In this document: piece by piece, positions 1-64,000 of the stretch
How positions within the stretch are numbered: the first letter of the stretch is position 1
Layout of the letters: each line of letters opens with the position of its first letter
Assembly (NCBI GenBank): GCA_964397855.1
Contig: CAYNKQ010000001.1
Location: 38,046 to 102,045 of the forward strand
Direction: 5' to 3'
Source of the DNA: an uncultured Candidatus Saccharibacteria bacterium
Lineage (GTDB): Bacteria; Patescibacteriota; Saccharimonadia; Saccharimonadales; UBA7683
Length of the DNA stretch: 64,000 nt
Notes under the pieces: model-generated
Told to the model about the DNA's origin: nothing
Database searches by the model: none
Seen by the model: the letters and a program-made list of their open reading frames with translations, nothing else
Translations under genes and position numbers: made by a program

Positions 1-50
1 TACCAACCATATCTATGGTCAAAGACAGCAGAGCAGATTAGCAAGCTGTT

Positions 51-2111
51 CTAATTTGTTACTGTTATGTCCATGAACACCACGCCACCAATATCCCAAG
101 GATTGGCGGATTCTCGTACAGGCTGAAACCACTCCCTGTACGTTCCTGGACTGAGATCGCTTGGCGCTGTTACATTAAACTCGTATGCAAACTCTTGCCC
201 TGGGCGGACATTGTTTTGGTCAGAAGTCTTGCCTTGACCAGAACCGGAGTATACTGCTGAAAATGCTTTGCTCGGTCTGCTGGGGGAAAACCAGGAGCTA
301 GAGAAGTTGCTCTGTCGGTTAATTGGTGTGGTCGTAGCCATGCTCAGAGTAGTAGTCAATGCGCTATGCTGTGGGGTTGACGAAGAATTGAGCGTGACAT
401 TTCCAGAATTTCTGTACCTAAAGAATATAGTACTTGACTGACCCTTTTGTATCGTTGGGTATGCGCTCTGTGAGACATACGACACCTGAGGAACGCTGTT
501 TACATAGATGTTGAAGAATGACGTACTCCCGCTGATACTCCAGTTTGGATCGCCTTCAGCAATGAGCTGGAACCATTCTTGGTAGGTTCCGGGAGGAGTA
601 AGTGGAGGAGTCGAGAGCGTGAACTCATATCGACCAACTTGTCCCGGGAAAACAGTGTGCTGGTCGGCAGCTAGAGTGGTTCCGTCAGATTCATAAACAC
701 GAGCCAGTGTTGCGGTTGGGCGACTTGCTGACTGCCAGCTTGAGTCCTGGAACCCGGTGGTCCTATTAACGGGGTTTGTGGTGGCGACTTTTATTGCTGG
801 TGCGCCAGGAAATGCCGTCAACTGATCTTTCCATAAAACTGTACCGCTGTTTTCAAATTCAACGAACAGATTAGTTTTTTCACTAGGTGAAGTAGTGGGG
901 TAACTGCTCTGTCTTCTATAGCGCGCCGTTCGAAGGTTGTTGTCGACCGTAACATTGTAGAAGAATGCACTACCGTTGACATCCCAGTTTGGATCACCTT
1001 CAGCAATGAGCTGGAACCATTCTTGGTAAATTCCTCCAGGCGTGTTTGGGTAGGTCTTAAGCGTGAACTCATATCTACCAACCTGTCCTGGGAAAACAGT
1101 GTGCTGGTCGGCAGCCAGGGTGGTACCGTCTGATTCATAAACACGAGCCAGTGTTGCGGTTGGGCGATTATATGATTGCCATGTTGCATCTTGAAAGTAG
1201 CTCCCTCTGTTTAACGGGTTTATTGTGGCAAGCTTTATCGCTGGTGCGCCAGGAAATGCCGTTAGTTGGTCTTTCCACATTCTTGCACCAGTGTTACGCA
1301 TTTGTACATACATTCGCTTTGAGTCATTCTGCCTAAGGGCAGGGTAGCTGCTCTGTGTTACATATTGTGCCTGGTACGGTTTCTGTAGGTTGAGCCAGTA
1401 TGTATCACCACGAAGTCTTGCAAATACAGTGAATGCGCCATATCGAGTGTCGGTGCTATTTATACCAGTTGCATAATCTTGGGTAATTATACCCATTCTT
1501 GCTCGCGGGCAATCGAACCTGTTCATTACATACGGAGACCCTTCATATGGTTGTGTGGTACTGTTATAGCCAAAGGTTGCAGCTTGATTTGCATAGGCTG
1601 CAGCACGTCCGTTATAGCTGAAGAGCGTGTCTTTGACTATTGCTATATTTTGCTCGTTCGCCACTAGCTGCCGTCGCTCACGAGGAGCTGAACCCCGAGA
1701 GACGTAGTCGCTCTGGAGTCTATTAGCCATGTACCTGAGCTGATCAAGAAATTCGGCATCACTAACCACGCCCGGTGGATATGCCCGGGGTGGCGGTGTA
1801 AATTGAAATATCCCATAGCCGTTACCCGGATTAGTTCTGCTGAAGTTTGTTTCACGGTAGTGGATCGCGGCGAGCATTTCCCAGGGAACACCTGTCTCAT
1901 TCATAACCTGCAAATAAGCGCTCTTATTGCGGTCAACCCCGCTTAAAAGAGACGAGCTCAAGGGGCTGTAGACATCACTACAGTCCACCGCAGCGGCAGA
2001 GGTGCTTTTTGCACTTGTACCAAACACAATTGTCGTAGTAATTAAACCAGCAAGAAGTAGTAGCCGGAATCTCTGGGGAGTTTTATAAAGTCGATGCTTC
2101 GTTAGGTTCAT
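51..2111 (-). CDS. Secreted cell-wall hydrolase-like protein: N-terminal lysozyme/transglycosylase-like region plus tandem ~148-aa beta-sandwich repeats
   Basis: 686-aa ORF. N-terminal hydrophobic signal/anchor (LLLLAGLITTTIVFG). Segment AIHYRETNF...GNGYGIFQF resembles the catalytic region of lysozyme-like/SLT domains. Two near-identical ~184-bp DNA repeats (541-724 and 985-1168) encode a repeated RVYESDGTTLAADQHTVFPGQVGRYEFTL...EWFQLIAEGDPNW domain. Confidence 0.5.
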   Translation of the reverse strand: MNLTKHRLYKTPQRFRLLLLAGLITTTIVFGTSAKSTSAAAVDCSDVYSPLSSSLLSGVDRNKSAYLQVMNETGVPWEMLAAIHYRETNFSRTNPGNGYGIFQFTPPPRAYPPGVVSDAEFLDQLRYMANRLQSDYVSRGSAPRERRQLVANEQNIAIVKDTLFSYNGRAAAYANQAATFGYNSTTQPYEGSPYVMNRFDCPRARMGIITQDYATGINSTDTRYGAFTVFARLRGDTYWLNLQKPYQAQYVTQSSYPALRQNDSKRMYVQMRNTGARMWKDQLTAFPGAPAIKLATINPLNRGSYFQDATWQSYNRPTATLARVYESDGTTLAADQHTVFPGQVGRYEFTLKTYPNTPGGIYQEWFQLIAEGDPNWDVNGSAFFYNVTVDNNLRTARYRRQSSYPTTSPSEKTNLFVEFENSGTVLWKDQLTAFPGAPAIKVATTNPVNRTTGFQDSSWQSASRPTATLARVYESDGTTLAADQHTVFPGQVGRYEFTLSTPPLTPPGTYQEWFQLIAEGDPNWSISGSTSFFNIYVNSVPQVSYVSQSAYPTIQKGQSSTIFFRYRNSGNVTLNSSSTPQHSALTTTLSMATTTPINRQSNFSSSWFSPSRPSKAFSAVYSGSGQGKTSDQNNVRPGQEFAYEFNVTAPSDLSPGTYREWFQPVRESANPWDIGGVVFMDITVTN
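541..724. repeat. Intragenic direct repeat copy 1 (~184 bp, near-identical to 985-1168)
   Basis: Direct read: cagtttggatcgccttcagcaatgagctggaaccattcttggta... is almost identical to the segment starting at 985. The 444-bp spacing equals a 148-aa domain period. Confidence 0.8.
985..1168. repeat. Intragenic direct repeat copy 2
   Basis: Near-identical to 541-724. Encodes the second copy of the repeated domain in the 51..2111 protein. Confidence 0.8.
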
Positions 2112-2538
2112 AAACTATCTCCAGCTTAGTCGTATCAAGGCCCTTGTTTTTTAAGAACTCCAACGCCTCTTGTTTATATTCTTTGAGTTGTTCTTGGTAT
2201 AAAGATGCCTGGTCGGGGCGGTTGATTATTGCGTACAGAGTTATGGTATATGTTTGGTTTAGTCTTCTGATCTTGAAGTGATCATTTTCAACAAGCAGCT
2301 CGTATGGCTTGATAGAGTCTGGATCAACAGTATTGGGTATTTGTACGTCTTTTCCCTCTGTTGTGCTTGTGAAAGTGTCTGTGGCTCCGGTGGACTCTTG
2401 GCTACTTGGTTGCTGACTGACGGTGTCATTTTCTGGATTGTTAAACGGGCCAAGCTTTTTACTGTATGCCACGACAGTTAAAGTGGTGAGTGAAAGCAAC
2501 ACTAGGCCGATAATGATAATGATGTGTTTTCTTTTCAT
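2083..2538 (-). CDS. Small secreted or membrane-anchored hypothetical protein
   Basis: 151-aa ORF with N-terminal hydrophobic helix (IIIIIGLVLLSLTTLTVVAY) and a Ser/Thr/Pro-rich linker. Its stop overlaps the start of the upstream gene (2083..2111). Confidence 0.4.
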   Translation of the reverse strand: MKRKHIIIIIGLVLLSLTTLTVVAYSKKLGPFNNPENDTVSQQPSSQESTGATDTFTSTTEGKDVQIPNTVDPDSIKPYELLVENDHFKIRRLNQTYTITLYAIINRPDQASLYQEQLKEYKQEALEFLKNKGLDTTKLEIVYEPNEASTL

Positions 2539-2626
2539 AATGTGTTTATTTTAGAGCTAACAATACTCTATATTCTAATGTTTATAATCCAATATTGCAA
2601 CTGAATTGTAAAAAACATAACAGCAA

Positions 2627-4675
2627 CTACTTCGTCTTGATCGGGAAGTGAAGCCAGTTGTCATTCAGCCAGGTAACACCTTCGTTCACAGGCTTAAAAT
2701 ACTCATCAGAACTGAAGCTGGAGACATCAGGAGTCTTGATCCAGAATTCGAACTCTGTCGTTTCACCTGGTGCAACAGATTGATCAATTGTAGCCACGGC
2801 GCGGTTACTGCTGATCCACGAACTATCTCTTATTTGACTAACTCGGTCTTGAGGGCTGGAAGTGCCAAGCCGCATCTGACTACTTGACCAAGTTGCTGAT
2901 CCAGTGTTTTTTGCACTTACTTGCAGGTAATACCTCTGGTTTTTATCGAGGGGCTGTCCCCAGGGTATTTGCTGAGACTTGCTGCCATCGGTAAACACAG
3001 ACTGGCCTCTCCATTCCCAGCTATAAACATTGTTTTTTACTATATACGGTTGATATAAGCCTACATCTCTTAAAAACCATGATTTGCCATCTTGGACTAA
3101 TCCGTAGTATTCGTTAAAGAGGGTCGCGTCGTCGACGGTGGCCGCAATTTCAGGAACTCTAATTTTAAAGTCGAATATCGCCGTCTCACCAGGTAAAATT
3201 TCATTCGTGGCCAATTCTTCGTTGTCTGTCGAAAGTTTGCTATCAAATGTGGTCATTCTATTCGAAGATATCCAGCTGGGGTCGTAAAATCGACTTTGTC
3301 TATCGTTTGGTCGCGCAGTTGCTAGCCTGGTAACAAATTGGCCACTATTCTTCCAGGTGTCGGTTCCAGTGTTCTTGAGTCGAACACTCAGCATAACGTC
3401 CTCGCCATACTTTAGGTGTGAGGTTAGCGGGATGCTTTGATCATTTCTGGAAAGTACCTGACCAACATAACTATAGTCGAATTTGTTCATACTAGAGTCA
3501 CGTTCATAATATTGATGCGCAATCCACCTTAGTTCGGGTAGTTTAACATGCAGATTATTGCCTGGGCAGGCGGTGCTTAGTACATCTCTGTGACCAACCA
3601 TAACTTGACCGGATGCCCCGCTCCCCAGAGGATCTGCATTTTGGTAGGGTGCCAGTTTATAGCCAGTTATTCGGCCGATTGCATGCGTCATCGCTGCGGG
3701 AGGATTGGCACTTTGGAAGTTACCAATAGAGGCAATGCCGGTTGTTCCGGTGTTATTCCTATATGCATGACCAGCTGTAACGTCGACAGAGTTCGCTTTT
3801 GCGTAAGCTTGGTCGTAATATCTACCCTGAAAAATATTACCGACACTATCAATGATATAGTTGTAACCTATATCTCCCCACCCGTTACCATATCGATGAT
3901 ACTGCCATATAGCTCTTACGGCAGCGTATGAATTAGGTTCTTCGGTCGTTGCCGTATGGTGGATAATTGCCTTACTAAGCGGAGCATATTCTGGTGCCCA
4001 GTCAGGTGAGCTTTCAGGCTCAGGGGAGCCCCACTCGGCACGTGATATTATTCTCGGTGCGTCGCTGCCAGCACTTGCTTTACCGCTGAAACGAAGTGAC
4101 TGCGCTAGGCGACGCAGCAAGCCGACCCTGCCGTCCGGCCCCTTAGAAGTATCGATTGCATTCAAGCTCGCCGCTGACAGATCAATGATTGCGGAAGGTT
4201 CGTTCGGAGAGCCTACTAGGTTGAATCTGTACTCAAGACGATCGATGTTCTGCGCAAGAATAAGAGTAGACGCTTCGGTTTGTGGGGTTCCATCTTTTCG
4301 ATCGTCATTTTGCATTGCTTCGGTCCACGGCGTCCAGTTGACTCCATTGAAGGTACGTACCTGAAGACTTACTCCGTTCTCACCCGTTTGTTGCCAGCGG
4401 ATAGAGGCGGCATTAGCTGGCACTTGCTTGAAGTCAATTGTCCTTGATTGAGCGGTGATTTTGGTACCTGGCTTTGCTTGTAGATTGGAGATCGAGGGTT
4501 TTTTACTAGAGACTGACCCCGTAATATTTATGCCAGTATTTGCTTGGTTAATATCTACGGTGTTTATCTCTGTACGATGCCACCCCTTAAGACCGTATGA
4601 GGTCGCGAGAAGCACCGCAACTGCACTCAAGCCAGCTATGTACCAAACTCTCGGTTTACTAGTAATGCGCCTCAC
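2627..4675 (-). CDS. N-acetylmuramoyl-L-alanine amidase (amidase_2/PGRP domain) with C-terminal repeated beta-sandwich domains
   Basis: 682 aa with an N-terminal TM anchor. AIIHHTATTEE...GWGDIGYNYIIDSVGNIFQGRY matches the amidase_2/PGRP zinc-amidase signature. The C-terminal half carries repeats (SSWISSNR... x2) related to those in 51..2111. Confidence 0.65.
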   Translation of the reverse strand: MRRITSKPRVWYIAGLSAVAVLLATSYGLKGWHRTEINTVDINQANTGINITGSVSSKKPSISNLQAKPGTKITAQSRTIDFKQVPANAASIRWQQTGENGVSLQVRTFNGVNWTPWTEAMQNDDRKDGTPQTEASTLILAQNIDRLEYRFNLVGSPNEPSAIIDLSAASLNAIDTSKGPDGRVGLLRRLAQSLRFSGKASAGSDAPRIISRAEWGSPEPESSPDWAPEYAPLSKAIIHHTATTEEPNSYAAVRAIWQYHRYGNGWGDIGYNYIIDSVGNIFQGRYYDQAYAKANSVDVTAGHAYRNNTGTTGIASIGNFQSANPPAAMTHAIGRITGYKLAPYQNADPLGSGASGQVMVGHRDVLSTACPGNNLHVKLPELRWIAHQYYERDSSMNKFDYSYVGQVLSRNDQSIPLTSHLKYGEDVMLSVRLKNTGTDTWKNSGQFVTRLATARPNDRQSRFYDPSWISSNRMTTFDSKLSTDNEELATNEILPGETAIFDFKIRVPEIAATVDDATLFNEYYGLVQDGKSWFLRDVGLYQPYIVKNNVYSWEWRGQSVFTDGSKSQQIPWGQPLDKNQRYYLQVSAKNTGSATWSSSQMRLGTSSPQDRVSQIRDSSWISSNRAVATIDQSVAPGETTEFEFWIKTPDVSSFSSDEYFKPVNEGVTWLNDNWLHFPIKTK

Positions 4676-4783
4676 GAAAACCCCCTTGTTGATTTTACTT
4701 TTGAACCGCGTCGTAACTTAATACTAACAAAATTTGTGTATAATTGTATTGCACTGACTGTATAACTAAGAGAAGGAGTTCGC

Positions 4784-5830
4784 GTGATCGTTGTAATTAT
4801 CGCAGGAGGCTCGGGAACTAGGCTATGGCCACTTTCAACGCCGGAATACCCAAAACACCTATTAACTATTGTCGGAGAAAACTCGTTACTTCAGAATTCT
4901 TTCGAACGAGCTAAAAAGATCACCTCTGTTGATAAGATTTATATTTCTACTGAGGCGAGTCATTCGGACCACGTCATTAAGCAGTTGCCGGAGCTCACTG
5001 AAGAACAGGTGATTATTGAGCCCGCTCGTCGAGACACTATGCCCTGTATTTTGAATGCGTTGCAGTTTATTAGCACAAGGCACGATCACGACGAACCGAT
5101 TGCTTCAATACACGCAGACAGTCATATTCGAGACACCGCAGGTTTTGCGCGCGGAATCAAACAGGCTGGCGAGATTGCTCGTGAGCATGGGCGAATCACG
5201 CTGCTTGGTATGGAGCCGCATCAGCCAGACATTAAATTTGGCTACATTCACAAAGGTGATATCTTCGACGAAGAAGAAAATATCTATAACATTGCAACTT
5301 TTAAGGAAAAGCCCGCTTACGAAATTGCTAAAGACTACTTTGAAAGCGGCGAGTACTACTGGAATATGGGCTACTTTGTTGCGCCGTTTTCGGTTTTTGA
5401 AAAGAAGATTCGAGAAGATGCCGATGCAACTTGGGCTACACAGCTTGATAGACTTCAGGCCGCTACAACACCTGAGGAACGCGACGAAATTTACCTAGAC
5501 TTTGAAAGAGAGCCGATCGATATCGCCCTAATGGAAAAGGTTTCAGACTTGCTCGTGATTCCAGGTGCTTTCGACTGGATGGACATAGGCTCGTTTGACG
5601 ACGTACATAAGGTGAGTGCTCAAGATCCTGAAGGTAACGCCATTAAGGGCGACAACGTTCATATTATTGATAGCCAGCAAGTGTATATTCGCAATGATGA
5701 CCCAACAAAGCCGGTAGCGGTGATAGGCGTAGACAACGTAACTGTTGTTAACACGAAGCATGGCATCTTAGTCATGCGTACCGATCAGTCTCAGAAGGTT
5801 AAAGACATCGCAAACAAACTCAAGGGGTAA
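4784..5830 (+). CDS. manC: Mannose-1-phosphate guanylyltransferase-like sugar nucleotidyltransferase
   Basis: 348 aa. N-terminal IVVIIAGGSGTRLWPLS nucleotidyltransferase motif. Length and layout fit GDP-mannose pyrophosphorylases. RBS-like GAAGGAG upstream. Confidence 0.7.
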   Translation: MIVVIIAGGSGTRLWPLSTPEYPKHLLTIVGENSLLQNSFERAKKITSVDKIYISTEASHSDHVIKQLPELTEEQVIIEPARRDTMPCILNALQFISTRHDHDEPIASIHADSHIRDTAGFARGIKQAGEIAREHGRITLLGMEPHQPDIKFGYIHKGDIFDEEENIYNIATFKEKPAYEIAKDYFESGEYYWNMGYFVAPFSVFEKKIREDADATWATQLDRLQAATTPEERDEIYLDFEREPIDIALMEKVSDLLVIPGAFDWMDIGSFDDVHKVSAQDPEGNAIKGDNVHIIDSQQVYIRNDDPTKPVAVIGVDNVTVVNTKHGILVMRTDQSQKVKDIANKLKG

Positions 5831-5921
5831 GGGTGCTGGGTGCGTCGGGCACCCATATCTGAGGCTTGATAACTGATACTTGAAGTGAATTACGCGGGAG
5901 AGTCGAGAGGGCTTGCCTTTG

Positions 5922-6662
5922 CTAGGCGATTTCTTCAATTTTTTGCTCTATCTGATGTTTAATCCACGCAGATAGCTTGGCACAACTGGGGTCATCTATA
6001 CATCCAGTTATTGCGGTATGGTATTTGGCCTTTTTGTTTACGTCTAACCTCGGGAACCCGGCAATTATCGGAGGGTAGCCCAGGCTGATTGCAAGTTGGT
6101 CGGTCACCGCCCTTGCAACCCTACCGTTGCCATCACCAAAAGGGTGAACCCTAATAAATCCATAATGTACTCTGGCTAAAAAAGTGCATACTGAATCTAT
6201 ATCTTCGTTCTGGACTGATCTGAGAGAGACGCTTATCATATCGGCTAGATCATAGAGTTCATTCGATGTTTGCCAACCCCCCTTGGGTATCCCGTGCCTG
6301 TCTTCGTCGCCAACTGACCCGAATCTTACGTCGTGCCCTTGCTGTCTAAGTCTACCCCTTAATTTCTCTTTCAGGACGTGCTTAAAGAGGACTGAGTGCA
6401 TTTCTTTCCATTCTTCTACCCACTCAGCCTTTTCTCTGTGCTCATACTGGTCCCTTAGGGACTCTCCGCTTTGAACTAATTGTCCTATAAACATCTTGAT
6501 CAATTTACCGAGACCCATTTGCTCAGCAGTTTTAACCAAAGGGTGAACTGAGTTTATCGATTCGACGCGTTTTTGTACAAGAAACTCATCAGTCGTTTCG
6601 TAAGCCCTCCACAGGCTTGAACATATATCGTTGCGAGATATCTCGGGCCTATTTTTCGCCAT
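5922..6662 (-). CDS. Fic/Doc family protein (putative AMPylator-type toxin)
   Basis: 246 aa. Contains HPFGDGNGRVARAV, the canonical Fic motif HPFx[DE]GNGR. Overlaps the upstream gene by 14 nt. Confidence 0.8.
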   Translation of the reverse strand: MAKNRPEISRNDICSSLWRAYETTDEFLVQKRVESINSVHPLVKTAEQMGLGKLIKMFIGQLVQSGESLRDQYEHREKAEWVEEWKEMHSVLFKHVLKEKLRGRLRQQGHDVRFGSVGDEDRHGIPKGGWQTSNELYDLADMISVSLRSVQNEDIDSVCTFLARVHYGFIRVHPFGDGNGRVARAVTDQLAISLGYPPIIAGFPRLDVNKKAKYHTAITGCIDDPSCAKLSAWIKHQIEQKIEEIA

Positions 6663-7230
6663 CTTCTGGGTATTCTAGGTCGGTACTTTCACTTACAATA
6701 TCGTCAAGCATCCCTTTGATCAGGCTTGCTTGTAACAGATGATCCTCCGTGTCGGGTCTGGCGGTTTTACTCTTGACTGGGAACGGCCGGATCATATCGG
6801 CATCGGTAATAAAGTATGTCTCGCTATTTTTATGTTCTTTCCAGCTTGGTTCTTCATGGCTAATCTCAACAAGGTTAGATGTTGATATGGCTCTTAAGTC
6901 GTTTAGAATACCCTCAACCCTTAGGTGTAACGGGTTTTTCGTTGCCAAAAAGGAAAACTTCTTTTTCTTCGTAGAATAGTTAATTGAATTGTAGGACAGA
7001 CCCATATCACCTACGGTGGTTAAGATGTCGCGGTGTATATTGGCAAGCTGCATGAAGCCATCCGGAACTGGACCAAGCGGCATTCTGACGTACTTAAAGG
7101 ATGTCGGCTCTGCGATGTTAAGTCTAATCAATTCTTTGTGAACAAAGTAAATAGTCTTAGCAAATCTGACCTTGCTGATCGGCGAGTCCTCAATAACGAG
7201 TATCATTTTTGCTAGTTCGTATAAATTCAT
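6649..7230 (-). CDS. Panacea/SocA-like (DUF4065) protein, putative antitoxin partner of Fic
   Basis: 193 aa. The pattern FAKTIYFVHKEL...FKYVRMPLGPVPDGF resembles the Panacea-domain signature (KLQKLLYF...WKYGPV). Translationally coupled upstream of the Fic gene. Confidence 0.5.
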   Translation of the reverse strand: MNLYELAKMILVIEDSPISKVRFAKTIYFVHKELIRLNIAEPTSFKYVRMPLGPVPDGFMQLANIHRDILTTVGDMGLSYNSINYSTKKKKFSFLATKNPLHLRVEGILNDLRAISTSNLVEISHEEPSWKEHKNSETYFITDADMIRPFPVKSKTARPDTEDHLLQASLIKGMLDDIVSESTDLEYPEDGEK

Positions 7231-7364
7231 AATAATTTGACCTCTTACATATTACATTATATCATATTGCGTCAATTTCATGCTTATGTTGCAATATTTT
7301 TATGATATAATATTTCACCTATATTTTCCTTTGAGGGCGCTTGGCGCCATACTTGAGACTGAAC

Positions 7365-7440
7365 ACGCTGTTTGTCACTCCTTCGCAGGCAGGAGTCTTT
7401 AGCAGATTGGATCCTGAATAGATTTCAGGATGACAAGGCC
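7365..7440. repeat. REP-like element: ...cactccttcgcaggcagg... followed by TGATTGGATCC-hairpin-GGATGAC unit
   Basis: gattggatcctgaatagatttcaggatgacaaggcc contains the inverted repeat atcctgaa/ttcaggat. The same bounded unit recurs three to four times at 14100-14460. Confidence 0.55.
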
Positions 7441-7456
7441 GGGACGAGGCAAAGGG

Positions 7457-8995
7457 CTAGACGAGCGACTGCAGCTTTCGTAGAATGCCATCTTCTTTAA
7501 GCCCAAGCGCAACGATTTCGTCGGCTCGCTGTTGTGAATCCGCTACTGAATAGATCCGTAGCTGTGGGGCATTACCACTTGGTCGAATATGAGCGACTTC
7601 ACCAGACTTGAATGTAATTCTAATTCCATCTGTCGTATTGATTGTGCTGGCTTCGCCGAAGCTATCTTCAGCAGTAAAACATTCGCGGATTAGCTTATGA
7701 GCGGTTTCGTCTTGATTGGCGAGTACGGCAATTATCTTTTGACTGTCTTCTTGTGGGAAGTTATCGATCAGCCCAGCCTGTGTGAATCGTTGAGGTAGGT
7801 TTGCAAAGAGTCGAGAAACCGGCACTGATTGTTTTAATGCTGCGGCCAAGGTTATAACAATCGGCAAGAAAGCGTCACGTGTTGGCAGTTCACGCAGTGT
7901 ACCTTCACCGTAAACGATGTCAGCACCTGTCAAGAAGCCGCCATTTACTTCCCAACCTACGGGTGCTGTAGAACCGTCTGCGATTGCAGTCTGCATGGCT
8001 TCGATAACGTACGGAGAGCCAATCTTGGTGTGCACCCACGGAGTCTCGTCTACATTAAGGCTCTTGTCTACAGCGTCACTAGAGCTGACAGGGAGTGCCG
8101 CAAAGTCGGTGCCGAGTTCTTTCGCCACAATATACCCCAGAACGTCACCTCTGTGAAATTCACCATTTTCATCTATCACGAATGGTCTGTCGCTATCGCC
8201 ATCTGTAGAAACTATTGCAAATGCGTCGGGATATTTTTCGGCTAGTCCCTTAAAGTAAGCTTGATCTTGGGGTGTTACATTTTCAGTGTCAATTGAGATA
8301 AATGTTTCTGAACGGTCGACCGGAGTCACGGCTGCACCAAGTGATTCGAGAAGCTGTACAAGCAGATCTCGACCAACAGCAGAATGTTGGTACACCACCA
8401 CATGTTTACCAGACAGTGATCCTGCCGATAAGACAGACTGGAATCGATCAAGATACTGCTGAGCAACCTCGGTCGGGAAGTCTTGTAGTTCTGTGTGGAC
8501 AATCAGGCTGCCATCTGGATTAAATGCCGTAGGCTCGGATTGGTATAACTCCGCACGAATGCTAGCTACAGAGTTTTTTATTGACGCTTCGTCGCTTTTG
8601 AGAACTTCGCCAGACGCCTTGTAGAACTTAATCCCATTGCGATCATCAGGTATGTGACTGCCGGTCACCATAATGCAGGCTTGGTCATGATTCTGGGCCC
8701 AGTATGCAAGGGCTGGGGTAGGCAGTAGTCCGCAGTACTGCGGTGTATGGCCAGCATCTTGAATCGCACGTACAACGGCGCTAACTATGCGAGGAGTGCT
8801 CTTTCTCAGATCGCCACCAACCGAAATGATGCTAGCAGGTTCTAGGCCGTCATGCTCAGTAAGAAATTTAAGGAAACCGCGTGCGTTAATGTAGCATTCA
8901 AGATCAGTCATATCAGTCACAAGGCCGCGTAGGCCAGATGTGCCAAAGCCAAGTTCAGTCGGTGTATAGCTAAGCGATTCAAGTAGTGTGTTCAT
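7457..8995 (-). CDS. Phosphoglucomutase/phosphomannomutase family protein
   Basis: 512 aa. N-terminal GTSGLRG motif, active-site serine loop VTGSHIPDDRNG and a metal-binding DGDSDR motif typical of the alpha-D-phosphohexomutase family. Confidence 0.75.
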   Translation of the reverse strand: MNTLLESLSYTPTELGFGTSGLRGLVTDMTDLECYINARGFLKFLTEHDGLEPASIISVGGDLRKSTPRIVSAVVRAIQDAGHTPQYCGLLPTPALAYWAQNHDQACIMVTGSHIPDDRNGIKFYKASGEVLKSDEASIKNSVASIRAELYQSEPTAFNPDGSLIVHTELQDFPTEVAQQYLDRFQSVLSAGSLSGKHVVVYQHSAVGRDLLVQLLESLGAAVTPVDRSETFISIDTENVTPQDQAYFKGLAEKYPDAFAIVSTDGDSDRPFVIDENGEFHRGDVLGYIVAKELGTDFAALPVSSSDAVDKSLNVDETPWVHTKIGSPYVIEAMQTAIADGSTAPVGWEVNGGFLTGADIVYGEGTLRELPTRDAFLPIVITLAAALKQSVPVSRLFANLPQRFTQAGLIDNFPQEDSQKIIAVLANQDETAHKLIRECFTAEDSFGEASTINTTDGIRITFKSGEVAHIRPSGNAPQLRIYSVADSQQRADEIVALGLKEDGILRKLQSLV

Positions 8996-9105
8996 CAGTT
9001 CCCTTCGTATTACGTACTACTATTTTAACAGAGGCGTGAGAATGGCGCGCATACTTGATACGTAATACCTGATATCTGATGCGCTGTAACCCACGGAGTC
9101 AACTT

Positions 9106-9310
9106 CACCCATTCAACCAAACCCGAACACCGGAAGGTTCTTTTTGTTGAATCAAGAAAAGACTTGCCCGAATCGGTAACTAAGAAATCATGAGGGATGC
9201 TTGTCATCGTCTTTTCGCATCAAAAAGAACTAGGAGGTGTGTCGAGGCTTGGGTGTCATGGGTGGGAGTTTTGTTACTTTTGCTGCAAAAGTAGAAAGAA
9301 CAGAAGGAAA
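9106..9310. repeat. Copy A of a ~205-bp structured repeat family (candidate ncRNA or mobile repeat)
   Basis: About 75% identical to 13850-14060. Conserved blocks gatgcttgtcatcgtc, tcgaggcttgggtgtyatgggtg and cttttg-N3/4-caaaag. Stem ATTCAAC/GTTGAAT is replaced in copy B by ACTCAAG/CTTGAGT, a compensatory change. ORF-track ORF 9197..9583 overlaps it and is probably spurious. Confidence 0.5.
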
Positions 9311-9347
9311 TTGATATTTATAGACGGTATACTGAATCTAGTTCGGT

Positions 9348-11036
9348 GTGATGGAAGCCGGGACATCGAAGTTTGCTATACTAATGAACATAAGCGGTAC
9401 GCTACTCATGAAAAACGAAAAGCAACGAAAACTATTACAGATCACAAGCGGCGGGTTGATAGCCCTAGGCACGGCGGTGCTGCTTGGTTGGTTAGCGGTT
9501 TCACCGAGTCGCCTTGCGCAGGTATCCGAACCCAAGACTCCAGACATACGTGTTTTTCAAAGCGAGGCTACAAAACTTGGTAATTCAAAAACGGACCCAG
9601 AGCCTGCTACCCCTCGGACCGAGCGTTCCACCGATGGGGGCGTAAAAGTGAGCGGTGAACTGCCTACGCCTACAAAGGGAACGCAGGAAAAAAAGTATTA
9701 CGTTCTTGCTGATCCTAACGATACTTATTATAGCTCGCAGTGGTATTTGCAGACGGTCAGGGCACCCCAAGCATGGTCTACAACCACTGGTAGCCCAGGC
9801 GTTAAGGTTGCGGTCATCGACACAGGTTTTGCGCTTTCTCACGGCGATCTTACTGCCAGCTGGCAGTACAACTCTGGCGAACAAGGTGGCGGCAAAGAAA
9901 CCGACGGCATAGATAACGACGGAAACGGGTACGTTGATGACTACAGAGGATGGGATTTCTTCTCTTCAGACAACAGCCCTCAGGCAGGTAGTGTGAATCC
10001 TAGTGGAGAAGGTGTCTCTCATGGAACCGAGGTTGCCGGACTAGTTGGCGCAAAGGGCAATAACGGGGTTGGTGTTACTGCCGTGAGCCAGAGCGTCTCA
10101 ATTCTGCCTCTACAGGTGCTTTCTGATGAGGGTACAGGTTATAGTGATGATATTGCAAACGCTATTCGTTATGCTGTTGATTCAGGCGTAGCAGTGATAA
10201 ATATGAGCTTAGGCACAAACGGAGACGACCCAATTGTTCGTAGTGCCGTTGATTACGCCGCTGATCATAATGTTGTGGTTGTGGCCGCTGCTGGCAATTG
10301 TGGAAACAGCACGATTGGGATGTGTGCAGGCGAGGTAGCCGGCTATATTACGTTCCCTGGAAGTTACAACCGAGTGATTGCGGTTGGTGCTACGACCGCA
10401 GCAAACCAACGAGCCAGCTTCAGTAGCTACGGAGAACGGCTCGATGTAGTAGCGCCGGGATCAGGTACTATCATTTCACCGACCTGGTCCTCTACTAACG
10501 GCACATCGCTTTACTCAAGCTCGCTCTACGGAACATCTTACGCATCGCCAATTGTTGCAAGTACCGCAGCGCTTATACGGTCTATACGACCAAGCACAAG
10601 TGTTGACGATGTTCGGGCTTTACTCATGGCGGGCGCAAGTAAGCAACCGGGGATGAACAACCTCTTTTATACGCAAGATTATGGCCATGGTATTGTTGAT
10701 GTCGCAAAGGCTATAGCTGTAGCCAGCGAGTTAAATGCAAGTATCGAACAAACACCATCGATTTTCAGCGATTCTGAAGTGCGTCCTCAGCATGATTTTG
10801 GCTTGAGTGAAACTTTTGCAAAAGGCTGCTCAGCGCCACCAAATACATGGTGTACAGTGTCATTGAGCAGTGAGCAAACAAATTTTGAGCGATATTTTCC
10901 CTATTCCCGTGTTGGGTCAGATTCCACGGTAAGCTGGATTTACAATCAAGCGTCATTAAGTCCCGGCGACTGGAAGGCGAGGGCTCGCCAAGGCAATAGT
11001 CTCTCTCAAAACATGATCGATTTTAAGTATAAATAA
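9348..11036 (+). CDS. Subtilisin-like serine peptidase (S8 family), membrane-anchored or secreted
   Basis: 562 aa. Catalytic triad motifs VAVIDTGF (Asp), HGTEVAG (His) and GTSYASPIVA (Ser). N-terminal TM/signal anchor LIALGTAVLLGWLAV. The true start may lie at a downstream Met. Confidence 0.8.
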   Translation: MMEAGTSKFAILMNISGTLLMKNEKQRKLLQITSGGLIALGTAVLLGWLAVSPSRLAQVSEPKTPDIRVFQSEATKLGNSKTDPEPATPRTERSTDGGVKVSGELPTPTKGTQEKKYYVLADPNDTYYSSQWYLQTVRAPQAWSTTTGSPGVKVAVIDTGFALSHGDLTASWQYNSGEQGGGKETDGIDNDGNGYVDDYRGWDFFSSDNSPQAGSVNPSGEGVSHGTEVAGLVGAKGNNGVGVTAVSQSVSILPLQVLSDEGTGYSDDIANAIRYAVDSGVAVINMSLGTNGDDPIVRSAVDYAADHNVVVVAAAGNCGNSTIGMCAGEVAGYITFPGSYNRVIAVGATTAANQRASFSSYGERLDVVAPGSGTIISPTWSSTNGTSLYSSSLYGTSYASPIVASTAALIRSIRPSTSVDDVRALLMAGASKQPGMNNLFYTQDYGHGIVDVAKAIAVASELNASIEQTPSIFSDSEVRPQHDFGLSETFAKGCSAPPNTWCTVSLSSEQTNFERYFPYSRVGSDSTVSWIYNQASLSPGDWKARARQGNSLSQNMIDFKYK

Positions 11037-11043
11037 GATCAAA

Positions 11044-12870
11044 CTACTCCACCGTAACAGATTTAGCAAGATTTCGCGGCCTATCGACATCAAGTTTTCT
11101 TTCAACCGCTACGTAGTAGGCAAATAGGTGCATGACAACCGCGCTTAGTATCGGTTGAAGCTGTGGCAGGGTTTTGGGCACTACGATTACGTCATTAGCC
11201 AAGGCTGTTAGTTCTGTATTTTTTGAATCGGTAATTGCGATAACTTTGCCTTTTCTGGCACGGATTTCTTCAATGCTAGAAACAGTTTTAGCAAAAAGGT
11301 CGTCGTGTGGGGCGATAGCAAAAGTAGGAAAGTCGGGATCAACCATAGCAAGCGGTCCGTGCTTCATTTCACCGGCAGCGTAGCCCTCGGCGTGAAGATA
11401 GCTTACTTCTTTGAGCTTTAGAGCGCCTTCGGCTGCCGCAGGGTAGCCGTAACGACGTCCAATATAGAGCATGTTCTTGTATCCAGAATACTTCTTGGCT
11501 ACTTTCTGGATGGCTGCTTTCTGGTCGAGAATGGTCTGAACCTTGGCATCGAGTACAGAAAGTTCTTCGAGCATAGGCATGTATAGCTCACTGGTGCCTT
11601 GAGCGAGACTGAGTGCAATTAAGCTAAGTACTGAAACCTGGGCCACAAACGCTTTTGTAGATGCAACAGAGCGCTCTGGGCCAGCGTGACAGTATACGCC
11701 AGCATCGGTCATGCGTGCGATTGTGGATCCGGGTGCGTTTACAACACCAAGTCGAAGTACGCCGTACTTTTCTACTTTTTTTAGTGCCGCGATAGTATCG
11801 GCGGTTTCGCCAGACTGTGATATTGCTAGTAGCGCAGTGCTTCGTGAGAAGGGCTCATTGCGGTATTTGAACTCTGAAGCTAGCTGGACTTCAACGGGGA
11901 TGCCGGCGAGTTCTTCGATTAAGTACTCGCCAATGAGGCCCGCGAAATACGAGGTACCACAAGCTACAATAACGATTCGGTTGATAAACTTTAGCTGTTC
12001 TTGGACATTTTCTAGCCCACCGAGTTTAACCGTGCGGGTTTCGAGTCGTATTCTTCCAGCGGTTGCCGCACGGATAGTCTCAGGGGCATCGTGGATCTCT
12101 TTTATGAGGAAGTGATCGAAGCCTCCTTTGCTCGCCTCAAGTATCTGTTCGCTCCACTTCTCGGGTAGCTTTGATACCGGAGTTTTATTTTGAAAGTTGG
12201 TTACGGTAAACGAGTTCTTGGTGCAGCGGACGTATTCATAGTCATCAAGAAACAAGAGTTCACTGAATTGTTTCGGTAGCGCGGTCGGATCAGACGCGAT
12301 GTAGTGGCCGCTTTTGGCGACGCCGACTACTAGTGGACTTGAGAGTTTGGCGCCGTATATTACGTCCGGCTCGCTGCTACTGGCCATAGCGATAGCGTAT
12401 GCACCGCGAAGTTCGTTTAAGCAGGCTTCAAAAGCCTTTCTAGCACTACCTAGCTTTTCGAAGTGGTACTGGAGTAGGTGGGGTATTACCTCTGTATCTG
12501 TTTGAGACTGAAAGACGTAACCTTCTTGTTCTAAAAAGAGGCGCAGCTCATTGTGGTTTTCGATAATGCCATTATGAACAACCGAGAAGGTTTTATCGGC
12601 ACTTGAGTGCGGGTGAGAATTTGCAAGCGTCACTTCGCCGTGAGTGGCCCAGCGTGTATGGCCTATTCCAGCTGTTGCTTTGTGGGGAGACTTGTCGATC
12701 AGCTGGGTGAGTTGGCCGACTCTACCGACACTTTTAAGTTCTACGAGGCCGCTGTCTTCAACTAATGCCACTCCTGCTGAATCATAGCCTCGGTATTCTA
12801 GCGCTGCCAGGCCTTCAAGCAGCAAGTTGGTTGCATTGTTGGTTCCGTTATATCCGACGATTCCGCACAT
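11044..12870 (-). CDS. glmS: Glutamine--fructose-6-phosphate aminotransferase
   Basis: 608 aa. N-terminal MCGIVGY (class-II glutamine amidotransferase Cys1), two SIS domains and the C-terminal ...NLAKSVTVE typical of GlmS. Confidence 0.9.
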   Translation of the reverse strand: MCGIVGYNGTNNATNLLLEGLAALEYRGYDSAGVALVEDSGLVELKSVGRVGQLTQLIDKSPHKATAGIGHTRWATHGEVTLANSHPHSSADKTFSVVHNGIIENHNELRLFLEQEGYVFQSQTDTEVIPHLLQYHFEKLGSARKAFEACLNELRGAYAIAMASSSEPDVIYGAKLSSPLVVGVAKSGHYIASDPTALPKQFSELLFLDDYEYVRCTKNSFTVTNFQNKTPVSKLPEKWSEQILEASKGGFDHFLIKEIHDAPETIRAATAGRIRLETRTVKLGGLENVQEQLKFINRIVIVACGTSYFAGLIGEYLIEELAGIPVEVQLASEFKYRNEPFSRSTALLAISQSGETADTIAALKKVEKYGVLRLGVVNAPGSTIARMTDAGVYCHAGPERSVASTKAFVAQVSVLSLIALSLAQGTSELYMPMLEELSVLDAKVQTILDQKAAIQKVAKKYSGYKNMLYIGRRYGYPAAAEGALKLKEVSYLHAEGYAAGEMKHGPLAMVDPDFPTFAIAPHDDLFAKTVSSIEEIRARKGKVIAITDSKNTELTALANDVIVVPKTLPQLQPILSAVVMHLFAYYVAVERKLDVDRPRNLAKSVTVE

Positions 12871-12986
12871 GGGCTCAGCTCCTTTTTAACGCGTACAATA
12901 TGGTTAGGTTGTTTCAGCTACTATGCTGCAGGTCTTAACTCTACGCTTCAAAATAGCTAGTATCTATAGTTTTTGGTAACAATTAA

Positions 12987-13014
12987 TTGACAAAATATAA
13001 TCTATAAATACAAT
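12987..13014 (+). promoter_or_regulatory. Sigma70-like promoter (TTGACA-16 nt-TACAAT) immediately upstream of the TrmB-like gene, implying a leaderless or short-leader transcript
   Basis: TTGACA at 12987-12992 and TACAAT at 13009-13014. The ATG at 13021 lies only 6 nt downstream. Confidence 0.4.
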
Positions 13015-13020
13015 CAAAGT

Positions 13021-13782
13021 ATGAACAAAGAGGACACTCAGCTCTATAAGCTACTCACAGGAATGGGTTTCGAAGGCACCGATGCACGCGTATATGAGTC
13101 TCTTTTGGGGCTTGAGTCCGTTTCAGTTCGGAAAGCAGCGGCAGCCTCGGGCATTAATAGGGGTACCACGTATGAATCTATGAAGCGCTTAGTTGCTGCT
13201 GGACTGATTAGTACTCATCGTAAGGGCCAGCGCGAATATTTTGTTGCAGAATCTCCAGAAGCACTCTATGCAGCCGTTTCGGAAAAGAAGAAAGATCTAC
13301 AAGATGTTGAAAAACTTGCGCATGAAATTGTGCCACAACTACTAGCAAAAAGACCACAGGTGACCGGCAAGCCCTTAGTGCGGTACTTTGAGGACGATGC
13401 GGGTGTGGTCGCTATCTTAAAAGATGTGCTCAGTACTGCGGCAGACCAAGACAGTCGAAAGTATTATGTGTATTCTTCACGTCAACTAAGGAGTTATCTG
13501 TATCGTAAGTTTCCGCATTTCACCGAGAGGCGAGTTAAGCAAAAGATCTCGGTAGACGTTATTGCTATAGGTGAAGGCGGTGACCCAGAGTTGCTCAGTA
13601 CCCGCAAATGGATGCCGACATCGCCTCAGGGCCCAACGGGTAGCTACACCATTATTTATGGCGACAAAGTAGCCCACATCTCCTTAGCAGACACGTTCAT
13701 ACCATATGGAGTTGTTATTGAAGATGCCAGTGTAGCCGCAATGCAACGGCTGCAGTTTGAGCAGCTCTGGAAATCGCTCTAG
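13021..13782 (+). CDS. TrmB-like sugar-responsive transcriptional regulator
   Basis: 253 aa. N-terminal winged-HTH resembling the TrmB family (YKLLTGMGFEGTDARVYESLL...SVRKAAAASGINRGTTYESMKRLVAAGLI). Confidence 0.55.
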   Translation: MNKEDTQLYKLLTGMGFEGTDARVYESLLGLESVSVRKAAAASGINRGTTYESMKRLVAAGLISTHRKGQREYFVAESPEALYAAVSEKKKDLQDVEKLAHEIVPQLLAKRPQVTGKPLVRYFEDDAGVVAILKDVLSTAADQDSRKYYVYSSRQLRSYLYRKFPHFTERRVKQKISVDVIAIGEGGDPELLSTRKWMPTSPQGPTGSYTIIYGDKVAHISLADTFIPYGVVIEDASVAAMQRLQFEQLWKSL

Positions 13783-13849
13783 AATATAAGCATTTACTTT
13801 TTCTAAATAATAAACCCTCGCGAAGCGAGACAACTATTCCACCCATTCA

Positions 13850-14060
13850 CTCAAGACCCGAACCCCGGAAGCTGCTTTTTCTTGAGTCAAGGAGTGACTT
13901 GCCTGAGTACACAAAAGAGACAAGCGAAGGATGCTTGTCATCGTCACGACGCAAGAAAAAGGAGCTGGAGGGGTATCGAGGCTTGGGTGTTATGGGTGTG
14001 CTTTTATCTTACTTTTGGCAGCAAAAGTGAGAGGAGAAAGATGCAAGAAGAAGCTGGTTG
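13850..14060. repeat. Copy B of the ~205-bp structured repeat family
   Basis: Aligns end to end with 9106-9310. Lies between convergent genes, so it is not a 5-prime UTR. ORF 13882..14088 overlaps it and is probably spurious. Confidence 0.5.
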
Positions 14061-14099
14061 GGAGAGATGGAGGGTTGGAGAAGTTTAGGGCGTAGAGAT

Positions 14100-14460
14100 G
14101 GGAAGCTGATGTGTTGTGGACTGGATTCCTGTACGCCACGGCGCATCTAGGACCTTCGCAGGAATGACGAAAGACGGGAAGTTGAATACTTGATGATTGG
14201 ATCCCAAATCAAGTTTGGGATGACACTCCTTCGCTGAAGCTATGGAGTGCAGGCAGGACCAGGGGAATTGATTGCTGCTGATTGGATCCCAAACCCGCCT
14301 GTCTGGCCGACAGAACGGGCAGGTCAAGTTTGGGATGACGCTGCTTGGCTAAGGCTATGGAATACAGGCAAGACAGGGACCTGAAGATTACTGATTGGAT
14401 CCTTCCACTCCAGTCAGGATGACAGGCCAGGGGTTGGTAACTAAACTATTTGCCACTCAT
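14100..14460. repeat. Tandem array of REP-like units (TGATTGGATCC-hairpin-GGATGAC-...cttcgctgaagctatggagtgcaggcagg)
   Basis: Three to four degenerate ~90-bp units. Each has a small hairpin (atcccaaa/tttgggat) between GATTGGATCC and GGATGAC. One unit has an extra nested hairpin. Shares the ccttcgcagg block with 7365-7440. Confidence 0.55.
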
Positions 14461-14468
14461 CTACCAGA

Positions 14469-15623
14469 CTACTGACCAGTCTCCATTTTTGAAGCAATAA
14501 ATGCGCTGATTTGCTTTGCAAATTCTTTGGCAGAGAAGACTTCTGTAGACTTGGTTATATAATCTGGTTTGAAATCCACACTTCTGGATGTTTCTATGGC
14601 TTCGACTAACGACTCAACTGTTTGTTCCTCAAAAAATACTCCAGTTTTGCCAGGTTCAATGTAATCAAGCGCACCGCCCGAGCGGAAGGCGATTACTGGA
14701 ACACCAAGCGCAAGTGCTTCAACCGGAGCAATACCAAAATCTTCCTCACCAGGGAATAGAAAGGCCTCTGCAGATACAGCCTGATCTACGAGTTCATCGT
14801 GGGGCAGCCTACCCGTAAAGGTTATTGTGGGTCCAGCAATCATTTTAAGCGCTTCAGTTTCTGGTCCGCTGCCAACTACTGTAAGGGGTAACTTGAGTTG
14901 GTTGCAGGCTCTAATGGCAAGGTCAAAGCGTTTGTATGGGACGTGCCTGCCCCACGTTACAAAACCAGAAGGGGTAGAACTTAGCGCTTGATGCTTAGCG
15001 CTTGAGAATGTCTTAACATCTACTGGCGGATGAATAATAACACTATCACGGCCATAATACTTTTTAATGTCATTTTGAATATGCGACGAATTCGCAATAA
15101 AATAGTCAACACCTCGCGCAGCTTGGTAGTCTCGTTTGCGAAGTGGTTTAACGAGCAACTTTAGGCCAGTTCGCACAAGCCATTTGGGTCTGAAGCTTGG
15201 ATTCTTTAGATATTCTGAATATTTACGCCAATAAAAATGTGTTGGTGTGTGCGTGTAGCTGATATGGATAGTTGGCTTTTTAACTCTTACAAACCGAGCC
15301 TCACCGTTGCCACAGCTACTGATCACTAGATCAAAATTAGAAAGGTTGAGATTTTTAAACCAATGCTGTCGTAGTACCGGCAAGAACTTGCGCAGTGGTG
15401 CAAATGGCCAACGCTGTAGGTAGCCAGTGACGACTGTATTGTTGAGTCGCTCACGCCATTCGTCGCTACAGTAAGAGGTGTAAATGGGTGCTTCGGGATA
15501 CAGTTTGTGTAGTTCTTCAACCACTAGCTCCGCACCACCACCGTAAAGCCAATCATGAACAATGGCGACTCGCGGAACGCGAATACTTGATACTTGATAT
15601 TTGATATTTGAATTTTTAGGCAT
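14469..15623 (-). CDS. Glycosyltransferase family 4 (GT-B fold)
   Basis: 384 aa. C-terminal EEDFGIAPVEALALGVPVIAF is the GT4 E-x7-E signature. Sits in the polysaccharide gene cluster. Confidence 0.75.
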   Translation of the reverse strand: MPKNSNIKYQVSSIRVPRVAIVHDWLYGGGAELVVEELHKLYPEAPIYTSYCSDEWRERLNNTVVTGYLQRWPFAPLRKFLPVLRQHWFKNLNLSNFDLVISSCGNGEARFVRVKKPTIHISYTHTPTHFYWRKYSEYLKNPSFRPKWLVRTGLKLLVKPLRKRDYQAARGVDYFIANSSHIQNDIKKYYGRDSVIIHPPVDVKTFSSAKHQALSSTPSGFVTWGRHVPYKRFDLAIRACNQLKLPLTVVGSGPETEALKMIAGPTITFTGRLPHDELVDQAVSAEAFLFPGEEDFGIAPVEALALGVPVIAFRSGGALDYIEPGKTGVFFEEQTVESLVEAIETSRSVDFKPDYITKSTEVFSAKEFAKQISAFIASKMETGQ

Positions 15624-16023
15624 GGTCTTTGAAGTACTTTAAAATAGCGGTGATCTGTTTGTGGATAGACTCAACTTGCCCAATTATTACACTGGCATCT
15701 TCTTCGGTGACATATTCAAGTCGAGTCGTGAGGTAGATGAAGTTCTTTGTTTCTAGCAACGATCCAAGCGCGATGTGATAAAAGTGCGCCCTGTCTTTAA
15801 GGGTCATCCTTCCAAAGCCTTCGGCAATGTTTGCAGATACTGAGCTGGAGGCTCTCTGGACTTGGCTGGTAATGCCGTACTTTTCCTCCGCCGGGAAGGT
15901 ATAAGTAAGCTTGTATACAGAAACAGCCATGTCTTGCGACTCTTGCCACACCGTCATATCTTCAAATCGCGTAAGTTTGGTTGGGTGTTTGTTCATCCTG
16001 CCAATGCTCCTTTCAAATATCAT
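15616..16023 (-). CDS. Four-helix-bundle protein (23S rRNA intervening-sequence protein family)
   Basis: 135-aa ORF. Core ~110 aa matches this family (TVWQESQDMAVSVYKLT...ANIAEGFGR...LETKNFIYL). The true start is probably an internal Met. Confidence 0.65.
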   Translation of the reverse strand: MIFERSIGRMNKHPTKLTRFEDMTVWQESQDMAVSVYKLTYTFPAEEKYGITSQVQRASSSVSANIAEGFGRMTLKDRAHFYHIALGSLLETKNFIYLTTRLEYVTEEDASVIIGQVESIHKQITAILKYFKDHA

Positions 16024-16049
16024 CCATTAGGTATCAAATATACGAACTA

Positions 16050-17468
16050 CTACTTAGCTCCGCCCCCGCGGAGTACTGAGAAAACAGTTCGTAGTATTAT
16101 CTGAAGATCCATCCAGATGCTCCAGTTTTGAACATAGTACATGTCGAGTTTGCGGCGTTCTTCGAAACTGATATCTTTACGACCAGAGATCTGAGCTAGA
16201 CCCGTAAGCCCAGACTTCACACTGAGAATAAGGCTTTTGAATTCATAGTTTTCAAGTTCTCTTGGCACGAGTGCTCTTGGTCCAACAAGGCTGATATCTC
16301 CCCTGATCACATTGATAAGCTGCGGCAGCTCGTCGAGACTTGTTCGGCGCATGAATCTACCAAGCTTTGTCTCACGGGGGTCGTCTTCAAGCTGATCACC
16401 ATTATCACGATACTGCTTCAGTAGGTCGGGTCGGCCCATTTTAGCAAAGGCATCTTCGGGCAGTAAGCCGTTGTAGGTGGCGTTGTGTGAACGGAATTTG
16501 TAAATGGAAATAGCCTTGTTAAAACGAGAAAGTCTTTTTTGTCGAAAAAGTATTTGGCCCCTTGGTTCACTTATTTTCATAGCTACACAGATGAGTAGGA
16601 TTATTGGTGAAAATACGACAAGACCGATTGTTCCACCAACAATGTCGACAGCTCTTTTTACAGCACGACCATACCCAATCAAAGGTGTGGTGTGAACGTT
16701 GATTATCGGGAATGCACCAAGAAGCTCTACGGAATGTTTCGACGTGAATAGTGCGCTATGGCTTGGAATAAACTGGTAATCGAGGTGGTTTTCGATCGAC
16801 TGGTTGTACACTTTTGTAACATCTTCACTATCTGTTTGAATAATCGTGTGCACTTCTGTTTGTTCTATTGCAGAGCTGAGCGACTTAAACTGCAAGGCTT
16901 GTAGTGGTTCATAGATGTGTTTTTTGTTAGCCACGACCGCGACAACCTCAAGGCCTGACTGAACGTTGCCCGAAAGGTATTTACTGAGAAAGTATGTTGT
17001 TTCGCTGTTTCCAACCAGTGCTACGCGGATAATGCCGAAACCGTGACGGTAGAGATAAAGGCGTAAAAAACGTAGTAGTGTGCGTATAGACCACAACAGC
17101 AAAAAACTAATGACAGCAGCATAGATTGGAATGAGCTTTGCTGGGAAGATAACTTCTTTAGAGAAGAAGTCAAAGGTGACTAGCAGTAACATGCCGGCTA
17201 CGGCACCCACTATGAGGCGAATGGCCTCTTTTGGTCGGCGTTCGTAGTTTCGCTTAGTGTAGAGCCCAAGCACCGAGAACATGCCAAGCCAAATTGGCAG
17301 AAGCGTCGCAATGATCATAATGTATGTAAGTGCAGCAACTGGAGTGGCAACCGGTCTTGGATCAAGCGTTACCCGCAGAACGAACGCCAGGCTAAAGGCC
17401 AGCATGAGAGCGAGTGCATCTCCGGCGAGGAGTAGTAGTTTATAAATAAATGAAAAGTTCTGTTTCAT
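16050..17468 (-). CDS. Polyprenyl-phosphate hexose-1-phosphate transferase (WbaP/bacterial sugar transferase family)
   Basis: 472 aa. N-terminal TM helices and a C-terminal bacterial sugar transferase domain (...[16 protein letters not shown]...). Confidence 0.8.
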
Positions 17469-17505
17469 GGTGTGATTCTACCCAAGCATTGTACCATTTT
17501 CCGGG

Positions 17506-18861
17506 GTGGCTATAATAGGAGGTAACGTGAATCAAGTTATTACCAAAAATAGTAGATCAGTACAAATACTCCAAGCAATAGTTGTCTTAGTAGTTGTTTT
17601 AGTGCCATTTTACGCATTTTTTACTACTTGGTTGAGCACGGTAACTGGAGGTCTACTGGTTCTTAGGGCCTGGAAAGAACTACTACTTTTGCCAGCGGTT
17701 TGCATAGCTGTTTATATTTTATGTAAAGACGCTACCCTCAGAAAACGGTTTTTCCAGGAAAAGCTCATTCGTATAATGCTAGTTTTTGCAGCTTGGCTTC
17801 TGGTGGCAACGCTTCTTCATGGTGGCGGTGCTCAGTCGATTGCACTTGGACTTGCAATTCAGCTGAGGCTCTTTGTAATTTTTATGCTCGCGCGTATTGT
17901 TGCCTATTATCGGCCGCCTTCTCGCCAATTACTTGAAAGGATTATTCTTATTCCAGTTGTGGGGGTGGTTAGTTTTGGGCTTCTTCAGATGTTTGTACTG
18001 CCCTATGATTTTTTAAAACACTTTGGGTACCAAAAAGATCTTACGATTCCGCCCTACTTTACAATTGACGAACAGCTGAACAAGATTCGCATAGCCAGTA
18101 CCTTAAGGGGTCCAAACCCATTAGGCGTATATTTGATTCTTCCGATTCTGGTGGTCGCCCAAAAGGTTTGGGAGAAAAAGAAGCCGTTGCTTGGCTATGG
18201 CGTGTTACTTGCTGCGAGCTTGGTTGTGTTATACGGCAGTCATTCTAGGGGGGCATGGATTGGAACTATGGCTGCACTCGTGGTTTGGATATTGCTCACG
18301 GTTTCTAGAAAGGCCAAGTTAGTTTTAATATCACTAGCTCTGTTGCTAGGTATGGCAAGTGGGTTGGCAATTTATACTTATAGAAACACAGGTTTTGTAC
18401 AGGACGTGGTGTTGCATGACAACCCAGAAGCAGGCGGTGAAATTAGTTCCAATCAGGGTCATCTTGATTCAGCTAAGGTGGCGGTCGATGATATTTTGAA
18501 TAATCCAGTTGACGGTTGTGGTGCAGGTTGTGCTGGCCCAGCCTCTGTCAGAAGTAAGGAAGGTCCAAATTTTGCTGAAAACTATTATCTGCAGACAGCC
18601 CAAGAAGCGGGTACGGTTGGTTTGCTATTGCTACTAACCATATCGGGATTGCTTGCCTACGCGTTGCTGGTACGTTCTCGCTGGAATTCTCTCGACAGAT
18701 TGCTTCTTGCTGCGTTTGTAGGAGTAAGTATTGCTAGCCTATTTGCGCACAGCTGGGCAGATGACACGGTGGCATATTTGTGGTGGGGGATTGCCGGTCT
18801 AAATATGACATGGCCAGCGGTTAAATCTGCTAAGAAGCCAGAATCTAGTGAAACTAGCTAA
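17506..18861 (+). CDS. Polytopic membrane protein, O-antigen ligase/polymerase-like (Wzy_C)
   Basis: 451 aa with ~10 predicted TM helices. Contains a Wzy_C-like loop region with YGSHSRGAW. Located in the polysaccharide cluster. Confidence 0.5.
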   Translation: MAIIGGNVNQVITKNSRSVQILQAIVVLVVVLVPFYAFFTTWLSTVTGGLLVLRAWKELLLLPAVCIAVYILCKDATLRKRFFQEKLIRIMLVFAAWLLVATLLHGGGAQSIALGLAIQLRLFVIFMLARIVAYYRPPSRQLLERIILIPVVGVVSFGLLQMFVLPYDFLKHFGYQKDLTIPPYFTIDEQLNKIRIASTLRGPNPLGVYLILPILVVAQKVWEKKKPLLGYGVLLAASLVVLYGSHSRGAWIGTMAALVVWILLTVSRKAKLVLISLALLLGMASGLAIYTYRNTGFVQDVVLHDNPEAGGEISSNQGHLDSAKVAVDDILNNPVDGCGAGCAGPASVRSKEGPNFAENYYLQTAQEAGTVGLLLLLTISGLLAYALLVRSRWNSLDRLLLAAFVGVSIASLFAHSWADDTVAYLWWGIAGLNMTWPAVKSAKKPESSETS

Positions 18862-19747
18862 TTTTTTCGAGTAGGTACTGTCGGAAATCTTCGCCAACAG
18901 ATTCATCTTTAAGTGCAAAGTCAGCTACTGTTTTAAGATATTCAAGCTTATTGCCTGTGTCGTAGTAGCGTGCGTTTTCAATCTTCATAGCATAAAGACC
19001 GAACCCATCTGTGATCATCTGCCGCATTGCGGGCTGCACCTGAAATTCGCCTTTTTGATGATCGTGATCTTCTAGAAGTTTTTCAAGAAATGGGAATATT
19101 TCAGGGGTAAGAAGGTAGCCGCCAACGCTTGCAAGGTTGGAACTTGTATTTGCTCTACCTGGTTTTTCAACTATCGATTCCATTTTAACTAGTCCTGACT
19201 GCGTCTGTTCGCCTTCTATAATGCCGTAACGGTCAAACTCTTCGTCGAGATGTATTTCGAGACAAGGAAGCACTGGGCCACCTGTCTGTTGGTAGGCTTC
19301 AATCATTTTTTTAAAGTGATTTGGCTGGGCAAGTATAAGATCATCTGCGTAGGTGAATATAAACGGCTCATCACCAACGAGGTGCCGCACATTCATAACA
19401 GGAGTAGCATTGCCGTATGGGCCCTTTTGTCGAACGTAGGCGAAGTTAGCTAGATTACTGATCTTTTCAGTTTTTGCGAGTAGCTCTGTTTTTCCTCCAG
19501 CTGCAAGATTCGCTTTTAGGTCTGCACTAATTTCATCAAAATGATCTTCGATTGAGCGTTTGTGATAGCCAGTGACGATAATAATATCTTCAATGCCAGC
19601 GGCTACAAGCTCTTCAACAATGTACTGAATAACAGGCTTATCTAAGATCGGTAGCATCTCTTTAGGCATTGCTTTGGTTTGTGGTAAAAATCTGGTGCCG
19701 AACCCAGCTGCGGCAATGACTGCCTTGCGGACTTTTGTTTCGCTCAT
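18854..19747 (-). CDS. galU: UTP--glucose-1-phosphate uridylyltransferase
   Basis: 297 aa. N-terminal AVIAAAGFGTRFLP plus LPILDKPVIQYIVEE motifs of GalU-type nucleotidyltransferases. Confidence 0.8.
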   Translation of the reverse strand: MSETKVRKAVIAAAGFGTRFLPQTKAMPKEMLPILDKPVIQYIVEELVAAGIEDIIIVTGYHKRSIEDHFDEISADLKANLAAGGKTELLAKTEKISNLANFAYVRQKGPYGNATPVMNVRHLVGDEPFIFTYADDLILAQPNHFKKMIEAYQQTGGPVLPCLEIHLDEEFDRYGIIEGEQTQSGLVKMESIVEKPGRANTSSNLASVGGYLLTPEIFPFLEKLLEDHDHQKGEFQVQPAMRQMITDGFGLYAMKIENARYYDTGNKLEYLKTVADFALKDESVGEDFRQYLLEKIS

Positions 19748-19782
19748 GCTTCTAGACTAACATACGGTATACTGGGGGCAAT

Positions 19783-20262
19783 ATGGCACAAAAAAAGCGA
19801 ATAAAAAAACTCAGAAACAAACAAAAAACCATATTTCAACAGATTGCTGAATACATGGTTGCGGGTGGCGCATTCTTCTGGAGTGGCTACCTGGCATTTG
19901 CACTATTCGACGCAGTCTTTGGTTGGCCGTTATTTGTTGCAAAGCAACTCGCCAACATTATTGGCCTTACCATTAACTATATCCTAGAAGACAGATGGGT
20001 GTTTAAACACAAAAAGGCACGAATTTCGTACGATAAACGCCGGACTCACCGTTATATAATCATCACCATTGTTAACTTTGGAATAGATTACGTGATCGTT
20101 TCGCAATTGAAGCAACACGGTATTACACCGTATCTCGGCCAGTTTGCGAGCGCGGGATTCTTCACTGTCTGGAACTTCATGTGGTACAAGTACTGGGTAT
20201 TTGCGCACCATCCTTCACGCAAAAAAGGTAAACGTCGTCCAGTTAAGAAGAAGAGGAAGTAA
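19783..20262 (+). CDS. GtrA family membrane protein (polysaccharide biosynthesis)
   Basis: 159 aa with four TM segments and the GtrA-like pattern (N.I....NY.L...WVF). Has a Lys/Arg-rich C-terminal tail. Confidence 0.7.
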   Translation: MAQKKRIKKLRNKQKTIFQQIAEYMVAGGAFFWSGYLAFALFDAVFGWPLFVAKQLANIIGLTINYILEDRWVFKHKKARISYDKRRTHRYIIITIVNFGIDYVIVSQLKQHGITPYLGQFASAGFFTVWNFMWYKYWVFAHHPSRKKGKRRPVKKKRK

Positions 20263-20702
20263 TGGCTGTTGTTCGCCCAACCAAAAAACAGCGCGAACTC
20301 CTGGTGTTTATTGAGCAGTTTGTGCAACAGCATGGCTACGGACCGAGTTATCGTGAAATTATGCGGGGTTGCAACTATAGCTCCGTAGCAACTGTTGCGG
20401 CACATGTAAATAATCTGATCTCTCGCGGTCACCTGAAAAAACGCGACAAGAGTGCTCGTTCACTTGAAGTCGTGAAACAAGATGGCGAAGTCTCTACGGC
20501 ACCGCAGCTCAAAATCACCGCAGCTAACGAAAAGTGGCTCATAGACATAATCGAAGCCAAGTTTAAAGAAGTCGAAACTGCCCCAAAGCTTGAACAGAGA
20601 AACATAGATCAACTTTACGTTGTAACAGGGGCGCTTGCTGTACTTGGCTTCGACGGCGCGGCGGTAGCGTTTAAAAGCCGCCTCAAAGAACTAGAAAAAT
20701 AG
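20262..20702 (+). CDS. LexA-type DNA-binding domain protein lacking the S24 peptidase domain
   Basis: 146 aa. The N-terminus LTKKQRELLVFIEQFVQQHGYGPSYREIMRGCNYSSVATVAAHVNNLISRGHL matches the LexA winged-HTH. The C-terminal 70 aa have no Ser-Lys dyad motifs. Confidence 0.6.
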   Translation: MAVVRPTKKQRELLVFIEQFVQQHGYGPSYREIMRGCNYSSVATVAAHVNNLISRGHLKKRDKSARSLEVVKQDGEVSTAPQLKITAANEKWLIDIIEAKFKEVETAPKLEQRNIDQLYVVTGALAVLGFDGAAVAFKSRLKELEK

Positions 20703-20760
20703 CAACTTATGTTTGACTACTGTTGATCAAACCAATATAATCTATTCACGTTCACTATAA

Positions 20761-20801
20761 ATATTCCGACGTAGTCCGCCAGCTGGCGGACGGGACGCTG
20801 T
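20761..20801 (+). other. Duplicated 5-prime fragment of tRNA-Asn (acceptor 5-prime strand and anticodon-stem start), with the D-arm replaced by a perfect palindrome
   Basis: ATATTCCGACGTAG (20761-20774) is identical to 21048-21061. GGGACGCTGT (20792-20801) is identical to tRNA positions 21076-21085. Between them lies TCCGCCAGCTGGCGGAC instead of the D-arm. Confidence 0.5.
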
Positions 20802-20815
20802 ATAATATATTTACC

Positions 20816-21061
20816 ATGTACGTGTATGCACTTTACAATCGGATAAATAAGAAAATCTATATTGGTCAGACGGCTAATCTAGAAAAACGACTTACTGAAC
20901 ATAATGAGAAATATGGTAATCATTTTACTGCAAAAGTTCAGGGCGAATGGGAGTTGATTTATAATGAGTCAGTTGCCACTCGCTCTGAGGCCATTAAGCG
21001 CGAAAAGCAATTAGAAAGCTTCAGGGGCAGAGAGTTTATCAAAATACATATTCCGACGTAG
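20816..21061 (+). CDS. GIY-YIG nuclease family protein
   Basis: 81 aa. MYVYALYNRINKKIYIGQTANLEKRLTEHN is a typical GIY-YIG core (Y..Y.....IYIG.T.NL.RR...H). The stop overlaps the first 10 nt of tRNA-Asn. Confidence 0.75.
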   Translation: MYVYALYNRINKKIYIGQTANLEKRLTEHNEKYGNHFTAKVQGEWELIYNESVATRSEAIKREKQLESFRGREFIKIHIPT

Positions 21062-21126
21062 CTCAGTGGTAGAGCGGGACGCTGTTAACGTTTAGGTCGC
21101 TGGTTCGAATCCAGCCGTCGGAGCCA
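21052..21126 (+). tRNA. tRNA-Asn (anticodon GUU)
   Basis: Manual fold. Acceptor TCCGACG/CGTCGGA, D-arm GCTC-AGTGGTA-GAGC, anticodon arm GGACG-CTGTTAA-CGTTT (two G-U pairs), variable loop AGGTC, T-arm GCTGG-TTCGAAT-CCAGC, discriminator G and encoded CCA. Confidence 0.85.
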
Positions 21127-22707
21127 GAATCTCTGAAACTCATTATTAGAACCGTCTTCCATCTGTTGGGGGGCGGTTCTAACCATTTCAGATACTGATA
21201 CCTTGTGATCATTCATCTTTTCGATGGGAACAAAGAGATTATTAGGGGTAAATGTGATGGTTCTATCCATCAATGAAAGTCTTTCACCAAGCTTGAATAT
21301 CACAGATCGTTTCTTTTCATGATCATCAGAGTCGAAGTCTTCCTTGGCGTATCTTGCAAAAGTAAAAACTTCATCTGCAGTTTCGCGCCAGTTTCTAGCT
21401 TCGTATTCTGACTTGCTCCGCTGATCTTGTAGTTTTTTAAGTGTCGATTCAAGTTGGGCAAGCTCTGCGAAATACCATGCGTCGTCATCAGCCTCGCCAC
21501 TGTACCTCATGCGTCTAAGGCTGGATATCGAAAGTGTTTTTTTATGAATAGCACGCTCCACTTCAAGCAACTTAGATTTTTCTTTAGCTACTATAAAATC
21601 TTCCTCCTCTGCTAGGGCCTCGATAGCTAACCTATAGAAATCCGGATCTATAGTAAACTTTTCTAGCTTTAACTTGATTTGATTAACTAACTCCTGCTCC
21701 GTCACGCAATAACTTCTTTGGGCACACTTTTGCCTGGTACTCTTACCGGTGCAATGATAATAGATATACTCACGAAGCTCGCCATTTGATTTAAGTTTCT
21801 TAGTCTTAAGCTCGGCTGTAACTCCATACCCGCACTCACCGCATTTAAGCAGGTTCCTTAATAAGAACGTCTGACTTTTGTTCTTTGGTCTAGTTGTGTG
21901 CCCAGGATCAATAATCTCTTGCACTCTCTTAAACTCCTCCTCAGTAACCATGGGGACCTGGTTACCCTTGTAAACATTACCTAAAAAACTTAATTTTCCC
22001 GTATAGAAAATGTTTTTAAATACTGTATGAAGCGTAGAGTAGGCAAGTGCTTTTCCGCCAGTCTTCCCTCGACGCGGCGTTAAAATCAAAAGTTCTTTTT
22101 CTGCAACATCCACCAGTTGAGCCACAGAGTAAGTTCCAGTCAACATTTTATCCCAGAGCGTACGGATCTTAGGAAATAGTTCCGGATCTGGGACTATTGT
22201 TTTTGCGAGTCGATCGTTGAGATAGCCAATTGGTGGGATCCCAGGCTTGTCCCCTTTGAGGGCTTTAGACTTCATACCCCTTTTAGTGTTTGCTGCTAAT
22301 TCACGGATGTACTGGTTGGACATACCAGCTTCCACGCTCAGTAGTAACGCGTTGTCTGACGGAGTATATGCTTTATCGGATGTCTGTATCATCTGCAACT
22401 TACCATCTTGAAGTAACTGCTGAAGCCTGCCGCTATCGGTGGGGTTACGAGATAAACGATTGAATTGCCAGCAAAGTATTGCGTTTATTGAACCATTCTC
22501 GATAAGCGACATCATTCGTTCGAACTCAGGTCTATTGCCTGGTAGTTTTGCAGATTTCGATTCTACGAACTTCTCCACCATCATTAGATTCTTTTGCCTG
22601 GCTAATTCACTCATAAGTCGAGTTTGGTCTTCAAGCGATTGAACCTGTTTGTCTTCTGTGTCTGTTGACTTACGTACATACAAGCCAAATTTTAATAGTT
22701 TATCCAT
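21085..22707 (-). CDS. Large serine recombinase (resolvase N-terminal catalytic domain, recombinase domain and zinc-ribbon, with a coiled-coil C-terminus)
   Basis: N-terminal MDKLLKFGLYVRKSTDTEDKQVQSLEDQ is the resolvase catalytic-Ser region. Also has C..C..C/H zinc-ribbon motifs (CGECGYGV...YYHCTG). Start set at ATG 22707, which has a good RBS (AGGAGA). The ORF track extends to 22884. The 3-prime end overlaps tRNA-Asn positions 34-75. Confidence 0.85.
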   Translation of the reverse strand: MDKLLKFGLYVRKSTDTEDKQVQSLEDQTRLMSELARQKNLMMVEKFVESKSAKLPGNRPEFERMMSLIENGSINAILCWQFNRLSRNPTDSGRLQQLLQDGKLQMIQTSDKAYTPSDNALLLSVEAGMSNQYIRELAANTKRGMKSKALKGDKPGIPPIGYLNDRLAKTIVPDPELFPKIRTLWDKMLTGTYSVAQLVDVAEKELLILTPRRGKTGGKALAYSTLHTVFKNIFYTGKLSFLGNVYKGNQVPMVTEEEFKRVQEIIDPGHTTRPKNKSQTFLLRNLLKCGECGYGVTAELKTKKLKSNGELREYIYYHCTGKSTRQKCAQRSYCVTEQELVNQIKLKLEKFTIDPDFYRLAIEALAEEEDFIVAKEKSKLLEVERAIHKKTLSISSLRRMRYSGEADDDAWYFAELAQLESTLKKLQDQRSKSEYEARNWRETADEVFTFARYAKEDFDSDDHEKKRSVIFKLGERLSLMDRTITFTPNNLFVPIEKMNDHKVSVSEMVRTAPQQMEDGSNNEFQRFWLRRLDSNQRPKR

Positions 22708-22974
22708 GAATTGTTCTCCTCTTAGAACCAAAAAGGGCGGCCTGGTTGTTGTAACATCCAGTAGCAAAAAGCCACTTTCCGTACCAAGCCGCCCGTTAGA
22801 GGACAGAAAATATAATAGCTTTTGCCAAGACCTGAATGTTACAACGTTAATATTGTATCTAAATTTATACTTACTGGCGAGCAAATCTTTATTAATAGAA
22901 ACTTGAGTGAAGATACCTTGACAGTCATGATATCTTTAATAAAGATCTAATAAATAAAGATATAATCGCGCTAA

Positions 22975-23328
22975 CTAAAATTCTAAACTTCTTAACTCTT
23001 CATTCAGTTGGTCGTGAGTTAGATCTGAAAGCTCAGCGATTGCGGGTATTTCTGTTTCGCCAGTATAGTACTTAACTGCCGCGATACAGGCGGCTTCAAT
23101 CTCTTTCCAAAGTGTTGATTGCTTAGCGAACTCCAACTGTCTGAAACTTTTTCCACTCTTTGAAGTACCTTGGGGAGTAAGAACACCCCATGATGGATGC
23201 TTACTGCCGGGCGCGAATACCATTAAGCCGTTTATATACATACCTAGACTTGGAATTGACACCTTAACCCTAAACCCACCATTTGGAATTTCCATGTGAA
23301 CCGCGGCTTCTATACCAAATTTACTCAT
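22975..23328 (-). CDS. Hypothetical protein (last gene of a three-gene minus-strand operon)
   Basis: 117-aa ORF overlapping the upstream ORF by 8 nt. No recognisable motifs. Confidence 0.4.
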   Translation of the reverse strand: MSKFGIEAAVHMEIPNGGFRVKVSIPSLGMYINGLMVFAPGSKHPSWGVLTPQGTSKSGKSFRQLEFAKQSTLWKEIEAACIAAVKYYTGETEIPAIAELSDLTHDQLNEELRSLEF

Positions 23329-23545
23329 GTTTTTTCACTTGCCGTTGCACTATTCTAATTAATTCTGCAAGCTCACGAAGTCCTTTACTGGCCGTGTCAA
23401 AGTCGATCTCTTCACCATACTTTTTTCTATATAGACGCTTAAATTCTTTAACCAAGGTAACGTTGATGTTCATTGCATCTCCTGTACATGAAAACCGCCT
23501 GACAGAATGGCTGTTCGTCAGACGGTTATCTTTGCCATTCCGCAA
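23321..23545 (-). CDS. Small hypothetical protein
   Basis: 74-aa ORF. The likely start is the internal Met (MNINVTLVKEFKRLYRKKYGEEIDF...). Basic and helical. Confidence 0.3.
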   Translation of the reverse strand: MRNGKDNRLTNSHSVRRFSCTGDAMNINVTLVKEFKRLYRKKYGEEIDFDTASKGLRELAELIRIVQRQVKKHE

Positions 23546-23617
23546 CCAATAATGGCGAAAGTAGGCGATCTATTCACTAGTTAGACTAGTAAGGTACTAG
23601 ATTTACATAAGGTGGTA

Positions 23618-24409
23618 CTAACGGGTGCTAAGTTTTTGTATTATTACGAGCTCACTTGGTGTTAATAATGCTCTACTTTTTAGCATTATGGATTTTGATC
23701 GAACCTCGGCGAACATACTAAGTGCGTTACCCTCACCAAAAACGTTTTTTCTGAAATACTGGTTTAGGTTTGCAGTATTCTTTTGTAGTTGAACATTCTT
23801 AAGACTAAACTGAAGCTCTTTCAATGAAATTTCTTGGTTAAAATTCTTGCATGCGTATGATATCACTGCCTGGGGAACACTGCCGTCAACTAGTGACTGC
23901 AGTCTATAGGTGTCATTGCCTACTCTAACAGAAGGGGTTGAGCCGCTGCTAATTTCAATTTCTGCACTAACTCCGTGAGTAGTTGGGTTAAACCCGTGCA
24001 GTTCACAAAATCTTTGAAAATTCGAATACTCGAATCCATCTAGCCATCGTTCATATTCGTACTCTCGATGGGCAGGATCAGTCTTGTACCAATCTCCATA
24101 GAGTAGCTGGTCATTTCCGTGTACTTCAAAGTAGTCTAGTTGCTGGCTTCTGTATCGATTTTCTAGACTTCGACTTTTTATGACACCTGCTTTCGTTAGT
24201 GTTTCTAGCGCGCGGTCTTCGTCCCATACATTCTGCAGGTTTACTTCAGTAGACAAGGCCTCTTCCCAATCAAAGCGCCATCTTCTGTCCTCGAAATCGT
24301 GACCTTCAAGAAATAATTCATTCAGTTTAAATAAAACTCGATTAATCCAGGTTGTATTATTTGCCATTCCGCAGACATTATACCCTGATGTAGCTAAACC
24401 TACTATCAA
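23618..24409 (-). CDS. Hypothetical protein, Trp/Tyr-rich, no recognisable domain
   Basis: 263-aa ORF. First gene of the operon adjacent to the recombinase. Confidence 0.4.
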   Translation of the reverse strand: MIVGLATSGYNVCGMANNTTWINRVLFKLNELFLEGHDFEDRRWRFDWEEALSTEVNLQNVWDEDRALETLTKAGVIKSRSLENRYRSQQLDYFEVHGNDQLLYGDWYKTDPAHREYEYERWLDGFEYSNFQRFCELHGFNPTTHGVSAEIEISSGSTPSVRVGNDTYRLQSLVDGSVPQAVISYACKNFNQEISLKELQFSLKNVQLQKNTANLNQYFRKNVFGEGNALSMFAEVRSKSIMLKSRALLTPSELVIIQKLSTR

Positions 24410-24602
24410 TCTGTGGCAATGGGTTTTATAATCAGAGAGTCTAAATCAACAAGAAGAACAAACCTTCGTGGTTCTTTGATTGCTTCCAGTAATGGGCAGC
24501 CAGTCGAAATCAGTAGGAAGCAATTCTTGTTGTTGGTTTAGACACCTTAGATTGGCTGTCCTTTTTTAGTGTCAGCATGAATAATTTACAAAAGGAGTAT
24601 TT

Positions 24603-24905
24603 ATGAAGTTCGTATATTTTGGCCTAATTCCGTTTCTTCTTACAGCCTGGTTTGTGTACAGGGAGCATTACAAGGTAGATTCAGGACCTGACCCCCTTGG
24701 TAGCAAAGACTTTAGAAACACGAACTTGGTCTTTTTGTTAATTGCTACCTGTTTCTATATGTGGCGGTTTAGTTTGGGAGCAGGTTTACTCACGGGGTTC
24801 GCGGTTTTACTTGCCAGATATTTTTGGGGTAGCGCTATTAAGACAATTAAAAGGCATGAATCTACCAACCAAGCTCCGAGAGTCAACAAGAAAGGGAATA
24901 GATGA
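24603..24905 (+). CDS. Small membrane protein
   Basis: 100 aa with three hydrophobic helices. RBS AAGGAG 8 nt upstream. Confidence 0.4.
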   Translation: MKFVYFGLIPFLLTAWFVYREHYKVDSGPDPLGSKDFRNTNLVFLLIATCFYMWRFSLGAGLLTGFAVLLARYFWGSAIKTIKRHESTNQAPRVNKKGNR

Positions 24906-25306
24906 TCTTCACTTTTTTGTTTATTTTGTTCACGCTTGTGGTTGTAAACGCCTTTCGCGATCGCAAGAAATAGCTTCCTGCTGGGGGTATCTTTTACTCT
25001 TATAAACCCCATATGGGAACCCAAAAATAAATGGGGTTGGTGCTAACGCGCGCTTTAAAGTTGCCTGCATTTTAGATTGATCTCTACTCGCTACGCTCAT
25101 TCTATGAGCTGCGAGGTGGTGTATATATAAAACCTGCCTGGGCTACTGTTAGGTGCCTGATATTTTTACGGCATAAGCATTTAAGCATCAACTGACATTT
25201 ATACAACGTTGATATACAAAGCAGGGCAGCGGAGTTATAATCAGCTAAGCAATGTAAGTACTGGCCCAGCCTTTCCACTTACAGGCTTATTAACAAGGCT
25301 GCACAC

Positions 25307-25987
25307 TCACTGGGAGTTCAAGGGTTGGATGTAGCTTGCTTCGTCAGACCGTGAACTATTCACGTCCCTGCTCACCTCAACTATGTTTAACATTCCGTCT
25401 TTGTAAGGTTTCATCAGCTGTGATATTGCATCTGGTTCATCAAGCGAAGGCTCTAGCCATAAAGACGTATCGTCCGGCTGCAAAATTACGGGCATCCTAT
25501 CATGGACTTTGCTCATTTCTTTATTTGGTTCTGTGGTGATGATTGAATAAGTACCCCAGTCATGACCTTCTGCATCTTTCCAGTGGCCGTACACGCCAGC
25601 AAATGCAAACAGTTCCTGATCCTTCGGCTGTATAAAGAATGGTTGTTTGTCACCCTTGGCACCCTTCCACTCATAGAAGCCGTTCGAGGGCACTAAGCAC
25701 CTTTGAAACTTAATAGCTTTACTCCAAGACCTTTTTTCAAACACACCCTCTGCACGAGTGTTAAACATCTTGTATTTGAACATATCTTTAGAGTCTTTCA
25801 TCCAAGGGGTCATGAAGCCCCACTTCATTTGCTCAACATGATTGCCGCCATCCTTCTGAAGGATGATAGGCACCAGTTGACTCGGTGCTATGTTGTAACG
25901 TTCTTTGAACCCAGCAACTTCTTTCTCGGGCACCTTGAACAGGTGGGGTATTTTACCTGTTTGATATAGGGTATAACGTCCGCACAT
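25307..25987 (-). CDS. SOS-response-associated peptidase (SRAP/YedK/HMCES family) abasic-site processing protein
   Basis: 226 aa starting MCGRYTLYQ (catalytic Cys2). Also has the conserved ...FNTRAE...GFYEW... SRAP motifs. Confidence 0.8.
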   Translation of the reverse strand: MCGRYTLYQTGKIPHLFKVPEKEVAGFKERYNIAPSQLVPIILQKDGGNHVEQMKWGFMTPWMKDSKDMFKYKMFNTRAEGVFEKRSWSKAIKFQRCLVPSNGFYEWKGAKGDKQPFFIQPKDQELFAFAGVYGHWKDAEGHDWGTYSIITTEPNKEMSKVHDRMPVILQPDDTSLWLEPSLDEPDAISQLMKPYKDGMLNIVEVSRDVNSSRSDEASYIQPLNSQ

Positions 25988-26037
25988 ATGACATATTGTA
26001 CTCCTATTAAATCTTTGGAACTTTCTTATCTCTCTAC

Positions 26038-26448
26038 TTAAACCACATCTTGGCGGATAGGGAATATCGGAGATGTGAACCTATCTTGGCTTACAGGGGT
26101 AGTTTCAGCCTCGGCGTCTAAAGCTTCGTTGCGTAAGCCGACGCATAAATCATCTAATGCAGTTGATCCTTTGACAACCATGGCCATTAGGCCCACGTAG
26201 GTACCTATTCTTGTGGGCTCCCTTCCTTCTAAGAGTTCGTTAGATAGTAATACTACCAGTGGTTGACAGATAATTATGCCCGTCCACATATAGAAGTTCG
26301 CTCCACCCTTAGCAAGAATCTCTGCCGCTCTACCTTCCCTCCACGACTTCTCTTGTGGAAGCGCAGGCTGATCCTGTTCAATTAACACTCCTGGGTTATA
26401 CATAACATAACTATAGCATAAATATAATAATAAAGCAAGGACAATCAT
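26038..26448 (-). CDS. Hypothetical membrane protein
   Basis: 136-aa ORF upstream of and co-oriented with the SRAP gene. Two hydrophobic segments. Confidence 0.35.
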   Translation of the reverse strand: MIVLALLLYLCYSYVMYNPGVLIEQDQPALPQEKSWREGRAAEILAKGGANFYMWTGIIICQPLVVLLSNELLEGREPTRIGTYVGLMAMVVKGSTALDDLCVGLRNEALDAEAETTPVSQDRFTSPIFPIRQDVV

Positions 26449-26707
26449 GTACGAACTTATAAATGAACCAGTAGATATGATCGCTATTTTTGGTAAATCA
26501 TTCCACGACCTTAAGCCTTATCGTTTTCGTTGGGCCGACAAAGAGTACCTGATTACTAAAATTGGATATAAGCACAAAACTAAAGAAGGAAAGAAGGTAA
26601 TCCATGTTTTCTCGGTAACCGACGGAGTTAACTTCTTCGAGCTCCGTTTCGATGCAGACGACATAGGCTGGGTACTTGGGAGGACCTGGGATGGCGAAGC
26701 CAATTAA
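26447..26707 (+). CDS. Small protein translationally coupled to the Y-family polymerase (YolD/UmuD-surrogate-like accessory factor?)
   Basis: 86-aa ORF overlapping the downstream polymerase ORF. The arrangement mirrors small-partner/UmuC-like pairs on mobile elements. No motif-level support. Confidence 0.3.
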   Translation: MYELINEPVDMIAIFGKSFHDLKPYRFRWADKEYLITKIGYKHKTKEGKKVIHVFSVTDGVNFFELRFDADDIGWVLGRTWDGEAN

Positions 26708-27971
26708 TCCCTACGGCTTAGGCTTAAACACTGAAGATCCTCGCATGATGCACATAGATATGAATAGCTGTTTCGCAAGTGTGGAGCAGCAAGCTAATCC
26801 GCTCCTGCGCGGTCGTCCGGTCGCGGTTTCGGCGTACGATTCACCTGGAGCAATAATCATCGCACCATCAATAGAGGCAAAGGCTATGGGTATTAAGCTT
26901 GGAATGACAAACGCAGAAGGCAAAGGTATATGTCCTGATCTGGTGGTCCTCACGCCCGATCCTATGAAGTATCGTGACGCAAATATTCGCTTCAGAAACA
27001 TATTTCAAAGTTATACCGATAAAGTAGCCCCAAAGTCGATTGACGAGGCTGTGATGGACTTCAGGGGGTCTCTGGCGATAAAAAATAAGACCATGATCGA
27101 TATAGGGAGGGAGATCAAACAGAGAGTGAAGGTGGAGATTGGAGAGTGGATACAGGTCAACGTAGGAATTGGCACAAGTCGTTGGACTGCAAAGATGGCG
27201 GCGGGCTTGCATAAACCCAATGGCTTGGACGTGCTTACGCACAAAAACCTACTTGATGTATACGGGCATCTACAACTGACTGACCTTACAGGAATTAGTA
27301 GACGAAACGAAGCTCGCTTAAACTCATACGGGATCTATACACCCTTAGACTTTTATAATGCGCCCGTCGACCTACTGAAAAAACAAGTGTTTCAGTCAAT
27401 CGTTGGCTACTATTGGTATGTTGAGCTTCGCGGTTGGGAAATGCATGATATCGATACGAGTCGCAGGTCCTTTGGCCACACCTATGCGCTAGGGAAGAAA
27501 ACGGTCGACAAGGCAAAGCTAGCACCTATGCTCATGAAGCTCTGCGAGAAGACCGGCAGACGGCTTCGTAGGCATGGGTATTATGCTCAGGGTATTCACG
27601 TGTCATTCGTCTACTACGACCATACATACTGGGGTAAAGGTAGGCGGGTAAGGGCGCCGCTATATACAACACAAGATATTTTTAAACACGCAATGCTGAT
27701 ATTCAACATGCAGCCACATCGCAAGATCGTAACCAATTTGTTTGTGACAGTGTACGATCTCGCCAGCAATGAATACCTCCCCAAAAGTCTGTTTGATGTT
27801 GGCAAGATGGACGTGGTTGCTCGTTCAAGGGCATTTGACGATATCAATGATCGCTATGGCGAGTTCACGGTAATACCTGCTGCGATGTTGGATGCAAAAG
27901 ACATCATTTTAGATCGCGTAGCGTTCGGTGGCGTTAAAGAACTGGAAGATCTTTATAACAACACCTTATAG
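26676..27971 (+). CDS. Y-family translesion DNA polymerase (UmuC/UvrX-like)
   Basis: HIDMNSCFASVEQQANPLLRGRPVAVS...IIAPSIEAKAMGIKLGM matches the UmuC/DinB N-terminal palm. The probable true start is the MM at 26748. Confidence 0.8.
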   Translation: MGGPGMAKPINPYGLGLNTEDPRMMHIDMNSCFASVEQQANPLLRGRPVAVSAYDSPGAIIIAPSIEAKAMGIKLGMTNAEGKGICPDLVVLTPDPMKYRDANIRFRNIFQSYTDKVAPKSIDEAVMDFRGSLAIKNKTMIDIGREIKQRVKVEIGEWIQVNVGIGTSRWTAKMAAGLHKPNGLDVLTHKNLLDVYGHLQLTDLTGISRRNEARLNSYGIYTPLDFYNAPVDLLKKQVFQSIVGYYWYVELRGWEMHDIDTSRRSFGHTYALGKKTVDKAKLAPMLMKLCEKTGRRLRRHGYYAQGIHVSFVYYDHTYWGKGRRVRAPLYTTQDIFKHAMLIFNMQPHRKIVTNLFVTVYDLASNEYLPKSLFDVGKMDVVARSRAFDDINDRYGEFTVIPAAMLDAKDIILDRVAFGGVKELEDLYNNTL

Positions 27972-28004
27972 TTGCCTTCAGAAATTCAGTATATGAAGTC
28001 AGGG

Positions 28005-28748
28005 CTATTTACCAAATAACTGGTCCAACTTTCCAAGTTCCCGCTGCTGTGTGTCAGCGTCAGAGTACATCTCCGTGATCTCGGATCTCTTAACCGCGTA
28101 AATATTTTCACTTTTAGACCACTTAACCATTTGTTCTCTGCGACGCCGTGTAAACTCTGGCTGTATTTTTGATGAGATTATTTCTATCGGAGCCCCGGTT
28201 TGTGTCGCCAAGCTTCTTGAGGTTTGAGCGTAGTTCTGAGATATCTCTTCCAGAATCTGACGATGAGTAGACTCGTAGACAATCACATCCATATCGATAT
28301 TATCAAGGGGATTGCTGGACTTTAGCTTACGCTTTAGGTCTTCAAGATCCGCCTGAATACTAGGCAGAAACTCGTGAAGAGGTTTACTCGGTTGGCCGTG
28401 GTGAGTTTGTTTGTATTCAGGAAAAGCGTCTTCTTGAGCTCCTCGGTAATATGCAGTGAGATTTCTATTTTTCTCGAAAAGGAAAAAATCCTCTGCATGT
28501 GTTTGGTCTGGTTTCATGTAGCGTATGCCAACGCCTATGGATTCGTTCTCAGTAGAGGTTGGGTAGGAAATGGTAATCTCGACCTTTATACCAGTTTTGC
28601 GATCAATTACTATGCCGTAGCTGTTTAAAAGTTCACCGATTTTGTAGCCCCAAGGATTCAGGAGCCCGCCTTGAGCCGCATCTACAATTACTTTAACTTC
28701 ATCGTAAGCCTTTGAAGAGTCCTTAATAACTTTGCCAGGTTTACTCAT
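28005..28748 (-). CDS. Hypothetical protein, downstream partner of the TIR-like gene (candidate effector/sensor)
   Basis: 247 aa, soluble, no TM and no recognisable catalytic motif. Its start overlaps the stop of the upstream gene by 8 nt. Confidence 0.45.
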   Translation of the reverse strand: MSKPGKVIKDSSKAYDEVKVIVDAAQGGLLNPWGYKIGELLNSYGIVIDRKTGIKVEITISYPTSTENESIGVGIRYMKPDQTHAEDFFLFEKNRNLTAYYRGAQEDAFPEYKQTHHGQPSKPLHEFLPSIQADLEDLKRKLKSSNPLDNIDMDVIVYESTHRQILEEISQNYAQTSRSLATQTGAPIEIISSKIQPEFTRRRREQMVKWSKSENIYAVKRSEITEMYSDADTQQRELGKLDQLFGK

Positions 28749-29550
28749 CGTTAGTTTTAAGCATTTTGATTATGTCAAAGCCCTTTTTTGCTAAAGTATA
28801 GTTCGGAGTACCTCTGCTACTAACTGCCAGCTTTAAGATGTTCTGCTGCACAAGATCATCCATATTGGCCACAACTTCTTGGGTACTGTATCGCTTAATT
28901 TGGTTGTGAATTTCTTCTTTAACTTGACCAGCCATCATTAGGTCGGAGCCACCCATGTGAACAGACACCATTATTCTTTTTTCATCTTCCATAGCCGCGA
29001 ACGCTCGCATGATCACAAGCTGTATATCATCTAAAGACTTCTCAACTTTATCAATATCTTGTTCGTCTAAGCTGTTTAGGTGGGCAGTTAGGGCGCCGAC
29101 AAGCTTCTCTTTTAACTTAGATCCATTCTTGTCATCTTTTTCAATTGAAAACTGAAGTACTCTATGGTGGGAGATATCAAAGGGTAAGTCCTTCGGATCG
29201 CCAAGATCAGCGTTAAAGAGCATCACGACATTATGTTCTGAGTGCTTTGCAATAGCATACCCAAGTTCGAACATCACATTTTGGTTAACTAGCTTAGCTC
29301 CAGAAGTTGATAAATCAACCATAGAAACGTCGGCTACGAATATTCCACAGTTATCAATTTTATCCTTGATCGTGGTCGCAATATTGGGAGAGCCGACTGA
29401 TCCTTGTGTGTCTCTATCAAGTCTTGGGGACTTTTCTAAAATATTTTTTCCCGCGAGCTCAGTAATAGAATTACTCAATGCTTTGCTTATAAAGCCCTTG
29501 GTTTTTTGATTGTTGCTTTGCCATGAGTAAAATATAGAGACACTTTCCAT
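28741..29550 (-). CDS. TIR-like domain protein (ThsB/DUF1863-like N-terminal domain plus ~120-aa helical C-terminal domain)
   Basis: 269 aa. N-terminus VSIFYSWQSNNQ matches the betaA signature of bacterial TIR/TIR-like domains (VFISYSW[DE]...). A conserved Glu sits in NVMFELGYAI about 95 aa in. Confidence 0.5.
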   Translation of the reverse strand: MESVSIFYSWQSNNQKTKGFISKALSNSITELAGKNILEKSPRLDRDTQGSVGSPNIATTIKDKIDNCGIFVADVSMVDLSTSGAKLVNQNVMFELGYAIAKHSEHNVVMLFNADLGDPKDLPFDISHHRVLQFSIEKDDKNGSKLKEKLVGALTAHLNSLDEQDIDKVEKSLDDIQLVIMRAFAAMEDEKRIMVSVHMGGSDLMMAGQVKEEIHNQIKRYSTQEVVANMDDLVQQNILKLAVSSRGTPNYTLAKKGFDIIKMLKTNDE

Positions 29551-29645
29551 AATTTAAGTATATCTCATTGAGAACGCGAACAGACAACCCCTGGGTTTAA
29601 GTCGATTATGTAAACCGAAGGTAAAACCCCGCGATCTCTATAGGG

Positions 29646-29915
29646 ATGAGTGTTAATAATAAAACCAAGGGTGGTAAGATGTTAGAAATTAGTAAAGTGC
29701 GAAGCCTCTTGACCAACGAAACAAATGGAATGTCCAATAAGCAGATTGGCGCGGTCTTAAACAGATTGGGTGATCTGCCTGAAGATGAGCTTTCGGCTGC
29801 TTGGAAGAGAGAGGTAGACCGTCATTATATAGAGTTGGCTTCCTTTCTGTATGATCGTTTCAAAAGTGCTTCTAAAGTTAACAGTTGTAAAACTGACGTC
29901 AAGATTCTTGAATAG
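29646..29915 (+). CDS. Small hypothetical protein
   Basis: 89-aa ORF with RBS-like GGGTGG upstream. Followed by the hairpin AACCGC-N7-GCGGTT at 29993-30011. Confidence 0.3.
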   Translation: MSVNNKTKGGKMLEISKVRSLLTNETNGMSNKQIGAVLNRLGDLPEDELSAAWKREVDRHYIELASFLYDRFKSASKVNSCKTDVKILE

Positions 29916-30113
29916 AATCGAAAATTAACCTATAGTGGTATGTAGACATCATGCATGAAAGGCGAATATGCGTGACAGAGCGGGTACATTTATAAAATAC
30001 TAAACCGCCTAGTATGCGGTTACTTTTAGTCTCTATAACTTATGAATCGAGATTTTGAGTAGTTGCATATGCACTACATTTCAAACGCAAGTTTGATCGC
30101 GTAAACAACAAAG

Positions 30114-30149
30114 GAACCCTGATCATTTTGACCAGGGTTCGTTTGTTTC
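30114..30149. terminator. Hairpin terminator, possibly bidirectional (GAACCCTG-N11-CAGGGTTC followed by GTTTGTTTC)
   Basis: Perfect 8-bp stem, T-rich on the plus side and CTTTGTTGTTT on the minus side. Lies ~35 nt downstream of the minus-strand gene 30180..30506. Confidence 0.4.
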
Positions 30150-30179
30150 AAGGCGCTCACGATCGCCTTTGCTTTTATG

Positions 30180-30506
30180 CTACCAAGTTCGTGTTGGTGA
30201 ATTCAACCAAGTTGCTGAGTCACTATCAATGTTCCAAGAAGACCATGTCCGTGGATAAATCCGAGTGACTAAGTACTCATCGTTCGGGTCACCTGCGCTC
30301 GAGAGCTTGTCCCGCCAATAACCTGCCGAGCTGGCAGAGTCGATAAGCCAAACTGAGCCTTGAGGGTGCGTGTACTTACCAATTCCAACGCTTTTAATCG
30401 CAGCGATAACGTCGTCGTAATCTCTGCCGGGGTTGTGTAAATCGTAACTAACTGTGTAAACCATAATGGATAGTTCCTTTATATTGTTAATGTTCTTTGC
30501 CAACAC
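30180..30506 (-). CDS. Hypothetical small protein
   Basis: 108-aa ORF. The probable start is the internal MVYTVSYDL... RBS present. Confidence 0.35.
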   Translation of the reverse strand: MLAKNINNIKELSIMVYTVSYDLHNPGRDYDDVIAAIKSVGIGKYTHPQGSVWLIDSASSAGYWRDKLSSAGDPNDEYLVTRIYPRTWSSWNIDSDSATWLNSPTRTW

Positions 30507-30992
30507 AAACAGAACTGTCGTGAGTCAGTTGATGAACTAGAGGCCAAGCGGTGGTCGGTGATTTTATGTTCGCGTAAACATGTTATGAGCCGAAAACCGC
30601 AAAGCTTTTCTAGGTGTTGGTTGGGCAGCTCCTTCTATACCCCAGAGTACCCTCTGTTAATAAAAGAAGTCTACACCACTCGAGGGACGTAGGTGCCCCC
30701 TTGCGTGGGCTACTACTCCGTGGGAGTTGTTGGTACTTCTACCTACTGCTCCCCCGAGTGCTATAGACTTAATGTCTGCAAGGATGACGGTGTACCAATA
30801 CCGTATTTTTACACAGCCTCTCTCAAGGCTGATACATTTATTATACCAGAATCCGCTTACGGCTGGAAGCTTTTAGGCCAGTTTATTGTGAAAAATACTA
30901 AGAAACGTGCTGCCTGCGAGATGCTAACAGATTAAGCGTGAATGCTGTTCAATTTCACGACCAGTCTTAAGCCACTAACCGTTTCGAACTAA

Positions 30993-31095
30993 GGTTATAA
31001 CTTCCTCTATCGTGGGGAGCCAAGCCATGTTAGATGAAGTCAGAACTGTGAAAATGGTTCTGACTTTTTGTATACCCAAAATAGAACTGAAACCG
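30993..31095 (+). repeat. Cassette-boundary repeat copy 1 (attC-like: L arm, perfect central hairpin plus T-run, R arm)
   Basis: GGTTATAACTTCCTCTATCGTGGGGAGCC ... AAGTCAGAAC-N10-GTTCTGACTTTTTG ... TATACCCAAAATAGAACTGAAACCG. The L and R arms are imperfect inverted repeats (TCTATYGT / ACAATAGA). Confidence 0.6.
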
Positions 31096-31223
31096 CAACA
31101 AAGATCGTTGTTCTGTCACAAAAGACAATCCTGCCTTAACGCCCAAGTTAATATCTACTGTGTATGCTTTGATGTCCGACATCACTGCGTCCTAGACACT
31201 AGCCAGGTTGTCTGGCGAGCAGG

Positions 31224-31712
31224 TTATACGGAAAAAATATTGCCTGCTATTATACCTATAGCTGTTGCGATACCACCAATTAGTAGTACCTCCACGGCAC
31301 TCCTAATTGGTGGAACTCTAACTATTTTACCTTTTGCATAACCGAGTACGAGTAGGCAGCTTAAGGCCGCAACAATCGCGACATCTCTTGAATAGCTCAT
31401 GGGGAAAATGATGATCGCCAAAAGTGGCACCAAGCCAGCCAGAAAGTATGCTCCGAACATTATTAAACCGCTGATTACCGGTACTCTGAATGAGTCACTT
31501 CGATCTAGCTGATGTGCGGACTTAGAGCTCAAGTATTGACCAGATCCCATCGAAAGAGCCTCGACTAATATTGTGACAACACCGGCCAATACAACCACCT
31601 GCTTATTGCCTGTACCGGTACTAATGCCAACAATAACGCCAGTAGTCGATACAAGTGCATCGTTAAACCCGAACATAGCACTTTGTAAATATTCTTTTTG
31701 GACTTTTTTCAT
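31224..31712 (-). CDS. VIT1/CCC1-family membrane protein (putative Fe/Mn transporter, short form)
   Basis: 162 aa. FGFNDALVSTTGVIVG matches the VIT-family G.NDGL.S motif. Has 4-5 TM helices. Confidence 0.6.
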   Translation of the reverse strand: MKKVQKEYLQSAMFGFNDALVSTTGVIVGISTGTGNKQVVVLAGVVTILVEALSMGSGQYLSSKSAHQLDRSDSFRVPVISGLIMFGAYFLAGLVPLLAIIIFPMSYSRDVAIVAALSCLLVLGYAKGKIVRVPPIRSAVEVLLIGGIATAIGIIAGNIFSV

Positions 31713-31759
31713 AATCTAAGTATACCCCTTTGGGTTTATATAAATGATACACTTAGGTC

Positions 31760-32011
31760 ATGAAAAATGAATTTAGCATCGATGAGGCAAGGAAGATTGG
31801 CGAACAAATCGGAGTAGATTTTACTAAGTTTGATCTTGAGGAATTTCGCAAAGGATTAGCGATTGAACTAGAGCACGGATCACACGACCCAGAAACTAAC
31901 GTTACCAATAGCGATCCACTTTTAACCGGCAAAATTGCTTGGGCACATCTTAAAGAAATCCCTGACTACTACACTCGTCTTGAAAAGATGGAGTCCGAGG
32001 CTGGCAGTTAA
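31760..32011 (+). CDS. Small hypothetical protein (acidic, ...IELEHGSHDPETNVT...)
   Basis: 83-aa ORF. First in the same-strand array. Followed by repeat copy 2. Confidence 0.4.
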   Translation: MKNEFSIDEARKIGEQIGVDFTKFDLEEFRKGLAIELEHGSHDPETNVTNSDPLLTGKIAWAHLKEIPDYYTRLEKMESEAGS

Positions 32012-32043
32012 TTAGCGCCGTTCTGAAACTATAAGATCCTGCT

Positions 32044-32163
32044 TAATTACAGTTATAACTTCCTCTATTGTTGTGAGCCAAGCTGGAATAGACGAAGTCA
32101 GAACTGGTAATTCGGTTCTGACTTTTTGTATACCCACAATAGAATTGAAACCGTTTAGAGCGT
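32044..32163 (+). repeat. Cassette-boundary repeat copy 2
   Basis: AGATCCTGCTTAATTACAGTTATAACTTCCTCTATTGTTGTGAGCCAAGC...AAGTCAGAAC-N10-GTTCTGACTTTTTGTATACCCACAATAGAATTGAAACCG. About 85% identical to copy 1. Confidence 0.65.
32105..32138 (+). terminator. Intrinsic-terminator-like hairpin within repeat copy 2 (10-bp perfect stem plus TTTTT)
   Basis: AAGTCAGAAC TGGTAATTCG GTTCTGACTT TTTG, ~95 nt downstream of the 31760..32011 stop. An identical stem is at 31037-31070. Confidence 0.5.
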
Positions 32164-32182
32164 TGTGTCTTATACTTAGGTC

Positions 32183-32776
32183 ATGAAACAGGTAGTCTTT
32201 ATACACGGCGGAACAACATTTTATAAACACAAGGATTATCTTAATTATCTCCGCTCAAAACCTATTAACATCAGCCGTCTAACCATACAAAAATTTTGGC
32301 CTGATAGATTACAAGAAGATCTGGGAGATGACTTCCAAGTTTTAGCTCCTCGTATGCCCAATGGCACTAATGCTAACTATGACGAGTGGGCCATATGGTT
32401 TGGGCGCATTGCAGAAGTGATTAATGACAACGTTATTTTAGTTGGCCATTCTTTGGGCGGCATATTTTTGGCGAAATATTTATCTGAACATGATTTTCCG
32501 AAGAAAATACGTGCTACATTACTTGTAGCCGCGCCTTACGAAGACGAGACCAATGAAGATCTGGCAAACTTCAAGATAACAGGTGGACTAGAAAAATTTG
32601 CCGAGCAAGGCGGAAATATAATCTTCTATCACGGCACGGACGACATTGTTCCTCTTAGCGAGTTGGAGCTGTACAAAAAATCCATTCCGAAAGCGGATAC
32701 ACACGTGCTTTCTGCTCAAGACCATTTCGTGAGGGAAGCATTCCCCGAAATCATTGAAGCAATAAAGAACATATAG
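32183..32776 (+). CDS. Alpha/beta serine hydrolase of the YdeN/RBBP9 family
   Basis: 197 aa. Nucleophile elbow ILVGHSLGG. Size and layout match PF06821-type serine hydrolases. Confidence 0.65.
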   Translation: MKQVVFIHGGTTFYKHKDYLNYLRSKPINISRLTIQKFWPDRLQEDLGDDFQVLAPRMPNGTNANYDEWAIWFGRIAEVINDNVILVGHSLGGIFLAKYLSEHDFPKKIRATLLVAAPYEDETNEDLANFKITGGLEKFAEQGGNIIFYHGTDDIVPLSELELYKKSIPKADTHVLSAQDHFVREAFPEIIEAIKNI

Positions 32777-32814
32777 AGTCGTCTCACAAATGTGCTACTT
32801 GTTCTAGTTAAATA

Positions 32815-32870
32815 TTAGGTCCTGTTTAATCGCAGTTTTGACTTTTTGCATGTTCACAACAAAACTGAGA
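32815..32870 (+). repeat. Cassette-boundary repeat copy 3 (degenerate)
   Basis: AGGTCCTGTTTAATCGCAGTTTTGACTTTTTGCATG... shares the AGRTCCTGYTTAAT-YRCAG left block and the GACTTTTTG right half with copy 2. Confidence 0.45.
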
Positions 32871-32909
32871 CCCCCATCATCATCAATACAGCTTTAATAT
32901 AATTTTATT

Positions 32910-33455
32910 ATGAGTACTGCAGAAAACTTACAAACAAACAATCCAGACGTGTTGCTTATTGAGCCTGATATTGAACGAGACGCCGCTCTTGGTGTTCAGT
33001 GGCTCAAGGGCGAACTAGGGCGATCAACACTTACTTCTATGGGCGTTTCCGACAAAGACAATAAGCCCACTACCCCTGAACACGAACGAGAGCGTGTCAG
33101 AGATTTCATCGAGGGGCAAGAACAGCTTAATTGGATGATTGAATATCAAGGTAGAGTTGTCGGTTCGGTGTGGGCAGAACTTAAGCAAGTCGGCAACGTA
33201 CCAGCCCCTGCTATTCATATTATGATTGGCGATCCTAATGTACGAGGTAAGGGTGTCGGGTATGCGGCAACCAGCAAAGTAACGGAGTACTTGGAAAATC
33301 GAGGGTTTAAGTCTATTTACTCAAGGCACCTGATAAAAAATAGCGGCGCAAGTGGCTTACTGCAATCACTTGGCTTTACTAATTTCGGAGAGCCATACGA
33401 TGATGATGACGGACTGGAATGGCAAAATGTAAAAAAGGAAGTCAAGGCCGAATAA
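32910..33455 (+). CDS. GNAT family N-acetyltransferase (aminoglycoside-acetyltransferase-like size and architecture)
   Basis: 181 aa. HIMIGDPNVRGKGVGYAATSKVTEYL is the GNAT acetyl-CoA-binding motif A (Q/R-x-x-G-x-G/A). Paralogous to 35408..35965. Confidence 0.7.
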   Translation: MSTAENLQTNNPDVLLIEPDIERDAALGVQWLKGELGRSTLTSMGVSDKDNKPTTPEHERERVRDFIEGQEQLNWMIEYQGRVVGSVWAELKQVGNVPAPAIHIMIGDPNVRGKGVGYAATSKVTEYLENRGFKSIYSRHLIKNSGASGLLQSLGFTNFGEPYDDDDGLEWQNVKKEVKAE

Positions 33456-33461
33456 CACTGC

Positions 33462-33540
33462 AGTCTGCCTTGATTACGGTTATAACTTGCTCTATCGTTG
33501 TGAGCCAAACAAATGCAACTCACATCTGTGGGTTGTTTTC
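33462..33540 (+). repeat. Cassette-boundary repeat copy 4 (left arm intact, centre replaced)
   Basis: AGTCTGCCTTGATTACGGTTATAACTTGCTCTATCGTTGTGAGCCAAAC then AAATGCAACTCACA. This forms a TGTGAG/CTCACA hairpin instead of the AAGTCAGAAC stem. Confidence 0.5.
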
Positions 33541-33829
33541 GTTTCTCTGGTGTTTGGTTCGGTTCGGTGACCTGAGATTGCGAAGGAATCTCGCAAGGTT
33601 ACGATTCGATAGTCAAGTGCTCTCGCAGAAGCTCGCTTCGAGAAAGTACGCAGAGTATACTCGGGTAATCCAGTCGCCGGAGCCACGAAGATTACATCTG
33701 TTAATTTTCATACCCCAAACTTGACTTCCGAACTAATACCTCTGATGAGGTATTTTTTGTTATACTAACAACATGATAAGCAAGTAATTCATCCCAGATA
33801 AATAACAATTAACAAAGGAATGAATTATT

Positions 33830-34609
33830 ATGCGTGTAAAAACTAAATACGATGACGTTAATAAAGTACTAGATCTTCTCACGGAGGGCTTAGTAGAGCT
33901 ACTCGGAGATCAACTAGTCGGCTTATATTTAACAGGATCACTGACCTACAGTGACTTCAATCGTGATAGCAGTGACATAGATTTTCTTGCAGTGCTTGAA
34001 ACCGGACTTGCTGATAGCCAGTTTGAGAAAGTGAAAAAACTTCACGAAGCGATTGCCAATGAAGTACCTCATTGGTCTAAGAATCTTGAAGGCTCTTATA
34101 TAACTCGAGGTATGTTAGGAAATATAGAGGTACCAGAGGAAAAACGTCCTTATGTAAACGGTGGCAAGGTTTCTTACTGTACCTATGGAAATGAATGGAC
34201 TATCAATTTGTACGCCCTTCAAGAATGCGGACAGGTTATCTACGGGGCGGGGGTGCAGCCGTTATTGCCAATAGTAACAATTGAGCAAGTAAGAGAATCA
34301 TCCAGGCAAGATTTACTAAAAGACTGGGCTCCTAAAGTAAATGATCCGAATGCTTTCACTCATTCAATGTATGACAGTGAACACTTAAAGAACTATGCAA
34401 CGCTAACTATGTGCAGAATACTTTACAGAGCAAAGAATGATAACATCGCCTCAAAGAAAGTTGCTTCTAAATGGGTTAAAGAGACCTACCCTGAGTGGAA
34501 AGATCTGGTTGAACGGGCAGAAGATTGGATTCACGGCAAAGAGATGGGCAGTGATACCAAAGTGAGGAAGTTTATCGAGTTTACTCTAGAACAAGTTCAG
34601 AAAGATTAA
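33830..34609 (+). CDS. Nucleotidyltransferase-domain protein resembling aminoglycoside adenylyltransferases (AadA/ANT(3'')(9)-like)
   Basis: 259 aa. LVGLYLTGSLTYSDFNRDSSDIDFLAVLE is the pol-beta-type NTase motif G[SG]-x9-13-D-x-D. Length and the C-terminal helical domain resemble ~260-aa AadA-family enzymes. RBS AAAGGA upstream. Confidence 0.6.
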   Translation: MRVKTKYDDVNKVLDLLTEGLVELLGDQLVGLYLTGSLTYSDFNRDSSDIDFLAVLETGLADSQFEKVKKLHEAIANEVPHWSKNLEGSYITRGMLGNIEVPEEKRPYVNGGKVSYCTYGNEWTINLYALQECGQVIYGAGVQPLLPIVTIEQVRESSRQDLLKDWAPKVNDPNAFTHSMYDSEHLKNYATLTMCRILYRAKNDNIASKKVASKWVKETYPEWKDLVERAEDWIHGKEMGSDTKVRKFIEFTLEQVQKD

Positions 34610-34789
34610 AGCTATTTGACGTCACGTGGCGGGATAGTTGGACTATCTCGTCATAGTACTTAGTTCGTAATATGCTTGGCAGAGGGAGCCAGAGCCAGCA
34701 GTGAAATACAGTGATCGGTTCCCGTGACCTGTTCCTGATTCACTCCTGACTCAAGTCAAGAAGAGTGACTTTAATAAAATTGCTCAAAA

Positions 34790-35284
34790 ATGCTGGAACC
34801 ATCTGAAAGGGTGGTTTTTGCATATTCACCCCTGGAAATAAGTTCTAGAGCCGAGCCGTTTCCTATTACAATGTTGCTGCCAGGCCAGGCCCCGCCATCG
34901 ATATGCAGGGCAAAAAAGGCCGTAATTATCGATGATCCACATCGGATGCCGCCTACCTTGAACACTGCAATAGGATTGGTCGAACAGTCGGAAGACGAGT
35001 TTAATGACCTTGGTGAAAGCATATTAGATCCGGTGCTTAAACAGCCGCAGCGACAACATCATCTTAAAGTTCATTATCGATCAAAATACAACAAACTTTT
35101 TGAGCGATCGCGTGAGGCGATTTATAGCAACGATGGGATTGAACCGATCTTTGAAGCAAAGCTAGCTGATGGAGCGCCTATTGATATTCTCGATGGTTTG
35201 GGTGGAGAGCTAGACGATAATGGCTACGATAAGAACTTTTACAAAATTTGCGAATCACCGAAGATTACTTGGCAAAAAAGATAG
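34790..35284 (+). CDS. Hypothetical protein (weak call; the opposite-strand ORF 34771..35022 competes)
   Basis: 164-aa ORF with no motifs. This region between the cassette-like array and the BGC is ambiguous. Confidence 0.2.
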   Translation: MLEPSERVVFAYSPLEISSRAEPFPITMLLPGQAPPSICRAKKAVIIDDPHRMPPTLNTAIGLVEQSEDEFNDLGESILDPVLKQPQRQHHLKVHYRSKYNKLFERSREAIYSNDGIEPIFEAKLADGAPIDILDGLGGELDDNGYDKNFYKICESPKITWQKR

Positions 35285-35407
35285 TAAAGCTGAATTCCGC
35301 ATACTCTTTACAAGAGGTGATGATGAACGAATCCCAAAAGTACAGAAGGATAGTCAAGGAAGGCTAATTCACCGAATTTGAATGTTTCAGGTTGCTACGT
35401 ATATCCT

Positions 35408-35965
35408 CTATACAGCCAATACGATGTTTTGCCATGCGAGCCCGTCACTATCCTTATAGGCAGCTCCGTCTTTCTTAAATCCGAGAGACTCATTTAATTT
35501 TGTTACAGCAATGTTGTCTGCGAGATGTCGAGAGTATACTGTTTTGAGTTTTAGCACATCTCGAATATAGTTTATCGCTGATTGCATTGCCGATCTACCG
35601 ATGCCTTTACCACGATAGTCGGGATTGCCTATCATGATGTGGATACTTGGGGATTTAACACCGTGATTTTCAAATAGCTCTATCCAGACGACGCCAATAG
35701 TTTTGCCGTCGGCCACGATAACACGAGTTATTTGCTTGCCGGAGTCCTCGAGATCGATAAATTCCTGCATAATGGCACGTTCACCTTCTAGGGTGGACGG
35801 TTCTATTTCGTTTTCTGAGTTGCCCATACTTAAGAGAGTGGCATGCCCTTCTGGGCGCGTAAACCAACTGTGTGCAAATGGGGTATCACGATCAACCTCC
35901 GGTTTTAGAAGTTGTATGTCGGTGTGCAGTGATTTCATGATTCTCCTATAGGCCTCGCTCGGCAT
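35408..35965 (-). CDS. GNAT family N-acetyltransferase (paralog of 32910..33455), co-operonic with the aminotransferase
   Basis: 185 aa. SIHIMIGNPDYRGKGIGRSAMQSAINYI GNAT motif A. Overlaps the upstream aminotransferase gene by 20 nt. Confidence 0.7.
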   Translation of the reverse strand: MPSEAYRRIMKSLHTDIQLLKPEVDRDTPFAHSWFTRPEGHATLLSMGNSENEIEPSTLEGERAIMQEFIDLEDSGKQITRVIVADGKTIGVVWIELFENHGVKSPSIHIMIGNPDYRGKGIGRSAMQSAINYIRDVLKLKTVYSRHLADNIAVTKLNESLGFKKDGAAYKDSDGLAWQNIVLAV

Positions 35966-37214
35966 AACGAGCTATAGCGTTCTCAAATTTTTCTATACCC
36001 TCGTGTAGTGTCTCGGTGTCTATATTCAGGGCAGGCATAAACTTAATAACCTCATTGTTGGCACCAGATGTTTCAATAATGAGGTTATTTTCGAAGCACA
36101 GTTGCCGTATCTGGCTCGCAGTCTCACTACTCTGGAGCTCAATACCGTAGAATAATCCTCGTCCTCGAACATCTACAAAAATATTTGGGTACTCCCGGAG
36201 TAGTGTCTCTAGTCTTTTGCGGACAATTAACTCTTTACTTTTAATTTCATGACTAAGATGGTCTGATCGCCAGTATGTCTCTAGGGCTTGTAGGGCGGTG
36301 ATAAAAGCTAAGTTATTGCCACGAAAAGTGCCATTATGTTGACCTGGGCTCCATATGTCAAGTTCTGGCTTAATGAGGAGCAGGGACATTGGTAAGCCGA
36401 TCCCAGATATTGATTTTGATAACACAATTAAATCAGGGTGGATATCAGCGAATTCAAAACTGAAAAAATCTCCAGATCTACCGCAACCTGCTTGAATATC
36501 ATCGATGATAAGTAAAATACTATGTTTAGTCGCTAGTGAGCGTAAATCTTTTAGCCAGTTGGCACTAGCAACGTTAACTCCACCTTCACCCTGAATGGTC
36601 TCGACTATGATGGCCGCTGGTTTATCTAGTCCACTGCTCGGGTCGTTCAGTAGTTTTTCGATGTAGGAAATACTGTCTAAGTCTTTGACGTAGCCTTCGT
36701 ATGGCAAGAAGGCAACATCATTAAGCGGGATGCCTGAAGCATTGCGAAATGATTCGTTGGCTGTGGCAGAGAGCGCGCCCAAACTAACCCCGTGGAACGA
36801 GTGTGTAAATGCAATAACGTTGCTGCGTCCTGTGTTCAGTCGGGCGAGTTTCAGCGCGGCTTCGATAGCGTTCGCTCCGGTTGGTCCAGTAAACTGTATT
36901 TTATATGATAAACTGCGTGGTTCAAGTATAATATCTTCGAATCCTTGAATGAAGTTAACCTTTGCATTAGTTGCCATATCGAGAGAGTGTACGATGCCAT
37001 CGGTACTAATATGGCTAACTAGTGCCTGAATTTGAGAATCCTCATTGTGTCCGTAGTTTAATGCGCCAGCACCACTAAAAAAGTCAATGTACTCCACACC
37101 ATCTTCATCCAAAAGACGCGAACCTTTTGCTTTGTTAAAAACTGCTGGAAAGACACGTACATAGCTGCGCACATTAGATTCGTATTTGTTTATAACGTCA
37201 TGAATAGAGCTCAT
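35946..37214 (-). CDS. Class-III PLP aminotransferase, diaminobutyrate--2-oxoglutarate transaminase (EctB/Dat)-like
   Basis: 422 aa. The N-terminus ...YESNVRSYVRVFPAVFNKAKGSRLLDEDGVEYIDFFSGAGALNYGHNE closely follows the EctB/Dat pattern (...E.RSY.R.FP.VF.KA.GS.L.DE.G.EY.DF.AGAGALNYGHN). Confidence 0.75.
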   Translation of the reverse strand: MSSIHDVINKYESNVRSYVRVFPAVFNKAKGSRLLDEDGVEYIDFFSGAGALNYGHNEDSQIQALVSHISTDGIVHSLDMATNAKVNFIQGFEDIILEPRSLSYKIQFTGPTGANAIEAALKLARLNTGRSNVIAFTHSFHGVSLGALSATANESFRNASGIPLNDVAFLPYEGYVKDLDSISYIEKLLNDPSSGLDKPAAIIVETIQGEGGVNVASANWLKDLRSLATKHSILLIIDDIQAGCGRSGDFFSFEFADIHPDLIVLSKSISGIGLPMSLLLIKPELDIWSPGQHNGTFRGNNLAFITALQALETYWRSDHLSHEIKSKELIVRKRLETLLREYPNIFVDVRGRGLFYGIELQSSETASQIRQLCFENNLIIETSGANNEVIKFMPALNIDTETLHEGIEKFENAIARYAERGL

Positions 37215-37258
37215 GGCGCCATATTAACATAAAAGGGTTTTTCCTCTATAATTAAGCC

Positions 37259-38677
37259 ATGTTGTACGATCACATTGTTATTGGTGGTGGTGCTATAGGC
37301 CTGGCGATTGCCTATCGGTTAAAGCGCGTGCGCAGCAACCAGTCTGTTTTGGTTCTTAATTCTAACGAGGATGCTACGGCATCATTGGCCTCTGGTGCAA
37401 TGCTCGGTTGTTTTGGAGAGGTAACCAAGTATACTCTTTTAGACGAGGACGCAAAGCGTAAGTTTGAATTGATGTATGCAGCGCACAGGCAGTGGGAAGC
37501 CTGGCGTAAGGAAATAGAAGAGTCGGCAGGTAGAAGTATCGAGCATATACCAGGAAGCTATATCATCTTGAATGCACACGGTGGCTCCCTGGATGATGAA
37601 AATTACAATGCCATGATTGCGGCACTTGATAAATACAGAGAACCCTATGAACTCAAAGATCCAAAAGATATTCCGGGCCTCAATCCAAATAGTCTAGCGA
37701 GACCGCTACGCGCAATATACCTCCCCAATGAGGGTTCACTCTCCAGTAATCAATACATAGAGGTTCTGACACTTGCCTGCGCGAATGTGGGTGTGGAGTT
37801 CTCGTCCATAAGCTCACTGGAATCGATCAACCGAAGAGAGGACGGTCAGTATCAGACAACCTTTGATACTGACAATATGGTTCTGGCATCAAATGTGATT
37901 ATTGCCACAGGTGCATATACCAACGAGGTAATCAAAAAGGTTACCCCTACCGTTAAGATGATGTCTGTTTTTTCGGGTAATGGAGTTGCCGCTGTAACTA
38001 AGCGTCAAATCGGCAAAGGCTTTAAGGCGACGGTACGAACTGCAAATCGCGCAGGATCTTGCGGGCTTCATGTTGTACCCATGGGAGACGGCTATGAGTA
38101 TATCGGTGCAACCAATGTGCTATATTCTCAGCCAGAGAGTCGTTTGACAATCGGGTTGTCGCACTTTTTGTCGCAATGTGCGATTGAACAGCTTGATTTA
38201 AACATTTACCATTCTTTTGTCGAAGCTTGGAGAGTCGGGAATCGACCCGTTTCTCTCGATACCATGCCACTTATCGGTAGGCTTGATCAGGGATTATATG
38301 TCGCGACGGGTACCTACAGGGATGGGCTACATTGCTCACCAACAATAGCTACGGAACTTGTGAACTTGATCAATGGAGTGGATGCCGATCTTATTACGAC
38401 TTTTGACCCTAAACGCTCGTTTGTCCAACTCATGTCAAAAAAAGAATCAATCGATGAATTTGCCATGCAGGCTGTGTCGGGTGCGTATGAAAACTGGCAC
38501 CGACCAACCTACTACATGGAAGATGATCTGGTCTATCAGGACGCGCGAAGGAAAGCTGTTGAAATTTACGATCGACTTGATACAGAAGTCGGTCTCCATC
38601 CGGATATCTTGATGCTTTTGGGGTCAAGTGAGAACACCATTAAGGATGTAGGTGCGTATTTGAGGAGCGTCCTATGA
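37259..38677 (+). CDS. FAD-dependent oxidoreductase (DAO/glycine-oxidase superfamily)
   Basis: 472 aa. N-terminal dinucleotide-binding motif IVIGGGAIGLAIAYRL. First gene of the plus-strand biosynthetic operon. Confidence 0.7.
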   Translation: MLYDHIVIGGGAIGLAIAYRLKRVRSNQSVLVLNSNEDATASLASGAMLGCFGEVTKYTLLDEDAKRKFELMYAAHRQWEAWRKEIEESAGRSIEHIPGSYIILNAHGGSLDDENYNAMIAALDKYREPYELKDPKDIPGLNPNSLARPLRAIYLPNEGSLSSNQYIEVLTLACANVGVEFSSISSLESINRREDGQYQTTFDTDNMVLASNVIIATGAYTNEVIKKVTPTVKMMSVFSGNGVAAVTKRQIGKGFKATVRTANRAGSCGLHVVPMGDGYEYIGATNVLYSQPESRLTIGLSHFLSQCAIEQLDLNIYHSFVEAWRVGNRPVSLDTMPLIGRLDQGLYVATGTYRDGLHCSPTIATELVNLINGVDADLITTFDPKRSFVQLMSKKESIDEFAMQAVSGAYENWHRPTYYMEDDLVYQDARRKAVEIYDRLDTEVGLHPDILMLLGSSENTIKDVGAYLRSVL

Positions 38678-39450
38678 GTTCAGAGAGAGATCTTATAAAT
38701 TCGGGCGGTAAGGTAAGTCGTTGGCCCAAGAAGCCAACTGAGCGAAAAGAGGTACTCGCGTATCTTGCGAGTAAGTTCATCTCTGACAGACCGTATGATG
38801 AAAATGAGGTTAACCAAATTCTAAAGCAGTGGCATACGTACGGGGATTGGGCGTCTTTGCGACGAGAGCTAGTCGGCTTTGGGTATGCAGTGCGAGATAA
38901 AAACGGTACTGAATACTGGTTTAGTACCGCCAGAAAAAAAACCGTTGAGAATATTCGAGATTTCAACCAAGATGCCGATACGGATCAAGTTCTGGATTTG
39001 CTAAAAGAATTTCAAAATCATTTAGCCCAAGTTGACAAGGAGAATGAAATTAGGAGTTTTTCGGGTGATAAGGACGCACGTCTATACCTTCAAAAAATGA
39101 TTGATGATGTTGCCGAGATGAACGGTAGATTTCTCGTACTTGATATGAGCGGGGAATTAGTTGGGTTTATTCAAGGAATCATCGATCCAAGGAACGATCA
39201 AGATAATGTTATGTACCAAACGACGCACAATGCTCAGATCGAGGGCTGGATTGGATTAGTATACGTTAAAGAGAATATCCGAGGTGGTGGATATGGGAGA
39301 AAATTAATAGAGGCAATGAGGCAGTATTTTACTGAGAATGGCTGTACGACACTTCGTCTTATTGTTGCTCACGACAATGTGGATACGGTCAACTTCTACC
39401 ACAAGTTTGGTTTTATTGATCGAGACATAGAGATGGCATTACCTCTATAG
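38674..39450 (+). CDS. DUF2087-like N-terminal domain fused to a GNAT acetyltransferase domain
   Basis: 258 aa. The N-terminal RWPKKPTERKEVLAYLASKF...ENEVNQILKQWHTYGDWASLRRELVGFGY pattern matches DUF2087. The C-terminal ...IRGGGYGRKLIEAM... is GNAT motif A. Start overlaps the upstream stop (ATGA). Confidence 0.6.
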   Translation: MSSERDLINSGGKVSRWPKKPTERKEVLAYLASKFISDRPYDENEVNQILKQWHTYGDWASLRRELVGFGYAVRDKNGTEYWFSTARKKTVENIRDFNQDADTDQVLDLLKEFQNHLAQVDKENEIRSFSGDKDARLYLQKMIDDVAEMNGRFLVLDMSGELVGFIQGIIDPRNDQDNVMYQTTHNAQIEGWIGLVYVKENIRGGGYGRKLIEAMRQYFTENGCTTLRLIVAHDNVDTVNFYHKFGFIDRDIEMALPL

Positions 39451-39453
39451 CGA

Positions 39454-42400
39454 TTGTTTATGAAAGTTGCTAAGAAACATCTTTATGATTTCATCCATGA
39501 GCATGCGAAATATCGTCCCGACACGCCTGCGCTACGAGACGATACGCATAGATATAGCTATGATGATCTAGATCGGATTTCAAATTATTTTGCAAATCAG
39601 CTCGTTGAGCTAGACGTTTCAGGTAAGCACGTCGGGTTGGTGTATGATCAATCTGCTCACAGTATTATTTTGTTACTGAGCATTATGAAGGCGGGGGCGG
39701 TCTATGTGCCAGTTGATGCAAATCTTCCTGTTGATCGACTAAACTCCTTGTTGAGTAAGGCCGATATCGCGCTACTTATTAAACCGATCGGATCGTCCTA
39801 TAAAAATAACGAAATACCGACAGTAGAACTCTCGCCTGTCAGTGGTTCGGAGCTCAAAGACTTTCCTCAGCTTCTGGATCCAATAGGGGGTGAAGTGGCG
39901 TATGCGATCTTCACCTCTGGTTCAACTGGTTTACCAAAATTAGCACGCCTTAGTCACAGTTCCGTTATCGGAGTAATGGAGTCACTAGTGGATAGATATT
40001 ATATAGAGGGTAGTGATCGGGTTCTCCAGTTTGCTAATTTGGCATTTGATGGGTCGATTTCAGAGATCTTCGGTGCTTTTGTTGCGGGGGCAGAATTACT
40101 GGTGCCAAGCTTATCTACAAGACAGGGTGTTACGCGGCTATCCGACTACATGAGAGATATGGTGGTGGACGTTGCGGTATTGCCGCCCTCACTGCTTACG
40201 CATCTTACTATTGATTACAGCCCAAAGACAGTTGTAGTAGCGGGAGAGCCGTGCCCTGCTGCTCTCGCAAAATTTATGGTTTCAAAGGTCGAACATTTCA
40301 TCAACGCATATGGCCCAACAGAGTGCTCTATTTGCGTATCCACATATGAGGTTCCTCGTAATTTTAATGACACGGTTGTACCAATCGGCCTACCGCTACC
40401 TAATGTAAAAACTTTAGTAGTGGGCGAGCACGGTGAACTGACAAAGCCCGGTCAGGCGGGAGAGCTGCTGGTTGGTGGGCCAAGCCTATTTGAAGGGTAC
40501 TATGATAACCCAGATAAGACTAAAAAATCTGTGAGGTTACACGGGGGTAAGAAGTATTATAGAACGGGTGATAATGTGTCAGAGCAAGATGGATTTTTTG
40601 TCTATCATTCGAGGGTCGGTGATTATATAAAAATACACGGACTACGCATTTCTTTATTGGAAATCGAAGATCTAATTCACGAATTTAGTCCAAAAATTCG
40701 TAGCGTCGCGGTTATTGTGGCGTCAGTTCATCAAGATGATGAACTCGTTGCGTTTTATGCGAGCAACGAAGAATTACCGGTTAGTGATGTTGTCACTCGT
40801 CTTCGTAGTAAATTACCAGAGTACGCGATACCGAGACAGTTTATTCGGATGGATCGTCTGCCGCTAAGCAGCAACGGTAAGATCGATCGACGACTCCTGG
40901 CCTCCAGGGCTAAGAGCGGCGCTACACTGCAAAAGCCTCAAACAGGCAATACCCTAAAAGCGATTTGGCAGAATGCTCTCGGCAAAAGCAGTATTAATGA
41001 TGACACGAACTTTCTCCTTGAAGGAGGTGATTCTCTTAGGGCGATGCGAGTTCTCTCTGAAGTTGATCGTGCATACGCCACCAGTCTGACTTTATCTAAT
41101 CTATTTGATCACCCAACCTTTGGTGAATTCTCTCGATTTATTAAGATGACTTCCCCGAGCAACCGTGATGATTTGAGCATTAATACAGACAAACTTTCTG
41201 AATACGAGAAGATGCTATGGAGTGCCTCATCGTATTCAGGTAACGCCGCCGCCTACACGCTAACAGAGCTTTTGAAGCCTGATTTTAAAGTAGACATCAA
41301 ACTGCTTCAAAAAGCAGCCGACAGGATGTCGAATCATTTCCCCGCGTCTTTTTATCGATACAAACTTGATAATGGTGAGCTCGTAAGATCCTCTTCATTA
41401 AGAGGAATAGGCTGTGTTATTCGCGGTAGTGTAACTCAAGATGTGCTTGATGAAGAGATTGCCACACTAAGTCATTTGCCAATAGACACTGCTACTGATT
41501 CGCTGATAAGTCTACATGTATTTACGCTTGATAATCAAACGGTTATTGCTATCCATGCTCACCATATCGTACTGAGTGCGAGCATCATTACGTCTTTTAT
41601 CGACACATTGTGGTCATTGTATCTAGATATTGACCACGAACCTCAGGTGATTGAATCTCCCATTCCGTTATATGATGACAAAGATAAGGAATTCTGGAGA
41701 GGAGCATACGATACTTCTACAGAGTACGTAGAGCTGCCGTGGGTAGGCGCTAGAAGCCCCACTCCGCGTAATAATGGACGAACATTACAGTATACACTTA
41801 ATACTCCTATTGAAGCGGCCTTACGCCACCTTGGCGTCACAAAGTACACTTTCTTTAGAAGTATATTTTCATTGATTCTACATCAGCTATCTGATCAGCC
41901 ATCGTTTTATGTTGGGAGCTCAGTGGACGTACGGAATGCTGATGGACTTGGTGGTAGGCCCGCACTATTGAATACACTTCCTGTGCCGTCGGTATTAGAT
42001 GACACTAGTCTTTCTTTTGGAGAGTTTGCACGTGGCAGCCAACAAAAGATACAGGAAATTCTAGATCATCGCTTCTTACCACTTAGTGAAATAGTAAAGC
42101 TTAACAAATTCGAACATGATAGGTTGATTGGGCCATTTAATATACTATTCGACTATATAGAAAAGCCAGACTCATACACCGTTCCGGGGCTTGGTCGAGT
42201 AAGTAGCGAGCAGGTCTTTAACGACACTTCTAAGTACGATTTAACCTTGACCGTATTAGAGTCATCCTCGGTTACTCTGCAATGGGAGTACGATGTAGAT
42301 ATTATAAACGCGAGCGACATTGAACGCCTGGCTGCGATGTTCATACATGTATGTCGATACATATCTGCCCATCCCGATGCCCTAGTGAATGAAATTGCGC

Positions 42401-45400
42401 TGCTGGGTGAGGCTGATCTCAAGGCTGCCTTAGCGATTGGAAAGGGTGAAATAAAGCTATACGACCAAGCCTCATTTTATGAGCGTTTTGTGAAAACAGT
42501 GCATTCTTATCCAGATCGAGTGGCTGTTAAGCATGGGGAAACTGTGACAACGTATAGAGATCTCGGTTATCTTGTTGAACACTATGCTCGCGTACTTGCG
42601 GATCATCATTTGGCGCCAGAGGCCGCTGTTGGTGTGTTGATGGAGCGATCTGTTGAGATGGTAGCTGTTATCGTCGCGCTGTGGCGAATGGGCCACGCCT
42701 ATGTTCCTATTGAGCCTGTTTTTCCAGAGCATCGAATCCGGTCAATTATAGAGACGACTCACATGTCATTGATTATTACCACATCGACACTTCTATCTCG
42801 GATGCCTCGCGAGAGCACGGCGGTCATTGTCGATGAAAATTATGAACCAAGTGCTACGAATATTTCAGGCACTAAGGTGACGACCGATACGCTGGCGTAT
42901 GTAATTTTTACTTCCGGGTCCACCGGCAAGCCAAAGGGTGTAATGATTGAGCACGGAGGTATGATGAACCATGCCGACGGAATGGTTGATAGGCTAAACC
43001 TTAATTTCAACTCAGTCATCGCTCAGACAGCCTCGCACTCGTTTGATATATCAGTTTGGCAGCTAACAACAATACTGCTCACGGGTGGATCTCTTGTTAT
43101 CTATTCAAAGGATGATCAAGCCAATATCGACACCTTTACATCGCAAGTATCAATCGATGGAATTACGCTTCTGGAGCTCGTCCCTTCTTATATTAGTGTT
43201 TTACTAGAATATATTGAAGGGAGAAAAATTCATGCTCGATTTGAGAGTATAGCTGCGCTGATATCAACTGGTGAGAATATATCTTGGCCAGTCGTCAGGA
43301 GTTGGACAGAAAACTTTCGGGATATTCCACTTATTAATGCATACGGTCCGGCAGAGGCATCCGATGACACAAATCTGTATATTTTTGACACTGTGTCCAC
43401 GATGAGTCACCGTGGCTTGCCAGTTGGTAAGTCTCTGCCGAACGTAGATGTATATGTCTTTAACAAATCATTGCAACCGCAACCGGCTGGAGTGCCGGGG
43501 GAAATCTATATCTCCGGTTCAGCTGTCGGTCGCGGCTACGTTAATGATGAAGCTCGGACGAAGGAAGTCTTTTCTATAAATCCATACGATAATACCCGGC
43601 TTTACAAAACTGGAGACATGGGGTATTGGTCGAATGACGGACAGCTTATGTATTTGGGGCGATCAGACTTCCAGGTTAAGATCCGTGGTTTTCGTATTGA
43701 GCTTGAAGAGATTGAAGCGCATATTATGGGCTATCCAGATGTACTATCGGTTGCCGTCGTCGTCTTTGAACATAACGGTTCTAAACAGCTTCATGCATAT
43801 TTAACATCCGAAAAAGAGATTGACACAGAGATGCTTCTGGCACACTTGCGAAGTCGCCTACCAGATTATATGGTTCCAGTGAGGGCGACCCAACTATCCG
43901 AGCTTCCACTGAACAATAGCGGTAAGGTTGACAGGAACCTCCTTACTAACAAGGAGAGGCTACGATTTAGGCAAGACGAAAGTGTGCCCATACAGCTGAC
44001 GAAGGAAGAAGCAGACGTCATTAGCGTGTGGAGTGAGGTGTTTGGACTCGATCACATATCAATTGACGATGATTATTACATGCTGGGCGGCGACTCAATC
44101 GCTTCTTTTAGAGTTTATGCAAAGCTTGCGGCTAAGGGATACAAGTTTCCACTTCAAGCTATTCTTGCACATCCGGTAGCACGTGATCTCGCAGCAGAGC
44201 TGCTCGTTACAAGAAAAACGAGTAATACCATGGCGAGTATTAAGGCAGAGACTGCTCTGCCGCTAACGCCGATTCAATCACGTCTCTTGTCGAACGGTCA
44301 CAAGTTGATTGCACAGAATGTATGGATCGATGGGTATTGGGACACGCAACGGCTCGGTTTGGCCATCCAGGTAGCTATTAAGAGGCATGGCGCATTCAGG
44401 CTTTCATTTACAAAAAGCACACAGAAATTTGAAAACGATATTCTTACTAGAAGAAACTTCACGTTTGTAGAGCCAGAAGTAGATAAGGCTACTGCGTTTG
44501 ATCGACTGGGCGACGACCTTGCGAATGGTGAGTTGTTATCGTACGGTGCGGTAGGGGACGACCACGCTATTACTAGGCTTTATATATCAGCAAACCACTT
44601 GGTGATTGATGTAGTCTCTTGGTCGATTCTGCTGGCGGATATCTATGAAGCGTATGATCATCCGAACGATAAGGCAGTGGCTATAGATTATAACTTAGGT
44701 CGGTGGGCATTATATCAACAGACAATAAAAGAGCCTCAAGAGCATCTGTTGTTGTGGCGAGATACTCTTTCGTCGGGTAAAGATGCTGTCAGAATTCTAC
44801 AAAATAAATTTGATGACTCGTTACCAAATGTGCAAGCTGTAAACAGCTCAGTTACTGTGGGTGATACTTTTATTGATGAAGCCCGTGTTTATGAATCTGT
44901 TATTGTTGGGCTAGAAAAAATACTTGGGGTAAAAGGTGTCAGTATTTTGGTTGAGTCACACGGTCGTTATGCTGAATCTTCAGGCGTGGATATCTCCCGT
45001 ACTGTTGGTTGGTTTACGGTTCTGTATCCAGTAGCGGGTAGTTATAAAGACATAGCGTCCGTCCTGAACGCAGATGATGACACTAGGCTGTCCTATGGTA
45101 GATTGATACAATCTGGGTCACTTCAGAAGCTGAGCGAACCACAAGTGATTGTAAATTATCTCGGCGACTTGGGATCAACCGGCTACCATTTACAGCGGAA
45201 CCGTCACGAGTTGCCACTTGATCGTGAACTAATGGAGATATCTATTTACAGACGACAGGCCGAGCTAATAATTGAGATGATGTTCTATGCGACGCCGATT
45301 GATAACCTGTTTATCGAGAGGTTGCAGAGTGCAATCGGCGATCAGCTAAGACGGGCCAATAACGTAGTGGACGACGACCGCCTAAGCACTATCTTGCGTA

Positions 45401-45420
45401 GATTGGAAGGTAACTCATGA
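39454..45420 (+). CDS. Non-ribosomal peptide synthetase, two modules: A1-T1-C-A2-T2-C(terminal)
   Basis: 1988 aa. A-domain cores occur twice (FTSGSTGLPK / FTSGSTGKPKG; FDGS / FDIS; NAYGPTE / NAYGPAE; YRTGD / YKTGD; GRxDxQVKIRG-like; NGKIDR / SGKVDR). T domains EGGDSLRAM and LGGDSIASF. The internal C has a variant HHIVLSA motif. The C-terminal ~370 aa form a C-like domain (NHLVIDVVSW). Confidence 0.9.
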   Translation: MFMKVAKKHLYDFIHEHAKYRPDTPALRDDTHRYSYDDLDRISNYFANQLVELDVSGKHVGLVYDQSAHSIILLLSIMKAGAVYVPVDANLPVDRLNSLLSKADIALLIKPIGSSYKNNEIPTVELSPVSGSELKDFPQLLDPIGGEVAYAIFTSGSTGLPKLARLSHSSVIGVMESLVDRYYIEGSDRVLQFANLAFDGSISEIFGAFVAGAELLVPSLSTRQGVTRLSDYMRDMVVDVAVLPPSLLTHLTIDYSPKTVVVAGEPCPAALAKFMVSKVEHFINAYGPTECSICVSTYEVPRNFNDTVVPIGLPLPNVKTLVVGEHGELTKPGQAGELLVGGPSLFEGYYDNPDKTKKSVRLHGGKKYYRTGDNVSEQDGFFVYHSRVGDYIKIHGLRISLLEIEDLIHEFSPKIRSVAVIVASVHQDDELVAFYASNEELPVSDVVTRLRSKLPEYAIPRQFIRMDRLPLSSNGKIDRRLLASRAKSGATLQKPQTGNTLKAIWQNALGKSSINDDTNFLLEGGDSLRAMRVLSEVDRAYATSLTLSNLFDHPTFGEFSRFIKMTSPSNRDDLSINTDKLSEYEKMLWSASSYSGNAAAYTLTELLKPDFKVDIKLLQKAADRMSNHFPASFYRYKLDNGELVRSSSLRGIGCVIRGSVTQDVLDEEIATLSHLPIDTATDSLISLHVFTLDNQTVIAIHAHHIVLSASIITSFIDTLWSLYLDIDHEPQVIESPIPLYDDKDKEFWRGAYDTSTEYVELPWVGARSPTPRNNGRTLQYTLNTPIEAALRHLGVTKYTFFRSIFSLILHQLSDQPSFYVGSSVDVRNADGLGGRPALLNTLPVPSVLDDTSLSFGEFARGSQQKIQEILDHRFLPLSEIVKLNKFEHDRLIGPFNILFDYIEKPDSYTVPGLGRVSSEQVFNDTSKYDLTLTVLESSSVTLQWEYDVDIINASDIERLAAMFIHVCRYISAHPDALVNEIALLGEADLKAALAIGKGEIKLYDQASFYERFVKTVHSYPDRVAVKHGETVTTYRDLGYLVEHYARVLADHHLAPEAAVGVLMERSVEMVAVIVALWRMGHAYVPIEPVFPEHRIRSIIETTHMSLIITTSTLLSRMPRESTAVIVDENYEPSATNISGTKVTTDTLAYVIFTSGSTGKPKGVMIEHGGMMNHADGMVDRLNLNFNSVIAQTASHSFDISVWQLTTILLTGGSLVIYSKDDQANIDTFTSQVSIDGITLLELVPSYISVLLEYIEGRKIHARFESIAALISTGENISWPVVRSWTENFRDIPLINAYGPAEASDDTNLYIFDTVSTMSHRGLPVGKSLPNVDVYVFNKSLQPQPAGVPGEIYISGSAVGRGYVNDEARTKEVFSINPYDNTRLYKTGDMGYWSNDGQLMYLGRSDFQVKIRGFRIELEEIEAHIMGYPDVLSVAVVVFEHNGSKQLHAYLTSEKEIDTEMLLAHLRSRLPDYMVPVRATQLSELPLNNSGKVDRNLLTNKERLRFRQDESVPIQLTKEEADVISVWSEVFGLDHISIDDDYYMLGGDSIASFRVYAKLAAKGYKFPLQAILAHPVARDLAAELLVTRKTSNTMASIKAETALPLTPIQSRLLSNGHKLIAQNVWIDGYWDTQRLGLAIQVAIKRHGAFRLSFTKSTQKFENDILTRRNFTFVEPEVDKATAFDRLGDDLANGELLSYGAVGDDHAITRLYISANHLVIDVVSWSILLADIYEAYDHPNDKAVAIDYNLGRWALYQQTIKEPQEHLLLWRDTLSSGKDAVRILQNKFDDSLPNVQAVNSSVTVGDTFIDEARVYESVIVGLEKILGVKGVSILVESHGRYAESSGVDISRTVGWFTVLYPVAGSYKDIASVLNADDDTRLSYGRLIQSGSLQKLSEPQVIVNYLGDLGSTGYHLQRNRHELPLDRELMEISIYRRQAELIIEMMFYATPIDNLFIERLQSAIGDQLRRANNVVDDDRLSTILRRLEGNS

Positions 45421-48275
45421 CGAGTCTGATTGTTGATATTTTGCCTACGACTCCCATGCAAGAGGGTATGTTGCTTCTTGAGCGTTCGTCAGCCAAAAAG
45501 TCGCTATATAAAGAGCAGTATGTAGCTAGATTGACCGGTAACTTAGACATCAGACTTTTTCTATCTGCATGGCAAAAGACAGTCGACACACACACGATAC
45601 TGCGAACAATTTTTGACTGGGATGGGCAAAACGACCCTGTGCAGATTGTACTGAGACAACACAAGGCAGACGTCAAAGTGGTTGATTCTCTTCAGGGTAG
45701 TCAAACAAAGGATGATGTAATCGCGGCTGAGGCGATTAAGGAGTTTAAAATTGATGTTACGCCGCCTCATCAGCTGTTGTTGGTCAGGATGAGTCCAAAC
45801 GACTACATCATGGTGTTTACTTACCACCATTTACTTCTTGACGGTTCTTCTGTGGCGAGCATCTTTAACTATTTTGCAGAACAGTATAACTCTCCTGATA
45901 CACTCCGGCCCGAGTTAAATAATTACGGCGAATATACTCGATGGGTGCTTGCTGTACCAAAACAGGACGCTATTAGTGCTTGGCGTACATACGCTGATCT
46001 TTCTCAGTTAGATCCAGAAAAAGGTGCAGTAGAGGATACTAACGATATAACTCAAGAATACTCCAGGGTGTTGACGGGGGATACAGTTGGTATGCTTTCT
46101 TCGCTCGTCCGAAAATATCATGTGACAATGAGCAGCGTGCTCCAGATTATGTGGGCGCAGACAGTCGCTCAAATGAACTCGAGACAGCTCGTGAGTGTCG
46201 GTTCGCCGGTAACCGTTAGGCCACTGGACGGAAGCCTCGACTCAATAGTTGGTTTATGCATTAATACACTACCCTATGTCGTGATGTTTGATGGGAAATC
46301 AGGATTTATTAATTTAGTTAAGCAGCATCAGCAGTCGTGGGGAGGGCTGATTGGGTTTGGGGGTTTGTCACTAAGTGACATTAAGAAGGCGCTTAAGTAT
46401 CGGCATTTTGGTGATACATTCGGGACACTATTTACCTATACAGATGAGCGAGACAGGGCCATGCCCAATCTGGTCGATGTAGAATGGCAGTTAGTATCTC
46501 ACGATGAAATTACGCAGTACCCGTTGTCGGTCGACTGCGTCCTTCGTGACGAAGCTCTTGAAATTAAGGTGACTTATCGTAGCGGGACGTATGACGAAAG
46601 TCTCGTGGCTAAAGTCGTCTCTAATTTCATTGGTATTATTAAAAGCGTTGTCGTCGATCCGAATCTGATTCCTCAAGTATCTGAAGAGTATGAGTCAGTG
46701 ACTCAACCCCCTGATGTGAGTTATGGCCCAACGGAGTTAGCAGGCGAGATTGCGGACGTATGGTCAATTGTATTTAGTGCGCCAGTATCTATTAACTCTA
46801 ACTTCTTTGATTTAGGAGGTGACTCAATCAGCTCACTTCGCATTGTAAGTAAGCTGTCCGAGCGGGGCATCGTTGTATCAATGCGCGATATCTTTGACGC
46901 CCCATCTCCATTGCTACTAGCATCTCGCGCCAATCGTCACACTGAGCCGCCGGGCAAAGTACACCGTACTATTGTACGATCAGAGGTGCATGATGAGGCA
47001 TTGCATCGTTTTGGCGATAATTTAGATACAATAGTTAAGGCTTCGAGTGTTCAGAGTGGAATATTAAACCGTTCCGCGAGCCGGGCCCAGCTCTACCATG
47101 ACCAGTCAACCTTTACGTACGAAGGGGTACTTAAAGTTGAATTATTTGAGCGGGCTTGGAATGAAGTTGTTAGGAATAACGACTCGCTATTGATGAGGTA
47201 CTTCCAACATGAAGGGATCTGGTACTGTACTAAGCTTAAGAGTGATAGTTTAGTAGTCAGATTCCGTGATATTGCCGAAGAGCCGAACCATAATGATCTA
47301 ATTCGGCGCGATATTGATGCCGATCTTCAGACGCCATTTAGTGTCGAAGATAAGCCATTGATTCGCTTAACTGTCTACCGGCAGGCTCGTGATATCCATA
47401 CGCTTTTTCTTAGCTTTAACATCCTGGTTACTGACGGGTGGGGATTTGCTTTTTTGTTGGACGATGTATTTACCGCCTATGAGCAGCTCGTCAAAGGCGA
47501 AGAGGTTCGACTAGTTGAGCGATTGCCCAGCTATACGGATTATCTTGGTGCTATAACACCAAGAGATATACTTGTCGGCCGACAATATTGGCAAGAAAAG
47601 CTTCGGAAGTGCGTCTCCCCGGGAGTTGTTATTGATAACTTTTCAAACCTTTCCAGTATGAGGGAAGTGCTGGATGATATGCAAACTGCTCGCTTACAGC
47701 AGTTAGCGAATGCGCAGAAGCTTACGGTAAATTCGTTAGTTCAAGCTGCGTGGGCAAGGGTATTAAATGGCCAATCGGGGGGTCAACCTGTTTTGTTTGG
47801 ATCAACAATTTCAGCTCGGTTACTGCACGGGGTGCATTATGATAACACGGTCGGGATGTTCTTCAACGACATTCCGGTAGTTGTGAGATGTGAAGAATCA
47901 GATGAAATTGCTAGCCTAGCTCGAAATATCCAGCGCGATTTTCAAGAGAGTGTTCGTTACGGGTATGTGTCGTCATATGAAATGTCTAAGATGTTAGGTA
48001 GGTCGTCGGAGCAAGCGCCGTACGATAGTATTGTGGTATTCGAGAATTACCCCAAAGTTGAAGAGGAGAGTTTGCGCAACAACTCGAGGGGCGGACTGGT
48101 CAACAGTGCGTTCTGGCGGCGAGACATGGCCGATATACCAAAAACACTGTACGTTGAAGTGATAGGCAATGAGACCGCTATTAGGCTCTCGTATAATCAA
48201 GATTTAGTTTCACGGCAGGAGGCAGAGGCTATGCTAGGGAAGTTCTATCGGGAGCTACTTTCATGTATATCATAG
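45417..48275 (+). CDS. Stand-alone NRPS C-T-C protein (no adenylation domain); second C domain lacks the active-site histidines
   Basis: 952 aa. C1 has canonical YHHLLLDGSS. T domain LGGDSISSLRI. C2 has FNILVTDGWG in place of HHxxxDG. Start overlaps the NRPS stop (ATGA). Confidence 0.8.
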   Translation: MTSLIVDILPTTPMQEGMLLLERSSAKKSLYKEQYVARLTGNLDIRLFLSAWQKTVDTHTILRTIFDWDGQNDPVQIVLRQHKADVKVVDSLQGSQTKDDVIAAEAIKEFKIDVTPPHQLLLVRMSPNDYIMVFTYHHLLLDGSSVASIFNYFAEQYNSPDTLRPELNNYGEYTRWVLAVPKQDAISAWRTYADLSQLDPEKGAVEDTNDITQEYSRVLTGDTVGMLSSLVRKYHVTMSSVLQIMWAQTVAQMNSRQLVSVGSPVTVRPLDGSLDSIVGLCINTLPYVVMFDGKSGFINLVKQHQQSWGGLIGFGGLSLSDIKKALKYRHFGDTFGTLFTYTDERDRAMPNLVDVEWQLVSHDEITQYPLSVDCVLRDEALEIKVTYRSGTYDESLVAKVVSNFIGIIKSVVVDPNLIPQVSEEYESVTQPPDVSYGPTELAGEIADVWSIVFSAPVSINSNFFDLGGDSISSLRIVSKLSERGIVVSMRDIFDAPSPLLLASRANRHTEPPGKVHRTIVRSEVHDEALHRFGDNLDTIVKASSVQSGILNRSASRAQLYHDQSTFTYEGVLKVELFERAWNEVVRNNDSLLMRYFQHEGIWYCTKLKSDSLVVRFRDIAEEPNHNDLIRRDIDADLQTPFSVEDKPLIRLTVYRQARDIHTLFLSFNILVTDGWGFAFLLDDVFTAYEQLVKGEEVRLVERLPSYTDYLGAITPRDILVGRQYWQEKLRKCVSPGVVIDNFSNLSSMREVLDDMQTARLQQLANAQKLTVNSLVQAAWARVLNGQSGGQPVLFGSTISARLLHGVHYDNTVGMFFNDIPVVVRCEESDEIASLARNIQRDFQESVRYGYVSSYEMSKMLGRSSEQAPYDSIVVFENYPKVEEESLRNNSRGGLVNSAFWRRDMADIPKTLYVEVIGNETAIRLSYNQDLVSRQEAEAMLGKFYRELLSCIS

Positions 48276-48967
48276 TAATTGATGTTACCAAACTATCTAT
48301 TGGAGTAAAGCAATATGCCTTAACGTTGTTGGACGAGTCAGAGAACGTGAGGTATTCTAGCTACCGACATTCAATTGATGCAGACTTGTTCTTATTCGGA
48401 AGGTTCTTGACTAGGCAGCTTATTTCACATTTTACAAAACGCACCCTGAACACTGTAACTATTAGAAGTGACAGTATTGCAGATAAGCCATATGACGTAA
48501 CAGGTGAGACTGAATTCAGTATTTCTCACAGTGGTAATTACGTTGCTGTCGCCGTGGGCGATGAACCGGTCGGTATAGATATACAGGTTCACGACCAAGA
48601 TGATATACAGATGTTTAATCCATTTTTTACCAAAGAAGAGCGTGTGTATGTAGGTAGCGATACTGGTAGATTCTACCGCGCATGGACAGCCATCGAGTCC
48701 TTGGCTAAGATAACAGGACTAGGGTTTAATGAGTCTCTTAAGGGCCGAATAATATATAATAACGGCTTTGAAATTGATAAATATATGCTAGGTAACGATA
48801 TAGTCTATATATCGTGCTTACTGGCAGACGACCAATTCACCCTTGGTATTTCAAACTATAAAGAGCCAGTTGTGACTGACCTTCCGTTTGGATGTATCAA
48901 GAAGGCACTTAACAATATCGATGAGTCGGCAATAATTTACTCTGGTAAAATACTATCCGAGGTGTAG
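48263..48967 (+). CDS. Sfp-type 4'-phosphopantetheinyl transferase
   Basis: 234 aa. FSISHSGNYVAVAV...VGIDIQ (G.D motif) and FYRAWTAIESLAKITG (W..KE[AS]..K motif). Overlaps the upstream gene by 13 nt. Confidence 0.7.
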   Translation: MYIIVIDVTKLSIGVKQYALTLLDESENVRYSSYRHSIDADLFLFGRFLTRQLISHFTKRTLNTVTIRSDSIADKPYDVTGETEFSISHSGNYVAVAVGDEPVGIDIQVHDQDDIQMFNPFFTKEERVYVGSDTGRFYRAWTAIESLAKITGLGFNESLKGRIIYNNGFEIDKYMLGNDIVYISCLLADDQFTLGISNYKEPVVTDLPFGCIKKALNNIDESAIIYSGKILSEV

Positions 48968-49971
48968 ATGTCGGTAGTATCGATATTTGCACCATTTTCA
49001 AAACCATTTACGAATGATCGGAACGCCTTAGGTGTGACCTCGTGGTTGTAGCCGCCGCCAAACAAGATTAGGGAGCGTATACTCATTTCACCTAACGATT
49101 GTCCGATCTGGCCATACTCTGCGTTATCCAGGTGTGTCAGTGGTGGTAGGTCGGGCCACTCGCGAGCATGCCCGTCAAAACCAGCCTCCACTATCAGGAT
49201 ATCTGTCCCGAAAGAGATAATCTTATCTTTTGCTCGCGCGAGTAATTGCATGTAGTCCTCATAAGAAACACCAATTGGAAACGGTAGATTTAAGATTGTG
49301 CCTTCTGCTGTACCGTTGCCCGTTTCGTGTGGGTAACCTGTGTGTGGCATTAATTCATCTGGATCAGCGTGAAGCGATACGTAGAGGATATCCGGGTCAT
49401 CTTGTAAGATGTCTTGCGTGCCATCGCCGTGGTGTACGTCAATATCTAGAATGGCAACTCGTTTTCCCGCTTGTTTTAGAGCTTCCGCCGCAATAGCTGC
49501 GTTATTCAGGAAGCAAAAACCATGATAGAATTCTCTTCCAGCATGATGCCCTGGCGGGCGGGCAAGGGCAATGGTCAGTCTTTTGCCTTCGTCGTTCAGG
49601 AGGCCATCGGCTGCTGCTATAGATATCTCTGCAGAGTTAAATGCCTGTTCAAGCGTGCCTGGATAGATAGCCGATGCATTGGTTCCATTATCTATATCGT
49701 AGCGCGATTTGACCGGTTCGTCTTCAGACGACGCCAAGCCTGCTTTATAGATGGCTTCTATCATGTTGGCGGAATGCAATTTCTCAACAATTTTAATCGT
49801 TTCAGGGTGTATCTCTGGAATAATAATCCACTCAGTTGACCTAGGGTCAGACAGTAGCTCGGTAACGACGCCATATAGACGTTCCGGAACATCCCAGGGC
49901 TGGCCATCTTCGTCGATCCATCCTTTATGAGCCTTATGGTCAGGGTTATGGTATATGTGACGATCTTTCAT
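48937..49971 (-). CDS. Histone-deacetylase-family amidohydrolase (acetylpolyamine/acetoin-utilisation AcuC-like deacetylase)
   Basis: 344 aa. ILDIDVHHGDGTQDI is the HDAC/arginase-fold zinc-site signature. Also has a GFCFLNNAAIAA motif. Convergent with, and overlapping, the PPTase gene. Confidence 0.8.
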   Translation of the reverse strand: MKDRHIYHNPDHKAHKGWIDEDGQPWDVPERLYGVVTELLSDPRSTEWIIIPEIHPETIKIVEKLHSANMIEAIYKAGLASSEDEPVKSRYDIDNGTNASAIYPGTLEQAFNSAEISIAAADGLLNDEGKRLTIALARPPGHHAGREFYHGFCFLNNAAIAAEALKQAGKRVAILDIDVHHGDGTQDILQDDPDILYVSLHADPDELMPHTGYPHETGNGTAEGTILNLPFPIGVSYEDYMQLLARAKDKIISFGTDILIVEAGFDGHAREWPDLPPLTHLDNAEYGQIGQSLGEMSIRSLILFGGGYNHEVTPKAFRSFVNGFENGANIDTTDIYTSDSILPE

Positions 49972-50143
49972 TGGTTATTTATTGTAACATAAAACAATAA
50001 TAATTACAAATACGATCAATGCGCTCAATGGGTCTATTTAGGAAGATTTTACGTTTTCAAATTACGTGGCTACCGTGTCTCATCTGTGGCATTCTCATCT
50101 GTGAAAGAGTTTGTGACCTGTATGGGAGCCACGAGTTTATAAA

Positions 50144-50162
50144 ATACCACATTATGTGGTAT
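50144..50162. promoter_or_regulatory. Perfect 19-bp palindrome ATACCACAT-T-ATGTGGTAT preceded by TTTATAAA (candidate operator 1)
   Basis: Direct read. Sits in the divergent promoter region between the deacetylase and the receiver-like gene. Confidence 0.45.
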
Positions 50163-50384
50163 TGCCAATAAAGGTCCAGCATCTTAAAGGTCTCGAACGA
50201 CTCAAAGATGTCCATCTAATTCGCACCGAAGTATTCCAAGTTGAACAGGGCATTCCTCACGTGAAGATGGCTGAAGACTTATCCGCCTGAAAAATTCTGG
50301 AGCACACCCTTAGGGTTTCAATACCAAATCTTACTTTATTACGGCCATAACTTTCCCCTGCCGTGGTGAACCATGGATTTATAA

Positions 50385-50403
50385 ATACCATATAATATGG
50401 TAT
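50385..50403. promoter_or_regulatory. Perfect 19-bp palindrome ATACCATAT-A-ATATGGTAT preceded by TTTATAAA (candidate operator 2), 10 nt upstream of ATG 50413
   Basis: Direct read. Shares the half-site ATACCAYAT with operator 1, 241 bp away. Confidence 0.45.
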
Positions 50404-50412
50404 TTATATTTA

Positions 50413-50793
50413 ATGACAGAACTTAGACAGCTTAGAGCATTGGTGCTTGACGATGATCTCGATAAGCATGAAAGGATAGAAGCTGCCTTTGCCGCAACCG
50501 GTAACCTAGTGGTTGCTAGAGCATTTAAAGTCTTTGACTTGCTAGATCTGCATGATGCCGGTGAGTTAACTGCAGGTAATTTGGATGTAGCTTTTATTGA
50601 TTCCCAGATTGGAGTTGGCACAGGCGGCGGCAAAGAAGCCATACGTTTTCTGCACCAAATTGGTATAGCTCGCAGGAACACAAATCCCAGTGCTTCAAAA
50701 ATAGTTACAGTGGGTATTAGTTCAAATCCTGAATGGGCACTCGAAGTTGGCGACTATTCGGAGGCCCTAGGGCAGCCGCTAATAGTTGACTAG
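50413..50793 (+). CDS. Stand-alone CheY-like receiver-domain protein (possibly degenerate)
   Basis: 126 aa. N-terminal LVLDDD acidic pair and a mid-domain AFIDSQ Asp resemble a receiver domain. The conserved Lys is not evident. Confidence 0.35.
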   Translation: MTELRQLRALVLDDDLDKHERIEAAFAATGNLVVARAFKVFDLLDLHDAGELTAGNLDVAFIDSQIGVGTGGGKEAIRFLHQIGIARRNTNPSASKIVTVGISSNPEWALEVGDYSEALGQPLIVD

Positions 50794-51358
50794 AGAAGTA
50801 ACCCTCTGCAGTTATTGAATATAGCTACTGAAGTAAGACGCTTGAGGCAAATTGCTTAATTCAAAAATTCGAAGTACGTCCAGTGGGCAGTCACGAGATA
50901 CTGCGATGCTTTACTATAGTAAATATATGACGAGAATTCGGCATACAGTTATTTTCACTTGGTACGAAACGACAGCCAAGTCACTGCCCGTAAATACAAT
51001 TCTACTAACAATGCCTACTTTGATATTCCCAATGCCACGGTTATCGAAACAGCCTACCAGAATCAGCATGCCCTCAAGCTCACCTACACTATTACTGACA
51101 ACGGTATGCTTGATCTTAATCCAATTACTGGGAAGGTTACTGATCCGGTGGGATTGGCGGTAAGTCTGACTCTGTTTATTTCAGCGGGTAGCATGATAGC
51201 GTTTTGGGCGGCAAGTAGTCGTAAGTCCTAGCTGCTCTGCTTTCGAACTAGCTTGATGTCAGAATATACTTGGGCGAGTTTCGCTACCTTAATTGAAGCA
51301 AGATGCTGCTTATGCTATGATACATTAGAAAAAGAATAGAGAACCAGGAGAAATAGAC

Positions 51359-51949
51359 ATGGATGGAGGGCCGTTTCGTACGCCACGACCAACCCAGGGA
51401 AGGGTCGTCAGTAGGCCGGTGACACAGCAAAAGCCGGAAGAAGCACGACCAGCAAGTGTAGAGCCAAAGGCTGTGCATCGGGCAGCCGCGCCGCATCACC
51501 GAACGCCAAAGGAGGCGAGCGCGCCAAAGCGACGATTTGTGTGGCCAGTAGTGGCGGCTGTTGCGGTTGTAGTGGTAGTTGTTTCGAGTCTATTTATATG
51601 GTCAAAGCTAAAAACTCCCGCTCTTGCGGTCGATAGTAGTAAGTATCAGGCAGTCTTCTTCACAAACGGACAGGTCTACTTCGGTAAACTCCAGCCGTTC
51701 AGCAGTGAGAGCTTGAAATTAAAAGATGTTTACTATTTGCAGACGCAGACTGGTACAGATACTGATTCCGAAAAATTGCAGGAAGCAGCCACTGACCAGA
51801 ATAACGTTCAGCTAATAAAGCTTGGTGATGAAATTCATGGCCCACAGGACGAAATGGTTATTTCTAAAAGCCAAGTGCTTTTTTATGAGAACCTTAAGTC
51901 TGAGGGTAAAGTTGCGCAGTCTATAGAGCAGTTTAAGAAATCAAAATAG
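51359..51949 (+). CDS. Single-pass membrane protein with a Pro/Arg-rich N-terminal cytoplasmic region
   Basis: 196-aa ORF. TM VWPVVAAVAVVVVVVSSLFIW. C-terminal soluble domain. Confidence 0.4.
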   Translation: MDGGPFRTPRPTQGRVVSRPVTQQKPEEARPASVEPKAVHRAAAPHHRTPKEASAPKRRFVWPVVAAVAVVVVVVSSLFIWSKLKTPALAVDSSKYQAVFFTNGQVYFGKLQPFSSESLKLKDVYYLQTQTGTDTDSEKLQEAATDQNNVQLIKLGDEIHGPQDEMVISKSQVLFYENLKSEGKVAQSIEQFKKSK

Positions 51950-51996
51950 TATTAGGCCATCTGCTGCGGACTACAGAGGTCCTGCTAGTTTTTGAT

Positions 51997-52710
51997 TTAG
52001 TTTAAAGACTTGGCATATTTTGCCCAGCTAATATCATTAATCTTCTCCTGGGACTTAATGAGTATCAAGAGATTATTTTTTGTTAGTATTGCAGACTGAG
52101 GGCCTTTGGCGGAAGTACCAACATATACCTTGGTGCCGTCGGCGTCGATTCTTGAAGTAGCGTTAAATTTTTTGGCAAGTTCCGCAATTTGTTCTTCCGC
52201 ATTACCCTTAAGTGACTTTGGTATTGGTTGCTGGCTGACACTAACGGTTACGTCATCAATTTTATCAATATAGGCAAATACAGGATCACCTTCTGGGGGG
52301 CTGACGCGTTTCCAGTCACCAAGTTCGTCTATCGATTTTCCTTCAGGTAAGACGGTTTGGTATTCCGGGTTACCAACCGGCCTGTTGGATGCAGTAGCAC
52401 TTGCCGAGTTTTTTTCAGTATTATACTTGTGGGTCAGTGAGGTAGTTCCGGCTACGATAACTATCAGTACGGTTATAATCCCAATGATGACTTTCTTGCC
52501 TACTAGGAATCGCCTAGTGCGTGTGAATCTGGCGTTGTCTTGCGTGGCCGCTCCATTGGTTGTGTCCGTGTTGTTCAATGACGGGCGAGCAAGCTGAGCT
52601 CTGTTAGGCTCCGAAGCTACTGGGATATGTCGGGGCGCAGAGTCACTGCGCAGCGTTACATCGAGCGCCAGTCTTTGCTTACCTTGTCTTGTTATTCGTT
52701 TGAATTCCAC
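51997..52710 (-). CDS. Single-pass membrane protein
   Basis: 237-aa ORF. TM KKVIIGIITVLIVIVAGTT. Extracytoplasmic C-terminal domain. Confidence 0.4.
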   Translation of the reverse strand: MEFKRITRQGKQRLALDVTLRSDSAPRHIPVASEPNRAQLARPSLNNTDTTNGAATQDNARFTRTRRFLVGKKVIIGIITVLIVIVAGTTSLTHKYNTEKNSASATASNRPVGNPEYQTVLPEGKSIDELGDWKRVSPPEGDPVFAYIDKIDDVTVSVSQQPIPKSLKGNAEEQIAELAKKFNATSRIDADGTKVYVGTSAKGPQSAILTKNNLLILIKSQEKINDISWAKYAKSLN

Positions 52711-52984
52711 TTTTTAACCCCGTTGGTTCGAATAATACAGTGTATTGATGATCATCTAGGGGCACCTATAAGCGTGATTTTTTCTATCAGTTGATGAGTG
52801 GTAAAAGAGATGTTGGGCGTAGGCTGCACCTGTTCGTCATCTGATAGCACTGAAACTTTCTGCGACTGTTTCTCGGACTTTATCAACACAACCCCCACTG
52901 TTTGATTCACGGCTTTTCGCTCGACACCTAGCACATAACTATACCTGTTATTTTAGCATAACAGGTATGTGGAGCCAATAACGA

Positions 52985-55900
52985 CTAGTGGTTACTAAAG
53001 GTGAATCCGAGGTTGCTTATATATGCATTGGCGCTGTTGGCGGCATTAAGGTCTATTCTAAAGACAATACTGTCACCCGCTGTGAAGTTACATGCGGCTG
53101 GATCCATTCCGTCGGCTGCGATTCCCTTTTGCCAGGTAGATTGAGGTCCGGTTGATACTAGCTTAGTTGTACCGCAGGGAGTTAATCCGGTGCCGTCTCT
53201 GTTTCGATACACATTGTAAGTGATACTAGAATCTGCGCTATCGGTTCGTCCCATCAGAGAGGTCGATCCAGAAACGAACTCTTTGAACGAGGCTGGTAAT
53301 TGATAGGTAACAAAAATGCTACGGACTTGGTTAGTTACTTCCGGTGAAGCCCACTTGTAGAAGTTATATGTTTCGTTGGTGCTACAAATTGTTGGTTGTG
53401 AGGAGCTTCCGTCATTTATGTTAAGCGTGTCAGAGCATAGATCCGAAGACATGGTACCGACTCCATTACCATGAGTGACTGCATTTGTATATTCTGGACT
53501 GAGGGTTATGAAGTTGTCGGGGCTGGCTCCACAGGAACCCCAGCCGTTGGCTTCGTAGCACTGTACCTTGCCGAGAGTTGTGTCGTAGTACATGCTACCA
53601 AGAAGTGCGGAATGATCTGTCGCGATTGGTGCTAGGGCGCTTTTATCAATAGTGAATAGAGTTGTTGAACCGTTGGCTTCGTTGCCAATTTTAACGTTTG
53701 GAGCAAGATTTGGTGCAAGTGTAAAAGAGAAGGTATCAACAAAGTAGGTTCGCGCGTCTGCGGCTGTAGTTGGCTGTATAAAGTATACATACGGATCAAC
53801 CACAGTGGTCGCCGGAGTATCAATGTAACAGGTGATCTGTGTCCATCCGCCATTTAAAATTGCTCGACTATTGTAGTCGACGCAATCAGCAAATGTAGAA
53901 CCATCGTCTGGTGAATAACGTATTTTGAAGTCTGTAAATTCACTACCGCTCTCAAGTTTTGCGTACACTGATACGCGGTAGCGGGTGCTTGTTTGGGGGT
54001 TGATAGAGAGTTTATTACGCACACCACTATCTGCACTTGTGCCAGCGGCAACTTGTGCGCTACTGGAACCTTCTTGTCCGTCCGAAGTGCTTCGTGTAAC
54101 AGATGAGTCGCCAGCTTCTGTCCAGTTTGTGGTGAAGTTTCCGCTATCGTTTACGTTACCGTCGGCGGCATGTTCAGTGCCGTCGGTCACGTTACTGTTA
54201 ACAGAGAAGAGTGTATTATTTGTAGCGCTCTGAACATCAAGCAAGATGCCATTAACAGGGTTCATGGTGCTATCGCGTATGGTGAGGCCGCCAGTGTTTG
54301 AGTTATTGTTTAGTAGGATTTCGGTGCCACCGGCACTTTGAGGAGTGTTGTTGTAGGCATCTTGGAGTGTTGTTGAGCTAGAGGCCCCGGCTACCAACCA
54401 GTTTGAACCGTTCCATATCATGGTTGTGGCAGTATTTTGGCGCATGGTAACTTCATTGCCTTGACCACCGTCATTTGCAGATAAAGTGAAATCTTGTGAG
54501 TTTCCGGCCGCCATAATGTAGATAATTCGGCCAGCGGTACTAATTGTGGGGTCGGGTAGTGTTGCGGTTTGTCCAGTACTGCTAAATCCTATGATTACTG
54601 CAGCTGAATTATCGATACTGGCCTTGGTGATAGTGCAGCTACTGGCCACAAGCGCGCCGGCTGTATAGCAGTTGGCGTCGTTGTTGGTAGTAGAGAAAGT
54701 TGGTGTCGTTAAAATCACCAAGCCACTTGCTCCAGTTCCACTTCCAGCTCCACCGCTCAGAGTCACATTCCCTCCGTTAGTGTTCCCAGTTGTCGCATTC
54801 CCACCTTGTACCGTTAGCGAGCCGCCAGAAACCGCACTGGCAGAGCTATCTGTTCCCTGGATCGTAAAGTCATTTGGCGCCGCAGAGGTTACACCGTTAC
54901 CAAAGTAGACGACGTTTGTGGTATCTGAGAAAGTGGCCCGAGTCGTGCCATTTGTCATAACGGTTACGCTATTTTTTGCTTGAATGTTTGTTGTACCACC
55001 AGCCGCTGATCCGCCTGATCCAACTGTAACGTTTGAGATGCTACCACTTGTGTTGTTGGCGCCGATACTAATTGTTTGATTAACTGCCAACGAATTGCTC
55101 CCAATGCTTATAGAGCTCGCATTTGTCGACCCTATCGAGATTGTACCGTTGCTGCCGCTGCCAGTTCTGGCGCCTGCGTCAATACTGATATTGCCGCCAT
55201 CTCCGTTAGTACCACCAGCCGCGCCACCTTGAATTGTAAGATCACCTCCAGCCGATCCCGCTCCCGCTCCACCTCCACCTCCAGATATTGCGAGTTGTCG
55301 GCCGTCAGTGTTTTCTGCTGAAGTCGAGATTGTTATCGATTTGTTGGCGTTGCTTCCGAGCGTGAGATCTCCAGTATTTGCAACCGTAAAGACATCGGTT
55401 GCAGTGTTCTGAAGTTGTATCAGATTGCCACTACCGGTTTTGTTGATGAAGATACTGTTTGTGTTGGTGCTCGCATCGATCTGAACACCTTGCCCGAACT
55501 GAATAAAGTCGTTCGCAGTCTTGCCCCCAACAGCACCGGCGTTGAGTGCGTATGGTGAGGCAGTTATTTGCTTCATCGGTAGCATTTCACCGTCACCACC
55601 GCAGGGCGCGGTACCAAATGATGTACAGGCATTTGCGGATCCAGCAATGTTCATCGAAAGCCACAGGGTGTCCTGGTCCCAGTCGACACTTGAGCCGAAT
55701 TGATTGATGCTCCCCAGACTGACGGAAAAGTAGCCGTTTTTCACCAAAACACCATTGTCCGCATTGTTGTTGATGTATGATTCTGTCCAGACGAGTGATC
55801 CACCAGGGTTGTTGACCGCTGTGCCCGCACCGTCTTGGTAGATCTTAAACTGAATGTTGTAGCTGCCGTCAGGAACCACGGCTCCACCGGGTGTTAACAG

Positions 55901-56062
55901 TCGACCCTGAAAGCTGACAGTTTTGTTGGTGCTGGGGACCGCATAAGAGGAGCCAGTAAATAATAACGTTGTAATTAACGCAATAAGTAACATAAGTGGT
56001 ACTGCAAGTTGCAGTACATAACGTCGATTAAAAATAGCGGGGAGGCGACACCACACGGTCAT
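52985..56062 (-). CDS. Large secreted Gly/Ser/Thr/Asn-rich surface protein with beta-helix/fibre-like repeats (putative adhesin)
   Basis: 1025 aa. N-terminal signal/TM (LMLLIALITTLLF). Long tracts such as TISTSAENTDG...ISGGGGGAGAGSAGGDLTIQGG...NISIDAGARTGSGSNGTISIGS. Confidence 0.55.
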   Translation of the reverse strand: MTVWCRLPAIFNRRYVLQLAVPLMLLIALITTLLFTGSSYAVPSTNKTVSFQGRLLTPGGAVVPDGSYNIQFKIYQDGAGTAVNNPGGSLVWTESYINNNADNGVLVKNGYFSVSLGSINQFGSSVDWDQDTLWLSMNIAGSANACTSFGTAPCGGDGEMLPMKQITASPYALNAGAVGGKTANDFIQFGQGVQIDASTNTNSIFINKTGSGNLIQLQNTATDVFTVANTGDLTLGSNANKSITISTSAENTDGRQLAISGGGGGAGAGSAGGDLTIQGGAAGGTNGDGGNISIDAGARTGSGSNGTISIGSTNASSISIGSNSLAVNQTISIGANNTSGSISNVTVGSGGSAAGGTTNIQAKNSVTVMTNGTTRATFSDTTNVVYFGNGVTSAAPNDFTIQGTDSSASAVSGGSLTVQGGNATTGNTNGGNVTLSGGAGSGTGASGLVILTTPTFSTTNNDANCYTAGALVASSCTITKASIDNSAAVIIGFSSTGQTATLPDPTISTAGRIIYIMAAGNSQDFTLSANDGGQGNEVTMRQNTATTMIWNGSNWLVAGASSSTTLQDAYNNTPQSAGGTEILLNNNSNTGGLTIRDSTMNPVNGILLDVQSATNNTLFSVNSNVTDGTEHAADGNVNDSGNFTTNWTEAGDSSVTRSTSDGQEGSSSAQVAAGTSADSGVRNKLSINPQTSTRYRVSVYAKLESGSEFTDFKIRYSPDDGSTFADCVDYNSRAILNGGWTQITCYIDTPATTVVDPYVYFIQPTTAADARTYFVDTFSFTLAPNLAPNVKIGNEANGSTTLFTIDKSALAPIATDHSALLGSMYYDTTLGKVQCYEANGWGSCGASPDNFITLSPEYTNAVTHGNGVGTMSSDLCSDTLNINDGSSSQPTICSTNETYNFYKWASPEVTNQVRSIFVTYQLPASFKEFVSGSTSLMGRTDSADSSITYNVYRNRDGTGLTPCGTTKLVSTGPQSTWQKGIAADGMDPAACNFTAGDSIVFRIDLNAANSANAYISNLGFTFSNH

Positions 56063-56299
56063 TTGAATTGTCTTTACACCTGTTTGGTGAGTAAAATTTT
56101 TGTTTCACTTCAGACGTGTGGTGGCCCATCAAAGCTTGTGCTTATTCTACCACACCCGTATCTGTACTGACAATAATTTTCGAGGCCCCAAACCAGTGTT
56201 GATTTTCAGCCATATTTCGGTGCTATAAAGTCGTTCTCATACCAGCCGCCAACCCGTAGTTGTTATGCTATAATAAGTCAAAACCTATGATAGTAGTGC

Positions 56300-57160
56300 A
56301 TGGAGTATAAACAAACAGTGAAATTACCGCGAATCATCTTTAGTTTGGTCGTTACTGTGGGTATAACCCTCGCTGCTGTTCTACCAGTTGCGGCGGCTAC
56401 ATACGGAGGTGGAAATGCACAGGGCTACGCGGCAGATACGCCACTTGATAACGGTACAATCGTCCAGCTTACAGGCAAAAATGCCAACCGTGTAAAAATC
56501 GCAAAGCAATCAGAGCTTCAAAATATGTTTGGCGTAACGGTTGATCGAGCACAGTTACCCGTGATGCTGTCGAATGAAGCACTCGAAAACGAAGTATTTG
56601 TTGCAGTTTCAGGTACGTATAACGTATTAGTGAGCACTCAGAGTGGTCCAATTGTTACGGGCGACTATATAACCCTTTCAGCTGTGAGCGGTGTCGGCAT
56701 GAAAGCCGGTACTGAAGAAAAAACCGTATTTGGTCGAGCCAACGGATCATTTGATGAAAAAGGTGTAACGCTTGGTAGTACAACACTCAAAGACGATCAA
56801 GGCAAAGAAAGCAAAACGGTTAAACTCGGATTAGTACCAGTAACAATCGATATTAAGCGCAACCCCAACACCAAAAGCACCAAGACCAAGGTACCCGAAG
56901 CGCTTCAGAGGTTGGGCCAGGCAATCGCCGAAAAAGAGGTGAGTGCGATTCGTATTTATTTGAGCATGGGAATTACGGCCGTAAGTATTTTGGCTGCAAT
57001 TGCTATCTTATATTCCGGCGTGCGCAACGGTGTGATCTCGATAGGTCGTAATCCTATGTCTAAAAAGTCAATATTTAGAGCATTACTTGAGATTATATTG
57101 ACTAGTATATTAATTTTAATAATTGGCTTATTTGCGGTATATTTACTACTGAAGCTATGA
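56300..57160 (+). CDS. Signal-anchored protein with ~210-aa extracytoplasmic domain and a C-terminal F-ATPase c-subunit-like helical hairpin
   Basis: 286 aa. The C-terminal LAAIAILYSGVRNGVISIGRNPMSKKSIFRALLEIILTSILILI aligns with the c-subunit helix1-loop(ARQP)-helix2 pattern, including the carboxylate (E) in helix 2. The Gly-rich helix-1 motif is not conserved. Confidence 0.35.
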   Translation: MEYKQTVKLPRIIFSLVVTVGITLAAVLPVAAATYGGGNAQGYAADTPLDNGTIVQLTGKNANRVKIAKQSELQNMFGVTVDRAQLPVMLSNEALENEVFVAVSGTYNVLVSTQSGPIVTGDYITLSAVSGVGMKAGTEEKTVFGRANGSFDEKGVTLGSTTLKDDQGKESKTVKLGLVPVTIDIKRNPNTKSTKTKVPEALQRLGQAIAEKEVSAIRIYLSMGITAVSILAAIAILYSGVRNGVISIGRNPMSKKSIFRALLEIILTSILILIIGLFAVYLLLKL

Positions 57161-57172
57161 TACGCAGATAGG

Positions 57173-58009
57173 GTGGGCAACATGGGGTTATTTCAAGGTA
57201 AACAGCAGTCGAAGAAGTCATCAAAAGATGATCCAGACGCTGATGTTCAGCATTTTTTTGATGAACATTTCCGCGAAGAATTGCGCAACCACGGTCGTTG
57301 GTATTTTGAAAAGATTATCACCGAAAATGCGACACTGTTTAAACAAGATCTCGACGATGCAATTTCTGTCGTAAAAGATGAACTGAAAGAACGAATGTCT
57401 AAACAGATTGACGAACAGTTGGTCGAATTTAGCAAAGCTATGAAGGAGGCCCAAGAGACCGCTCTGGAATCTCTGGGTCACGGCGCCAAAGTCCTAGAAG
57501 AACAGCGACAACAGCTGAGTGAATCACTGCACAAAAATATCACCGACCAAGAAGCCGCTATGACCACGGTAATAAAAGATGCTCAAGATCTTGCCCTGCA
57601 GTCAATAAACCGAAGCGGCCATGCGCTTGACGAGCAGTATCAACATCTCAGTGTGGCTTTGCACAAAAATATCACCGACCAAGAGACTGCAATGGCTAAC
57701 GCAGTCCAAGAAAACCAAACACACTTAGCTGCTGTGAAGGCTGTGCAAGATCAAGCATTACAGTCACTGAGCGCTACTGCCGAAGCCCTGCAAGAGCAAC
57801 GGCAGCAGCTTGCCCAACTCTTGGTGAAGAACGTTGCCAATCAAGAAGCGGTATTGGTTGGTGCATTTGAGGACAATATGGCCCAGGTTGTCGAACATTA
57901 TCTTCTTGGCGCACTAGGAGATCAGTACGATCTCAAGGCCCAACTCCCAGCCATTATTAAGCAAATGGAAGACAATAAGCAGGCGATTGTGGACGACGTA
58001 AAATTATGA
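57173..58009 (+). CDS. Coiled-coil protein with ~40-aa tandem repeats, in the position of ATP synthase subunit b but lacking a TM helix
   Basis: 278 aa. Repeats ...LQS...EQRQQL...LHKNITDQEAAM... x3. Stop overlaps the start of the delta-like gene (ATGA). Confidence 0.4.
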   Translation: MGNMGLFQGKQQSKKSSKDDPDADVQHFFDEHFREELRNHGRWYFEKIITENATLFKQDLDDAISVVKDELKERMSKQIDEQLVEFSKAMKEAQETALESLGHGAKVLEEQRQQLSESLHKNITDQEAAMTTVIKDAQDLALQSINRSGHALDEQYQHLSVALHKNITDQETAMANAVQENQTHLAAVKAVQDQALQSLSATAEALQEQRQQLAQLLVKNVANQEAVLVGAFEDNMAQVVEHYLLGALGDQYDLKAQLPAIIKQMEDNKQAIVDDVKL

Positions 58010-58518
58010 ACGAACCAGTCGCAAAAACATATGAAGATTTAGTGTTGCCACTCAGCATAATAAGCAAGGTAGATGTATCCCGTTTAGTGAATGAGGTTGA
58101 GCGGATTGATAACGAACTTATTGAGGCGTCTGTTCGTGTTAAATCCGGGGTGGATGCTCAGGCTCAGCCAGTGCTTTCAGATCAGCTTACTGATTTTCTG
58201 AATCAAAATAAGACTACTCTTAACGATAGCCGAGAGAGAGCGGCGCTAATAAAACAACTCCGCACACTAAAAGACAGACTTCCGGTTATTCATATGACAT
58301 TTGCATCTGTCGCTGATGGTGAAAGCCTCCAACAGCTTACACAGTGGCTACGGGCTTCGGTGCATTCACAAGCGGTTATTGCTTCCGGCATACAGCCTGC
58401 ACTTGTTGCTGGAGTGTATATTAGGACCCCAAGTCACGTGTACGATTTTAGCCTGCGCACAAAACTTAAAGGCCAACGCGGTGCACTCGTTAAAGAACTG
58501 GAGCAGCTACGTGGCTGA
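58006..58518 (+). CDS. atpH: F-ATPase delta (OSCP)-like subunit
   Basis: 170 aa. The C-terminal ...ALVAGVYIRTPSHVYDFSLRTKLKGQ resembles the OSCP C-terminal LIGG.I.R.GD.V.D.S.R..L motif. Located upstream of alpha. Confidence 0.55.
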   Translation: MNEPVAKTYEDLVLPLSIISKVDVSRLVNEVERIDNELIEASVRVKSGVDAQAQPVLSDQLTDFLNQNKTTLNDSRERAALIKQLRTLKDRLPVIHMTFASVADGESLQQLTQWLRASVHSQAVIASGIQPALVAGVYIRTPSHVYDFSLRTKLKGQRGALVKELEQLRG

Positions 58519-60103
58519 GGCTAAGGTATTTGAAAGACTTGTGGCCGCTGGCAATCCAGTCGGTGAAATTATTGGCATCGATTCATTTATGGTAAGCGTT
58601 AAAGGGCTTCAACCGACCAACGTTCACGCTACAGTGCGATTTGATGATGAAACCCGGGGCTATGTGCATCAGGTTCTTGAAGATCACGTTGTGGTTATGA
58701 AACTAGATCCGTCACCACTTCACGTTGGTGCGGTGTGTGTGATCGAAGGTCGCGACATTATGACTCCTGTAGGTAAGAACTTTATTGGACGAGTTGTTAA
58801 TGTGTTTGGTGAGCCAATTGATGGTAAAGGCCCAATTCAGCCCGATCAAGAGTGGGATGTATTTCATAATGCACCGGCTTTATATCAACGCGAACTACTT
58901 GATACACCGGTTGAGACAGGCGTAACGATTCTTGATCTTGAATATTCACTGGCCCGCGGGCAGCGCATGGCAATGCTTGGTGATAGTAAAGTTGGTAAAA
59001 CGGCACTGGCGGCGCAGGTAGCTATCAATCAGAAAAACACTGATATTACCGTGATCTACGTACTTATTGCAAAGCGTCAACATGACGTGGCAGAGCTTGT
59101 GAGCAATCTAGAAAAAAATGACGCACTCAAAAAAGCTATTGTGGTGGTAAGCAACTCATTTCAATCACTCATTCTAACGTATTTGGTGCCGTATGTTGGC
59201 GCTGCACATGGTGAGTACTTTTGGCATAAGTGCAACATGGACACACTGGTTATTTATGATGATCTTACGGCGCATGCCCAGGCATATCGTGAGATCTCAC
59301 TGATTGCCGGGGTTTCTCCAGGTCGTGATTCATATCCAGGAGATATGTTCTACACGCACTCCAGTTTACTTGAGCGTGGTGGTAAGACAGAATCTAACCA
59401 CGCCAGCCAAACGCTTGTCCCAATCGTGTACGCACCAGGTGGTGACATTACTGCGTATCTACCAACCAACATCATGTCCATTACTGACGGACAGTGGATC
59501 CTAGACGGCCAGATCTTTAAAGATACAATGCGCCCTGCCGTAAGTACGGCTCTTTCGGTAACTCGAGTTGGTGGTGTGGGTCAAAACAAACGTCAAAAAG
59601 GACTTGCCGACCAACTTAATCTAACGCTTGCTGGTTACCGAACTGCTGAAGAATATGCTCACTTTGGCACCGAACTCAGCCCAGACGCACAGGCTAACTA
59701 CGATAAGGGTAAAGTACTCTTTAAAATAATGAACCAAGGCATTGGTGAAATCTATAGTTTTGCCGAGCAGCAGTTTATTATGAGCATAGTGCTAAATAGT
59801 AGCCCGGAAGAAGTTATCGATATCGAACTGCTGAAAGAAAAAGTGCGTGCCTATGCATCAAGACTCCAGGAAGACGCCGATATGAAGGGTAATTTTGACG
59901 AGCTTGAAGCAGCGCTTAAGGCGGAGGTGACAACAATTGATGAAGCAAAGAAGGCTGCTCTCGAAAAGGCTGCCAAGCTCGACACCGAAAAGCAGCGTCA
60001 AACCGAAGAAGCTGAAAAAGTTGCAGCACAGTCAAACGGCTCTAGTGGATCAGATGAGTTGGAAAGTGCACGACCTGAGCCCGCCAAAAAGGGGAAGAAG
60101 TAA
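58511..60103 (+). CDS. atpA: F1-ATPase alpha subunit (divergent P-loop, Lys-rich C-terminal extension)
   Basis: P-loop GDSKVGKTALA (canonical GDRQTGKTA). ...SITDGQWILDGQIFKDTMRPAVSTALSVTRVGG matches the alpha Arg-finger region. Start set at GTG 58511, which overlaps the atpH stop (GTGGCTGA). The ORF track begins at 58301. Confidence 0.85.
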   Translation: MAEAKVFERLVAAGNPVGEIIGIDSFMVSVKGLQPTNVHATVRFDDETRGYVHQVLEDHVVVMKLDPSPLHVGAVCVIEGRDIMTPVGKNFIGRVVNVFGEPIDGKGPIQPDQEWDVFHNAPALYQRELLDTPVETGVTILDLEYSLARGQRMAMLGDSKVGKTALAAQVAINQKNTDITVIYVLIAKRQHDVAELVSNLEKNDALKKAIVVVSNSFQSLILTYLVPYVGAAHGEYFWHKCNMDTLVIYDDLTAHAQAYREISLIAGVSPGRDSYPGDMFYTHSSLLERGGKTESNHASQTLVPIVYAPGGDITAYLPTNIMSITDGQWILDGQIFKDTMRPAVSTALSVTRVGGVGQNKRQKGLADQLNLTLAGYRTAEEYAHFGTELSPDAQANYDKGKVLFKIMNQGIGEIYSFAEQQFIMSIVLNSSPEEVIDIELLKEKVRAYASRLQEDADMKGNFDELEAALKAEVTTIDEAKKAALEKAAKLDTEKQRQTEEAEKVAAQSNGSSGSDELESARPEPAKKGKK

Positions 60104-62394
<2,291 letters not shown>

Positions 62395-62706
62395 GTGGCC
62401 GACAATGCGTCAGTTCCAGCCACCGAAGAAGCCGAGCAGGTGGCGGTTAACACTGGCGGCAAGCCAACAATAGCCGTTAAAGTGTATGCCCCGTTTAAAG
62501 TGTACTTTGAAGGCTCTGCTTACAGTCTTAGCGCAGTTAACGCAACCGGGCCGTTCGATATTCTGCCCGGACACCATAACTTTTTGTGCATGCTCGTGCC
62601 ATGCGATCTTGTAGTGGTGACACCAAAAGAACGTAAAGTAGTTAAAATATCACGAGCACTAATGCATGTAAAAGCCGACAGTGTTTCAGTTTTTGTAGAT
62701 GTGTAG
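62395..62706 (+). CDS. atpC: F1-ATPase epsilon subunit (N-terminal beta-sandwich domain only)
   Basis: 103 aa with a GTG start. GPFDILPGHHNFLCMLVPCDLVV matches the epsilon G..GILPGH.P....L motif. No C-terminal helical hairpin. Confidence 0.55.
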   Translation: MADNASVPATEEAEQVAVNTGGKPTIAVKVYAPFKVYFEGSAYSLSAVNATGPFDILPGHHNFLCMLVPCDLVVVTPKERKVVKISRALMHVKADSVSVFVDV

Positions 62707-62711
62707 TAGCG

Positions 62712-63956
62712 CTAGTTTGTTATGAAGTAATCAAACGCAAAGGTCTGGTTGGCGGGTGCGGCGTTGGCGCTGCAAACACTAAATTCTGTATTAGTACGAG
62801 TTGCATAATACTGGGTTTGGCCAGCAGCAGCACCAACAGGGCTAATCATAACGTGTGGATTATTAGTGAATCGCTGGTTGAACTTTATTTGTATAAAGCA
62901 GCCTGGAGTTGGGTTATTGCCGGTGTTGATGTTGACTGTTCCAGATGTGTCAGAGCCATCAACGGAGGCCGAGCCGCCGCCGCCTAGTACGCCGCCATTG
63001 ATGGTTCGACTTGGCGCTGGTCCAGCAAAACTAATATGGTTAGGCACCTGCAGGACACCGTTTCCGCTAATAATGAGCCGGGTAACGGTAATTTGTGATG
63101 CAGTTATGGCACCGCTAAATGATGACGTGCCCGAAACGCTTAAGTCTCGCAGGGTGGTACTGCCTTGCACTGCGGTATTAGTTGCAACTTGTAAACTATT
63201 AATTTGGGCTTCACCAAGATTTGAGGCGCCGGAAATAGTCAGACTTGGCCCCTGGATACTGCCGCCGGTCTGGAGGTTTCCGGCCACGTTGAGGTTGCCA
63301 CGCATCAGAGTTTGGCCGGCAATAATGGCGTTCCCCTGAATTGTTAAAGTCTGAGAAGTATTACCAACAGAGGCATCAGTGTTGGTAAGTTGCTTAAGCG
63401 CTTCTTCGGTGAGTTCTTGGGCCGCAATGCTTGATTCTGGTGTAGTCTTTTTGCTATTCAAGTAGTTTACCGTTGAGATCGCCCCAGAAATTACGAGTAA
63501 TAGCACAAAAACCAAGAAATACACATTTACCTTACGGAAGAAGCGCTTAATTCTAGAACCTTTTTTAGGTTGTGGCTCTTCTATGTGCGTACCTGATTCA
63601 ACATCAGAGGCTACCTGCTCGTCATGTTCTCTTTCAAGATCATCAGGAGTACGACTCAGCGCATCAACTGGAGCTTGAGGTACGTCGTTTACTGGCTGGC
63701 TTTCAGTGTTTTGAGGGGTGTTCTCTTCAGAATCCATAGTACTTGCGTTTTTACGTTTATGCTTTAATGTATAGCTTACTATACTTGCTAGTCTGGCGCC
63801 AGTTGTGCTTTTACTGATCATGCGCGATAATAAGCACGTAAAGCTTATGCAAAAAAGACGAACGTGGATATATTCAAAATCTATGCTGCTTGTAGCAGTA
63901 TTTATTACCATCAGCAGCTCAAATTCAGTGCTGGCTACGATCTCGTCTTCGGCCAA
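62712..63956 (-). CDS. Membrane-anchored surface protein with Gly/Thr/Ser/Asn-rich beta-helix-like repeats
   Basis: 414-aa ORF. The true start is probably the internal MDSEENTPQ. TM VYFLVFVLLLVISGAISTV. Repeats TIQGNAIIAGQTLMRGNLNVAGNLQTGGSIQGPSLTISGASNLG... are similar in style to 52985..56062. Confidence 0.5.
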   Translation of the reverse strand: MAEDEIVASTEFELLMVINTATSSIDFEYIHVRLFCISFTCLLSRMISKSTTGARLASIVSYTLKHKRKNASTMDSEENTPQNTESQPVNDVPQAPVDALSRTPDDLEREHDEQVASDVESGTHIEEPQPKKGSRIKRFFRKVNVYFLVFVLLLVISGAISTVNYLNSKKTTPESSIAAQELTEEALKQLTNTDASVGNTSQTLTIQGNAIIAGQTLMRGNLNVAGNLQTGGSIQGPSLTISGASNLGEAQINSLQVATNTAVQGSTTLRDLSVSGTSSFSGAITASQITVTRLIISGNGVLQVPNHISFAGPAPSRTINGGVLGGGGSASVDGSDTSGTVNINTGNNPTPGCFIQIKFNQRFTNNPHVMISPVGAAAGQTQYYATRTNTEFSVCSANAAPANQTFAFDYFITN

Positions 63957-64000
63957 TTACCAGATGACCGAAAGCGGATTTGGCTCAGGGCTAAACCAAG

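Follow-up and report, generated by a model that had tools for sequence, protein, structure and literature searches.

A non-ribosomal peptide gene cluster with an EctB-type transaminase, GNAT acetyltransferases and an HDAC-family deacetylase in a Saccharibacterium

Genes and domains of the cluster

The stretch of DNA analysed (64,000 nucleotides, hereafter the window) comes from a Saccharibacterium (TM7/CPR) and carries at positions 35408-49971 a gene cluster for non-ribosomal peptide synthesis. Domains and families were assigned to the ORFs with Pfam and NCBIfam models. The genes are tightly packed. Those for an acetyltransferase (GNAT#2) and an EctB-type transaminase lie on the minus strand. 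They are followed by a plus-strand operon for an FAD-dependent enzyme, a DUF2087-GNAT#3 fusion, the synthetases NRPS1 and NRPS2 and an Sfp-type 4′-phosphopantetheinyl transferase (PPTase), whose successive genes overlap or abut (spacings of -4, +3, -4 and -13 nt). The gene for an HDAC-family deacetylase closes the cluster in convergent orientation. All genes named in the initial annotation were indeed recovered by ORF calls, Pfam and NCBIfam, at or near where it had placed them; an N-formimidoyl synthase homologue, an epimerisation domain (D-Dab) and the Saccharibacterial origin were absent from it. Saccharibacterial ATP-synthase genes are found on the same contig as the cluster. The best sigma-70-like promoter match (37224..37252, plus strand; TTAACA-17-TATAAT, 11/12 positions) lies within the 44-bp divergent spacer, 7 nt ahead of the first gene of the operon; it reflects agreement with the consensus alone, and such matches are no more frequent in the region than chance would give. 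In the 21-35 kb island, PADLOC returned only weak matches.

The transaminase gene (35946..37214, minus strand) encodes an EctB-type L-2,4-diaminobutyrate (Dab):2-oxoglutarate transaminase (TIGR02407, 628.7 bits for a cut-off of 552.2). The protein matched the Dab transaminases of the PDB with E values of 1e-142 (9s1q) and 4e-133 (6rl5). Judging from these matches, it is a bona fide Dab-forming transaminase and the probable supplier of Dab, as first proposed, and not a GABA or ornithine transaminase. The neighbouring GNAT#2 gene (35408..35938, minus strand) had been described as overlapping that of EctB. The genes overlap, by 20 nt, only if the longest ORF is taken, which reaches 35965; with the start at 35938, used by all homologues, the two genes are separated by 7 nt. 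Tight coupling of the two genes holds under either start. No EctC domain was found among the window ORFs scanned, in agreement with the initial annotation, and all ORFs between 35.4 and 50.0 kb were assigned to other families.

GNAT#2 (176 aa) is an Acetyltransf_3 (RimL/MccE/SpeG-like) N-acetyltransferase (PF13302, 53.8 bits). Its best PDB sequence matches are diamine and spermidine acetyltransferases (E 4e-6), and the folds nearest to its AF2 model (pLDDT 95) are those of NAT9, MccE, SpeG and RimL (TM 0.75-0.82). A paralogue, GNAT#1 (32910..33455, plus strand), shows 38% identity to GNAT#2 over 172 aa (E 4e-43). It adjoins an ANT-like nucleotidyltransferase gene (33830-34609) with ANT(9)/AadA_C matches below cut-off. 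GNAT#1, the ANT-like gene and a 164-aa fragment (together 32910-35284) have no counterpart in any related locus; therefore, the conserved cluster was delimited at 35408-49971. GNAT#1, which had been counted as a third GNAT of the cluster, is thus a true paralogue but was rejected as a cluster member.

The third acetyltransferase, GNAT#3, is encoded at 38674..39450 (plus strand) as residues 91-258 of a fusion with DUF2087 (residues 1-89; PF09860, 76 bits). GNAT#3 is a RimI/Nat-like Acetyltransf_1 domain (PF00583, 66 bits) unrelated to GNAT#1 and GNAT#2. The fusion gene stops 3 nt short of the NRPS1 start, and its reported location directly upstream of the NRPS is therefore correct. None of the three GNATs matched the EctA model TIGR02406 at E <= 0.01. 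Nor did any reach the cut-offs of the ribosomal-protein acetylases, an assignment that would have removed them from the pathway first suggested: RimI scores were 42.6 bits for GNAT#3, 19.6 for GNAT#2 and 16.9 for GNAT#1 (cut-off 86.4), and the RimJ score of GNAT#2 was 18.2 bits (cut-off 190). The fold likeness of GNAT#2 to RimL is common also to MccE and SpeG. With the Pat/ArsN models, the GNATs scored 27 bits for cut-offs of 170-300.

The FAD-dependent enzyme (37259..38677, plus strand), whose gene belongs to the NRPS operon, is a homologue of N-formimidoyl synthases (PDB 8gri/7xqa, E 2e-65, 225 bits). The alignment pairs its residues 4-442 with residues 33-477 of the PDB chain, and the homology is full-length, including the C-terminal extension beyond ThiO. 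A ThiO identity was rejected (118 bits for a cut-off of 251), Orf1 matching far better. Equivalents of C281, E426, R342, R368, T298 and F316 are retained; SCGLHVVP, SGAYE and VGNRPV align to AFACGLHLVP, TGYE and VGSRPA, which contain C281, E426 and R342. At the acceptor site, G and L take the place of E312 and E313. Roles of these catalytic and acceptor residues are taken from the study of Orf1, where C281 is the cysteine of the NOS bridge (PMC10156733). The protein is a homologue of Orf1 (BD-12) and Fms14 (fortimicin), and is predicted to transfer a formimidoyl group. Orf1-type N-formimidoylation of a primary amine renders the product, as in BD-12, resistant to N-acetyltransferases (PMC10156733).

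NRPS1 (39454..45420, plus strand) has the Pfam domain order A1-T1-C1-A2-T2-E, with T-domain serines in GGDS motifs at 524 and 1545, and NRPS2 (45417..48275, plus strand) is made of a C domain, T3 and a terminal C-like domain. The two proteins contain three GGDS carriers. Together with the PPTase (48263..48967, plus strand; PF22624 and PF01648), the A domains, the T domains with their GGxS serine and the C domains identify the system as an NRPS. Extraction of specificity codes was validated on GrsA (DAWTIAAICK) and on well-known codes. The A1 code in the window, DGSVVAAICK, suggests an aromatic, Tyr/Phe-like pocket, an assignment that we take from similarity to Tyr/Phe codes. The A2 code, DIWEITADDK, corresponds to the PvdL-type Dab code DIWELTADDK with I for L, and the pocket is acidic (E278, D330, D331). 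Of the two specificities envisaged from the start, Dab and Orn, the A2 code points to Dab. Text searches of the literature did not retrieve the Dab code in any of its written forms, and the code was therefore read directly from Pseudomonas PvdL loci. The C-terminal modules of PvdL (FDISVW..LESVPS..MLPTGE..NAYGPAECSDD) contain the same code, located in the terminal A-T of A-T-E-C-A-T proteins. Anchoring on NAYGPAExxDD gave DD, the reading 'ADVK' being a shift of the pairwise/MAFFT alignment. The product of PvdL is reported as Glu-D-Tyr-Dab (PMC12195549).

In the window, C1 carries the motif HHIVLSA (HHxxxS), and the E domain the motifs NHLVIDVVSW (NHxxxD), ESHGRY, TVGWFT and VNYLG. The presence of this epimerisation-type domain after the Dab carrier predicts D-Dab. 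With the PvdL-type profile PRK05691, A2 maps to the last A domain and T2-E to the T-E region. The first C domain of NRPS2 is canonical (HHLLLDGSS) and aligns with the C domain that follows E in PvdL, while T3 has no cognate A domain. The terminal C-like domain is devoid of the catalytic histidine (FNILVTDGW); in all six homologues (N/H-I-xxx-DG), the catalytic second histidine is missing. No thioesterase (TE) or reductase (R) release domain was found in the NRPS1/NRPS2 cluster. The NRPS2 family has about 11 members (30-50% identity), and a back-translated pattern scan of genome contigs with the C-T-C protein found no relative.

The HDAC-family, acetylpolyamine-amidohydrolase (APAH)-like deacetylase is encoded at 48937..49971 (minus strand; PF00850, 205.6 bits). 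Its gene converges with that of the PPTase, the 3′ ends overlapping by 31 nt. No NCBIfam model matched the protein. Its best single-domain sequence matches are APAH structures (E 6e-43, 150 bits); the 'acetoin utilization protein'/HDAH group reaches only 96 bits. Similarly, the top 16 fold matches of the AF2 model (pLDDT 90) are all APAHs, with TM of about 0.8 over the full length. The His-His dyad, the Asp-His-Asp zinc site and the catalytic Tyr are present, and all 32 homologues compared share H142, H143, D176, D178, H180, D266 and Y308. No signal peptide was found. The sequence and the model point to an intact, cytoplasmic enzyme that is closest to the acetylpolyamine amidohydrolases.

Variants of the cluster in related loci

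Saccharibacteria from soil and from the human mouth carry four rearranged variants of the cluster: the window type (L002-L005), L007, L094/L096/L101, and an oral type (L098-L100 and L301-L307). Compared without their downstream ends, all four keep DUF2087, the HDAC-family deacetylase, at least one GNAT, the PPTase and the NRPS, whose two A-domain codes (aromatic A1 and Dab-type A2) they also share. The gene set recurs in more than 15 independent contigs with rearranged orders and with flanking genes that differ at every locus, which shows that the association is more than chance. Many MAGs contain the cluster, and at least six of them are species-level genomes from the human mouth. The code DIWE(I/L)TADDK is found in every variant, with DIWELTADDK in L003 and L007, except for oral loci that carry DIWTITADDK.

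The deacetylase and DUF2087 stay with the NRPS across the four gene orders and across three tiers of deacetylase identity (70%, 55%, 47%). Every context of a deacetylase homologue that we looked up was an NRPS cluster. A scan of genome contigs with the deacetylase alignment mostly returned generic HDACs and two Saccharibacterial loci; the scan with the single protein did better. The deacetylase at the end of the cluster, already noticed initially, is therefore a genuine and conserved member of the pathway. Because DUF2087 and one or more GNATs accompany it in all four variants, the acetylate/deacetylate pair looks intrinsic to the pathway. In three of the four variants, the deacetylase gene is co-directional with the NRPS genes in the same operon, and in the oral variant a GNAT gene comes 17 nt after it. 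This co-expression of opposing activities argues for their action at different stages of the pathway.

Other genes are more variable. EctB is present in L003-L005 and absent from L002, and several variants without EctB still keep a GNAT and the deacetylase. In L007, a class-III aminotransferase gene overlaps an Acetyltransf_3 GNAT gene by 4 nt; this aminotransferase scores 217 bits for an EctB cut-off of 552. DUF2087 and GNAT#3 are two separate genes in L002-L005, and sister clusters carry a carbamoyltransferase in place of the FAD enzyme. The GNAT family itself varies: variant 2 has the GNAT#2 type, the oral variant has the GNAT#3 type (41-43% identity) and no GNAT#2-type gene, and the window has both. 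GNAT#2 orthologues adjoin the cluster in L002-L005 and L094. Orthologues with 59-70% identity are also found solitary in Saccharibacteria loci devoid of NRPS, in a family of about 90 clusters at 90% identity. Because these solitary orthologues are not separable from the cluster-linked ones, GNAT#2 may have a role independent of the pathway.

Possible roles of acetylation and deacetylation

The best explanation, to which we would give somewhat less than an even chance, is that a transient N-acetyl mask is used in an aromatic-D-Dab NRPS pathway and is removed by the deacetylase, yielding a formimidoyl-capped product. The peptide core would consist of an aromatic amino acid and D-Dab, to which a third unit, loaded in trans, might be joined. 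Free Dab rather than acetyl-Dab would be the substrate of A2, whose acidic pocket is of the same kind as in the PvdL domain for free L-Dab. The initial annotation had proposed an ectoine-like conversion of Dab to an N-acetyl-Dab building block; the acidic A2 pocket and the lack of any EctA-like GNAT speak against this, as does the absence of EctB from several variants. Instead, a cluster GNAT may N-acetylate one amine, either the gamma-amine of Dab or the N-terminal alpha-amine, of a carrier-bound or released intermediate. The acetyl group would then protect temporarily against self-cyclisation (lactam or diketopiperazine) and/or toxicity, until the APAH-like deacetylase takes it off in the cytoplasm. 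Finally, in the window, the Orf1/Fms14 homologue would cap a primary amine with a glycine-derived formimidoyl group, for which carbamoyltransferases may substitute in the sister clusters. The product would be a small cationic peptide bearing an amidine or a urea, and DUF2087 could act as a cluster-situated regulator; BtmL, which modulates the bottromycin cluster from within it, has the same domain (PMC7113386). Several observations were counted against this explanation: the change of GNAT family among variants, the C1 HHxxxS and E-domain NHxxxD motifs of the window, the solitary GNAT#2 orthologues, T3 without its own A domain and the absence of TE/R. Unmasking of an acetylated pro-product, also suggested initially, is possible only inside the producer, because the deacetylase has no signal peptide; extracellular unmasking of a prodrug was rejected on this ground.

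Acetylation could also serve self-resistance. The GNAT(s) would inactivate the finished cationic peptide in the producer, the deacetylase would re-activate it before or at export, and GNAT#1 and the solitary GNAT#2 orthologues would confer immunity to the product of neighbours. The occurrence of the GNAT#2 family in loci without NRPS, the proximity of its fold to MccE, the self-immunity acetyltransferase of microcin C, and the aminoglycoside-nucleotidyltransferase-like gene next to GNAT#1 fit this idea, as does the use of N-acetyltransferases for self-resistance by streptothricin-type clusters (PMC10156733). However, the deacetylase is cytoplasmic and co-transcribed with a GNAT in some variants, which would create a futile cycle unless compartments or stages are separated. 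Moreover, no exporter is conserved in the cluster and the oral cluster is devoid of a GNAT#2-type gene. We regard self-resistance as unlikely.

Management of the Dab pool, a modified form of the building-block option first proposed, appears quite improbable. Here, GNAT#2 would acetylate free Dab from EctB, and the deacetylase would feed A2 by deacetylating N-acetyl-Dab, self-made or scavenged from the ectoine pathway of the host. The translational coupling of EctB with an Acetyltransf_3 GNAT in the window, and of a class-III aminotransferase with a GNAT in L007, would be accounted for; so would the weak resemblance of GNAT#2 to diamine acetyltransferases, the suitability of an APAH-like enzyme for small acetylated amines, and the persistence of the deacetylase in EctB-less variants, as expected of a Dab supplier. 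But the EctA model matches no GNAT at E 0.01, the L007 aminotransferase is under the EctB cut-off, and it is hard to see what would be gained by forming acetyl-Dab and removing its acetyl group again in the same cytoplasm. In addition, DoeB, the known N-acetyl-Dab deacetylase, belongs to a family other than HDAC.

In Bacillus, AcuA and AcuC act as an acetylation switch on acetyl-CoA synthetase. A corresponding switch of the NRPS, in which the A10 lysine of the A domains would be acetylated by a GNAT and deacetylated by the HDAC-family enzyme, turning the pathway off and on, is very improbable. Like acetyl-CoA synthetase, the A domains are members of the ANL superfamily, and homologues of the deacetylase are annotated 'AcuC-like' in the sources. 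Both A1 and A2 keep the PxxxxGK lysine motif, but this motif is universal in A domains and hence uninformative. The deacetylase is nearer to the APAHs by bits and folds than to the 'acetoin utilization protein'/HDAH group, and no AcuA- or AcuC-type NCBIfam match was obtained. Finally, that GNATs and deacetylase are bystanders from general polyamine or detoxification metabolism, as solitary GNAT#2 orthologues and the position of GNAT#1 outside the cluster might suggest, is the least probable reading, since deacetylase and DUF2087 follow the NRPS through four gene orders and three identity tiers, in an NRPS context at every deacetylase locus looked up and with flanks that differ everywhere.

The transient-mask explanation may be extended. 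In a reading that we consider possible though rather doubtful, an amidine- or urea-capped aromatic-D-Dab peptide, rendered harmless to the epibiont by its acetyl mask and unmasked by the deacetylase, would serve to attack or manipulate the actinobacterial host or competitors, solitary GNAT#2-type genes would provide immunity in non-producers, and the clusters would form the first recognised CPR-native family of non-ribosomal peptide pathways. Saccharibacteria/CPR genomes are of about 1 Mb, and Saccharibacteria, tiny parasites, are considered to make almost no natural products. Saccharibacteria and other CPR bacteria have generally been described as lacking most biosynthesis, with natural-product gene clusters rarely reported (PMC7298704), and two cultured oral strains that were searched for NRPS/PKS yielded none (PMC8694215). 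The cluster is apparently undescribed; no description of it was found in open-access papers on NRPS of Saccharibacteria/TM7/Patescibacteria. It offers a clonable candidate of 14.5 kb for a molecule mediating the epibiont-host relationship. The pairing of an HDAC-family deacetylase with an NRPS is unusual, as is the placement of a formimidoyl synthase of the Orf1 type among genes for peptide synthesis.

Comparison with known systems

The DUF2087 protein recalls BtmL, a small protein encoded inside a natural-product cluster, which modulates expression of the bottromycin cluster (PMC7113386). It differs from BtmL in standing alone (87-112 aa) or fused to a GNAT, and in having no ArsR-like N-terminal part. 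With ectABC, the cluster shares an EctB equivalog and a tightly coupled GNAT gene. However, the GNAT is not EctA, EctC was not found, the order is ectB then GNAT, and the setting is that of an NRPS cluster; without EctA and EctC, its identification as an ectoine cluster was rejected. The likeness to Orf1 of the streptothricin analogue BD-12 and to Fms14 of fortimicin extends to the FAD fold, the glycine-binding arginines, C281 and E426. In contrast to Orf1, E312/E313 are replaced, and the presumed acceptor is the amine of an NRPS peptide rather than an aminoglycoside glycyl amine.

Protection and deprotection by acetyl groups are known from the phosphinothricin tripeptide (Pat/Dea), puromycin (Pac/NapH) and arginine (ArgA/ArgE) pathways. 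By analogy, the cluster would likewise combine, in one pathway, an N-acetyltransferase with a dedicated deacetylase in order to mask a reactive or toxic amine. Unlike in these pathways, the deacetylase is of the HDAC/APAH family, and the GNATs bear little similarity to Pat/ArsN. This deacetylase resembles the APAHs of Mycoplana ramosa, Marinobacter and Burkholderia in size, in nearest sequence and fold, and in all catalytic residues and zinc ligands. It differs from them by its identity of 28-29%, its dedication to an NRPS cluster and its pairing with DUF2087.

As in the system PvdL/PvdH, which makes the D-Tyr + L-Dab chromophore precursor of Pseudomonas pyoverdine, an EctB/PvdH-type transaminase would supply Dab. 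The Dab code is the same (DIWELTADDK or DIWEITADDK), an aromatic module and an E domain are found alongside, and for A2, T2-E and the C domain of NRPS2 the best alignment is in each case with the corresponding part of PRK05691. The order is A(Tyr)-T-E-C-A(Dab)-T in PvdL and A(arom)-T-C-A(Dab)-T-E in the cluster, from which it follows that Dab, not Tyr, would be epimerised. Whereas the acyl-loading and Glu modules, the downstream NRPSs and PvdP, PvdO and PvdN have no counterpart, the cluster adds GNATs, an HDAC-family deacetylase and a formimidoyl-synthase homologue, in a CPR bacterium.

Gene content, boundaries and conservation of the cluster

The genes of the window were mapped by ORF listing and profile searches. 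These searches returned the genes named in the initial annotation, whose description of the sequence was therefore correct. The acetyltransferase GNAT#2 (35408-35938/35965) and an EctB-type transaminase (EctB, 35946-37214) are encoded on the minus strand. The plus strand carries genes for an FAD enzyme (37259-38677), a DUF2087-GNAT#3 fusion (38674-39450), NRPS1 (39454-45420), NRPS2 (45417-48275) and an Sfp-type PPTase (48263-48967), with overlapping or abutting junctions of, successively, -4, +3, -4 and -13 nt. An HDAC-family protein is encoded on the minus strand (48937-49971), and its gene shares 31 nt at the 3′ end with the convergent PPTase gene. A 44-bp spacer separates the divergently transcribed EctB and FAD genes and contains the top promoter-like match of the region (a consensus match only).

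Contigs encoding homologues of NRPS2, HDAC and GNAT#2 were inspected, and four cluster arrangements were seen. Variant 1 (the window and loci L002-L006) starts with GNAT#2 and usually EctB, missing in L002, together on one strand. The FAD enzyme, DUF2087, GNAT#3, NRPS1, NRPS2, PPTase and a convergent HDAC follow, and the flanks are different at each locus. Variant 2 (L094, L096, L101; HDAC 53-54% identical, identity tier 52-58%) has the order GNAT#2-type, DUF2087, HDAC, PPTase, NodU-type carbamoyltransferase, A-T, C-A-T-E, C-T-C. The oral variant (L098-L100, L301-L307; HDAC 47% identical) stems from human oral metagenomes, in at least six species-level Saccharibacteria MAGs. Its order is DUF2087, HDAC, GNAT#3-type, PPTase-like, carbamoyltransferase, A-T and a fused C-A-T-E-C-T-C. 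In L007, the NRPS2 of which shows 32% identity, the order is methyltransferase, DUF2087, HDAC, NRPS1, NRPS2, PPTase, followed on the opposite strand by a class-III aminotransferase, itself preceded by an Acetyltransf_3 GNAT. DUF2087, HDAC, at least one GNAT, PPTase and NRPS are common to all four arrangements. GNAT#1, an ANT-like gene and a 164-aa fragment, which precede GNAT#2 in the window, did not recur in any related locus compared. Therefore, the conserved cluster extends from 35408 to 49971. One lineage, represented by L005 (14602-15651) and L006 (10932-11981), has a PrnB-family (PF08933) gene immediately 3′ of HDAC, which may encode an additional tailoring enzyme.

The window's AtpD (60970-62394) shares 88-93% identity with its counterparts in dozens of Candidatus Saccharibacteria/Saccharimonadales MAGs, and the GC content is uniform along the whole window. 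The nearest homologues of NRPS2 (45-50% identity) belong to MAGs named Saccharibacteria or Microsaccharimonas. The window belongs to a Saccharibacterium (TM7, CPR/Patescibacteria). Some contigs (L011, L018, L019, L064, P0003 and L304) encode either an AtpD of the Saccharibacteria type (89-90% identity) or this NRPS/HDAC but were deposited in MAGs named Verrucomicrobiia, Dongiaceae, Rhodoglobus, Chloroflexi or Bulleidia; these are probably binning errors.

Upstream of the cluster, a variable island (20000-35300) follows conserved Saccharibacterial polysaccharide genes, GT4 (14469-15623), Bac_transf (16050-17468) and Wzy_C (17506-18861). In L002 and L099, Wzy_C, Bac_transf and GT4-type genes likewise neighbour the cluster. 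The island resembles a hotspot for integration or defence; it encodes a serine recombinase (21085-22884), SRAP (25307-25987), a Y-family polymerase (26676-27971), a TIR-domain protein (28741-29550) and an alpha/beta hydrolase (32183-32776). Also part of it are three plus-strand genes. GNAT#1 (32910-33455), a paralogue of GNAT#2, is followed 375 nt downstream by an ANT(9)/AadA_C-like nucleotidyltransferase gene (33830-34609; below cut-offs), with which it may form a small-molecule resistance pair. The 164-aa ORF (34790-35284) matches the anti-phage proteins ProA, Hhe and PDC-S37 only in their C-terminal helicase part, over about 85 residues; it is probably a gene remnant and is present too in L001, the Logan copy of the same contig. 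Downstream of the cluster, a 1025-aa protein with a CBM_4_9 carbohydrate-binding domain (52985-56062) is not kept beside the cluster in other loci.

Adenylation codes and NRPS domains

Stachelhaus codes were read by alignment to GrsA. The GrsA reference sequence returned DAWTIAAICK at the canonical positions. Applied to unrelated hits, the same procedure recovered well-known Asp, Ser, Gly, Ile and Val codes. The A1 code is DGSVVAAICK in the window and DGSIVAAICK, DASIVAAVGK, DSVTVAAICK or DSATVAAICK in relatives. Judged by similarity to Tyr/Phe codes, this suggests an aromatic, Tyr/Phe-like A1 pocket.

All soil variants have the A2 code DIWEITADDK or DIWELTADDK. DIWELTADDK, the Dab code of PvdL, was checked on genomes. 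Scanning GTDB genomes for the motif NAYGPAExxDD gave matches mostly in Pseudomonas. There, it is part of the last A-T of A-T-E-C-A-T-end proteins, the architecture of the PvdL C-terminus, and the residues read DIWELTADDK. PvdL has been reported as Glu-D-Tyr-Dab (PMC12195549). NAYGPAEASDD and a DIWE.TADDK-like pocket also occur in Firmicute NRPSs (L188, L192, L216; Paenibacillus, Chengkuizengella), so the PvdL-type Dab code is not limited to Pseudomonas and Saccharibacteria. In some oral loci (L098, L100, L302, L306), the A2 code is DIWTITADDK, with Thr replacing Glu at position 278, which may reflect a substrate shift, for example to a shorter or modified diamino acid. Oral locus L305 keeps DIWEITADDK.

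A2 aligns to the last A domain of the PvdL-type NCBIfam profile PRK05691 (365 bits), T2 and the following domain to its T-E region, and the first C domain of NRPS2 to its post-E C domain. Motifs of the E type are present in the domain following T2, namely NHLVIDVVSW (HH in other variants), E(S/T)HGRY, TVGWFT and VNYLG. NRPS2 consists of a canonical HHLLLDGSS domain, a carrier without a cognate A domain and a terminal C-like domain, in which Ile or Val replaces the catalytic second histidine in all homologues. No TE or R domain is present. Overall, the assembly line can be read, from its domains and codes, as aromatic amino acid, then D-Dab, then a further step on T3.

The FAD enzyme, the acetyltransferases and the deacetylase

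The 472-aa FAD protein ('DAO'), which the initial annotation had overlooked, has only a weak match to ThiO (118 bits against a cut-off of 251). Residues 4-442 match the solved structure of Orf1 ('N-formimidoyl fortimicin A synthase'; E 2e-65). Orf1 oxidizes glycine and, via a Cys281 N-O-S adduct, attaches a formimidoyl (or iminoacetyl) group to a primary amine; C281, E426 and R342 are essential, and the streptothricin N-acetyltransferase SttE no longer acts on the formimidoylated product (PMC10156733). In the HMMER alignment, the window protein keeps the equivalents of C281, E426, R342, R368, T298 and F316. In contrast, it lacks E312 and E313 of the acceptor site, which is consistent with a different amine acceptor. 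The FAD gene is absent from the other three variants. Variant 2 and the oral variant have a carbamoyltransferase in its place, and L007 has neither. This variant-specific extra enzyme is a predicted amine- or hydroxyl-capping enzyme.

GNAT#2 is an Acetyltransf_3 protein whose model (pLDDT 95) is about equally like NAT9, MccE, SpeG and RimL; no equivalog cut-off was reached in profile searches. Its family comprises about 90 clusters. Three long Saccharibacterial contigs carry GNAT#2 without the NRPS, and copies inside and outside the cluster do not separate by identity. In Saccharibacterial contigs L088-L090, a heliorhodopsin gene (about 12900-13650) is found within a few kb of the stand-alone orthologue. 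GNAT#3 is RimI/Nat-like yet under the cut-off (42.6 against 86.4 bits), and a GNAT#3-type gene was found again in the oral variant. The DUF2087-GNAT#3 protein is a single 258-aa reading frame in the window. In all relatives, DUF2087 and GNAT#3 are two genes with touching stop and start (for example L003, 3290-3559 and 3559-4065); the window form is a recent in-frame fusion. DUF2087 is a domain of BtmL, a cluster-situated modulator of bottromycin (PMC7113386), and is most simply read as a putative cluster regulator.

The best single-domain sequence matches of HDAC are acetylpolyamine amidohydrolases (APAHs; E 6e-43). Similarly, the top 16 fold matches of its AF2 model (pLDDT 90), spanning the whole protein, are APAHs. 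The His-His dyad, zinc ligands and catalytic Tyr are unchanged in 32/32 homologues, and no signal peptide or membrane segment was predicted. All HDAC homologue contexts examined, in three identity tiers, are NRPS clusters of this family.

A possible acetyl mask and comparison with known systems

The initial annotation had proposed an acetyl-Dab building block. This is disfavoured because the A2 pocket is acidic, like that of the free-L-Dab-loading PvdL domain, because there is no EctA-like enzyme (none of GNAT#1, GNAT#2 and GNAT#3 matched the EctA model), and because GNAT and HDAC persist in variants devoid of EctB. An acetyltransferase is always paired with a dedicated, cytoplasmic, small-molecule-type deacetylase, and in some variants both lie in one operon. 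The most economical explanation of this pairing, to which we give somewhat under an even chance, is a temporary N-acetyl mask. GNAT and HDAC would act at different pathway stages on one amine of an intermediate or of the product. The acetyl group would mask this amine for a time, and a final cap would then be added, formimidoyl in the window and carbamoyl in other variants.

Alternatively, acetylation could provide self-resistance, with later reactivation by the deacetylase. The pair could also manage the Dab pool, or switch the A domains on and off in the manner of AcuA/AcuC. Lastly, GNAT and HDAC could be bystander genes.

Singly, NRPS clusters, Dab modules, formimidoyl synthases and acetyl protection/deprotection are already known. 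In the literature searched, no description was found of these elements in combination, of an NRPS cluster that uses an enzyme of the HDAC/APAH family together with DUF2087 or, above all, of the conservation of such a cluster in soil and human-mouth Saccharibacteria. Biosynthetic gene clusters are reported to be rare in CPR genomes (PMC7298704), and the interest of this one comes from its host lineage and from a size small enough for direct testing.

Follow-up and report, generated by a model that had tools for sequence, protein, structure and literature searches.

An intact non-ribosomal peptide synthetase cassette at a variable locus of a Candidatus Saccharibacteria genome

Gene content and layout of the locus

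The stretch of DNA analyzed (64,000 nucleotides, hereafter the window) contains eight intact overlapping genes at positions 35408-49971, arranged as follows:

35408..35965, minus strand: GNAT1, an N-acetyltransferase (Acetyltransf_3; Pfam PF13302, E = 4e-14)
35946..37214, minus strand: class-III aminotransferase, EctB-type L-2,4-diaminobutyrate:2-oxoglutarate transaminase (NCBIfam TIGR02407, NF006733)
37215..37258, intergenic: divergent region of 44 bp with a TATAAT box just 5' of the oxidase start codon
37259..38677, plus strand: DAO-family flavoprotein (the oxidase), homologue of the Orf1/Fms14-type FAD-dependent N-formimidoyl/N-iminoacetyl synthases (PDB 8gri/7xqa)
38674..39450, plus strand: fusion of DUF2087 (PF09860, E = 2.6e-21) with GNAT2 (RimI/NatA-like; PF00583, E = 3.5e-18)
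39454..45420, plus strand: non-ribosomal peptide synthetase (NRPS) A1-T1-C1-A2-T2-E (Pfam/NCBIfam, motifs); probable start ATG 39460
45417..48275, plus strand: stand-alone C3-T3-C4 protein (Pfam)
48263..48967, plus strand: Sfp-type 4'-phosphopantetheinyl transferase (PPTase; Pfam PF22624 and PF01648)
48937..49971, minus strand: convergent HDAC-family amidohydrolase (Pfam PF00850, E = 1.5e-60)

An earlier sequence-only reading had described eight open reading frames here, and all eight were recovered at the same positions and with the domains it had named (Pfam, NCBIfam), subject to the refinements given below. From the coordinates, overlaps amount to 4 nt (oxidase with DUF2087-GNAT2, and NRPS with C3-T3-C4), 13 nt (C3-T3-C4 with PPTase), 20 nt (EctB with GNAT1, both on the minus strand) and, convergently, 31 nt (PPTase with HDAC). 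The pairing of the aminotransferase with a GNAT, the stand-alone C-T-C protein, the coupled Sfp-type PPTase, the convergent HDAC and the presence of DUF2087 and GNAT in one open reading frame were all read correctly. No frameshifts were found in the cassette ORFs, and as regards the possibility, raised at the outset, of frameshifted adenylation cores, both A domains retain motifs A3, A4, A5, A7 and A10. Neither a transporter nor a thioesterase or reductase was found within the window. The TATAAT box is kept at the identical place in the counterparts of the intergenic region in L077, L078 and L080 and is a putative promoter element.

Assembly-line domains and accessory enzymes

The domains of the NRPS and of the C3-T3-C4 protein, all on the plus strand, are as follows:

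39481..40923 (approximate bounds): A1 adenylation domain, pocket code DGSVVAAICK (motif-anchored extraction)
40951..41142: T1 carrier domain, GGDS motif, Ser527 (codon at 41032)
41194..42417: C1 condensation domain (Pfam Condensation, residues 581-988)
42493..43926: A2 adenylation domain, pocket code DIWEITADDK (read from alignment)
44011..44208: T2 carrier domain, GGDS motif, Ser1548 (codon at 44095)
44251..45417: E (epimerization) domain, NHLVIDVVSW and ESHGRY motifs
about 45435-46664: C3 condensation domain (Pfam)
about 46734-46931: T3 carrier domain (Pfam), Ser470 (at 46824)
about 47013-48266: C4 condensation domain (Pfam)

The NRPS had been described as an A-T-C-A-T-C protein of 1988 aa. 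Its two modules stand, whereas the last domain is E rather than C and translation probably starts at ATG 39460, giving the 1986 aa called in public assemblies, with an identical protein (P0001) in NCBI and Logan assemblies. Solved relatives of the E domain are either E domains or matched in their E part (PvdL, BacC, TycA/B, GrsA); the PvdL alignment spans both E motifs, and these are conserved in the family.

Extraction of the A-domain codes, proposed with the earlier reading, succeeded for both domains. The A1 procedure returned DAWTIAAICK for the GrsA control. The A1 code is conserved as DGS[V/I]VAAICK throughout the family and is 7/10 identical to DASTVAAVCK, a code recurring in other NRPSs, and its substrate is likely a large hydrophobic or aromatic L-amino acid. 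The A2 code has a near-identical counterpart in a fused relative (P0018), DIWELTADDK, presumably a code for L-2,4-diaminobutyrate (Dab). The A2 pocket also fits the "mode 3" diamino-acid type, defined by Glu in position 4 of the code, Asp in positions 8 and 9 and, in homologues, Ile in position 2 (PMC12042044). Glu at 4 and Asp-Asp at 8-9 are shared with A3 of the sulfazecin NRPS SulM (PDB 9N1V, PMC12042044), and Ile at position 2 agrees with the BLAST homologues of SulA3; positions 5 and 6 are I and T here and M and N there, and SulA3 (9n1u) matches A2 with 233 bits. The sole structurally verified mode-3 A domain binds L-2,3-diaminopropionate (Dap), not Dab (PMC12042044), whereas in our cassette the conserved EctB argues for Dab, and a diamino acid, Dab, is the most likely A2 substrate as judged from the pocket. 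The aminotransferase had been termed DABA-aminotransferase-like; the enzyme class was right and the "like" can be dropped, as it scores 628.7 bits against the TIGR02407 equivalog (cut-off 552.2), the mark of a true EctB, and 638 bits against NF006733 (NCBIfam), and carries the PLP lysine motif SKSISG.

Within the condensation domains, C3 has the canonical motif HHLLLDG, and C3 and C4 find their best matches in BacC, PvdL, McyB, TycB and SrfA-C condensation domains that are located after E domains. C1, whose solved relatives are weak only, carries the variant HHIVLSA, with the catalytic His retained and Asp replaced by Ser in all close family members. In C4, all family members have I/V in place of the second (catalytic) His. 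No A domain accompanies T3, which is nearer to T2 (27%) than to T1 (16%); A2 probably loads it in trans with a second Dab. Carriers without an A domain are trans-loaded in AmbB/AmbE (AMB), HMWP1 (yersiniabactin) and the T-C repeats of fungal ferrichrome synthetases. T3 resembles these in its canonical serine, active upstream C domain and missing A domain; the terminal C4 without a catalytic His sets our system apart from their terminal C domains.

The earlier label of FAD oxidoreductase holds as far as the flavoprotein is concerned and can be narrowed to a full-length homologue of the N-formimidoyl synthase Orf1 (8gri/7xqa, E = 1.7e-65, residues 4-442 on 33-477). Of the residues defined as essential in Orf1 (PMC10156733), the oxidase retains R342 and R368 of the FAD/glycine site and C281 and E426 of the second site, together with F316 and T298 around the C281 adduct, whereas the acceptor-site pair E312/E313 is Gly/Leu here. 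Identity to Orf1 (BD-12 streptothricin) / Fms14 (N-formimidoyl fortimicin A synthase), represented by 7XQA and PMC10156733, is about 35-40% at most, and those enzymes belong to streptothricin and aminoglycoside pathways rather than to an NRPS context. By this homology, the oxidase is a predicted amidine-installing enzyme that would place a glycine-derived amidine on a primary amine. The PPTase has the motifs GIDIQ and WTAIESLAK.

GNAT1, translationally coupled to EctB, has diamine/spermidine N-acetyltransferases as its best, though weak, solved relatives (E about 1e-5 to 1e-6) and reached none of the EctA models (NCBIfam). GNAT2 is closest to the N-terminal acetyltransferases ARD1/Naa30 among solved structures and to RimI in NCBIfam; its fusion partner DUF2087 is a putative nucleic-acid-binding/regulatory module (PMC7113386). 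The HDAC has its zinc and catalytic residues in place (PPGHHA, DIDVHHGDG, AGFDG, GGGY), matches none of the curated NCBIfam models, and is closest to acetylpolyamine amidohydrolases (APAH 3q9b/6phr, E about 1e-42 to 1e-43, the best bacterial solved relatives), HDAC6 (1e-47) and HDAC10. Unlike the APAH/HDAC10 polyamine deacetylases, it is encoded within an NRPS cassette and presumably acts on an N-acetylated Dab peptide, not on a polyamine.

It is unlikely, though not negligibly so, that the GNATs and the HDAC form a reversible lysine-acetylation switch on the A domains (AcuA/AcuC-like), by which assembly would be activated or shut down, instead of tailoring the product. Protein acetyltransferases target the P-x4-G-K motif at A10 of AMP-forming enzymes, AcuA/AcuC acting on acetyl-CoA synthetase, and this motif is found in both A domains (LPLSSNGK, LPLNNSGK); GNAT2 has protein N-acetyltransferases as closest solved relatives, and every variant with the whole cassette on its contig retains the HDAC and one GNAT or more. 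However, the Gly of the A1 G-K is replaced in several relatives (NKK, NQK), GNAT1, coupled to the Dab synthase, is similar to diamine acetyltransferases, and the HDAC scores about 145-166 bits against acetylpolyamine amidohydrolases and HDAC6/10 versus 96 bits (2e-26) against 5li3, a chain deposited as "acetoin utilization protein" that we take to be of AcuC type. Product tailoring is the reading we follow.

Host lineage, variable locus and cassette family

The features framing the cassette are the following:

20262..20702, plus strand: left conserved flank gene, 146 aa
21052-21126, plus strand: tRNA-Asn (ARAGORN), start of the accessory region
21085-22884, minus strand: large serine recombinase gene (Resolvase, Zn_ribbon_recom), overlapping the 3' part of tRNA-Asn
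51359..51949, plus strand: right conserved flank gene, 196 aa, end of the variable region

The host is a member of Candidatus Saccharibacteria (CPR/Patescibacteria), ultra-small, host-dependent bacteria with relatives of about 1 Mb. Each flank shows synteny with Candidatus Saccharibacteria/Saccharimonadales MAGs, the ATP synthase operon lying to one side and a sugar-transferase/Wzy/GlmS block to the other. AtpD, one of the two proteins proposed earlier for placing the contig, is 89-94% identical to that of Saccharibacteria relatives (L006, L007, L015, L060-L065, L068, L069), and nearly all of the 70 relatives of a neighboring 1025-aa protein come from Saccharibacteria MAGs. The closest complete relative, CP011211.1, measures 1,038,683 bp, and the "reduced genome" inferred from the letters alone was therefore right.

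The cluster is missing from 70 of 70 related loci. Homologues of the two flank genes lie 333 bp apart in L065 and 30.7 kb apart in this genome, the entire 20.7-51.4 kb stretch standing in place of that gap. Homologues of the right flank gene occur in 50 fetched loci (48 related loci and the window's own two contigs), adjoining 237-aa and CBM genes, and the L075 gene at the position corresponding to the left one has a LexA_DNA_bind match. The accessory region does begin at a tRNA-associated serine recombinase, as first proposed, and tRNA-Asn is also present in the corresponding gap of L055 and L069; a search for att repeats found none. The earlier suggestion of horizontal acquisition fits these data, and the cassette is probably acquired accessory cargo at a tRNA-Asn-linked variable locus. 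In other carriers the recombinase shows no consistent linkage to the cassette, and one hotspot may have received island and cassette as separate cargo.

From GNAT to HDAC, L075-L081 show the same gene order as an exact block with sharp borders, at about 50% identity and with different, unrelated flanks, and a reshuffled set (DUF2087, HDAC, GNAT, NRPS, C-T-C, PPTase, EctB) exists at 31-34% identity. Only 8 colinear C-T-C representatives were found among 1.84 billion proteins. The DUF2087-GNAT fusion is limited to this genome, relatives carrying two adjacent, separate coupled genes; the L075/L076 lineage lacks EctB in its cassette, a gene that is conserved in the rest of the family.

Were the cassette recently imported from a large-genome phylum (Actinomycetota, Bacillota, Pseudomonadota), or the contig chimeric or mis-binned, it would be uninformative on CPR biology. 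One family member (L080) has proteins labeled Dongiaceae, the characterized relatives of the oxidase are actinomycete enzymes, and the cluster sits in a variable region beside a recombinase. We nevertheless judge this highly improbable. Flanks on both sides are Saccharibacteria in three assemblies, two independent Logan assemblies joining the cassette to Saccharibacteria-syntenic genes; the L080 contig has a GC of about 0.47; and label or flank homology independently assigns four of the eight carriers to Saccharibacteria (with the flanks of L075 and L078 among the evidence). The cassette circulates at least within this group. Outside the family, the nearest NRPS relatives reach no more than 34% identity and come from mixed phyla; for the oxidase, the nearest non-cassette relatives include a CPR (Levybacteria) protein at 45% identity, versus 36-43% for the named actinomycete copies. 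The proposed composition check places GC (0.448) and GC3 of the cluster within the host range and, the closest placeable cassette relatives being other Saccharibacteria, any transfer looks intra-CPR rather than a recent import.

That the cassette is a decaying relic without a product, with C4 (no catalytic His), C1 (variant motif) and T3 (no A domain) as lesions, is highly improbable, even if release domain and transporter are absent. Members as distant as 28-33% identity all keep these "lesions", a sign of selection. None of the ORFs is disrupted and they are translationally coupled; between lineages the accessory enzymes share 61-71% identity (GNAT1 61-71%, HDAC 69-71%), and a streamlined 1-Mb genome is unlikely to retain 14.5 kb of dead DNA.

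Proposed pathway and product

Gene content, catalytic motifs, host lineage, the conserved unit and its absence from close relatives are established, and we consider it likely that they represent an intact, self-contained non-ribosomal peptide cassette operating along the following lines. EctB would convert aspartate semialdehyde into Dab, and the cluster-encoded PPTase would prime the three carrier domains. A1 would charge T1 with a large aromatic or hydrophobic L-amino acid and A2 would charge T2 with Dab, after which C1 would couple both residues and the E domain would convert Dab into D-Dab. C3, of the D-peptidyl-accepting type, could then hand the dipeptide to the unit on T3, probably the second Dab. 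With no thioesterase or reductase at hand, release would proceed via the conserved His-less C4 and/or attack by the Dab side-chain amine (lactam formation); given this C4 and the Asp to Ser change in C1, off-loading route and chain order are guesses. GNAT1 and GNAT2 would acetylate, and the APAH-like HDAC deacetylate, side-chain or terminal amines, most likely as protection or self-resistance ahead of final amidination, in which the Orf1-like oxidase would transfer a glycine-derived formimidoyl or iminoacetyl group to give an amidine-bearing cationic peptide. DUF2087 is a likely cluster regulator. The product is likely a short cationic peptide that contains an aromatic residue and D-Dab, probably also a second Dab, and whose amines probably undergo acetylation, deacetylation and amidination. 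Such a complete, self-sufficient capability lies in a group thought almost entirely devoid of non-ribosomal peptide synthesis.

A parallel in domain logic is pyoverdine PvdL/PvdH. In PvdL, an E domain after Tyr is followed by a D-accepting C and a Dab-activating A domain, a Dab aminotransferase supplying the substrate, and the Dab-aromatic pair is the pyoverdine chromophore precursor. Here, E, C3 and C4 all match PvdL structures, the stretch of A2 that scores best in NCBIfam falls within the final A domain of PRK05691 (4334 residues, presumably a PvdL-type model), and an EctB-type Dab supply is encoded in the cluster, with a predicted aromatic residue paired with Dab; our NRPS is dimodular rather than tetramodular, with no acyl starter module, chromophore-maturation genes or downstream NRPSs. 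That the cassette makes a siderophore built on Dab, or a compatible solute akin to ectoine, in place of a bioactive cationic peptide is very unlikely. PRK05691 is indeed the best-scoring NCBIfam model for NRPS and C-T-C protein, well below cut-off, and EctB with a GNAT recalls ectoine EctB/EctA; yet EctC is absent and GNAT1 misses the EctA model, as are hydroxylase, formyltransferase, catechol, hydroxamate and heterocyclization functions and receptor/uptake genes absent, the E domain follows Dab instead of Tyr, and an amidine synthase and a deacetylase have no role in those pathways.

The aureusimine system AusA/AusB likewise pairs a small A-T-C-A-T-X synthetase with a dedicated Sfp-type PPTase: for the NRPS, AusA ranks second by whole-protein NCBIfam score (771 vs a cut-off of 2500 bits), and AusB is the only NCBIfam match of the PPTase (47.8 vs 225 bits, hence below cut-off). 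AusA ends in a reductase domain, whereas our system has an E domain and a separate C-T-C protein, and the substrates differ. No report of this cassette was found in the literature, and its parts list fits no characterized pathway found, in line with the earlier remark that no described product family is apparent. Distant variants carry a methyltransferase in place of the oxidase, which suggests that the amine-tailoring step is variable across the family.

Gene content and assembly line

We regard it as highly likely, on the sequence features described here, that the cluster at 35408-49971 is a functional NRPS cassette in a Saccharibacterium. All eight ORFs proposed for it in the sequence-only reading were found, exactly at the coordinates given there, and the domains claimed for them agree with Pfam.

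Genes of the NRPS cassette (window coordinates, strand and product; ORF calling plus Pfam)
35408-35965, minus strand, GNAT (GNAT1)
35946-37214, minus strand, class-III aminotransferase (EctB)
37259-38677, plus strand, DAO-family flavoprotein (Orf1-like oxidase)
38674-39450, plus strand, DUF2087 + GNAT (GNAT2)
39454-45420, plus strand, NRPS with 2 AMP-binding, 2 PP-binding and 2 Condensation-family domains
45417-48275, plus strand, C-T-C protein
48263-48967, plus strand, Sfp-type PPTase
48937-49971, minus strand, HDAC-family protein

Gene ends within the cluster overlap, so that the genes are translationally coupled. The catalytic signatures checked are all intact, comprising the A-domain motifs of A1 and A2, three carrier serines, the PPTase motifs, the zinc and catalytic residues of the HDAC and the PLP lysine of the aminotransferase. 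The A-domain cores are not broken by frameshifts: A1 and A2 each have motifs A3, A4, A5, A7 and A10, the A8 motif is of canonical form in A2 but not in A1, where it is a variant, and the AMP-binding match of the NRPS reaches E=3e-130 (Pfam). Phosphopantetheine serines in GGDS motifs lie at residues 527 and 1548 of the NRPS and 470 of the C-T-C protein, and the Sfp-type PPTase encoded in the cluster has its core motifs.

The NRPS had been described as two modules, A-T-C-A-T-C; its first five domains stand and the sixth does not. A condensation domain at this position is ruled out by E-type motifs (NHLVIDVVSW and ESHGRY) and by the solved relatives, all eight PDB matches being E domains or matching within the E-domain part of PvdL, bacitracin synthase 3, the tyrocidine synthases or gramicidin S synthase; the printed PvdL alignment spans both motifs. 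In the close family the first His of the E domain is Asn or Asp. We assign the domain after T2, from its sequence, as an epimerisation domain, and the NRPS as A1-T1-C1-A2-T2-E. C3 and C4, the condensation domains flanking T3 in the stand-alone C-T-C protein, find their best solved matches in condensation domains of BacC, PvdL, McyB, TycB and SrfA-C, which we take to follow E domains and to accept D-configured donors; these matches fit the succession of an E domain and a D-accepting C domain.

Against the consensus HHxxxDG, C3 is canonical (HHLLLDG), C1 reads HHIVLSA and C4 reads FNILVTDG in the window and FHILVTDG in its relatives. Throughout the family, even at 28% identity, Ile or Val stands in place of the second, catalytic His of C4, which makes this a conserved trait rather than decay. 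That the cluster is a relic is likewise contradicted by the conservation of its odd features across the whole family. No thioesterase or reductase domain was found in any cluster protein (Pfam, NCBIfam), the terminal domain being C4 without its catalytic His, and T3 is not accompanied by an A domain.

Ten pocket residues per A domain were extracted by motif anchors, with GrsA as a control that gave DAWTIAAICK as expected. The A1 code is DGSVVAAICK, and DGS[V/I]VAAICK across the family; its last five residues are common with GrsA-Phe, and 7/10 residues match DASTVAAVCK, a code recurrent in unrelated NRPSs that we take to be that for Tyr. The small residues at code positions 2 and 3 point to a large substrate, aromatic or hydrophobic. 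The A2 code is DIWEITADDK in the window and DIWELTADDK in P0018, a relative in which the C-T-C protein is fused to the NRPS; the latter is possibly the code of PvdL for 2,4-diaminobutyrate (Dab). A2 carries the Glu at code position 4 and the Asp at 8 and 9 that define the 'mode 3' diamino-acid pocket of SulM-A3, which in homologues also has Ile at position 2 (PMC12042044), and a short diamino acid is its well-supported predicted substrate. The sole verified mode-3 A domain binds L-2,3-diaminopropionate (Dap) (PMC12042044); Dab is preferred over Dap for A2 only because EctB is conserved in the cassette. DIWELTADDK, DASTVAAVCK and DGSVVAAICK were not found in open-access literature text, and a homology search with A2 alone gave matches of 30-40% identity in many phyla, without substrate names and without the cassette family itself being listed. 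T3 is consistently nearer T2 (~27% identity) than T1 (~16%), which weakly supports loading of both carriers by A2.

Host lineage and accessory locus

The window is identical to contigs of two independent Logan assemblies, SRR16797988 and SRR16798008, both of which join the cassette to the gene of a 1025-aa protein, the longer one continuing through the ATP synthase operon; a 160-kb NCBI contig carries the same proteins. The 1025-aa protein (52985-56062), which has a carbohydrate-binding module, is widespread in Saccharibacteria (loci L005-L074): its 70 relatives in named genomes are nearly all labelled Candidatus Saccharibacteria, Saccharimonadales, Saccharimonas or Microsaccharimonas. The left-flank genes (GlmS, glycosyltransferase, sugar transferase, Wzy and a 146-aa gene) keep their order in two of these loci, L065 and L069, and the ATP synthase genes keep theirs in eleven, with AtpD 89-94% identical; the value is 94% for CP011211.1, a complete genome of 1,038,683 bp. 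Since both flanks are orthologous to and syntenic with named Saccharibacteria genomes, the contig is a Saccharibacteria chromosome. The reduced-genome host suggested from sequence alone is upheld by flank synteny, AtpD and this ~1-Mb complete relative, and the alternative of a large-genome Firmicutes- or Actinobacteria-like host is not. The related genomes form two groups: in one the ATP synthase operon adjoins the 1025-aa protein gene, with AtpD 89-94% identical, and in the other it lies ~6 kb off in opposite orientation, with AtpD only 50-62% identical, a large divergence for so conserved a protein.

Cluster genes were found in none of the 70 related loci (tblastn, E<=1e-10). Homologues of the genes at 20262-20702 and 51359-51949 lie 333 bp apart in L065 as against 30.7 kb in the window; other relatives hold 0.3-6 kb in the same gap, sometimes with a tRNA-Asn, and this varying content marks the locus as a variable hotspot. 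Within the 30.7-kb stretch lie a tRNA-Asn with which a large serine recombinase gene overlaps, an island and the NRPS cassette. The cluster is thus contiguous, as proposed, with an accessory region that starts at a tRNA-associated serine recombinase, and this region is absent from the relatives. Neither att repeats, a tRNA-end repeat nor another att-like pair was found bounding the ~30-kb insertion, and no recombinase lies next to the cassette in its relatives L075-L084, so island and cassette may be separate cargo.

The suggested horizontal acquisition agrees with the absence of the cluster from the 70 related loci and is not matched by any foreign signature in composition. GC is 0.448 in the cluster, 0.463-0.465 in the core flanks and 0.424 in the island, GC3 is 0.40-0.45 for cluster genes and 0.41-0.48 for core genes, and tetranucleotide correlations do not discriminate. 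The GC and GC3 values are host-like and argue against a donor of different composition from which the cluster came recently. The three assemblies, the two-sided synteny and the host-like composition together disfavour both mis-assembly and a recent foreign import.

The island itself (21085-35400), next to the tRNA-Asn, holds the recombinase gene, whose 3' end overlaps the tRNA, and encodes an SRAP peptidase, a Y-family polymerase, with homologues at the same hotspot in two related loci (L022 and L039), a TIR-domain protein, an alpha/beta hydrolase, a GNAT and an AadA-like nucleotidyltransferase. A PADLOC scan of its proteins gave weak matches only. Among the hydrolase, GNAT and AadA-like genes a conserved core of ~35 nt, GGTTATAACTTCCTCTATCGTTGTGAGCCAAGC, occurs in three copies (30984-31095, 32042-32153 and 33469-33508), each closely 3' of a small gene (ending at 30935, 32011 and 33455) in a cassette-like arrangement; a terminator-like hairpin (GTCAGAAC...GTTCTGAC and a T run) comes after the first and the second copy.

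Cassette family, rarity and novelty

Seven full-length relatives of the NRPS were found (47-50% identity, 1976-1993 aa), the next matches being at <=34%. The contexts of four of them show the same block with sharp borders and the same order (GNAT, EctB, oxidase, DUF2087, GNAT, NRPS, C-T-C, PPTase and convergent HDAC), set in entirely different flanks in each: restriction-modification systems, an ABC/FtsX pair, a PrnB-like gene. The DUF2087-GNAT2 fusion of the window corresponds to two separate genes in these relatives. EctB is missing from the cassette in L075/L076, which adjoins the same LexA-like, Wzy and sugar-transferase genes as in the window, but inverted. Across the family the accessory enzymes (61-71% identity) are more conserved than the synthetases (42-51%).

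The window is placed in Saccharibacteria by synteny, and among the other carriers P0005 is a protein labelled Candidatus Saccharibacteria, L075/L076 are Microsaccharimonas by label and flank homology, and one flank protein of L078 shares a 90%-identity cluster with named Saccharibacteria proteins. A further carrier has the label Dongiaceae. A longer contig with the same proteins, L080, has a GC of about 0.47, and Dongiaceae GC is far above this, so mis-binning is likely. The Dongiaceae-labelled MAG (L081, GCA_035564035.1) contains the cassette contig and further contigs that match L080, a Logan contig of 74.7 kb; by the GC of L080, the bin may be mixed or the genome a Saccharibacteria one under a wrong label.

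In a wider family, 31-34% identical (L082-L084 and the fused P0018), DUF2087, HDAC, GNAT, NRPS, C-T-C, PPTase and EctB are kept in reshuffled order; L082 and L084 have a methyltransferase and no oxidase, and the short contig L083 shows only part of the gene set. Being kept even here, HDAC, GNAT and DUF2087 belong to the core of the cassette. When 1.84 billion cluster representatives were searched exhaustively with HMMER, only eight proteins proved colinear with the full-length C-T-C protein: that of the window itself, one at 48% identity, five at 28-33% and the fused P0018. A metagenome scan with the C-T-C family alignment keyed on generic carrier-domain patterns and is uninformative on distribution; at least 79 loci are unrelated NRPSs (<=30% identity), and the cassette signature occurs in none among the matches listed. 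Two neighbouring features in relatives are not seen in the window: an ABC_tran and FtsX pair, possibly an exporter, follows the HDAC in L077 (14902-17594), and a PrnB-like gene directly follows it in L080 (18269-19318) and L081 (15942-16895). PrnB acts on tryptophan derivatives, and a PrnB-like gene adjoining the cassette would be a further weak hint of an aromatic residue.

CPR (Candidate Phyla Radiation) bacteria are described as ultra-small symbionts with minimal biosynthesis. Their biosynthetic gene clusters are reported to be rare and mostly of the RiPP or terpene type (PMC7298704, PMC9765116, PMC12153355), and in cultured Saccharibacteria NRPS and PKS were explicitly found absent (PMC8694215). 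No description of the NRPS cassette was found in the open-access literature, in line with the earlier statement that no described product family is apparent; given this scope, and because automated antiSMASH surveys may include such clusters in their counts without remark, we do not claim a first report. NRPS machinery as such is already known; the lineage of the host, the set of genes and a terminal domain that lacks the His set this cassette apart as a variant.

Amine tailoring and the proposed product

The gene called DABA-aminotransferase-like from sequence alone can be named more sharply. Its product scores 628.7 bits against the curated EctB equivalog model TIGR02407 (cut-off 552.2) and has the PLP lysine motif SKSISG; by sequence we assign it as a bona fide EctB, and as such it would let the cluster make its own L-2,4-diaminobutyrate. 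GNAT1 matches no EctA model at E<=1e-5, and an EctC (cupin) gene is absent from the cluster and from the 64-kb window, on which grounds the ectoine pathway was rejected. A siderophore or ectoine-like product, to which EctB might otherwise point, lacks the required genes.

GNAT1 is nearest, weakly, to diamine/spermidine N-acetyltransferases, and GNAT2 to N-terminal acetyltransferases. The nearest solved relatives of the HDAC are HDAC6, HDAC10 and bacterial acetylpolyamine amidohydrolases (APAHs, E about 1e-42 to 1e-43), and it matches 5li3, deposited as 'acetoin utilization protein' and taken by us as AcuC-type, with only E=2e-26. Aligned to HDAC6 it keeps the His-His dyad, the Asp-His-Asp zinc ligands and the catalytic Tyr (PPGHHA, DIDVHHGDG, AGFDG and GGGY), and has the sequence hallmarks expected of the zinc-dependent HDAC/APAH amidohydrolases. 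An AcuA/AcuC-like lysine-acetylation switch acting on the A domains is a possible but disfavoured reading of such enzymes, given these affinities for APAH and HDAC6/10 over 5li3.

The label 'FAD oxidoreductase' proved too generic for the flavoprotein, which is a full-length homologue of Orf1 (structure deposited under the name N-formimidoyl fortimicin A synthase). The alignment pairs its residues 4-442 with 33-477 of 7xqa/8gri (Orf1) at E=1.7e-65 and takes in the C-terminal extension beyond ThiO-type glycine oxidases; glycine oxidase 4ysh reaches E=6e-13, and a generic FAD oxidoreductase or ThiO reading is ruled out by this difference. Orf1 oxidises glycine and moves a formimidoyl or iminoacetyl group to a primary amine via a Cys281 N-O-S adduct, requiring C281 and E426 of its second site and R342 of its glycine site (PMC10156733). 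With Orf1 numbering transferred through the peptide AFAC281GLHLVPR, the window oxidase conserves C281, E426, R342, R368, F316 and T298, the first three of which are also kept in 20/20 other homologues aligned. The acceptor-site pair E312/E313 of Orf1 is Gly/Leu in the window oxidase and occurs in 0/20 of the other homologues, with P0250 keeping E312 only. An E312A mutant of Orf1 still formimidoylates (PMC10156733), and loss of the pair points to a different acceptor, still compatible with amidine chemistry.

The nearest oxidase relatives outside the cassette include CPR proteins at 43-51% identity, named actinomycete copies being at 36-43%. Orf1-like paralogues (L085, 7226-8638; L087, 10001-11410) in other CPR genomes, one labelled Levybacteria, are ~45% identical to the window oxidase, keep the catalytic Cys and Glu, and lie without an NRPS nearby in a conserved housekeeping neighbourhood of FtsH, 5'-3' exonuclease and Fpg, with MurD in 2/3 contexts, flanked by TrmB-family regulators. 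Relatives in such a context hint that the cassette recruited a CPR-resident enzyme.

Three enzymes, a diamine-type GNAT, an APAH-type deacetylase and an Orf1-type amidine synthase, converge on primary alkylamines, for which the simplest reading is mask, unmask, amidinate. In the pathway that we propose, EctB would supply Dab, the PPTase would prime T1-T3, A1 would load an aromatic or hydrophobic residue and A2 Dab, C1 would join the two and the E domain would give D-Dab. C3 would then hand the dipeptide to T3, probably charged in trans with a second Dab, and release would proceed through the His-less C4, through attack by the side-chain amine of a Dab, or through both. A-less carriers loaded in trans are known from AmbB/AmbE and the ferrichrome synthetases, and Orn thioesters lactamise spontaneously. 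The Dab or N-terminal amines may first be acetyl-masked, for protection or self-resistance, then unmasked and last converted to a formamidine or iminoacetyl amidine; acetyl-masking with late deacetylation is a feature of puromycin and bialaphos biosynthesis, and the methyltransferase standing in for the oxidase in the wider family fits a variable amine-capping step. We have moderate confidence that the cassette uses a diamino acid and involves amine tailoring, and low confidence in the exact chain, tailoring order and release step as drawn.

Taken as a whole, our proposal, to which we give somewhat less than an even chance, is that this CPR-resident NRPS family makes an undescribed class of small cationic peptides (aromatic residue, D-Dab, probably a second Dab, and a glycine-derived amidine), which would be acetyl-masked until the dedicated deacetylase acts, released through undescribed chemistry by the conserved His-less condensation-like domain, and used by an epibiotic Saccharibacterium on its host or competitors. 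If true, the Candidate Phyla Radiation would thereby gain its first assigned non-ribosomal natural product. The cassette is self-sufficient, with its own PPTase, precursor supply, tailoring enzymes and likely regulator, and an outlay of 14.5 kb, ~1.4% of a roughly 1-Mb genome, on such an assembly line implies that selection for a secreted small molecule is strong. It offers a handle on the chemical dealings of Saccharibacteria epibionts with hosts or rivals, and its small size and self-contained make-up put direct synthesis and heterologous expression within reach. Three of its features bear on natural-product enzymology: the peptide setting of an Orf1-type amidine synthase, the place of an APAH-type deacetylase among the core components of a biosynthetic gene cluster and, in C4, a conserved terminal condensation-like domain without catalytic histidine.

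As to regulation, DUF2087 is associated with transcriptional regulators such as the cluster-situated modulator BtmL (PMC7113386). The divergent intergenic region between EctB and the oxidase (37215-37258) is only 44 bp long and has, a few bases 5' of the oxidase start codon, a TATAAT box kept in four lineages; its nearness to the start suggests that the transcript has a very short leader or none. Between the HDAC gene and a 126-aa ORF (50413-50793), two palindromes ATACCA-N7-TGGTAT at 50144-50162 and 50385-50403, the sole matches in the window where 0.21 are expected by chance, resemble operator sites and are putative ones.

Follow-up and report, generated by a model that had tools for sequence, protein, structure and literature searches.

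The second synthetase of an NRPS cluster in a Saccharibacteria chromosome lacks an adenylation (A) domain and ends in a condensation-like domain, here called C*, that derives from the DCL type and has lost its catalytic histidine. C* is no decayed relic; its re-tooling is coordinated and family-wide. We speculate that it off-loads the peptide chain by a histidine-independent aminolysis, using an amine that acetylation masks and deacetylation frees, and we put the probability of this reading at about 35%.

The Saccharibacteria are tiny episymbiotic bacteria. The locus, at 35408-49971 of the window (the whole 64-kb stretch of DNA that was analysed), is a self-contained three-carrier NRPS cluster with the following features.

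35408..35965, minus strand: GNAT acetyltransferase (Pfam Acetyltransf_3), the left edge of the conserved cluster
35946..37214, minus strand: diaminobutyrate-2-oxoglutarate transaminase, EctB type (NCBIfam)
37259..38677, plus strand: accessory FAD-dependent oxidase of the DAO family, ThiO-like (Pfam DAO, 4.6e-37)
38674..39450, plus strand: fusion of DUF2087 with a GNAT acetyltransferase (Pfam)
39454..45420, plus strand: NRPS of 1988 aa, A1-T1-C_a-A2-T2-E (Pfam)
about 39511-40923, plus strand: A1
40951-41142, plus strand: T1
41194-42417, plus strand: C_a, with HAHHIVLSAS at 41554-41583
42493-43953, plus strand: A2
about 43996-44208, plus strand: T2
44251-45417, plus strand: E, with SANHLVIDVVSW at 44587-44622 and VESHGR at 44950-44967
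45417..48275, plus strand: C-T-C* protein of 952 aa, without an A domain (ORF call, translation, Pfam)
45435..46664, plus strand: C_b, canonical DCL-type condensation domain, aa 7-416
46737..46946, plus strand: T3, carrier domain without a cognate A domain, aa ~441-510 (Pfam PP-binding)
47034..48272, plus strand: C*, terminal DCL-derived condensation-like domain without the catalytic His, aa 540-952 (alignments, AF2, Foldseek)
48263..48967, plus strand: Sfp-type 4'-phosphopantetheinyl transferase (PPTase), overlapping the C-T-C* stop (Pfam AASDHPPT_N and ACPS)
48937..49971, minus strand: HDAC-family amidohydrolase, nearest to acetylpolyamine amidohydrolases (APAH; Pfam Hist_deacetyl, 1.5e-60)

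The upstream NRPS begins with A1-T1, with no C domain ahead of it. The specificity residues of A1 (DGSVVAAIC, against DAWTIAAIC in GrsA, which is specific for Phe) show a predicted Phe/Tyr-type pocket in which the Trp of the pocket floor has become Ser, and those of A2 (DIWEITADD, against DIWELTADD in the Dab domain PvdL-A3; 9 of 10 positions matched) show the predicted Dab pocket of PvdL-A3. Both codes are conserved among homologues. The EctB-type transaminase, which scores 638 bits against NF006733 (cutoff 438) and 629 bits against TIGR02407 (cutoff 552), is on these matches the predicted supplier of Dab. The initial annotation took the last domain of this NRPS for another C-like domain and a candidate for release or scaffolding. 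It is instead an ordinary E domain, with xHxxxDxxSW, ExHGR and SRTVGWFT all present and PDB matches that agree, and it feeds a DCL C domain. Since the NRPS ends in E and the next protein opens with a DCL C domain, what is passed on as donor would be an aromatic amino acid joined to D-Dab.

The gene for the C-T-C* protein follows at once, its ATG sharing an ATGA with the stop of the NRPS gene. In the 952-aa protein Pfam marks two Condensation stretches (E 3.9e-101) and a PP-binding domain (residues 456-502), and no AMP-binding domain, so that T3 depends on loading in trans or on a chain passed to it, as had been proposed. Translation likewise bears out the earlier description of a canonical C domain followed by a carrier. 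The HH motif of C_b, YHHLLLDGSS, lies at 45822-45851 and is invariant at HH in 11 homologues; its best solved relatives are C domains with D-configured donors (the BacC C domain after E, TycB1 and SrfA-C). In T3 the active serine is Ser470, within GGDSISSLR (46815-46841), and GGDS is invariant in the homologue alignment. In identity T3 is nearer to the Dab carrier T2 (40%) than to T1 (23%).

A conventional release domain is missing. No thioesterase (TE; PF00975), reductase (R) or extra A domain was found across the whole window, nor was a TE, R or third A domain found in the related loci examined. No domain is hidden past the stop of the C-T-C* gene, where the PPTase starts at 48263 and is followed by the deacetylase on the other strand. 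The earlier statement that no TE exists anywhere therefore holds for the PF00975 type, and falls short in one respect: a 197-aa Ser_hydrolase/Abhydrolase_1 protein is encoded at 32183-32776, 2.6 kb from the cluster. This alpha/beta-hydrolase is absent from all four related loci with enough flank and apparently lies inside a putative tRNA-Asn-integrated element. With no TE or R domain present, release must be non-standard, in line with what was first suggested.

C* stands where such a domain would be, and its catalytic motif is broken. FNILVTDGWG, at 47415-47444, falls exactly where relatives carry HHxxxDGWS, and an HMM alignment to solved C domains sets FNILVTDGW opposite tnHHillDGW in bacitracin synthetase 3 and snHHiliDaW in PvdL, so that the first histidine (His1) is here Asn and the second (His2) Ile. 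No other HHxxxDG was found within C*, either in that HMM alignment or in an alignment with 70 relatives, and the reported loss of the catalytic His stands. The further report that both histidines are replaced is right for this sequence, whereas most members of the family keep His1: among 11 full-length homologues this position is H in eight, S in two and N only here, while the His2 position is I, V or L in every one and never His. In large synthetases His2 is absent from 22 of 829 C-family domains (2.7%), and judged against that background its absence across the C* family exceeds chance. Loss of His2 is nonetheless no proof of inactivity, since some C domains stay active after His2 mutation, VibH work being among that cited, and Cy domains do without His2 (PMC10510592), and since 'HQ' variants also sit at internal elongation positions in our survey of large synthetases.

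The case that C* is not decayed rests on its conservation, its predicted fold and the fixation of its motif changes. Across the 11 homologues, mean pairwise identity is 49% for C* and 49% for C_b, with 62 invariant residues in the former and 55 in the latter, and C* remains as conserved as C_b in versions down to 30% identity. The AF2 prediction is a complete C-domain fold (pLDDT 88, pTM 0.85), which Foldseek matches with probability 1.0 to the C domains of TycB1, SrfA-C and PvdL C3 (TM 0.83-0.87). Together with the significant Pfam match, the model and its TM scores of up to 0.87 make C* a member of the PF00668 fold. Against 70 DCL-type relatives, C* differs in core motifs C1-C7, and the changes are fixed family-wide. 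Consensus residues are lost in C1, C2 (RH), C4 (Trp) and C7 (NYPL, now DIPx), and these may include contacts of the donor arm; in C5, FINT has become FFND (within FFNDIP), a change of Thr to Asp. New polar or charged invariants have appeared at H561, D562, S564, D818, D841, K880, W900, R901 and R902, some of them in the family-specific motifs HDxS (H561-D562-x-S564, HDQS here) and WRR (W900-R901-R902, WRRD here). What C* still shares with the DCL type is the DGW(S) half of the motif, the SxR-segment Arg and the majority of the residues that define the fold. This pattern suggests a remodelled site and not decay. In every member of the family C* ends the protein; it has no docking tail, and no synthetase follows.

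By sequence and structure C* stands closest to DCL C domains: its top PDB matches are the BacC C domain after E, PvdL C3 (after E2), TycB1 and SrfA-C (E 4e-43 to 1e-21). It departs from them in carrying Ile, Val or Leu for His2, in its altered C1, C2, C4, C5 and C7, and in its place at the very C-terminus, behind an A-less carrier and with no acceptor module. It lacks the motif of a catalytic DCL domain, reading [H/N/S][I/V/L]xxxDGW in all 11 homologues; nor does it lie between a D-residue donor carrier and an acceptor module, since T3 has no E domain ahead of it and C* is followed by neither a module nor a docking tail. In position it resembles VibH of vibriobactin and its relatives, which pass an acyl or peptidyl chain from its thioester to an amine with no TE involved: C* is the last domain, and neither the cluster nor the window has a TE or R domain. 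VibH, however, keeps the HHxxxDG that C* lacks, and its structure (1l5a) is a weak match (E 7.5e-7). To our knowledge, every characterised chain-releasing C domain, whether VibH-type amine capture or fungal CT, keeps the second His. The fungal CT class, with its SHxxxDxxS/T, is excluded by the absence of His2, and TqaA (5dij/5egf) does not match C* at E<=1e-3, though it matches C_b weakly. C* is not an E domain either, having DGW(G/S) and no ExHGR.

The genes around the synthetases bear on the choice of acceptor. The deacetylase at 48937-49971 has its catalytic residues intact, RPPGHHA, DIDVHHGDG, AGFD and GGGYN aligning with APAH 3q9b (6e-43), and its best single-domain PDB matches are the APAH structures 3q9b, 6phr and 3men (E 1e-38 to 6e-43). 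With an HDAC fold, tandem His, D-H-D zinc ligands, a catalytic Tyr and a single domain of ~340 aa, it is a predicted APAH. Its gene occurs in every related locus. The synthetase pair is accompanied by the deacetylase, DUF2087 and one or more GNATs in each of the four related loci whose flanks are long enough to judge, and this company is kept even in 30%-identical versions. The GNAT at 35408..35965, which adjoins the transaminase gene in loci L002 and L083 also, has as its nearest solved relatives the diamine N-acetyltransferase 8fv0 (4e-6) and SpeG, or spermidine N-acetyltransferase (about 3e-5). The second GNAT, fused here to DUF2087 and separate from it in relatives, shows weak PDB similarity to N-alpha-acetyltransferases. 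The PPTase is syntenic in L001, L002, L083, L085 and L088. The FAD oxidase, whose NCBIfam ThiO match is below cutoff, is confined to close relatives and absent from L083 and L084.

In the mechanism we tentatively favour, T3 would receive its amino acid in trans, most probably Dab activated by A2, a loading that we infer solely from the 40% identity of T3 to T2. C_b would then form a tripeptidyl-S-T3. C*, DCL-derived and with its fold intact and its catalytic motifs replaced in a conserved manner, would take the place of a TE and off-load this chain by an aminolysis that depends on positioning and not on a His base. Attack would come either from the Dab side-chain amine, which would yield a lactam or cyclic compound, or from a soluble amine of the diamine type. 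The linked GNAT(s) and the APAH-like deacetylase would mask and unmask this amine or those of the product, as a protecting-group or self-protection cycle. Amine capture at C*, as first suggested, is plausible: the APAH-like deacetylase and the diamine- or SpeG-like GNAT hint at a soluble amine as acceptor and strengthen the idea somewhat. The data agree about equally with C* as a mere scaffold, or with release by the Dab side chain within the molecule. Against aminolysis by C* count the second His that the characterised chain-releasing C domains keep, the consensus residues that C* has lost and the recruiting role of known His-less C-like domains. Moreover, if Dab thioesters formed lactams by themselves, T2-bound Dab would likewise be at risk, and the GNAT and deacetylase could be a plain self-resistance and activation pair unconnected with release.

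Somewhat less probable than aminolysis, and the most serious competitor to it, is a non-catalytic C* that holds T3 and brings one of the cluster's enzymes (the FAD oxidase, the deacetylase or a GNAT) in trans to the peptide tethered there. Release would then be spontaneous, for instance by attack of a deacetylated Dab side chain on the thioester, or the work of the recruited enzyme. The family-wide lack of His2, the loss of several conserved C motifs and the strict co-conservation of the deacetylase with C-T-C* all fit such a platform. There are also precedents: the X domains of glycopeptide synthesis and the I domains of siderophores and glidomide, and MxgB, are conserved C-like folds without a working His motif, and known X and I domains do not catalyse but bring enzymes in trans to an intermediate bound on a carrier (PMC10510592, PMC13638107). 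C*, however, groups with catalytic DCL domains by sequence and fold, and the X domain 4tx2 appears neither among its sequence matches nor among the 50 listed for Foldseek. The changes conserved in the C* family fall in active-site motifs, which a surface interface would not predict. Pfam finds no P450 or beta-hydroxylase in the cluster; an X assignment further lacks a TE there, and an I assignment a TauD or di-iron beta-hydroxylase in the cluster or related loci.

An on-line tailoring role is a good deal less likely. A Cy-like cyclodehydratase could join the Dab gamma-amine to the preceding amide carbonyl, giving a tetrahydropyrimidine, the cyclic amidine found in pyoverdine and ferribactin, with off-loading by hydrolysis or self-cleavage. 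Dab is a conserved building block here, and PvdL C3, among the closest solved relatives of C*, sits at a Tyr-Dab junction. Cy domains use Asp/Thr elsewhere, and C* has gained an invariant Asp at C5 and near C1. Cy domains also resemble C* in lacking the His motif (PMC10510592). C* nevertheless has no DxxxxD (it reads NILVTD, the first position being N, H or S and never D), and 5t3e is not among its sequence matches. Nor does it carry the CmodAA signatures, namely a [K/R]SVLLAAH helix before C5, a pair of Arg opening C6 and AmbE-like affinity (PMC11342130): the helix is the DCL-like N772-S-L-V-Q-A-A-W779, and AmbE (7r9x) matches at E 3e-13, against 4e-43 for DCL domains. Tailoring would also leave release unexplained.

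That C* is an inactive remnant kept for folding or stability, with slow spontaneous cleavage or a trans hydrolase (a housekeeping enzyme or the nearby alpha/beta-hydrolase) freeing the chain, we consider improbable; the missing His and the proximity of that hydrolase speak for it, and against it stand the conservation of C* on a par with an active C domain and the hydrolase's absence from related loci and seat in a putative integrated element. Least likely is that C* passes the T3 chain to an aminoacyl-loaded carrier, such as that of A1-T1, in a second copy of the synthetase, the two proteins working iteratively towards an oligomer or a product cyclised head to tail: no C domain stands ahead of A1-T1 and C* descends from an elongation-type domain, but C* lacks the catalytic His and a docking tail, no epimerase precedes it to make the D-donor a DCL domain expects, and nothing else points to iteration.

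Parts of this arrangement have parallels elsewhere. Fungal GliP-type synthetases, in the order A-T-C-A-T-C-T, close dipeptide-forming lines with an A-less C-T couplet. Like them, and like the trans-loaded A-less modules of bacterial CmnI/VioI type (PDB 9uay), the present system has an A-less carrier at the end of a two-A line, which would take part in off-loading or cyclisation. Its order is instead C-T-C*, with an E domain before the couplet and one more C domain, the His-less C*, behind the carrier, and it is bacterial where the GliP type is fungal. Cyanobacterial C-A-T-C proteins (P0026 from Xenococcus, P0034 and others) end in DCL-like domains reading RHF(I/V)(V/A)DGWS, hydrophobic at His2, and adjoin a class-III aminotransferase gene, as in the present cluster type. 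Unlike C*, these are followed by further C-A-T modules and are not pathway termini; they keep His1, were not seen to change at C5, and ordinary HH domains stand as near to C* as they do. The Saccharibacteria host is a more unusual feature than the C* variant itself.

The C-T-C* protein consists of a first condensation domain (C_b), a carrier (T3) and a terminal C-like domain (C*). It is encoded in the following cluster of the window:

35408-35965, GNAT acetyltransferase; nearest solved relatives diamine and spermidine N-acetyltransferases (weak match)
35946-37214, EctB-type diaminobutyrate transaminase, scoring above the NCBIfam cut-offs
37259-38677, ThiO-like FAD oxidase
38674-39450, DUF2087-GNAT fusion
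39454-45420, synthetase (NRPS) of 1988 aa, A1-T1-C_a-A2-T2-E (Pfam)
45417-48275, + strand, C-T-C* protein of 952 aa, its ATG overlapping the stop of the upstream synthetase
48263-48967, Sfp-type PPTase
48937-49971, HDAC-family enzyme

Pfam gives the C-T-C* protein two Condensation stretches, one PP-binding domain and no AMP-binding domain, in agreement with the initial annotation, which had described it as lacking an A domain. As that annotation also held, the first C domain is canonical (C_b, aa 7-416, with YHHLLLDGSS at nt 45822-45851), a carrier domain is present (GGDSISSLR, nt 46815-46841) and the terminal C-like domain (C*, aa about 540-952) has both His of HHxxxDG replaced (FNILVTDGWG, nt 47415-47444). 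In phmmer searches against solved structures, 'sfNIlvtDGW' of C* aligns to 'tnHHillDGW' of bacitracin synthetase 3 and to 'snHHiliDaW' of PvdL. This confirms the placement of the motif, with Asn at the first His (His1) and Ile at the second (His2), and C* contains no intact HHxxxDG elsewhere. Nor is a thioesterase (TE) hidden beyond the C-terminus, the next genes there being the PPTase (from 48263) and, on the opposite strand, the deacetylase. One statement needs correction: the NRPS was said to end in a C-like domain itself, yet its last domain is an epimerase (E). The initial observation is thus borne out, and its interpretation as a non-standard release or capture step is supported in part.

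Loss of His2 is a constant feature of the family. The position holds I, V or L in 11 of 11 members; at His1, eight have H, two have S, and N occurs in the window protein alone. Mean pairwise identity is the same for C* and C_b (0.49 vs 0.49), with 62 invariant positions against 55. The AlphaFold2 model of C* (pLDDT 88, pTM 0.85) superposes on the catalytic C domains of TycB1, SrfA-C and PvdL C3 (TM 0.83-0.87). Scored against 70 relatives of the DCL type, which accepts D-configured donors, the C* family has lost consensus residues from every core motif, C1-C7:

C1, YPLxP...FH lost
C2, RH lost
C3, His2 lost
C4, Trp712 lost
C5, FINTLPxR replaced by FFNDIPxx
C6, Leu853 lost
C7, NYPL replaced by DIPx

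Residues H561, D562, S564, Y568, F816, D818, D841, F842, K880, W900, R901 and R902 are invariant in C* and nearly never found in the relatives. Among 829 C-family domains of large synthetases, 22 (2.7%) lack His2, and half of these are 'HQ' variants that occupy internal elongation positions and whose C5 is otherwise normal. Hydrophobic replacement of His2 together with FFND and WRR was found only in the C-T-C* family. Several internal elongation C domains of three large synthetases (P0266, P0284 and P0389) read HQ(M/L)xxDGWS, with Gln for the catalytic His and other motifs normal, which suggests that some D-clade C domains can do without His2.

His-less C-like domains are already known, namely X, I, some CmodAA and MxgE (PMC10510592, PMC11342130, PMC13638107). 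We tried C* as a member of the X, I, CmodAA, Cy, E or fungal CT class, and each assignment lacks at least one defining feature. Cyanobacterial C(HF) domains were likewise rejected as the same class, since they do not end their pathways and resemble C* no more closely than HH domains do. Two hybrid PKS/NRPS clusters, L086 10001-14584 (Xenococcus PCC 7305) and L087 10001-14623 (JGI metagenome), encode C-A-T-C proteins that end in a DCL-like domain with the motif RHF(I/V)(V/A)DGWS, Phe standing at His2; a class-III aminotransferase gene and more modules follow directly. These look like a recurrent, apparently uncharacterised type of His-less C-like domain in the 'E-domain position'.

Every solved-structure match of the terminal NRPS domain is an E domain (PvdL E2, BacC E, TycB3 E, GrsA E and TycA E), and its motifs read xHLVIDVVSW, VESHGR and SRTVGWFT. 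Its His1 is Asn here (window 44587-44622, SANHLVIDVVSW) and in close relatives, with HH in distant ones; the catalytic second His and ExHGR are intact. C_b is of the DCL type, matching best the BacC C domain that follows E, TycB1 and SrfA-C, which fits its position directly after an E domain. The same assembly line carries another non-canonical motif in C_a, between T1 and A2, where HAHHIVLSAS (window 41554-41583) retains both His and has Ser-Ala for the Asp-Gly of HHxxxDG. This change is common to close relatives; the distant locus L083 has HHIIMDA.

Specificity residues of the A domains were taken from alignments to solved A domains. A2 has the code D-I-W-E-I-T-A-D-D, against D-I-W-E-L-T-A-D-D in PvdL-A3, which is the L-2,4-diaminobutyrate (Dab) domain of pyoverdine biosynthesis. 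The Dab code strings had no match in the literature, and the code was read from the PvdL-A3 alignment instead. For A1, the code is D-G-S-V-V-A-A-I-C, against D-A-W-T-I-A-A-I-C in GrsA-PheA; its pocket is of the aromatic type, with floor Trp239 replaced by Ser. Both codes are kept in homologous synthetases. The line is predicted to yield an aromatic amino acid-D-Dab donor, received by a DCL domain, with T3 having no A domain of its own.

In the 64-kb window, the scanned ORFs of at least about 100 aa include neither a PF00975 thioesterase nor a reductase nor any additional AMP-binding enzyme, and no TE was found in the related loci (L001, L002, L083 and L084, which have enough flank, and two shorter fragments). 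TE-less release via terminal C domains is a known phenomenon. The sole caveat to this absence is a Ser_hydrolase/Abhydrolase_1 protein of 197 aa (32183-32776). It was rejected as the missing TE, being neither PF00975 nor syntenic (missing from 4/4 related loci with enough flank) and lying inside a putative tRNA-Asn island. A large serine recombinase (21085-22884, - strand) adjoins a tRNA-Asn (21052-21126), and a 17/19 copy of the tRNA 3' end lies at 33667-33685. Positions 21052-33685, about 12.6 kb, represent a putative integrated element that ends just before the NRPS cluster, with this cargo:

25307-25987, SRAP peptidase
26676-27971, Pol IV
28741-29550, TIR-domain protein
VIT-family protein
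32183-32776, alpha/beta-hydrolase
32910-33455, GNAT

Placed between the tRNA-Asn/recombinase and the 3'-end copy, the hydrolase is probably part of the integrated element and not of the NRPS cluster. Left of the cluster, at 32910-34609, are resistance-like genes: this third GNAT and an AadA-like aminoglycoside nucleotidyltransferase (33830-34609).

How, then, might the chain be completed and released? T3 would be loaded in trans, most likely by A2, because it resembles the Dab carrier T2 (40% identity) more than T1 (23%). T3 and T2 have the GGDSI signature in common, which is typical of carriers facing E or D-clade domains. The simplest job for C* would be to stand in place of a TE and off-load the chain by aminolysis, with attack either by a Dab side chain, which would yield a lactam or cyclic product, or by a soluble amine of the diamine type. 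The top single-domain relatives of the HDAC-family enzyme are acetylpolyamine amidohydrolases (APAH; 3q9b, E 6e-43), with which its zinc and catalytic residues all align. Its strict linkage with one or more GNAT acetyltransferases points to a primary amine being masked and unmasked, a cycle that may serve release, regiocontrol or self-protection. As a whole, off-loading by aminolysis with amine masking is our best explanation, at a probability of about 0.35. A more specific version is more tentative. Here C* would be a new functional C-domain subtype for His-independent off-loading, with H561/D562, D818 and W900-R901-R902 as its catalytic or binding set; it would free a Dab-containing peptide by aminolysis in a Saccharibacteria episymbiont, the amine being gated by an acetyl group that the GNAT puts on and the APAH-like deacetylase takes off.

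Other roles can be proposed. C* may be a recruiter or scaffold, a possibility we consider doubtful but serious, and on-line tailoring, such as Dab cyclodehydration, is unlikely. The site of C* is more likely to be remodelled and still functional than dead, because C* is under strong constraint, because its changes cluster in catalytic motifs and bring new acidic and basic invariants, and because some C domains are documented to do without His2, which Cy domains lack (PMC10510592). A relic C* complemented by a hydrolase in trans is accordingly improbable. Iterative transfer by C* is the least probable role, and very much so.

The family is small: 5.8 billion clustered proteins include only about a dozen homologues of full length (30-50% identity, 947-987 aa), all C-T-C*. 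An exhaustive profile search of 1.84 billion representatives gave two more within its best 150 matches, P0340 and P0342, both C-T-C*; no other architecture for the family appeared among these matches, which were dominated by mega-synthetases through summed scores. In GTDB representative genomes, the family alignment found no family member, the scan being swamped by generic NRPS matches via the carrier motif, all ≤29% identical. A search with C* by itself returned no more than 8 short proteins, including the contig-edge fragment P0122, and did not recover the known family. By source name, family members come from Candidatus Saccharibacteria, Candidatus Microsaccharimonas and one 'Dongiaceae' MAG.

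The four related loci whose flanks are long enough define the cluster core: NRPS, C-T-C* protein, HDAC/APAH-like enzyme, DUF2087 and one or more GNATs. PPTase and transaminase are usually present, and the oxidase occurs in close relatives only; the C*-PPTase-deacetylase order is kept in two shorter fragments. DUF2087, GNAT-fused in the window, is a small gene of its own (86-112 aa) in the four loci, and is a constant, unexplained partner of the synthetase pair.

The glmS gene (11044-12870) and the NRPS cluster lie on the same 160,635-bp contig. All organism-named best matches of GlmS are Saccharimonadales or Saccharibacteria (61-62% identity), GC is 0.448 in the cluster vs 0.450 in the window, and a LexA/Wzy_C/Bac_transf/GT4 neighbourhood is common to the window and the Microsaccharimonas MAG locus. 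Together, these indicate that the cluster sits on the chromosome of a Saccharibacteria lineage and is not the product of misbinning.

The family appears to be undescribed in the literature searched, both in its make-up, DCL-T-C* without an A domain and with alternative motifs that are fixed, and in its invariable association with an APAH-like deacetylase, DUF2087 and GNATs. The same appears true of its distribution, nearly all in Saccharibacteria where the source names an organism, a statement that leaves aside the most divergent loci, L083 and L084. To our knowledge, NRPS chemistry is essentially undescribed in these genome-reduced episymbionts, whose genomes are about 1 Mb. Quite apart from how release works, it is unusual for so reduced a genome to maintain by vertical descent an NRPS cluster of 14.5 kb that includes its own PPTase. 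The literature searched on NRPS in Saccharibacteria or Patescibacteria gave no account of this cluster, and gene clusters are seldom reported in this radiation (PMC7298704). New chemistry has turned up again and again in atypical C domains (X, I, CmodAA, beta-lactam-forming and others), so a strongly conserved His-less terminal domain at the TE position is a good candidate for new release logic. Further, the constant presence of a polyamine-type deacetylase and acetyltransferases beside the synthetases suggests that protecting groups are used here, a strategy that might be reused in engineering, and a cationic aromatic-Dab peptide could act in the episymbiont-host relationship.

The LexA-like, Wzy_C, polyprenyl-phosphate glycosyltransferase and GT4 block (window 14469-20702; L001, the Microsaccharimonas locus, 16206-20562) lies on opposite sides of the NRPS cluster in the two loci, implying rearrangement around a common neighbourhood. 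Elsewhere, this fragment of a Saccharibacteria (CPR/Patescibacteria) chromosome carries ATP synthase genes (58301-62394). At 5922-7230, a Fic/DOC-family protein gene (5922-6662, - strand) overlaps a SocA/Panacea antitoxin-like gene (6649-7230, - strand), a probable toxin-antitoxin pair.
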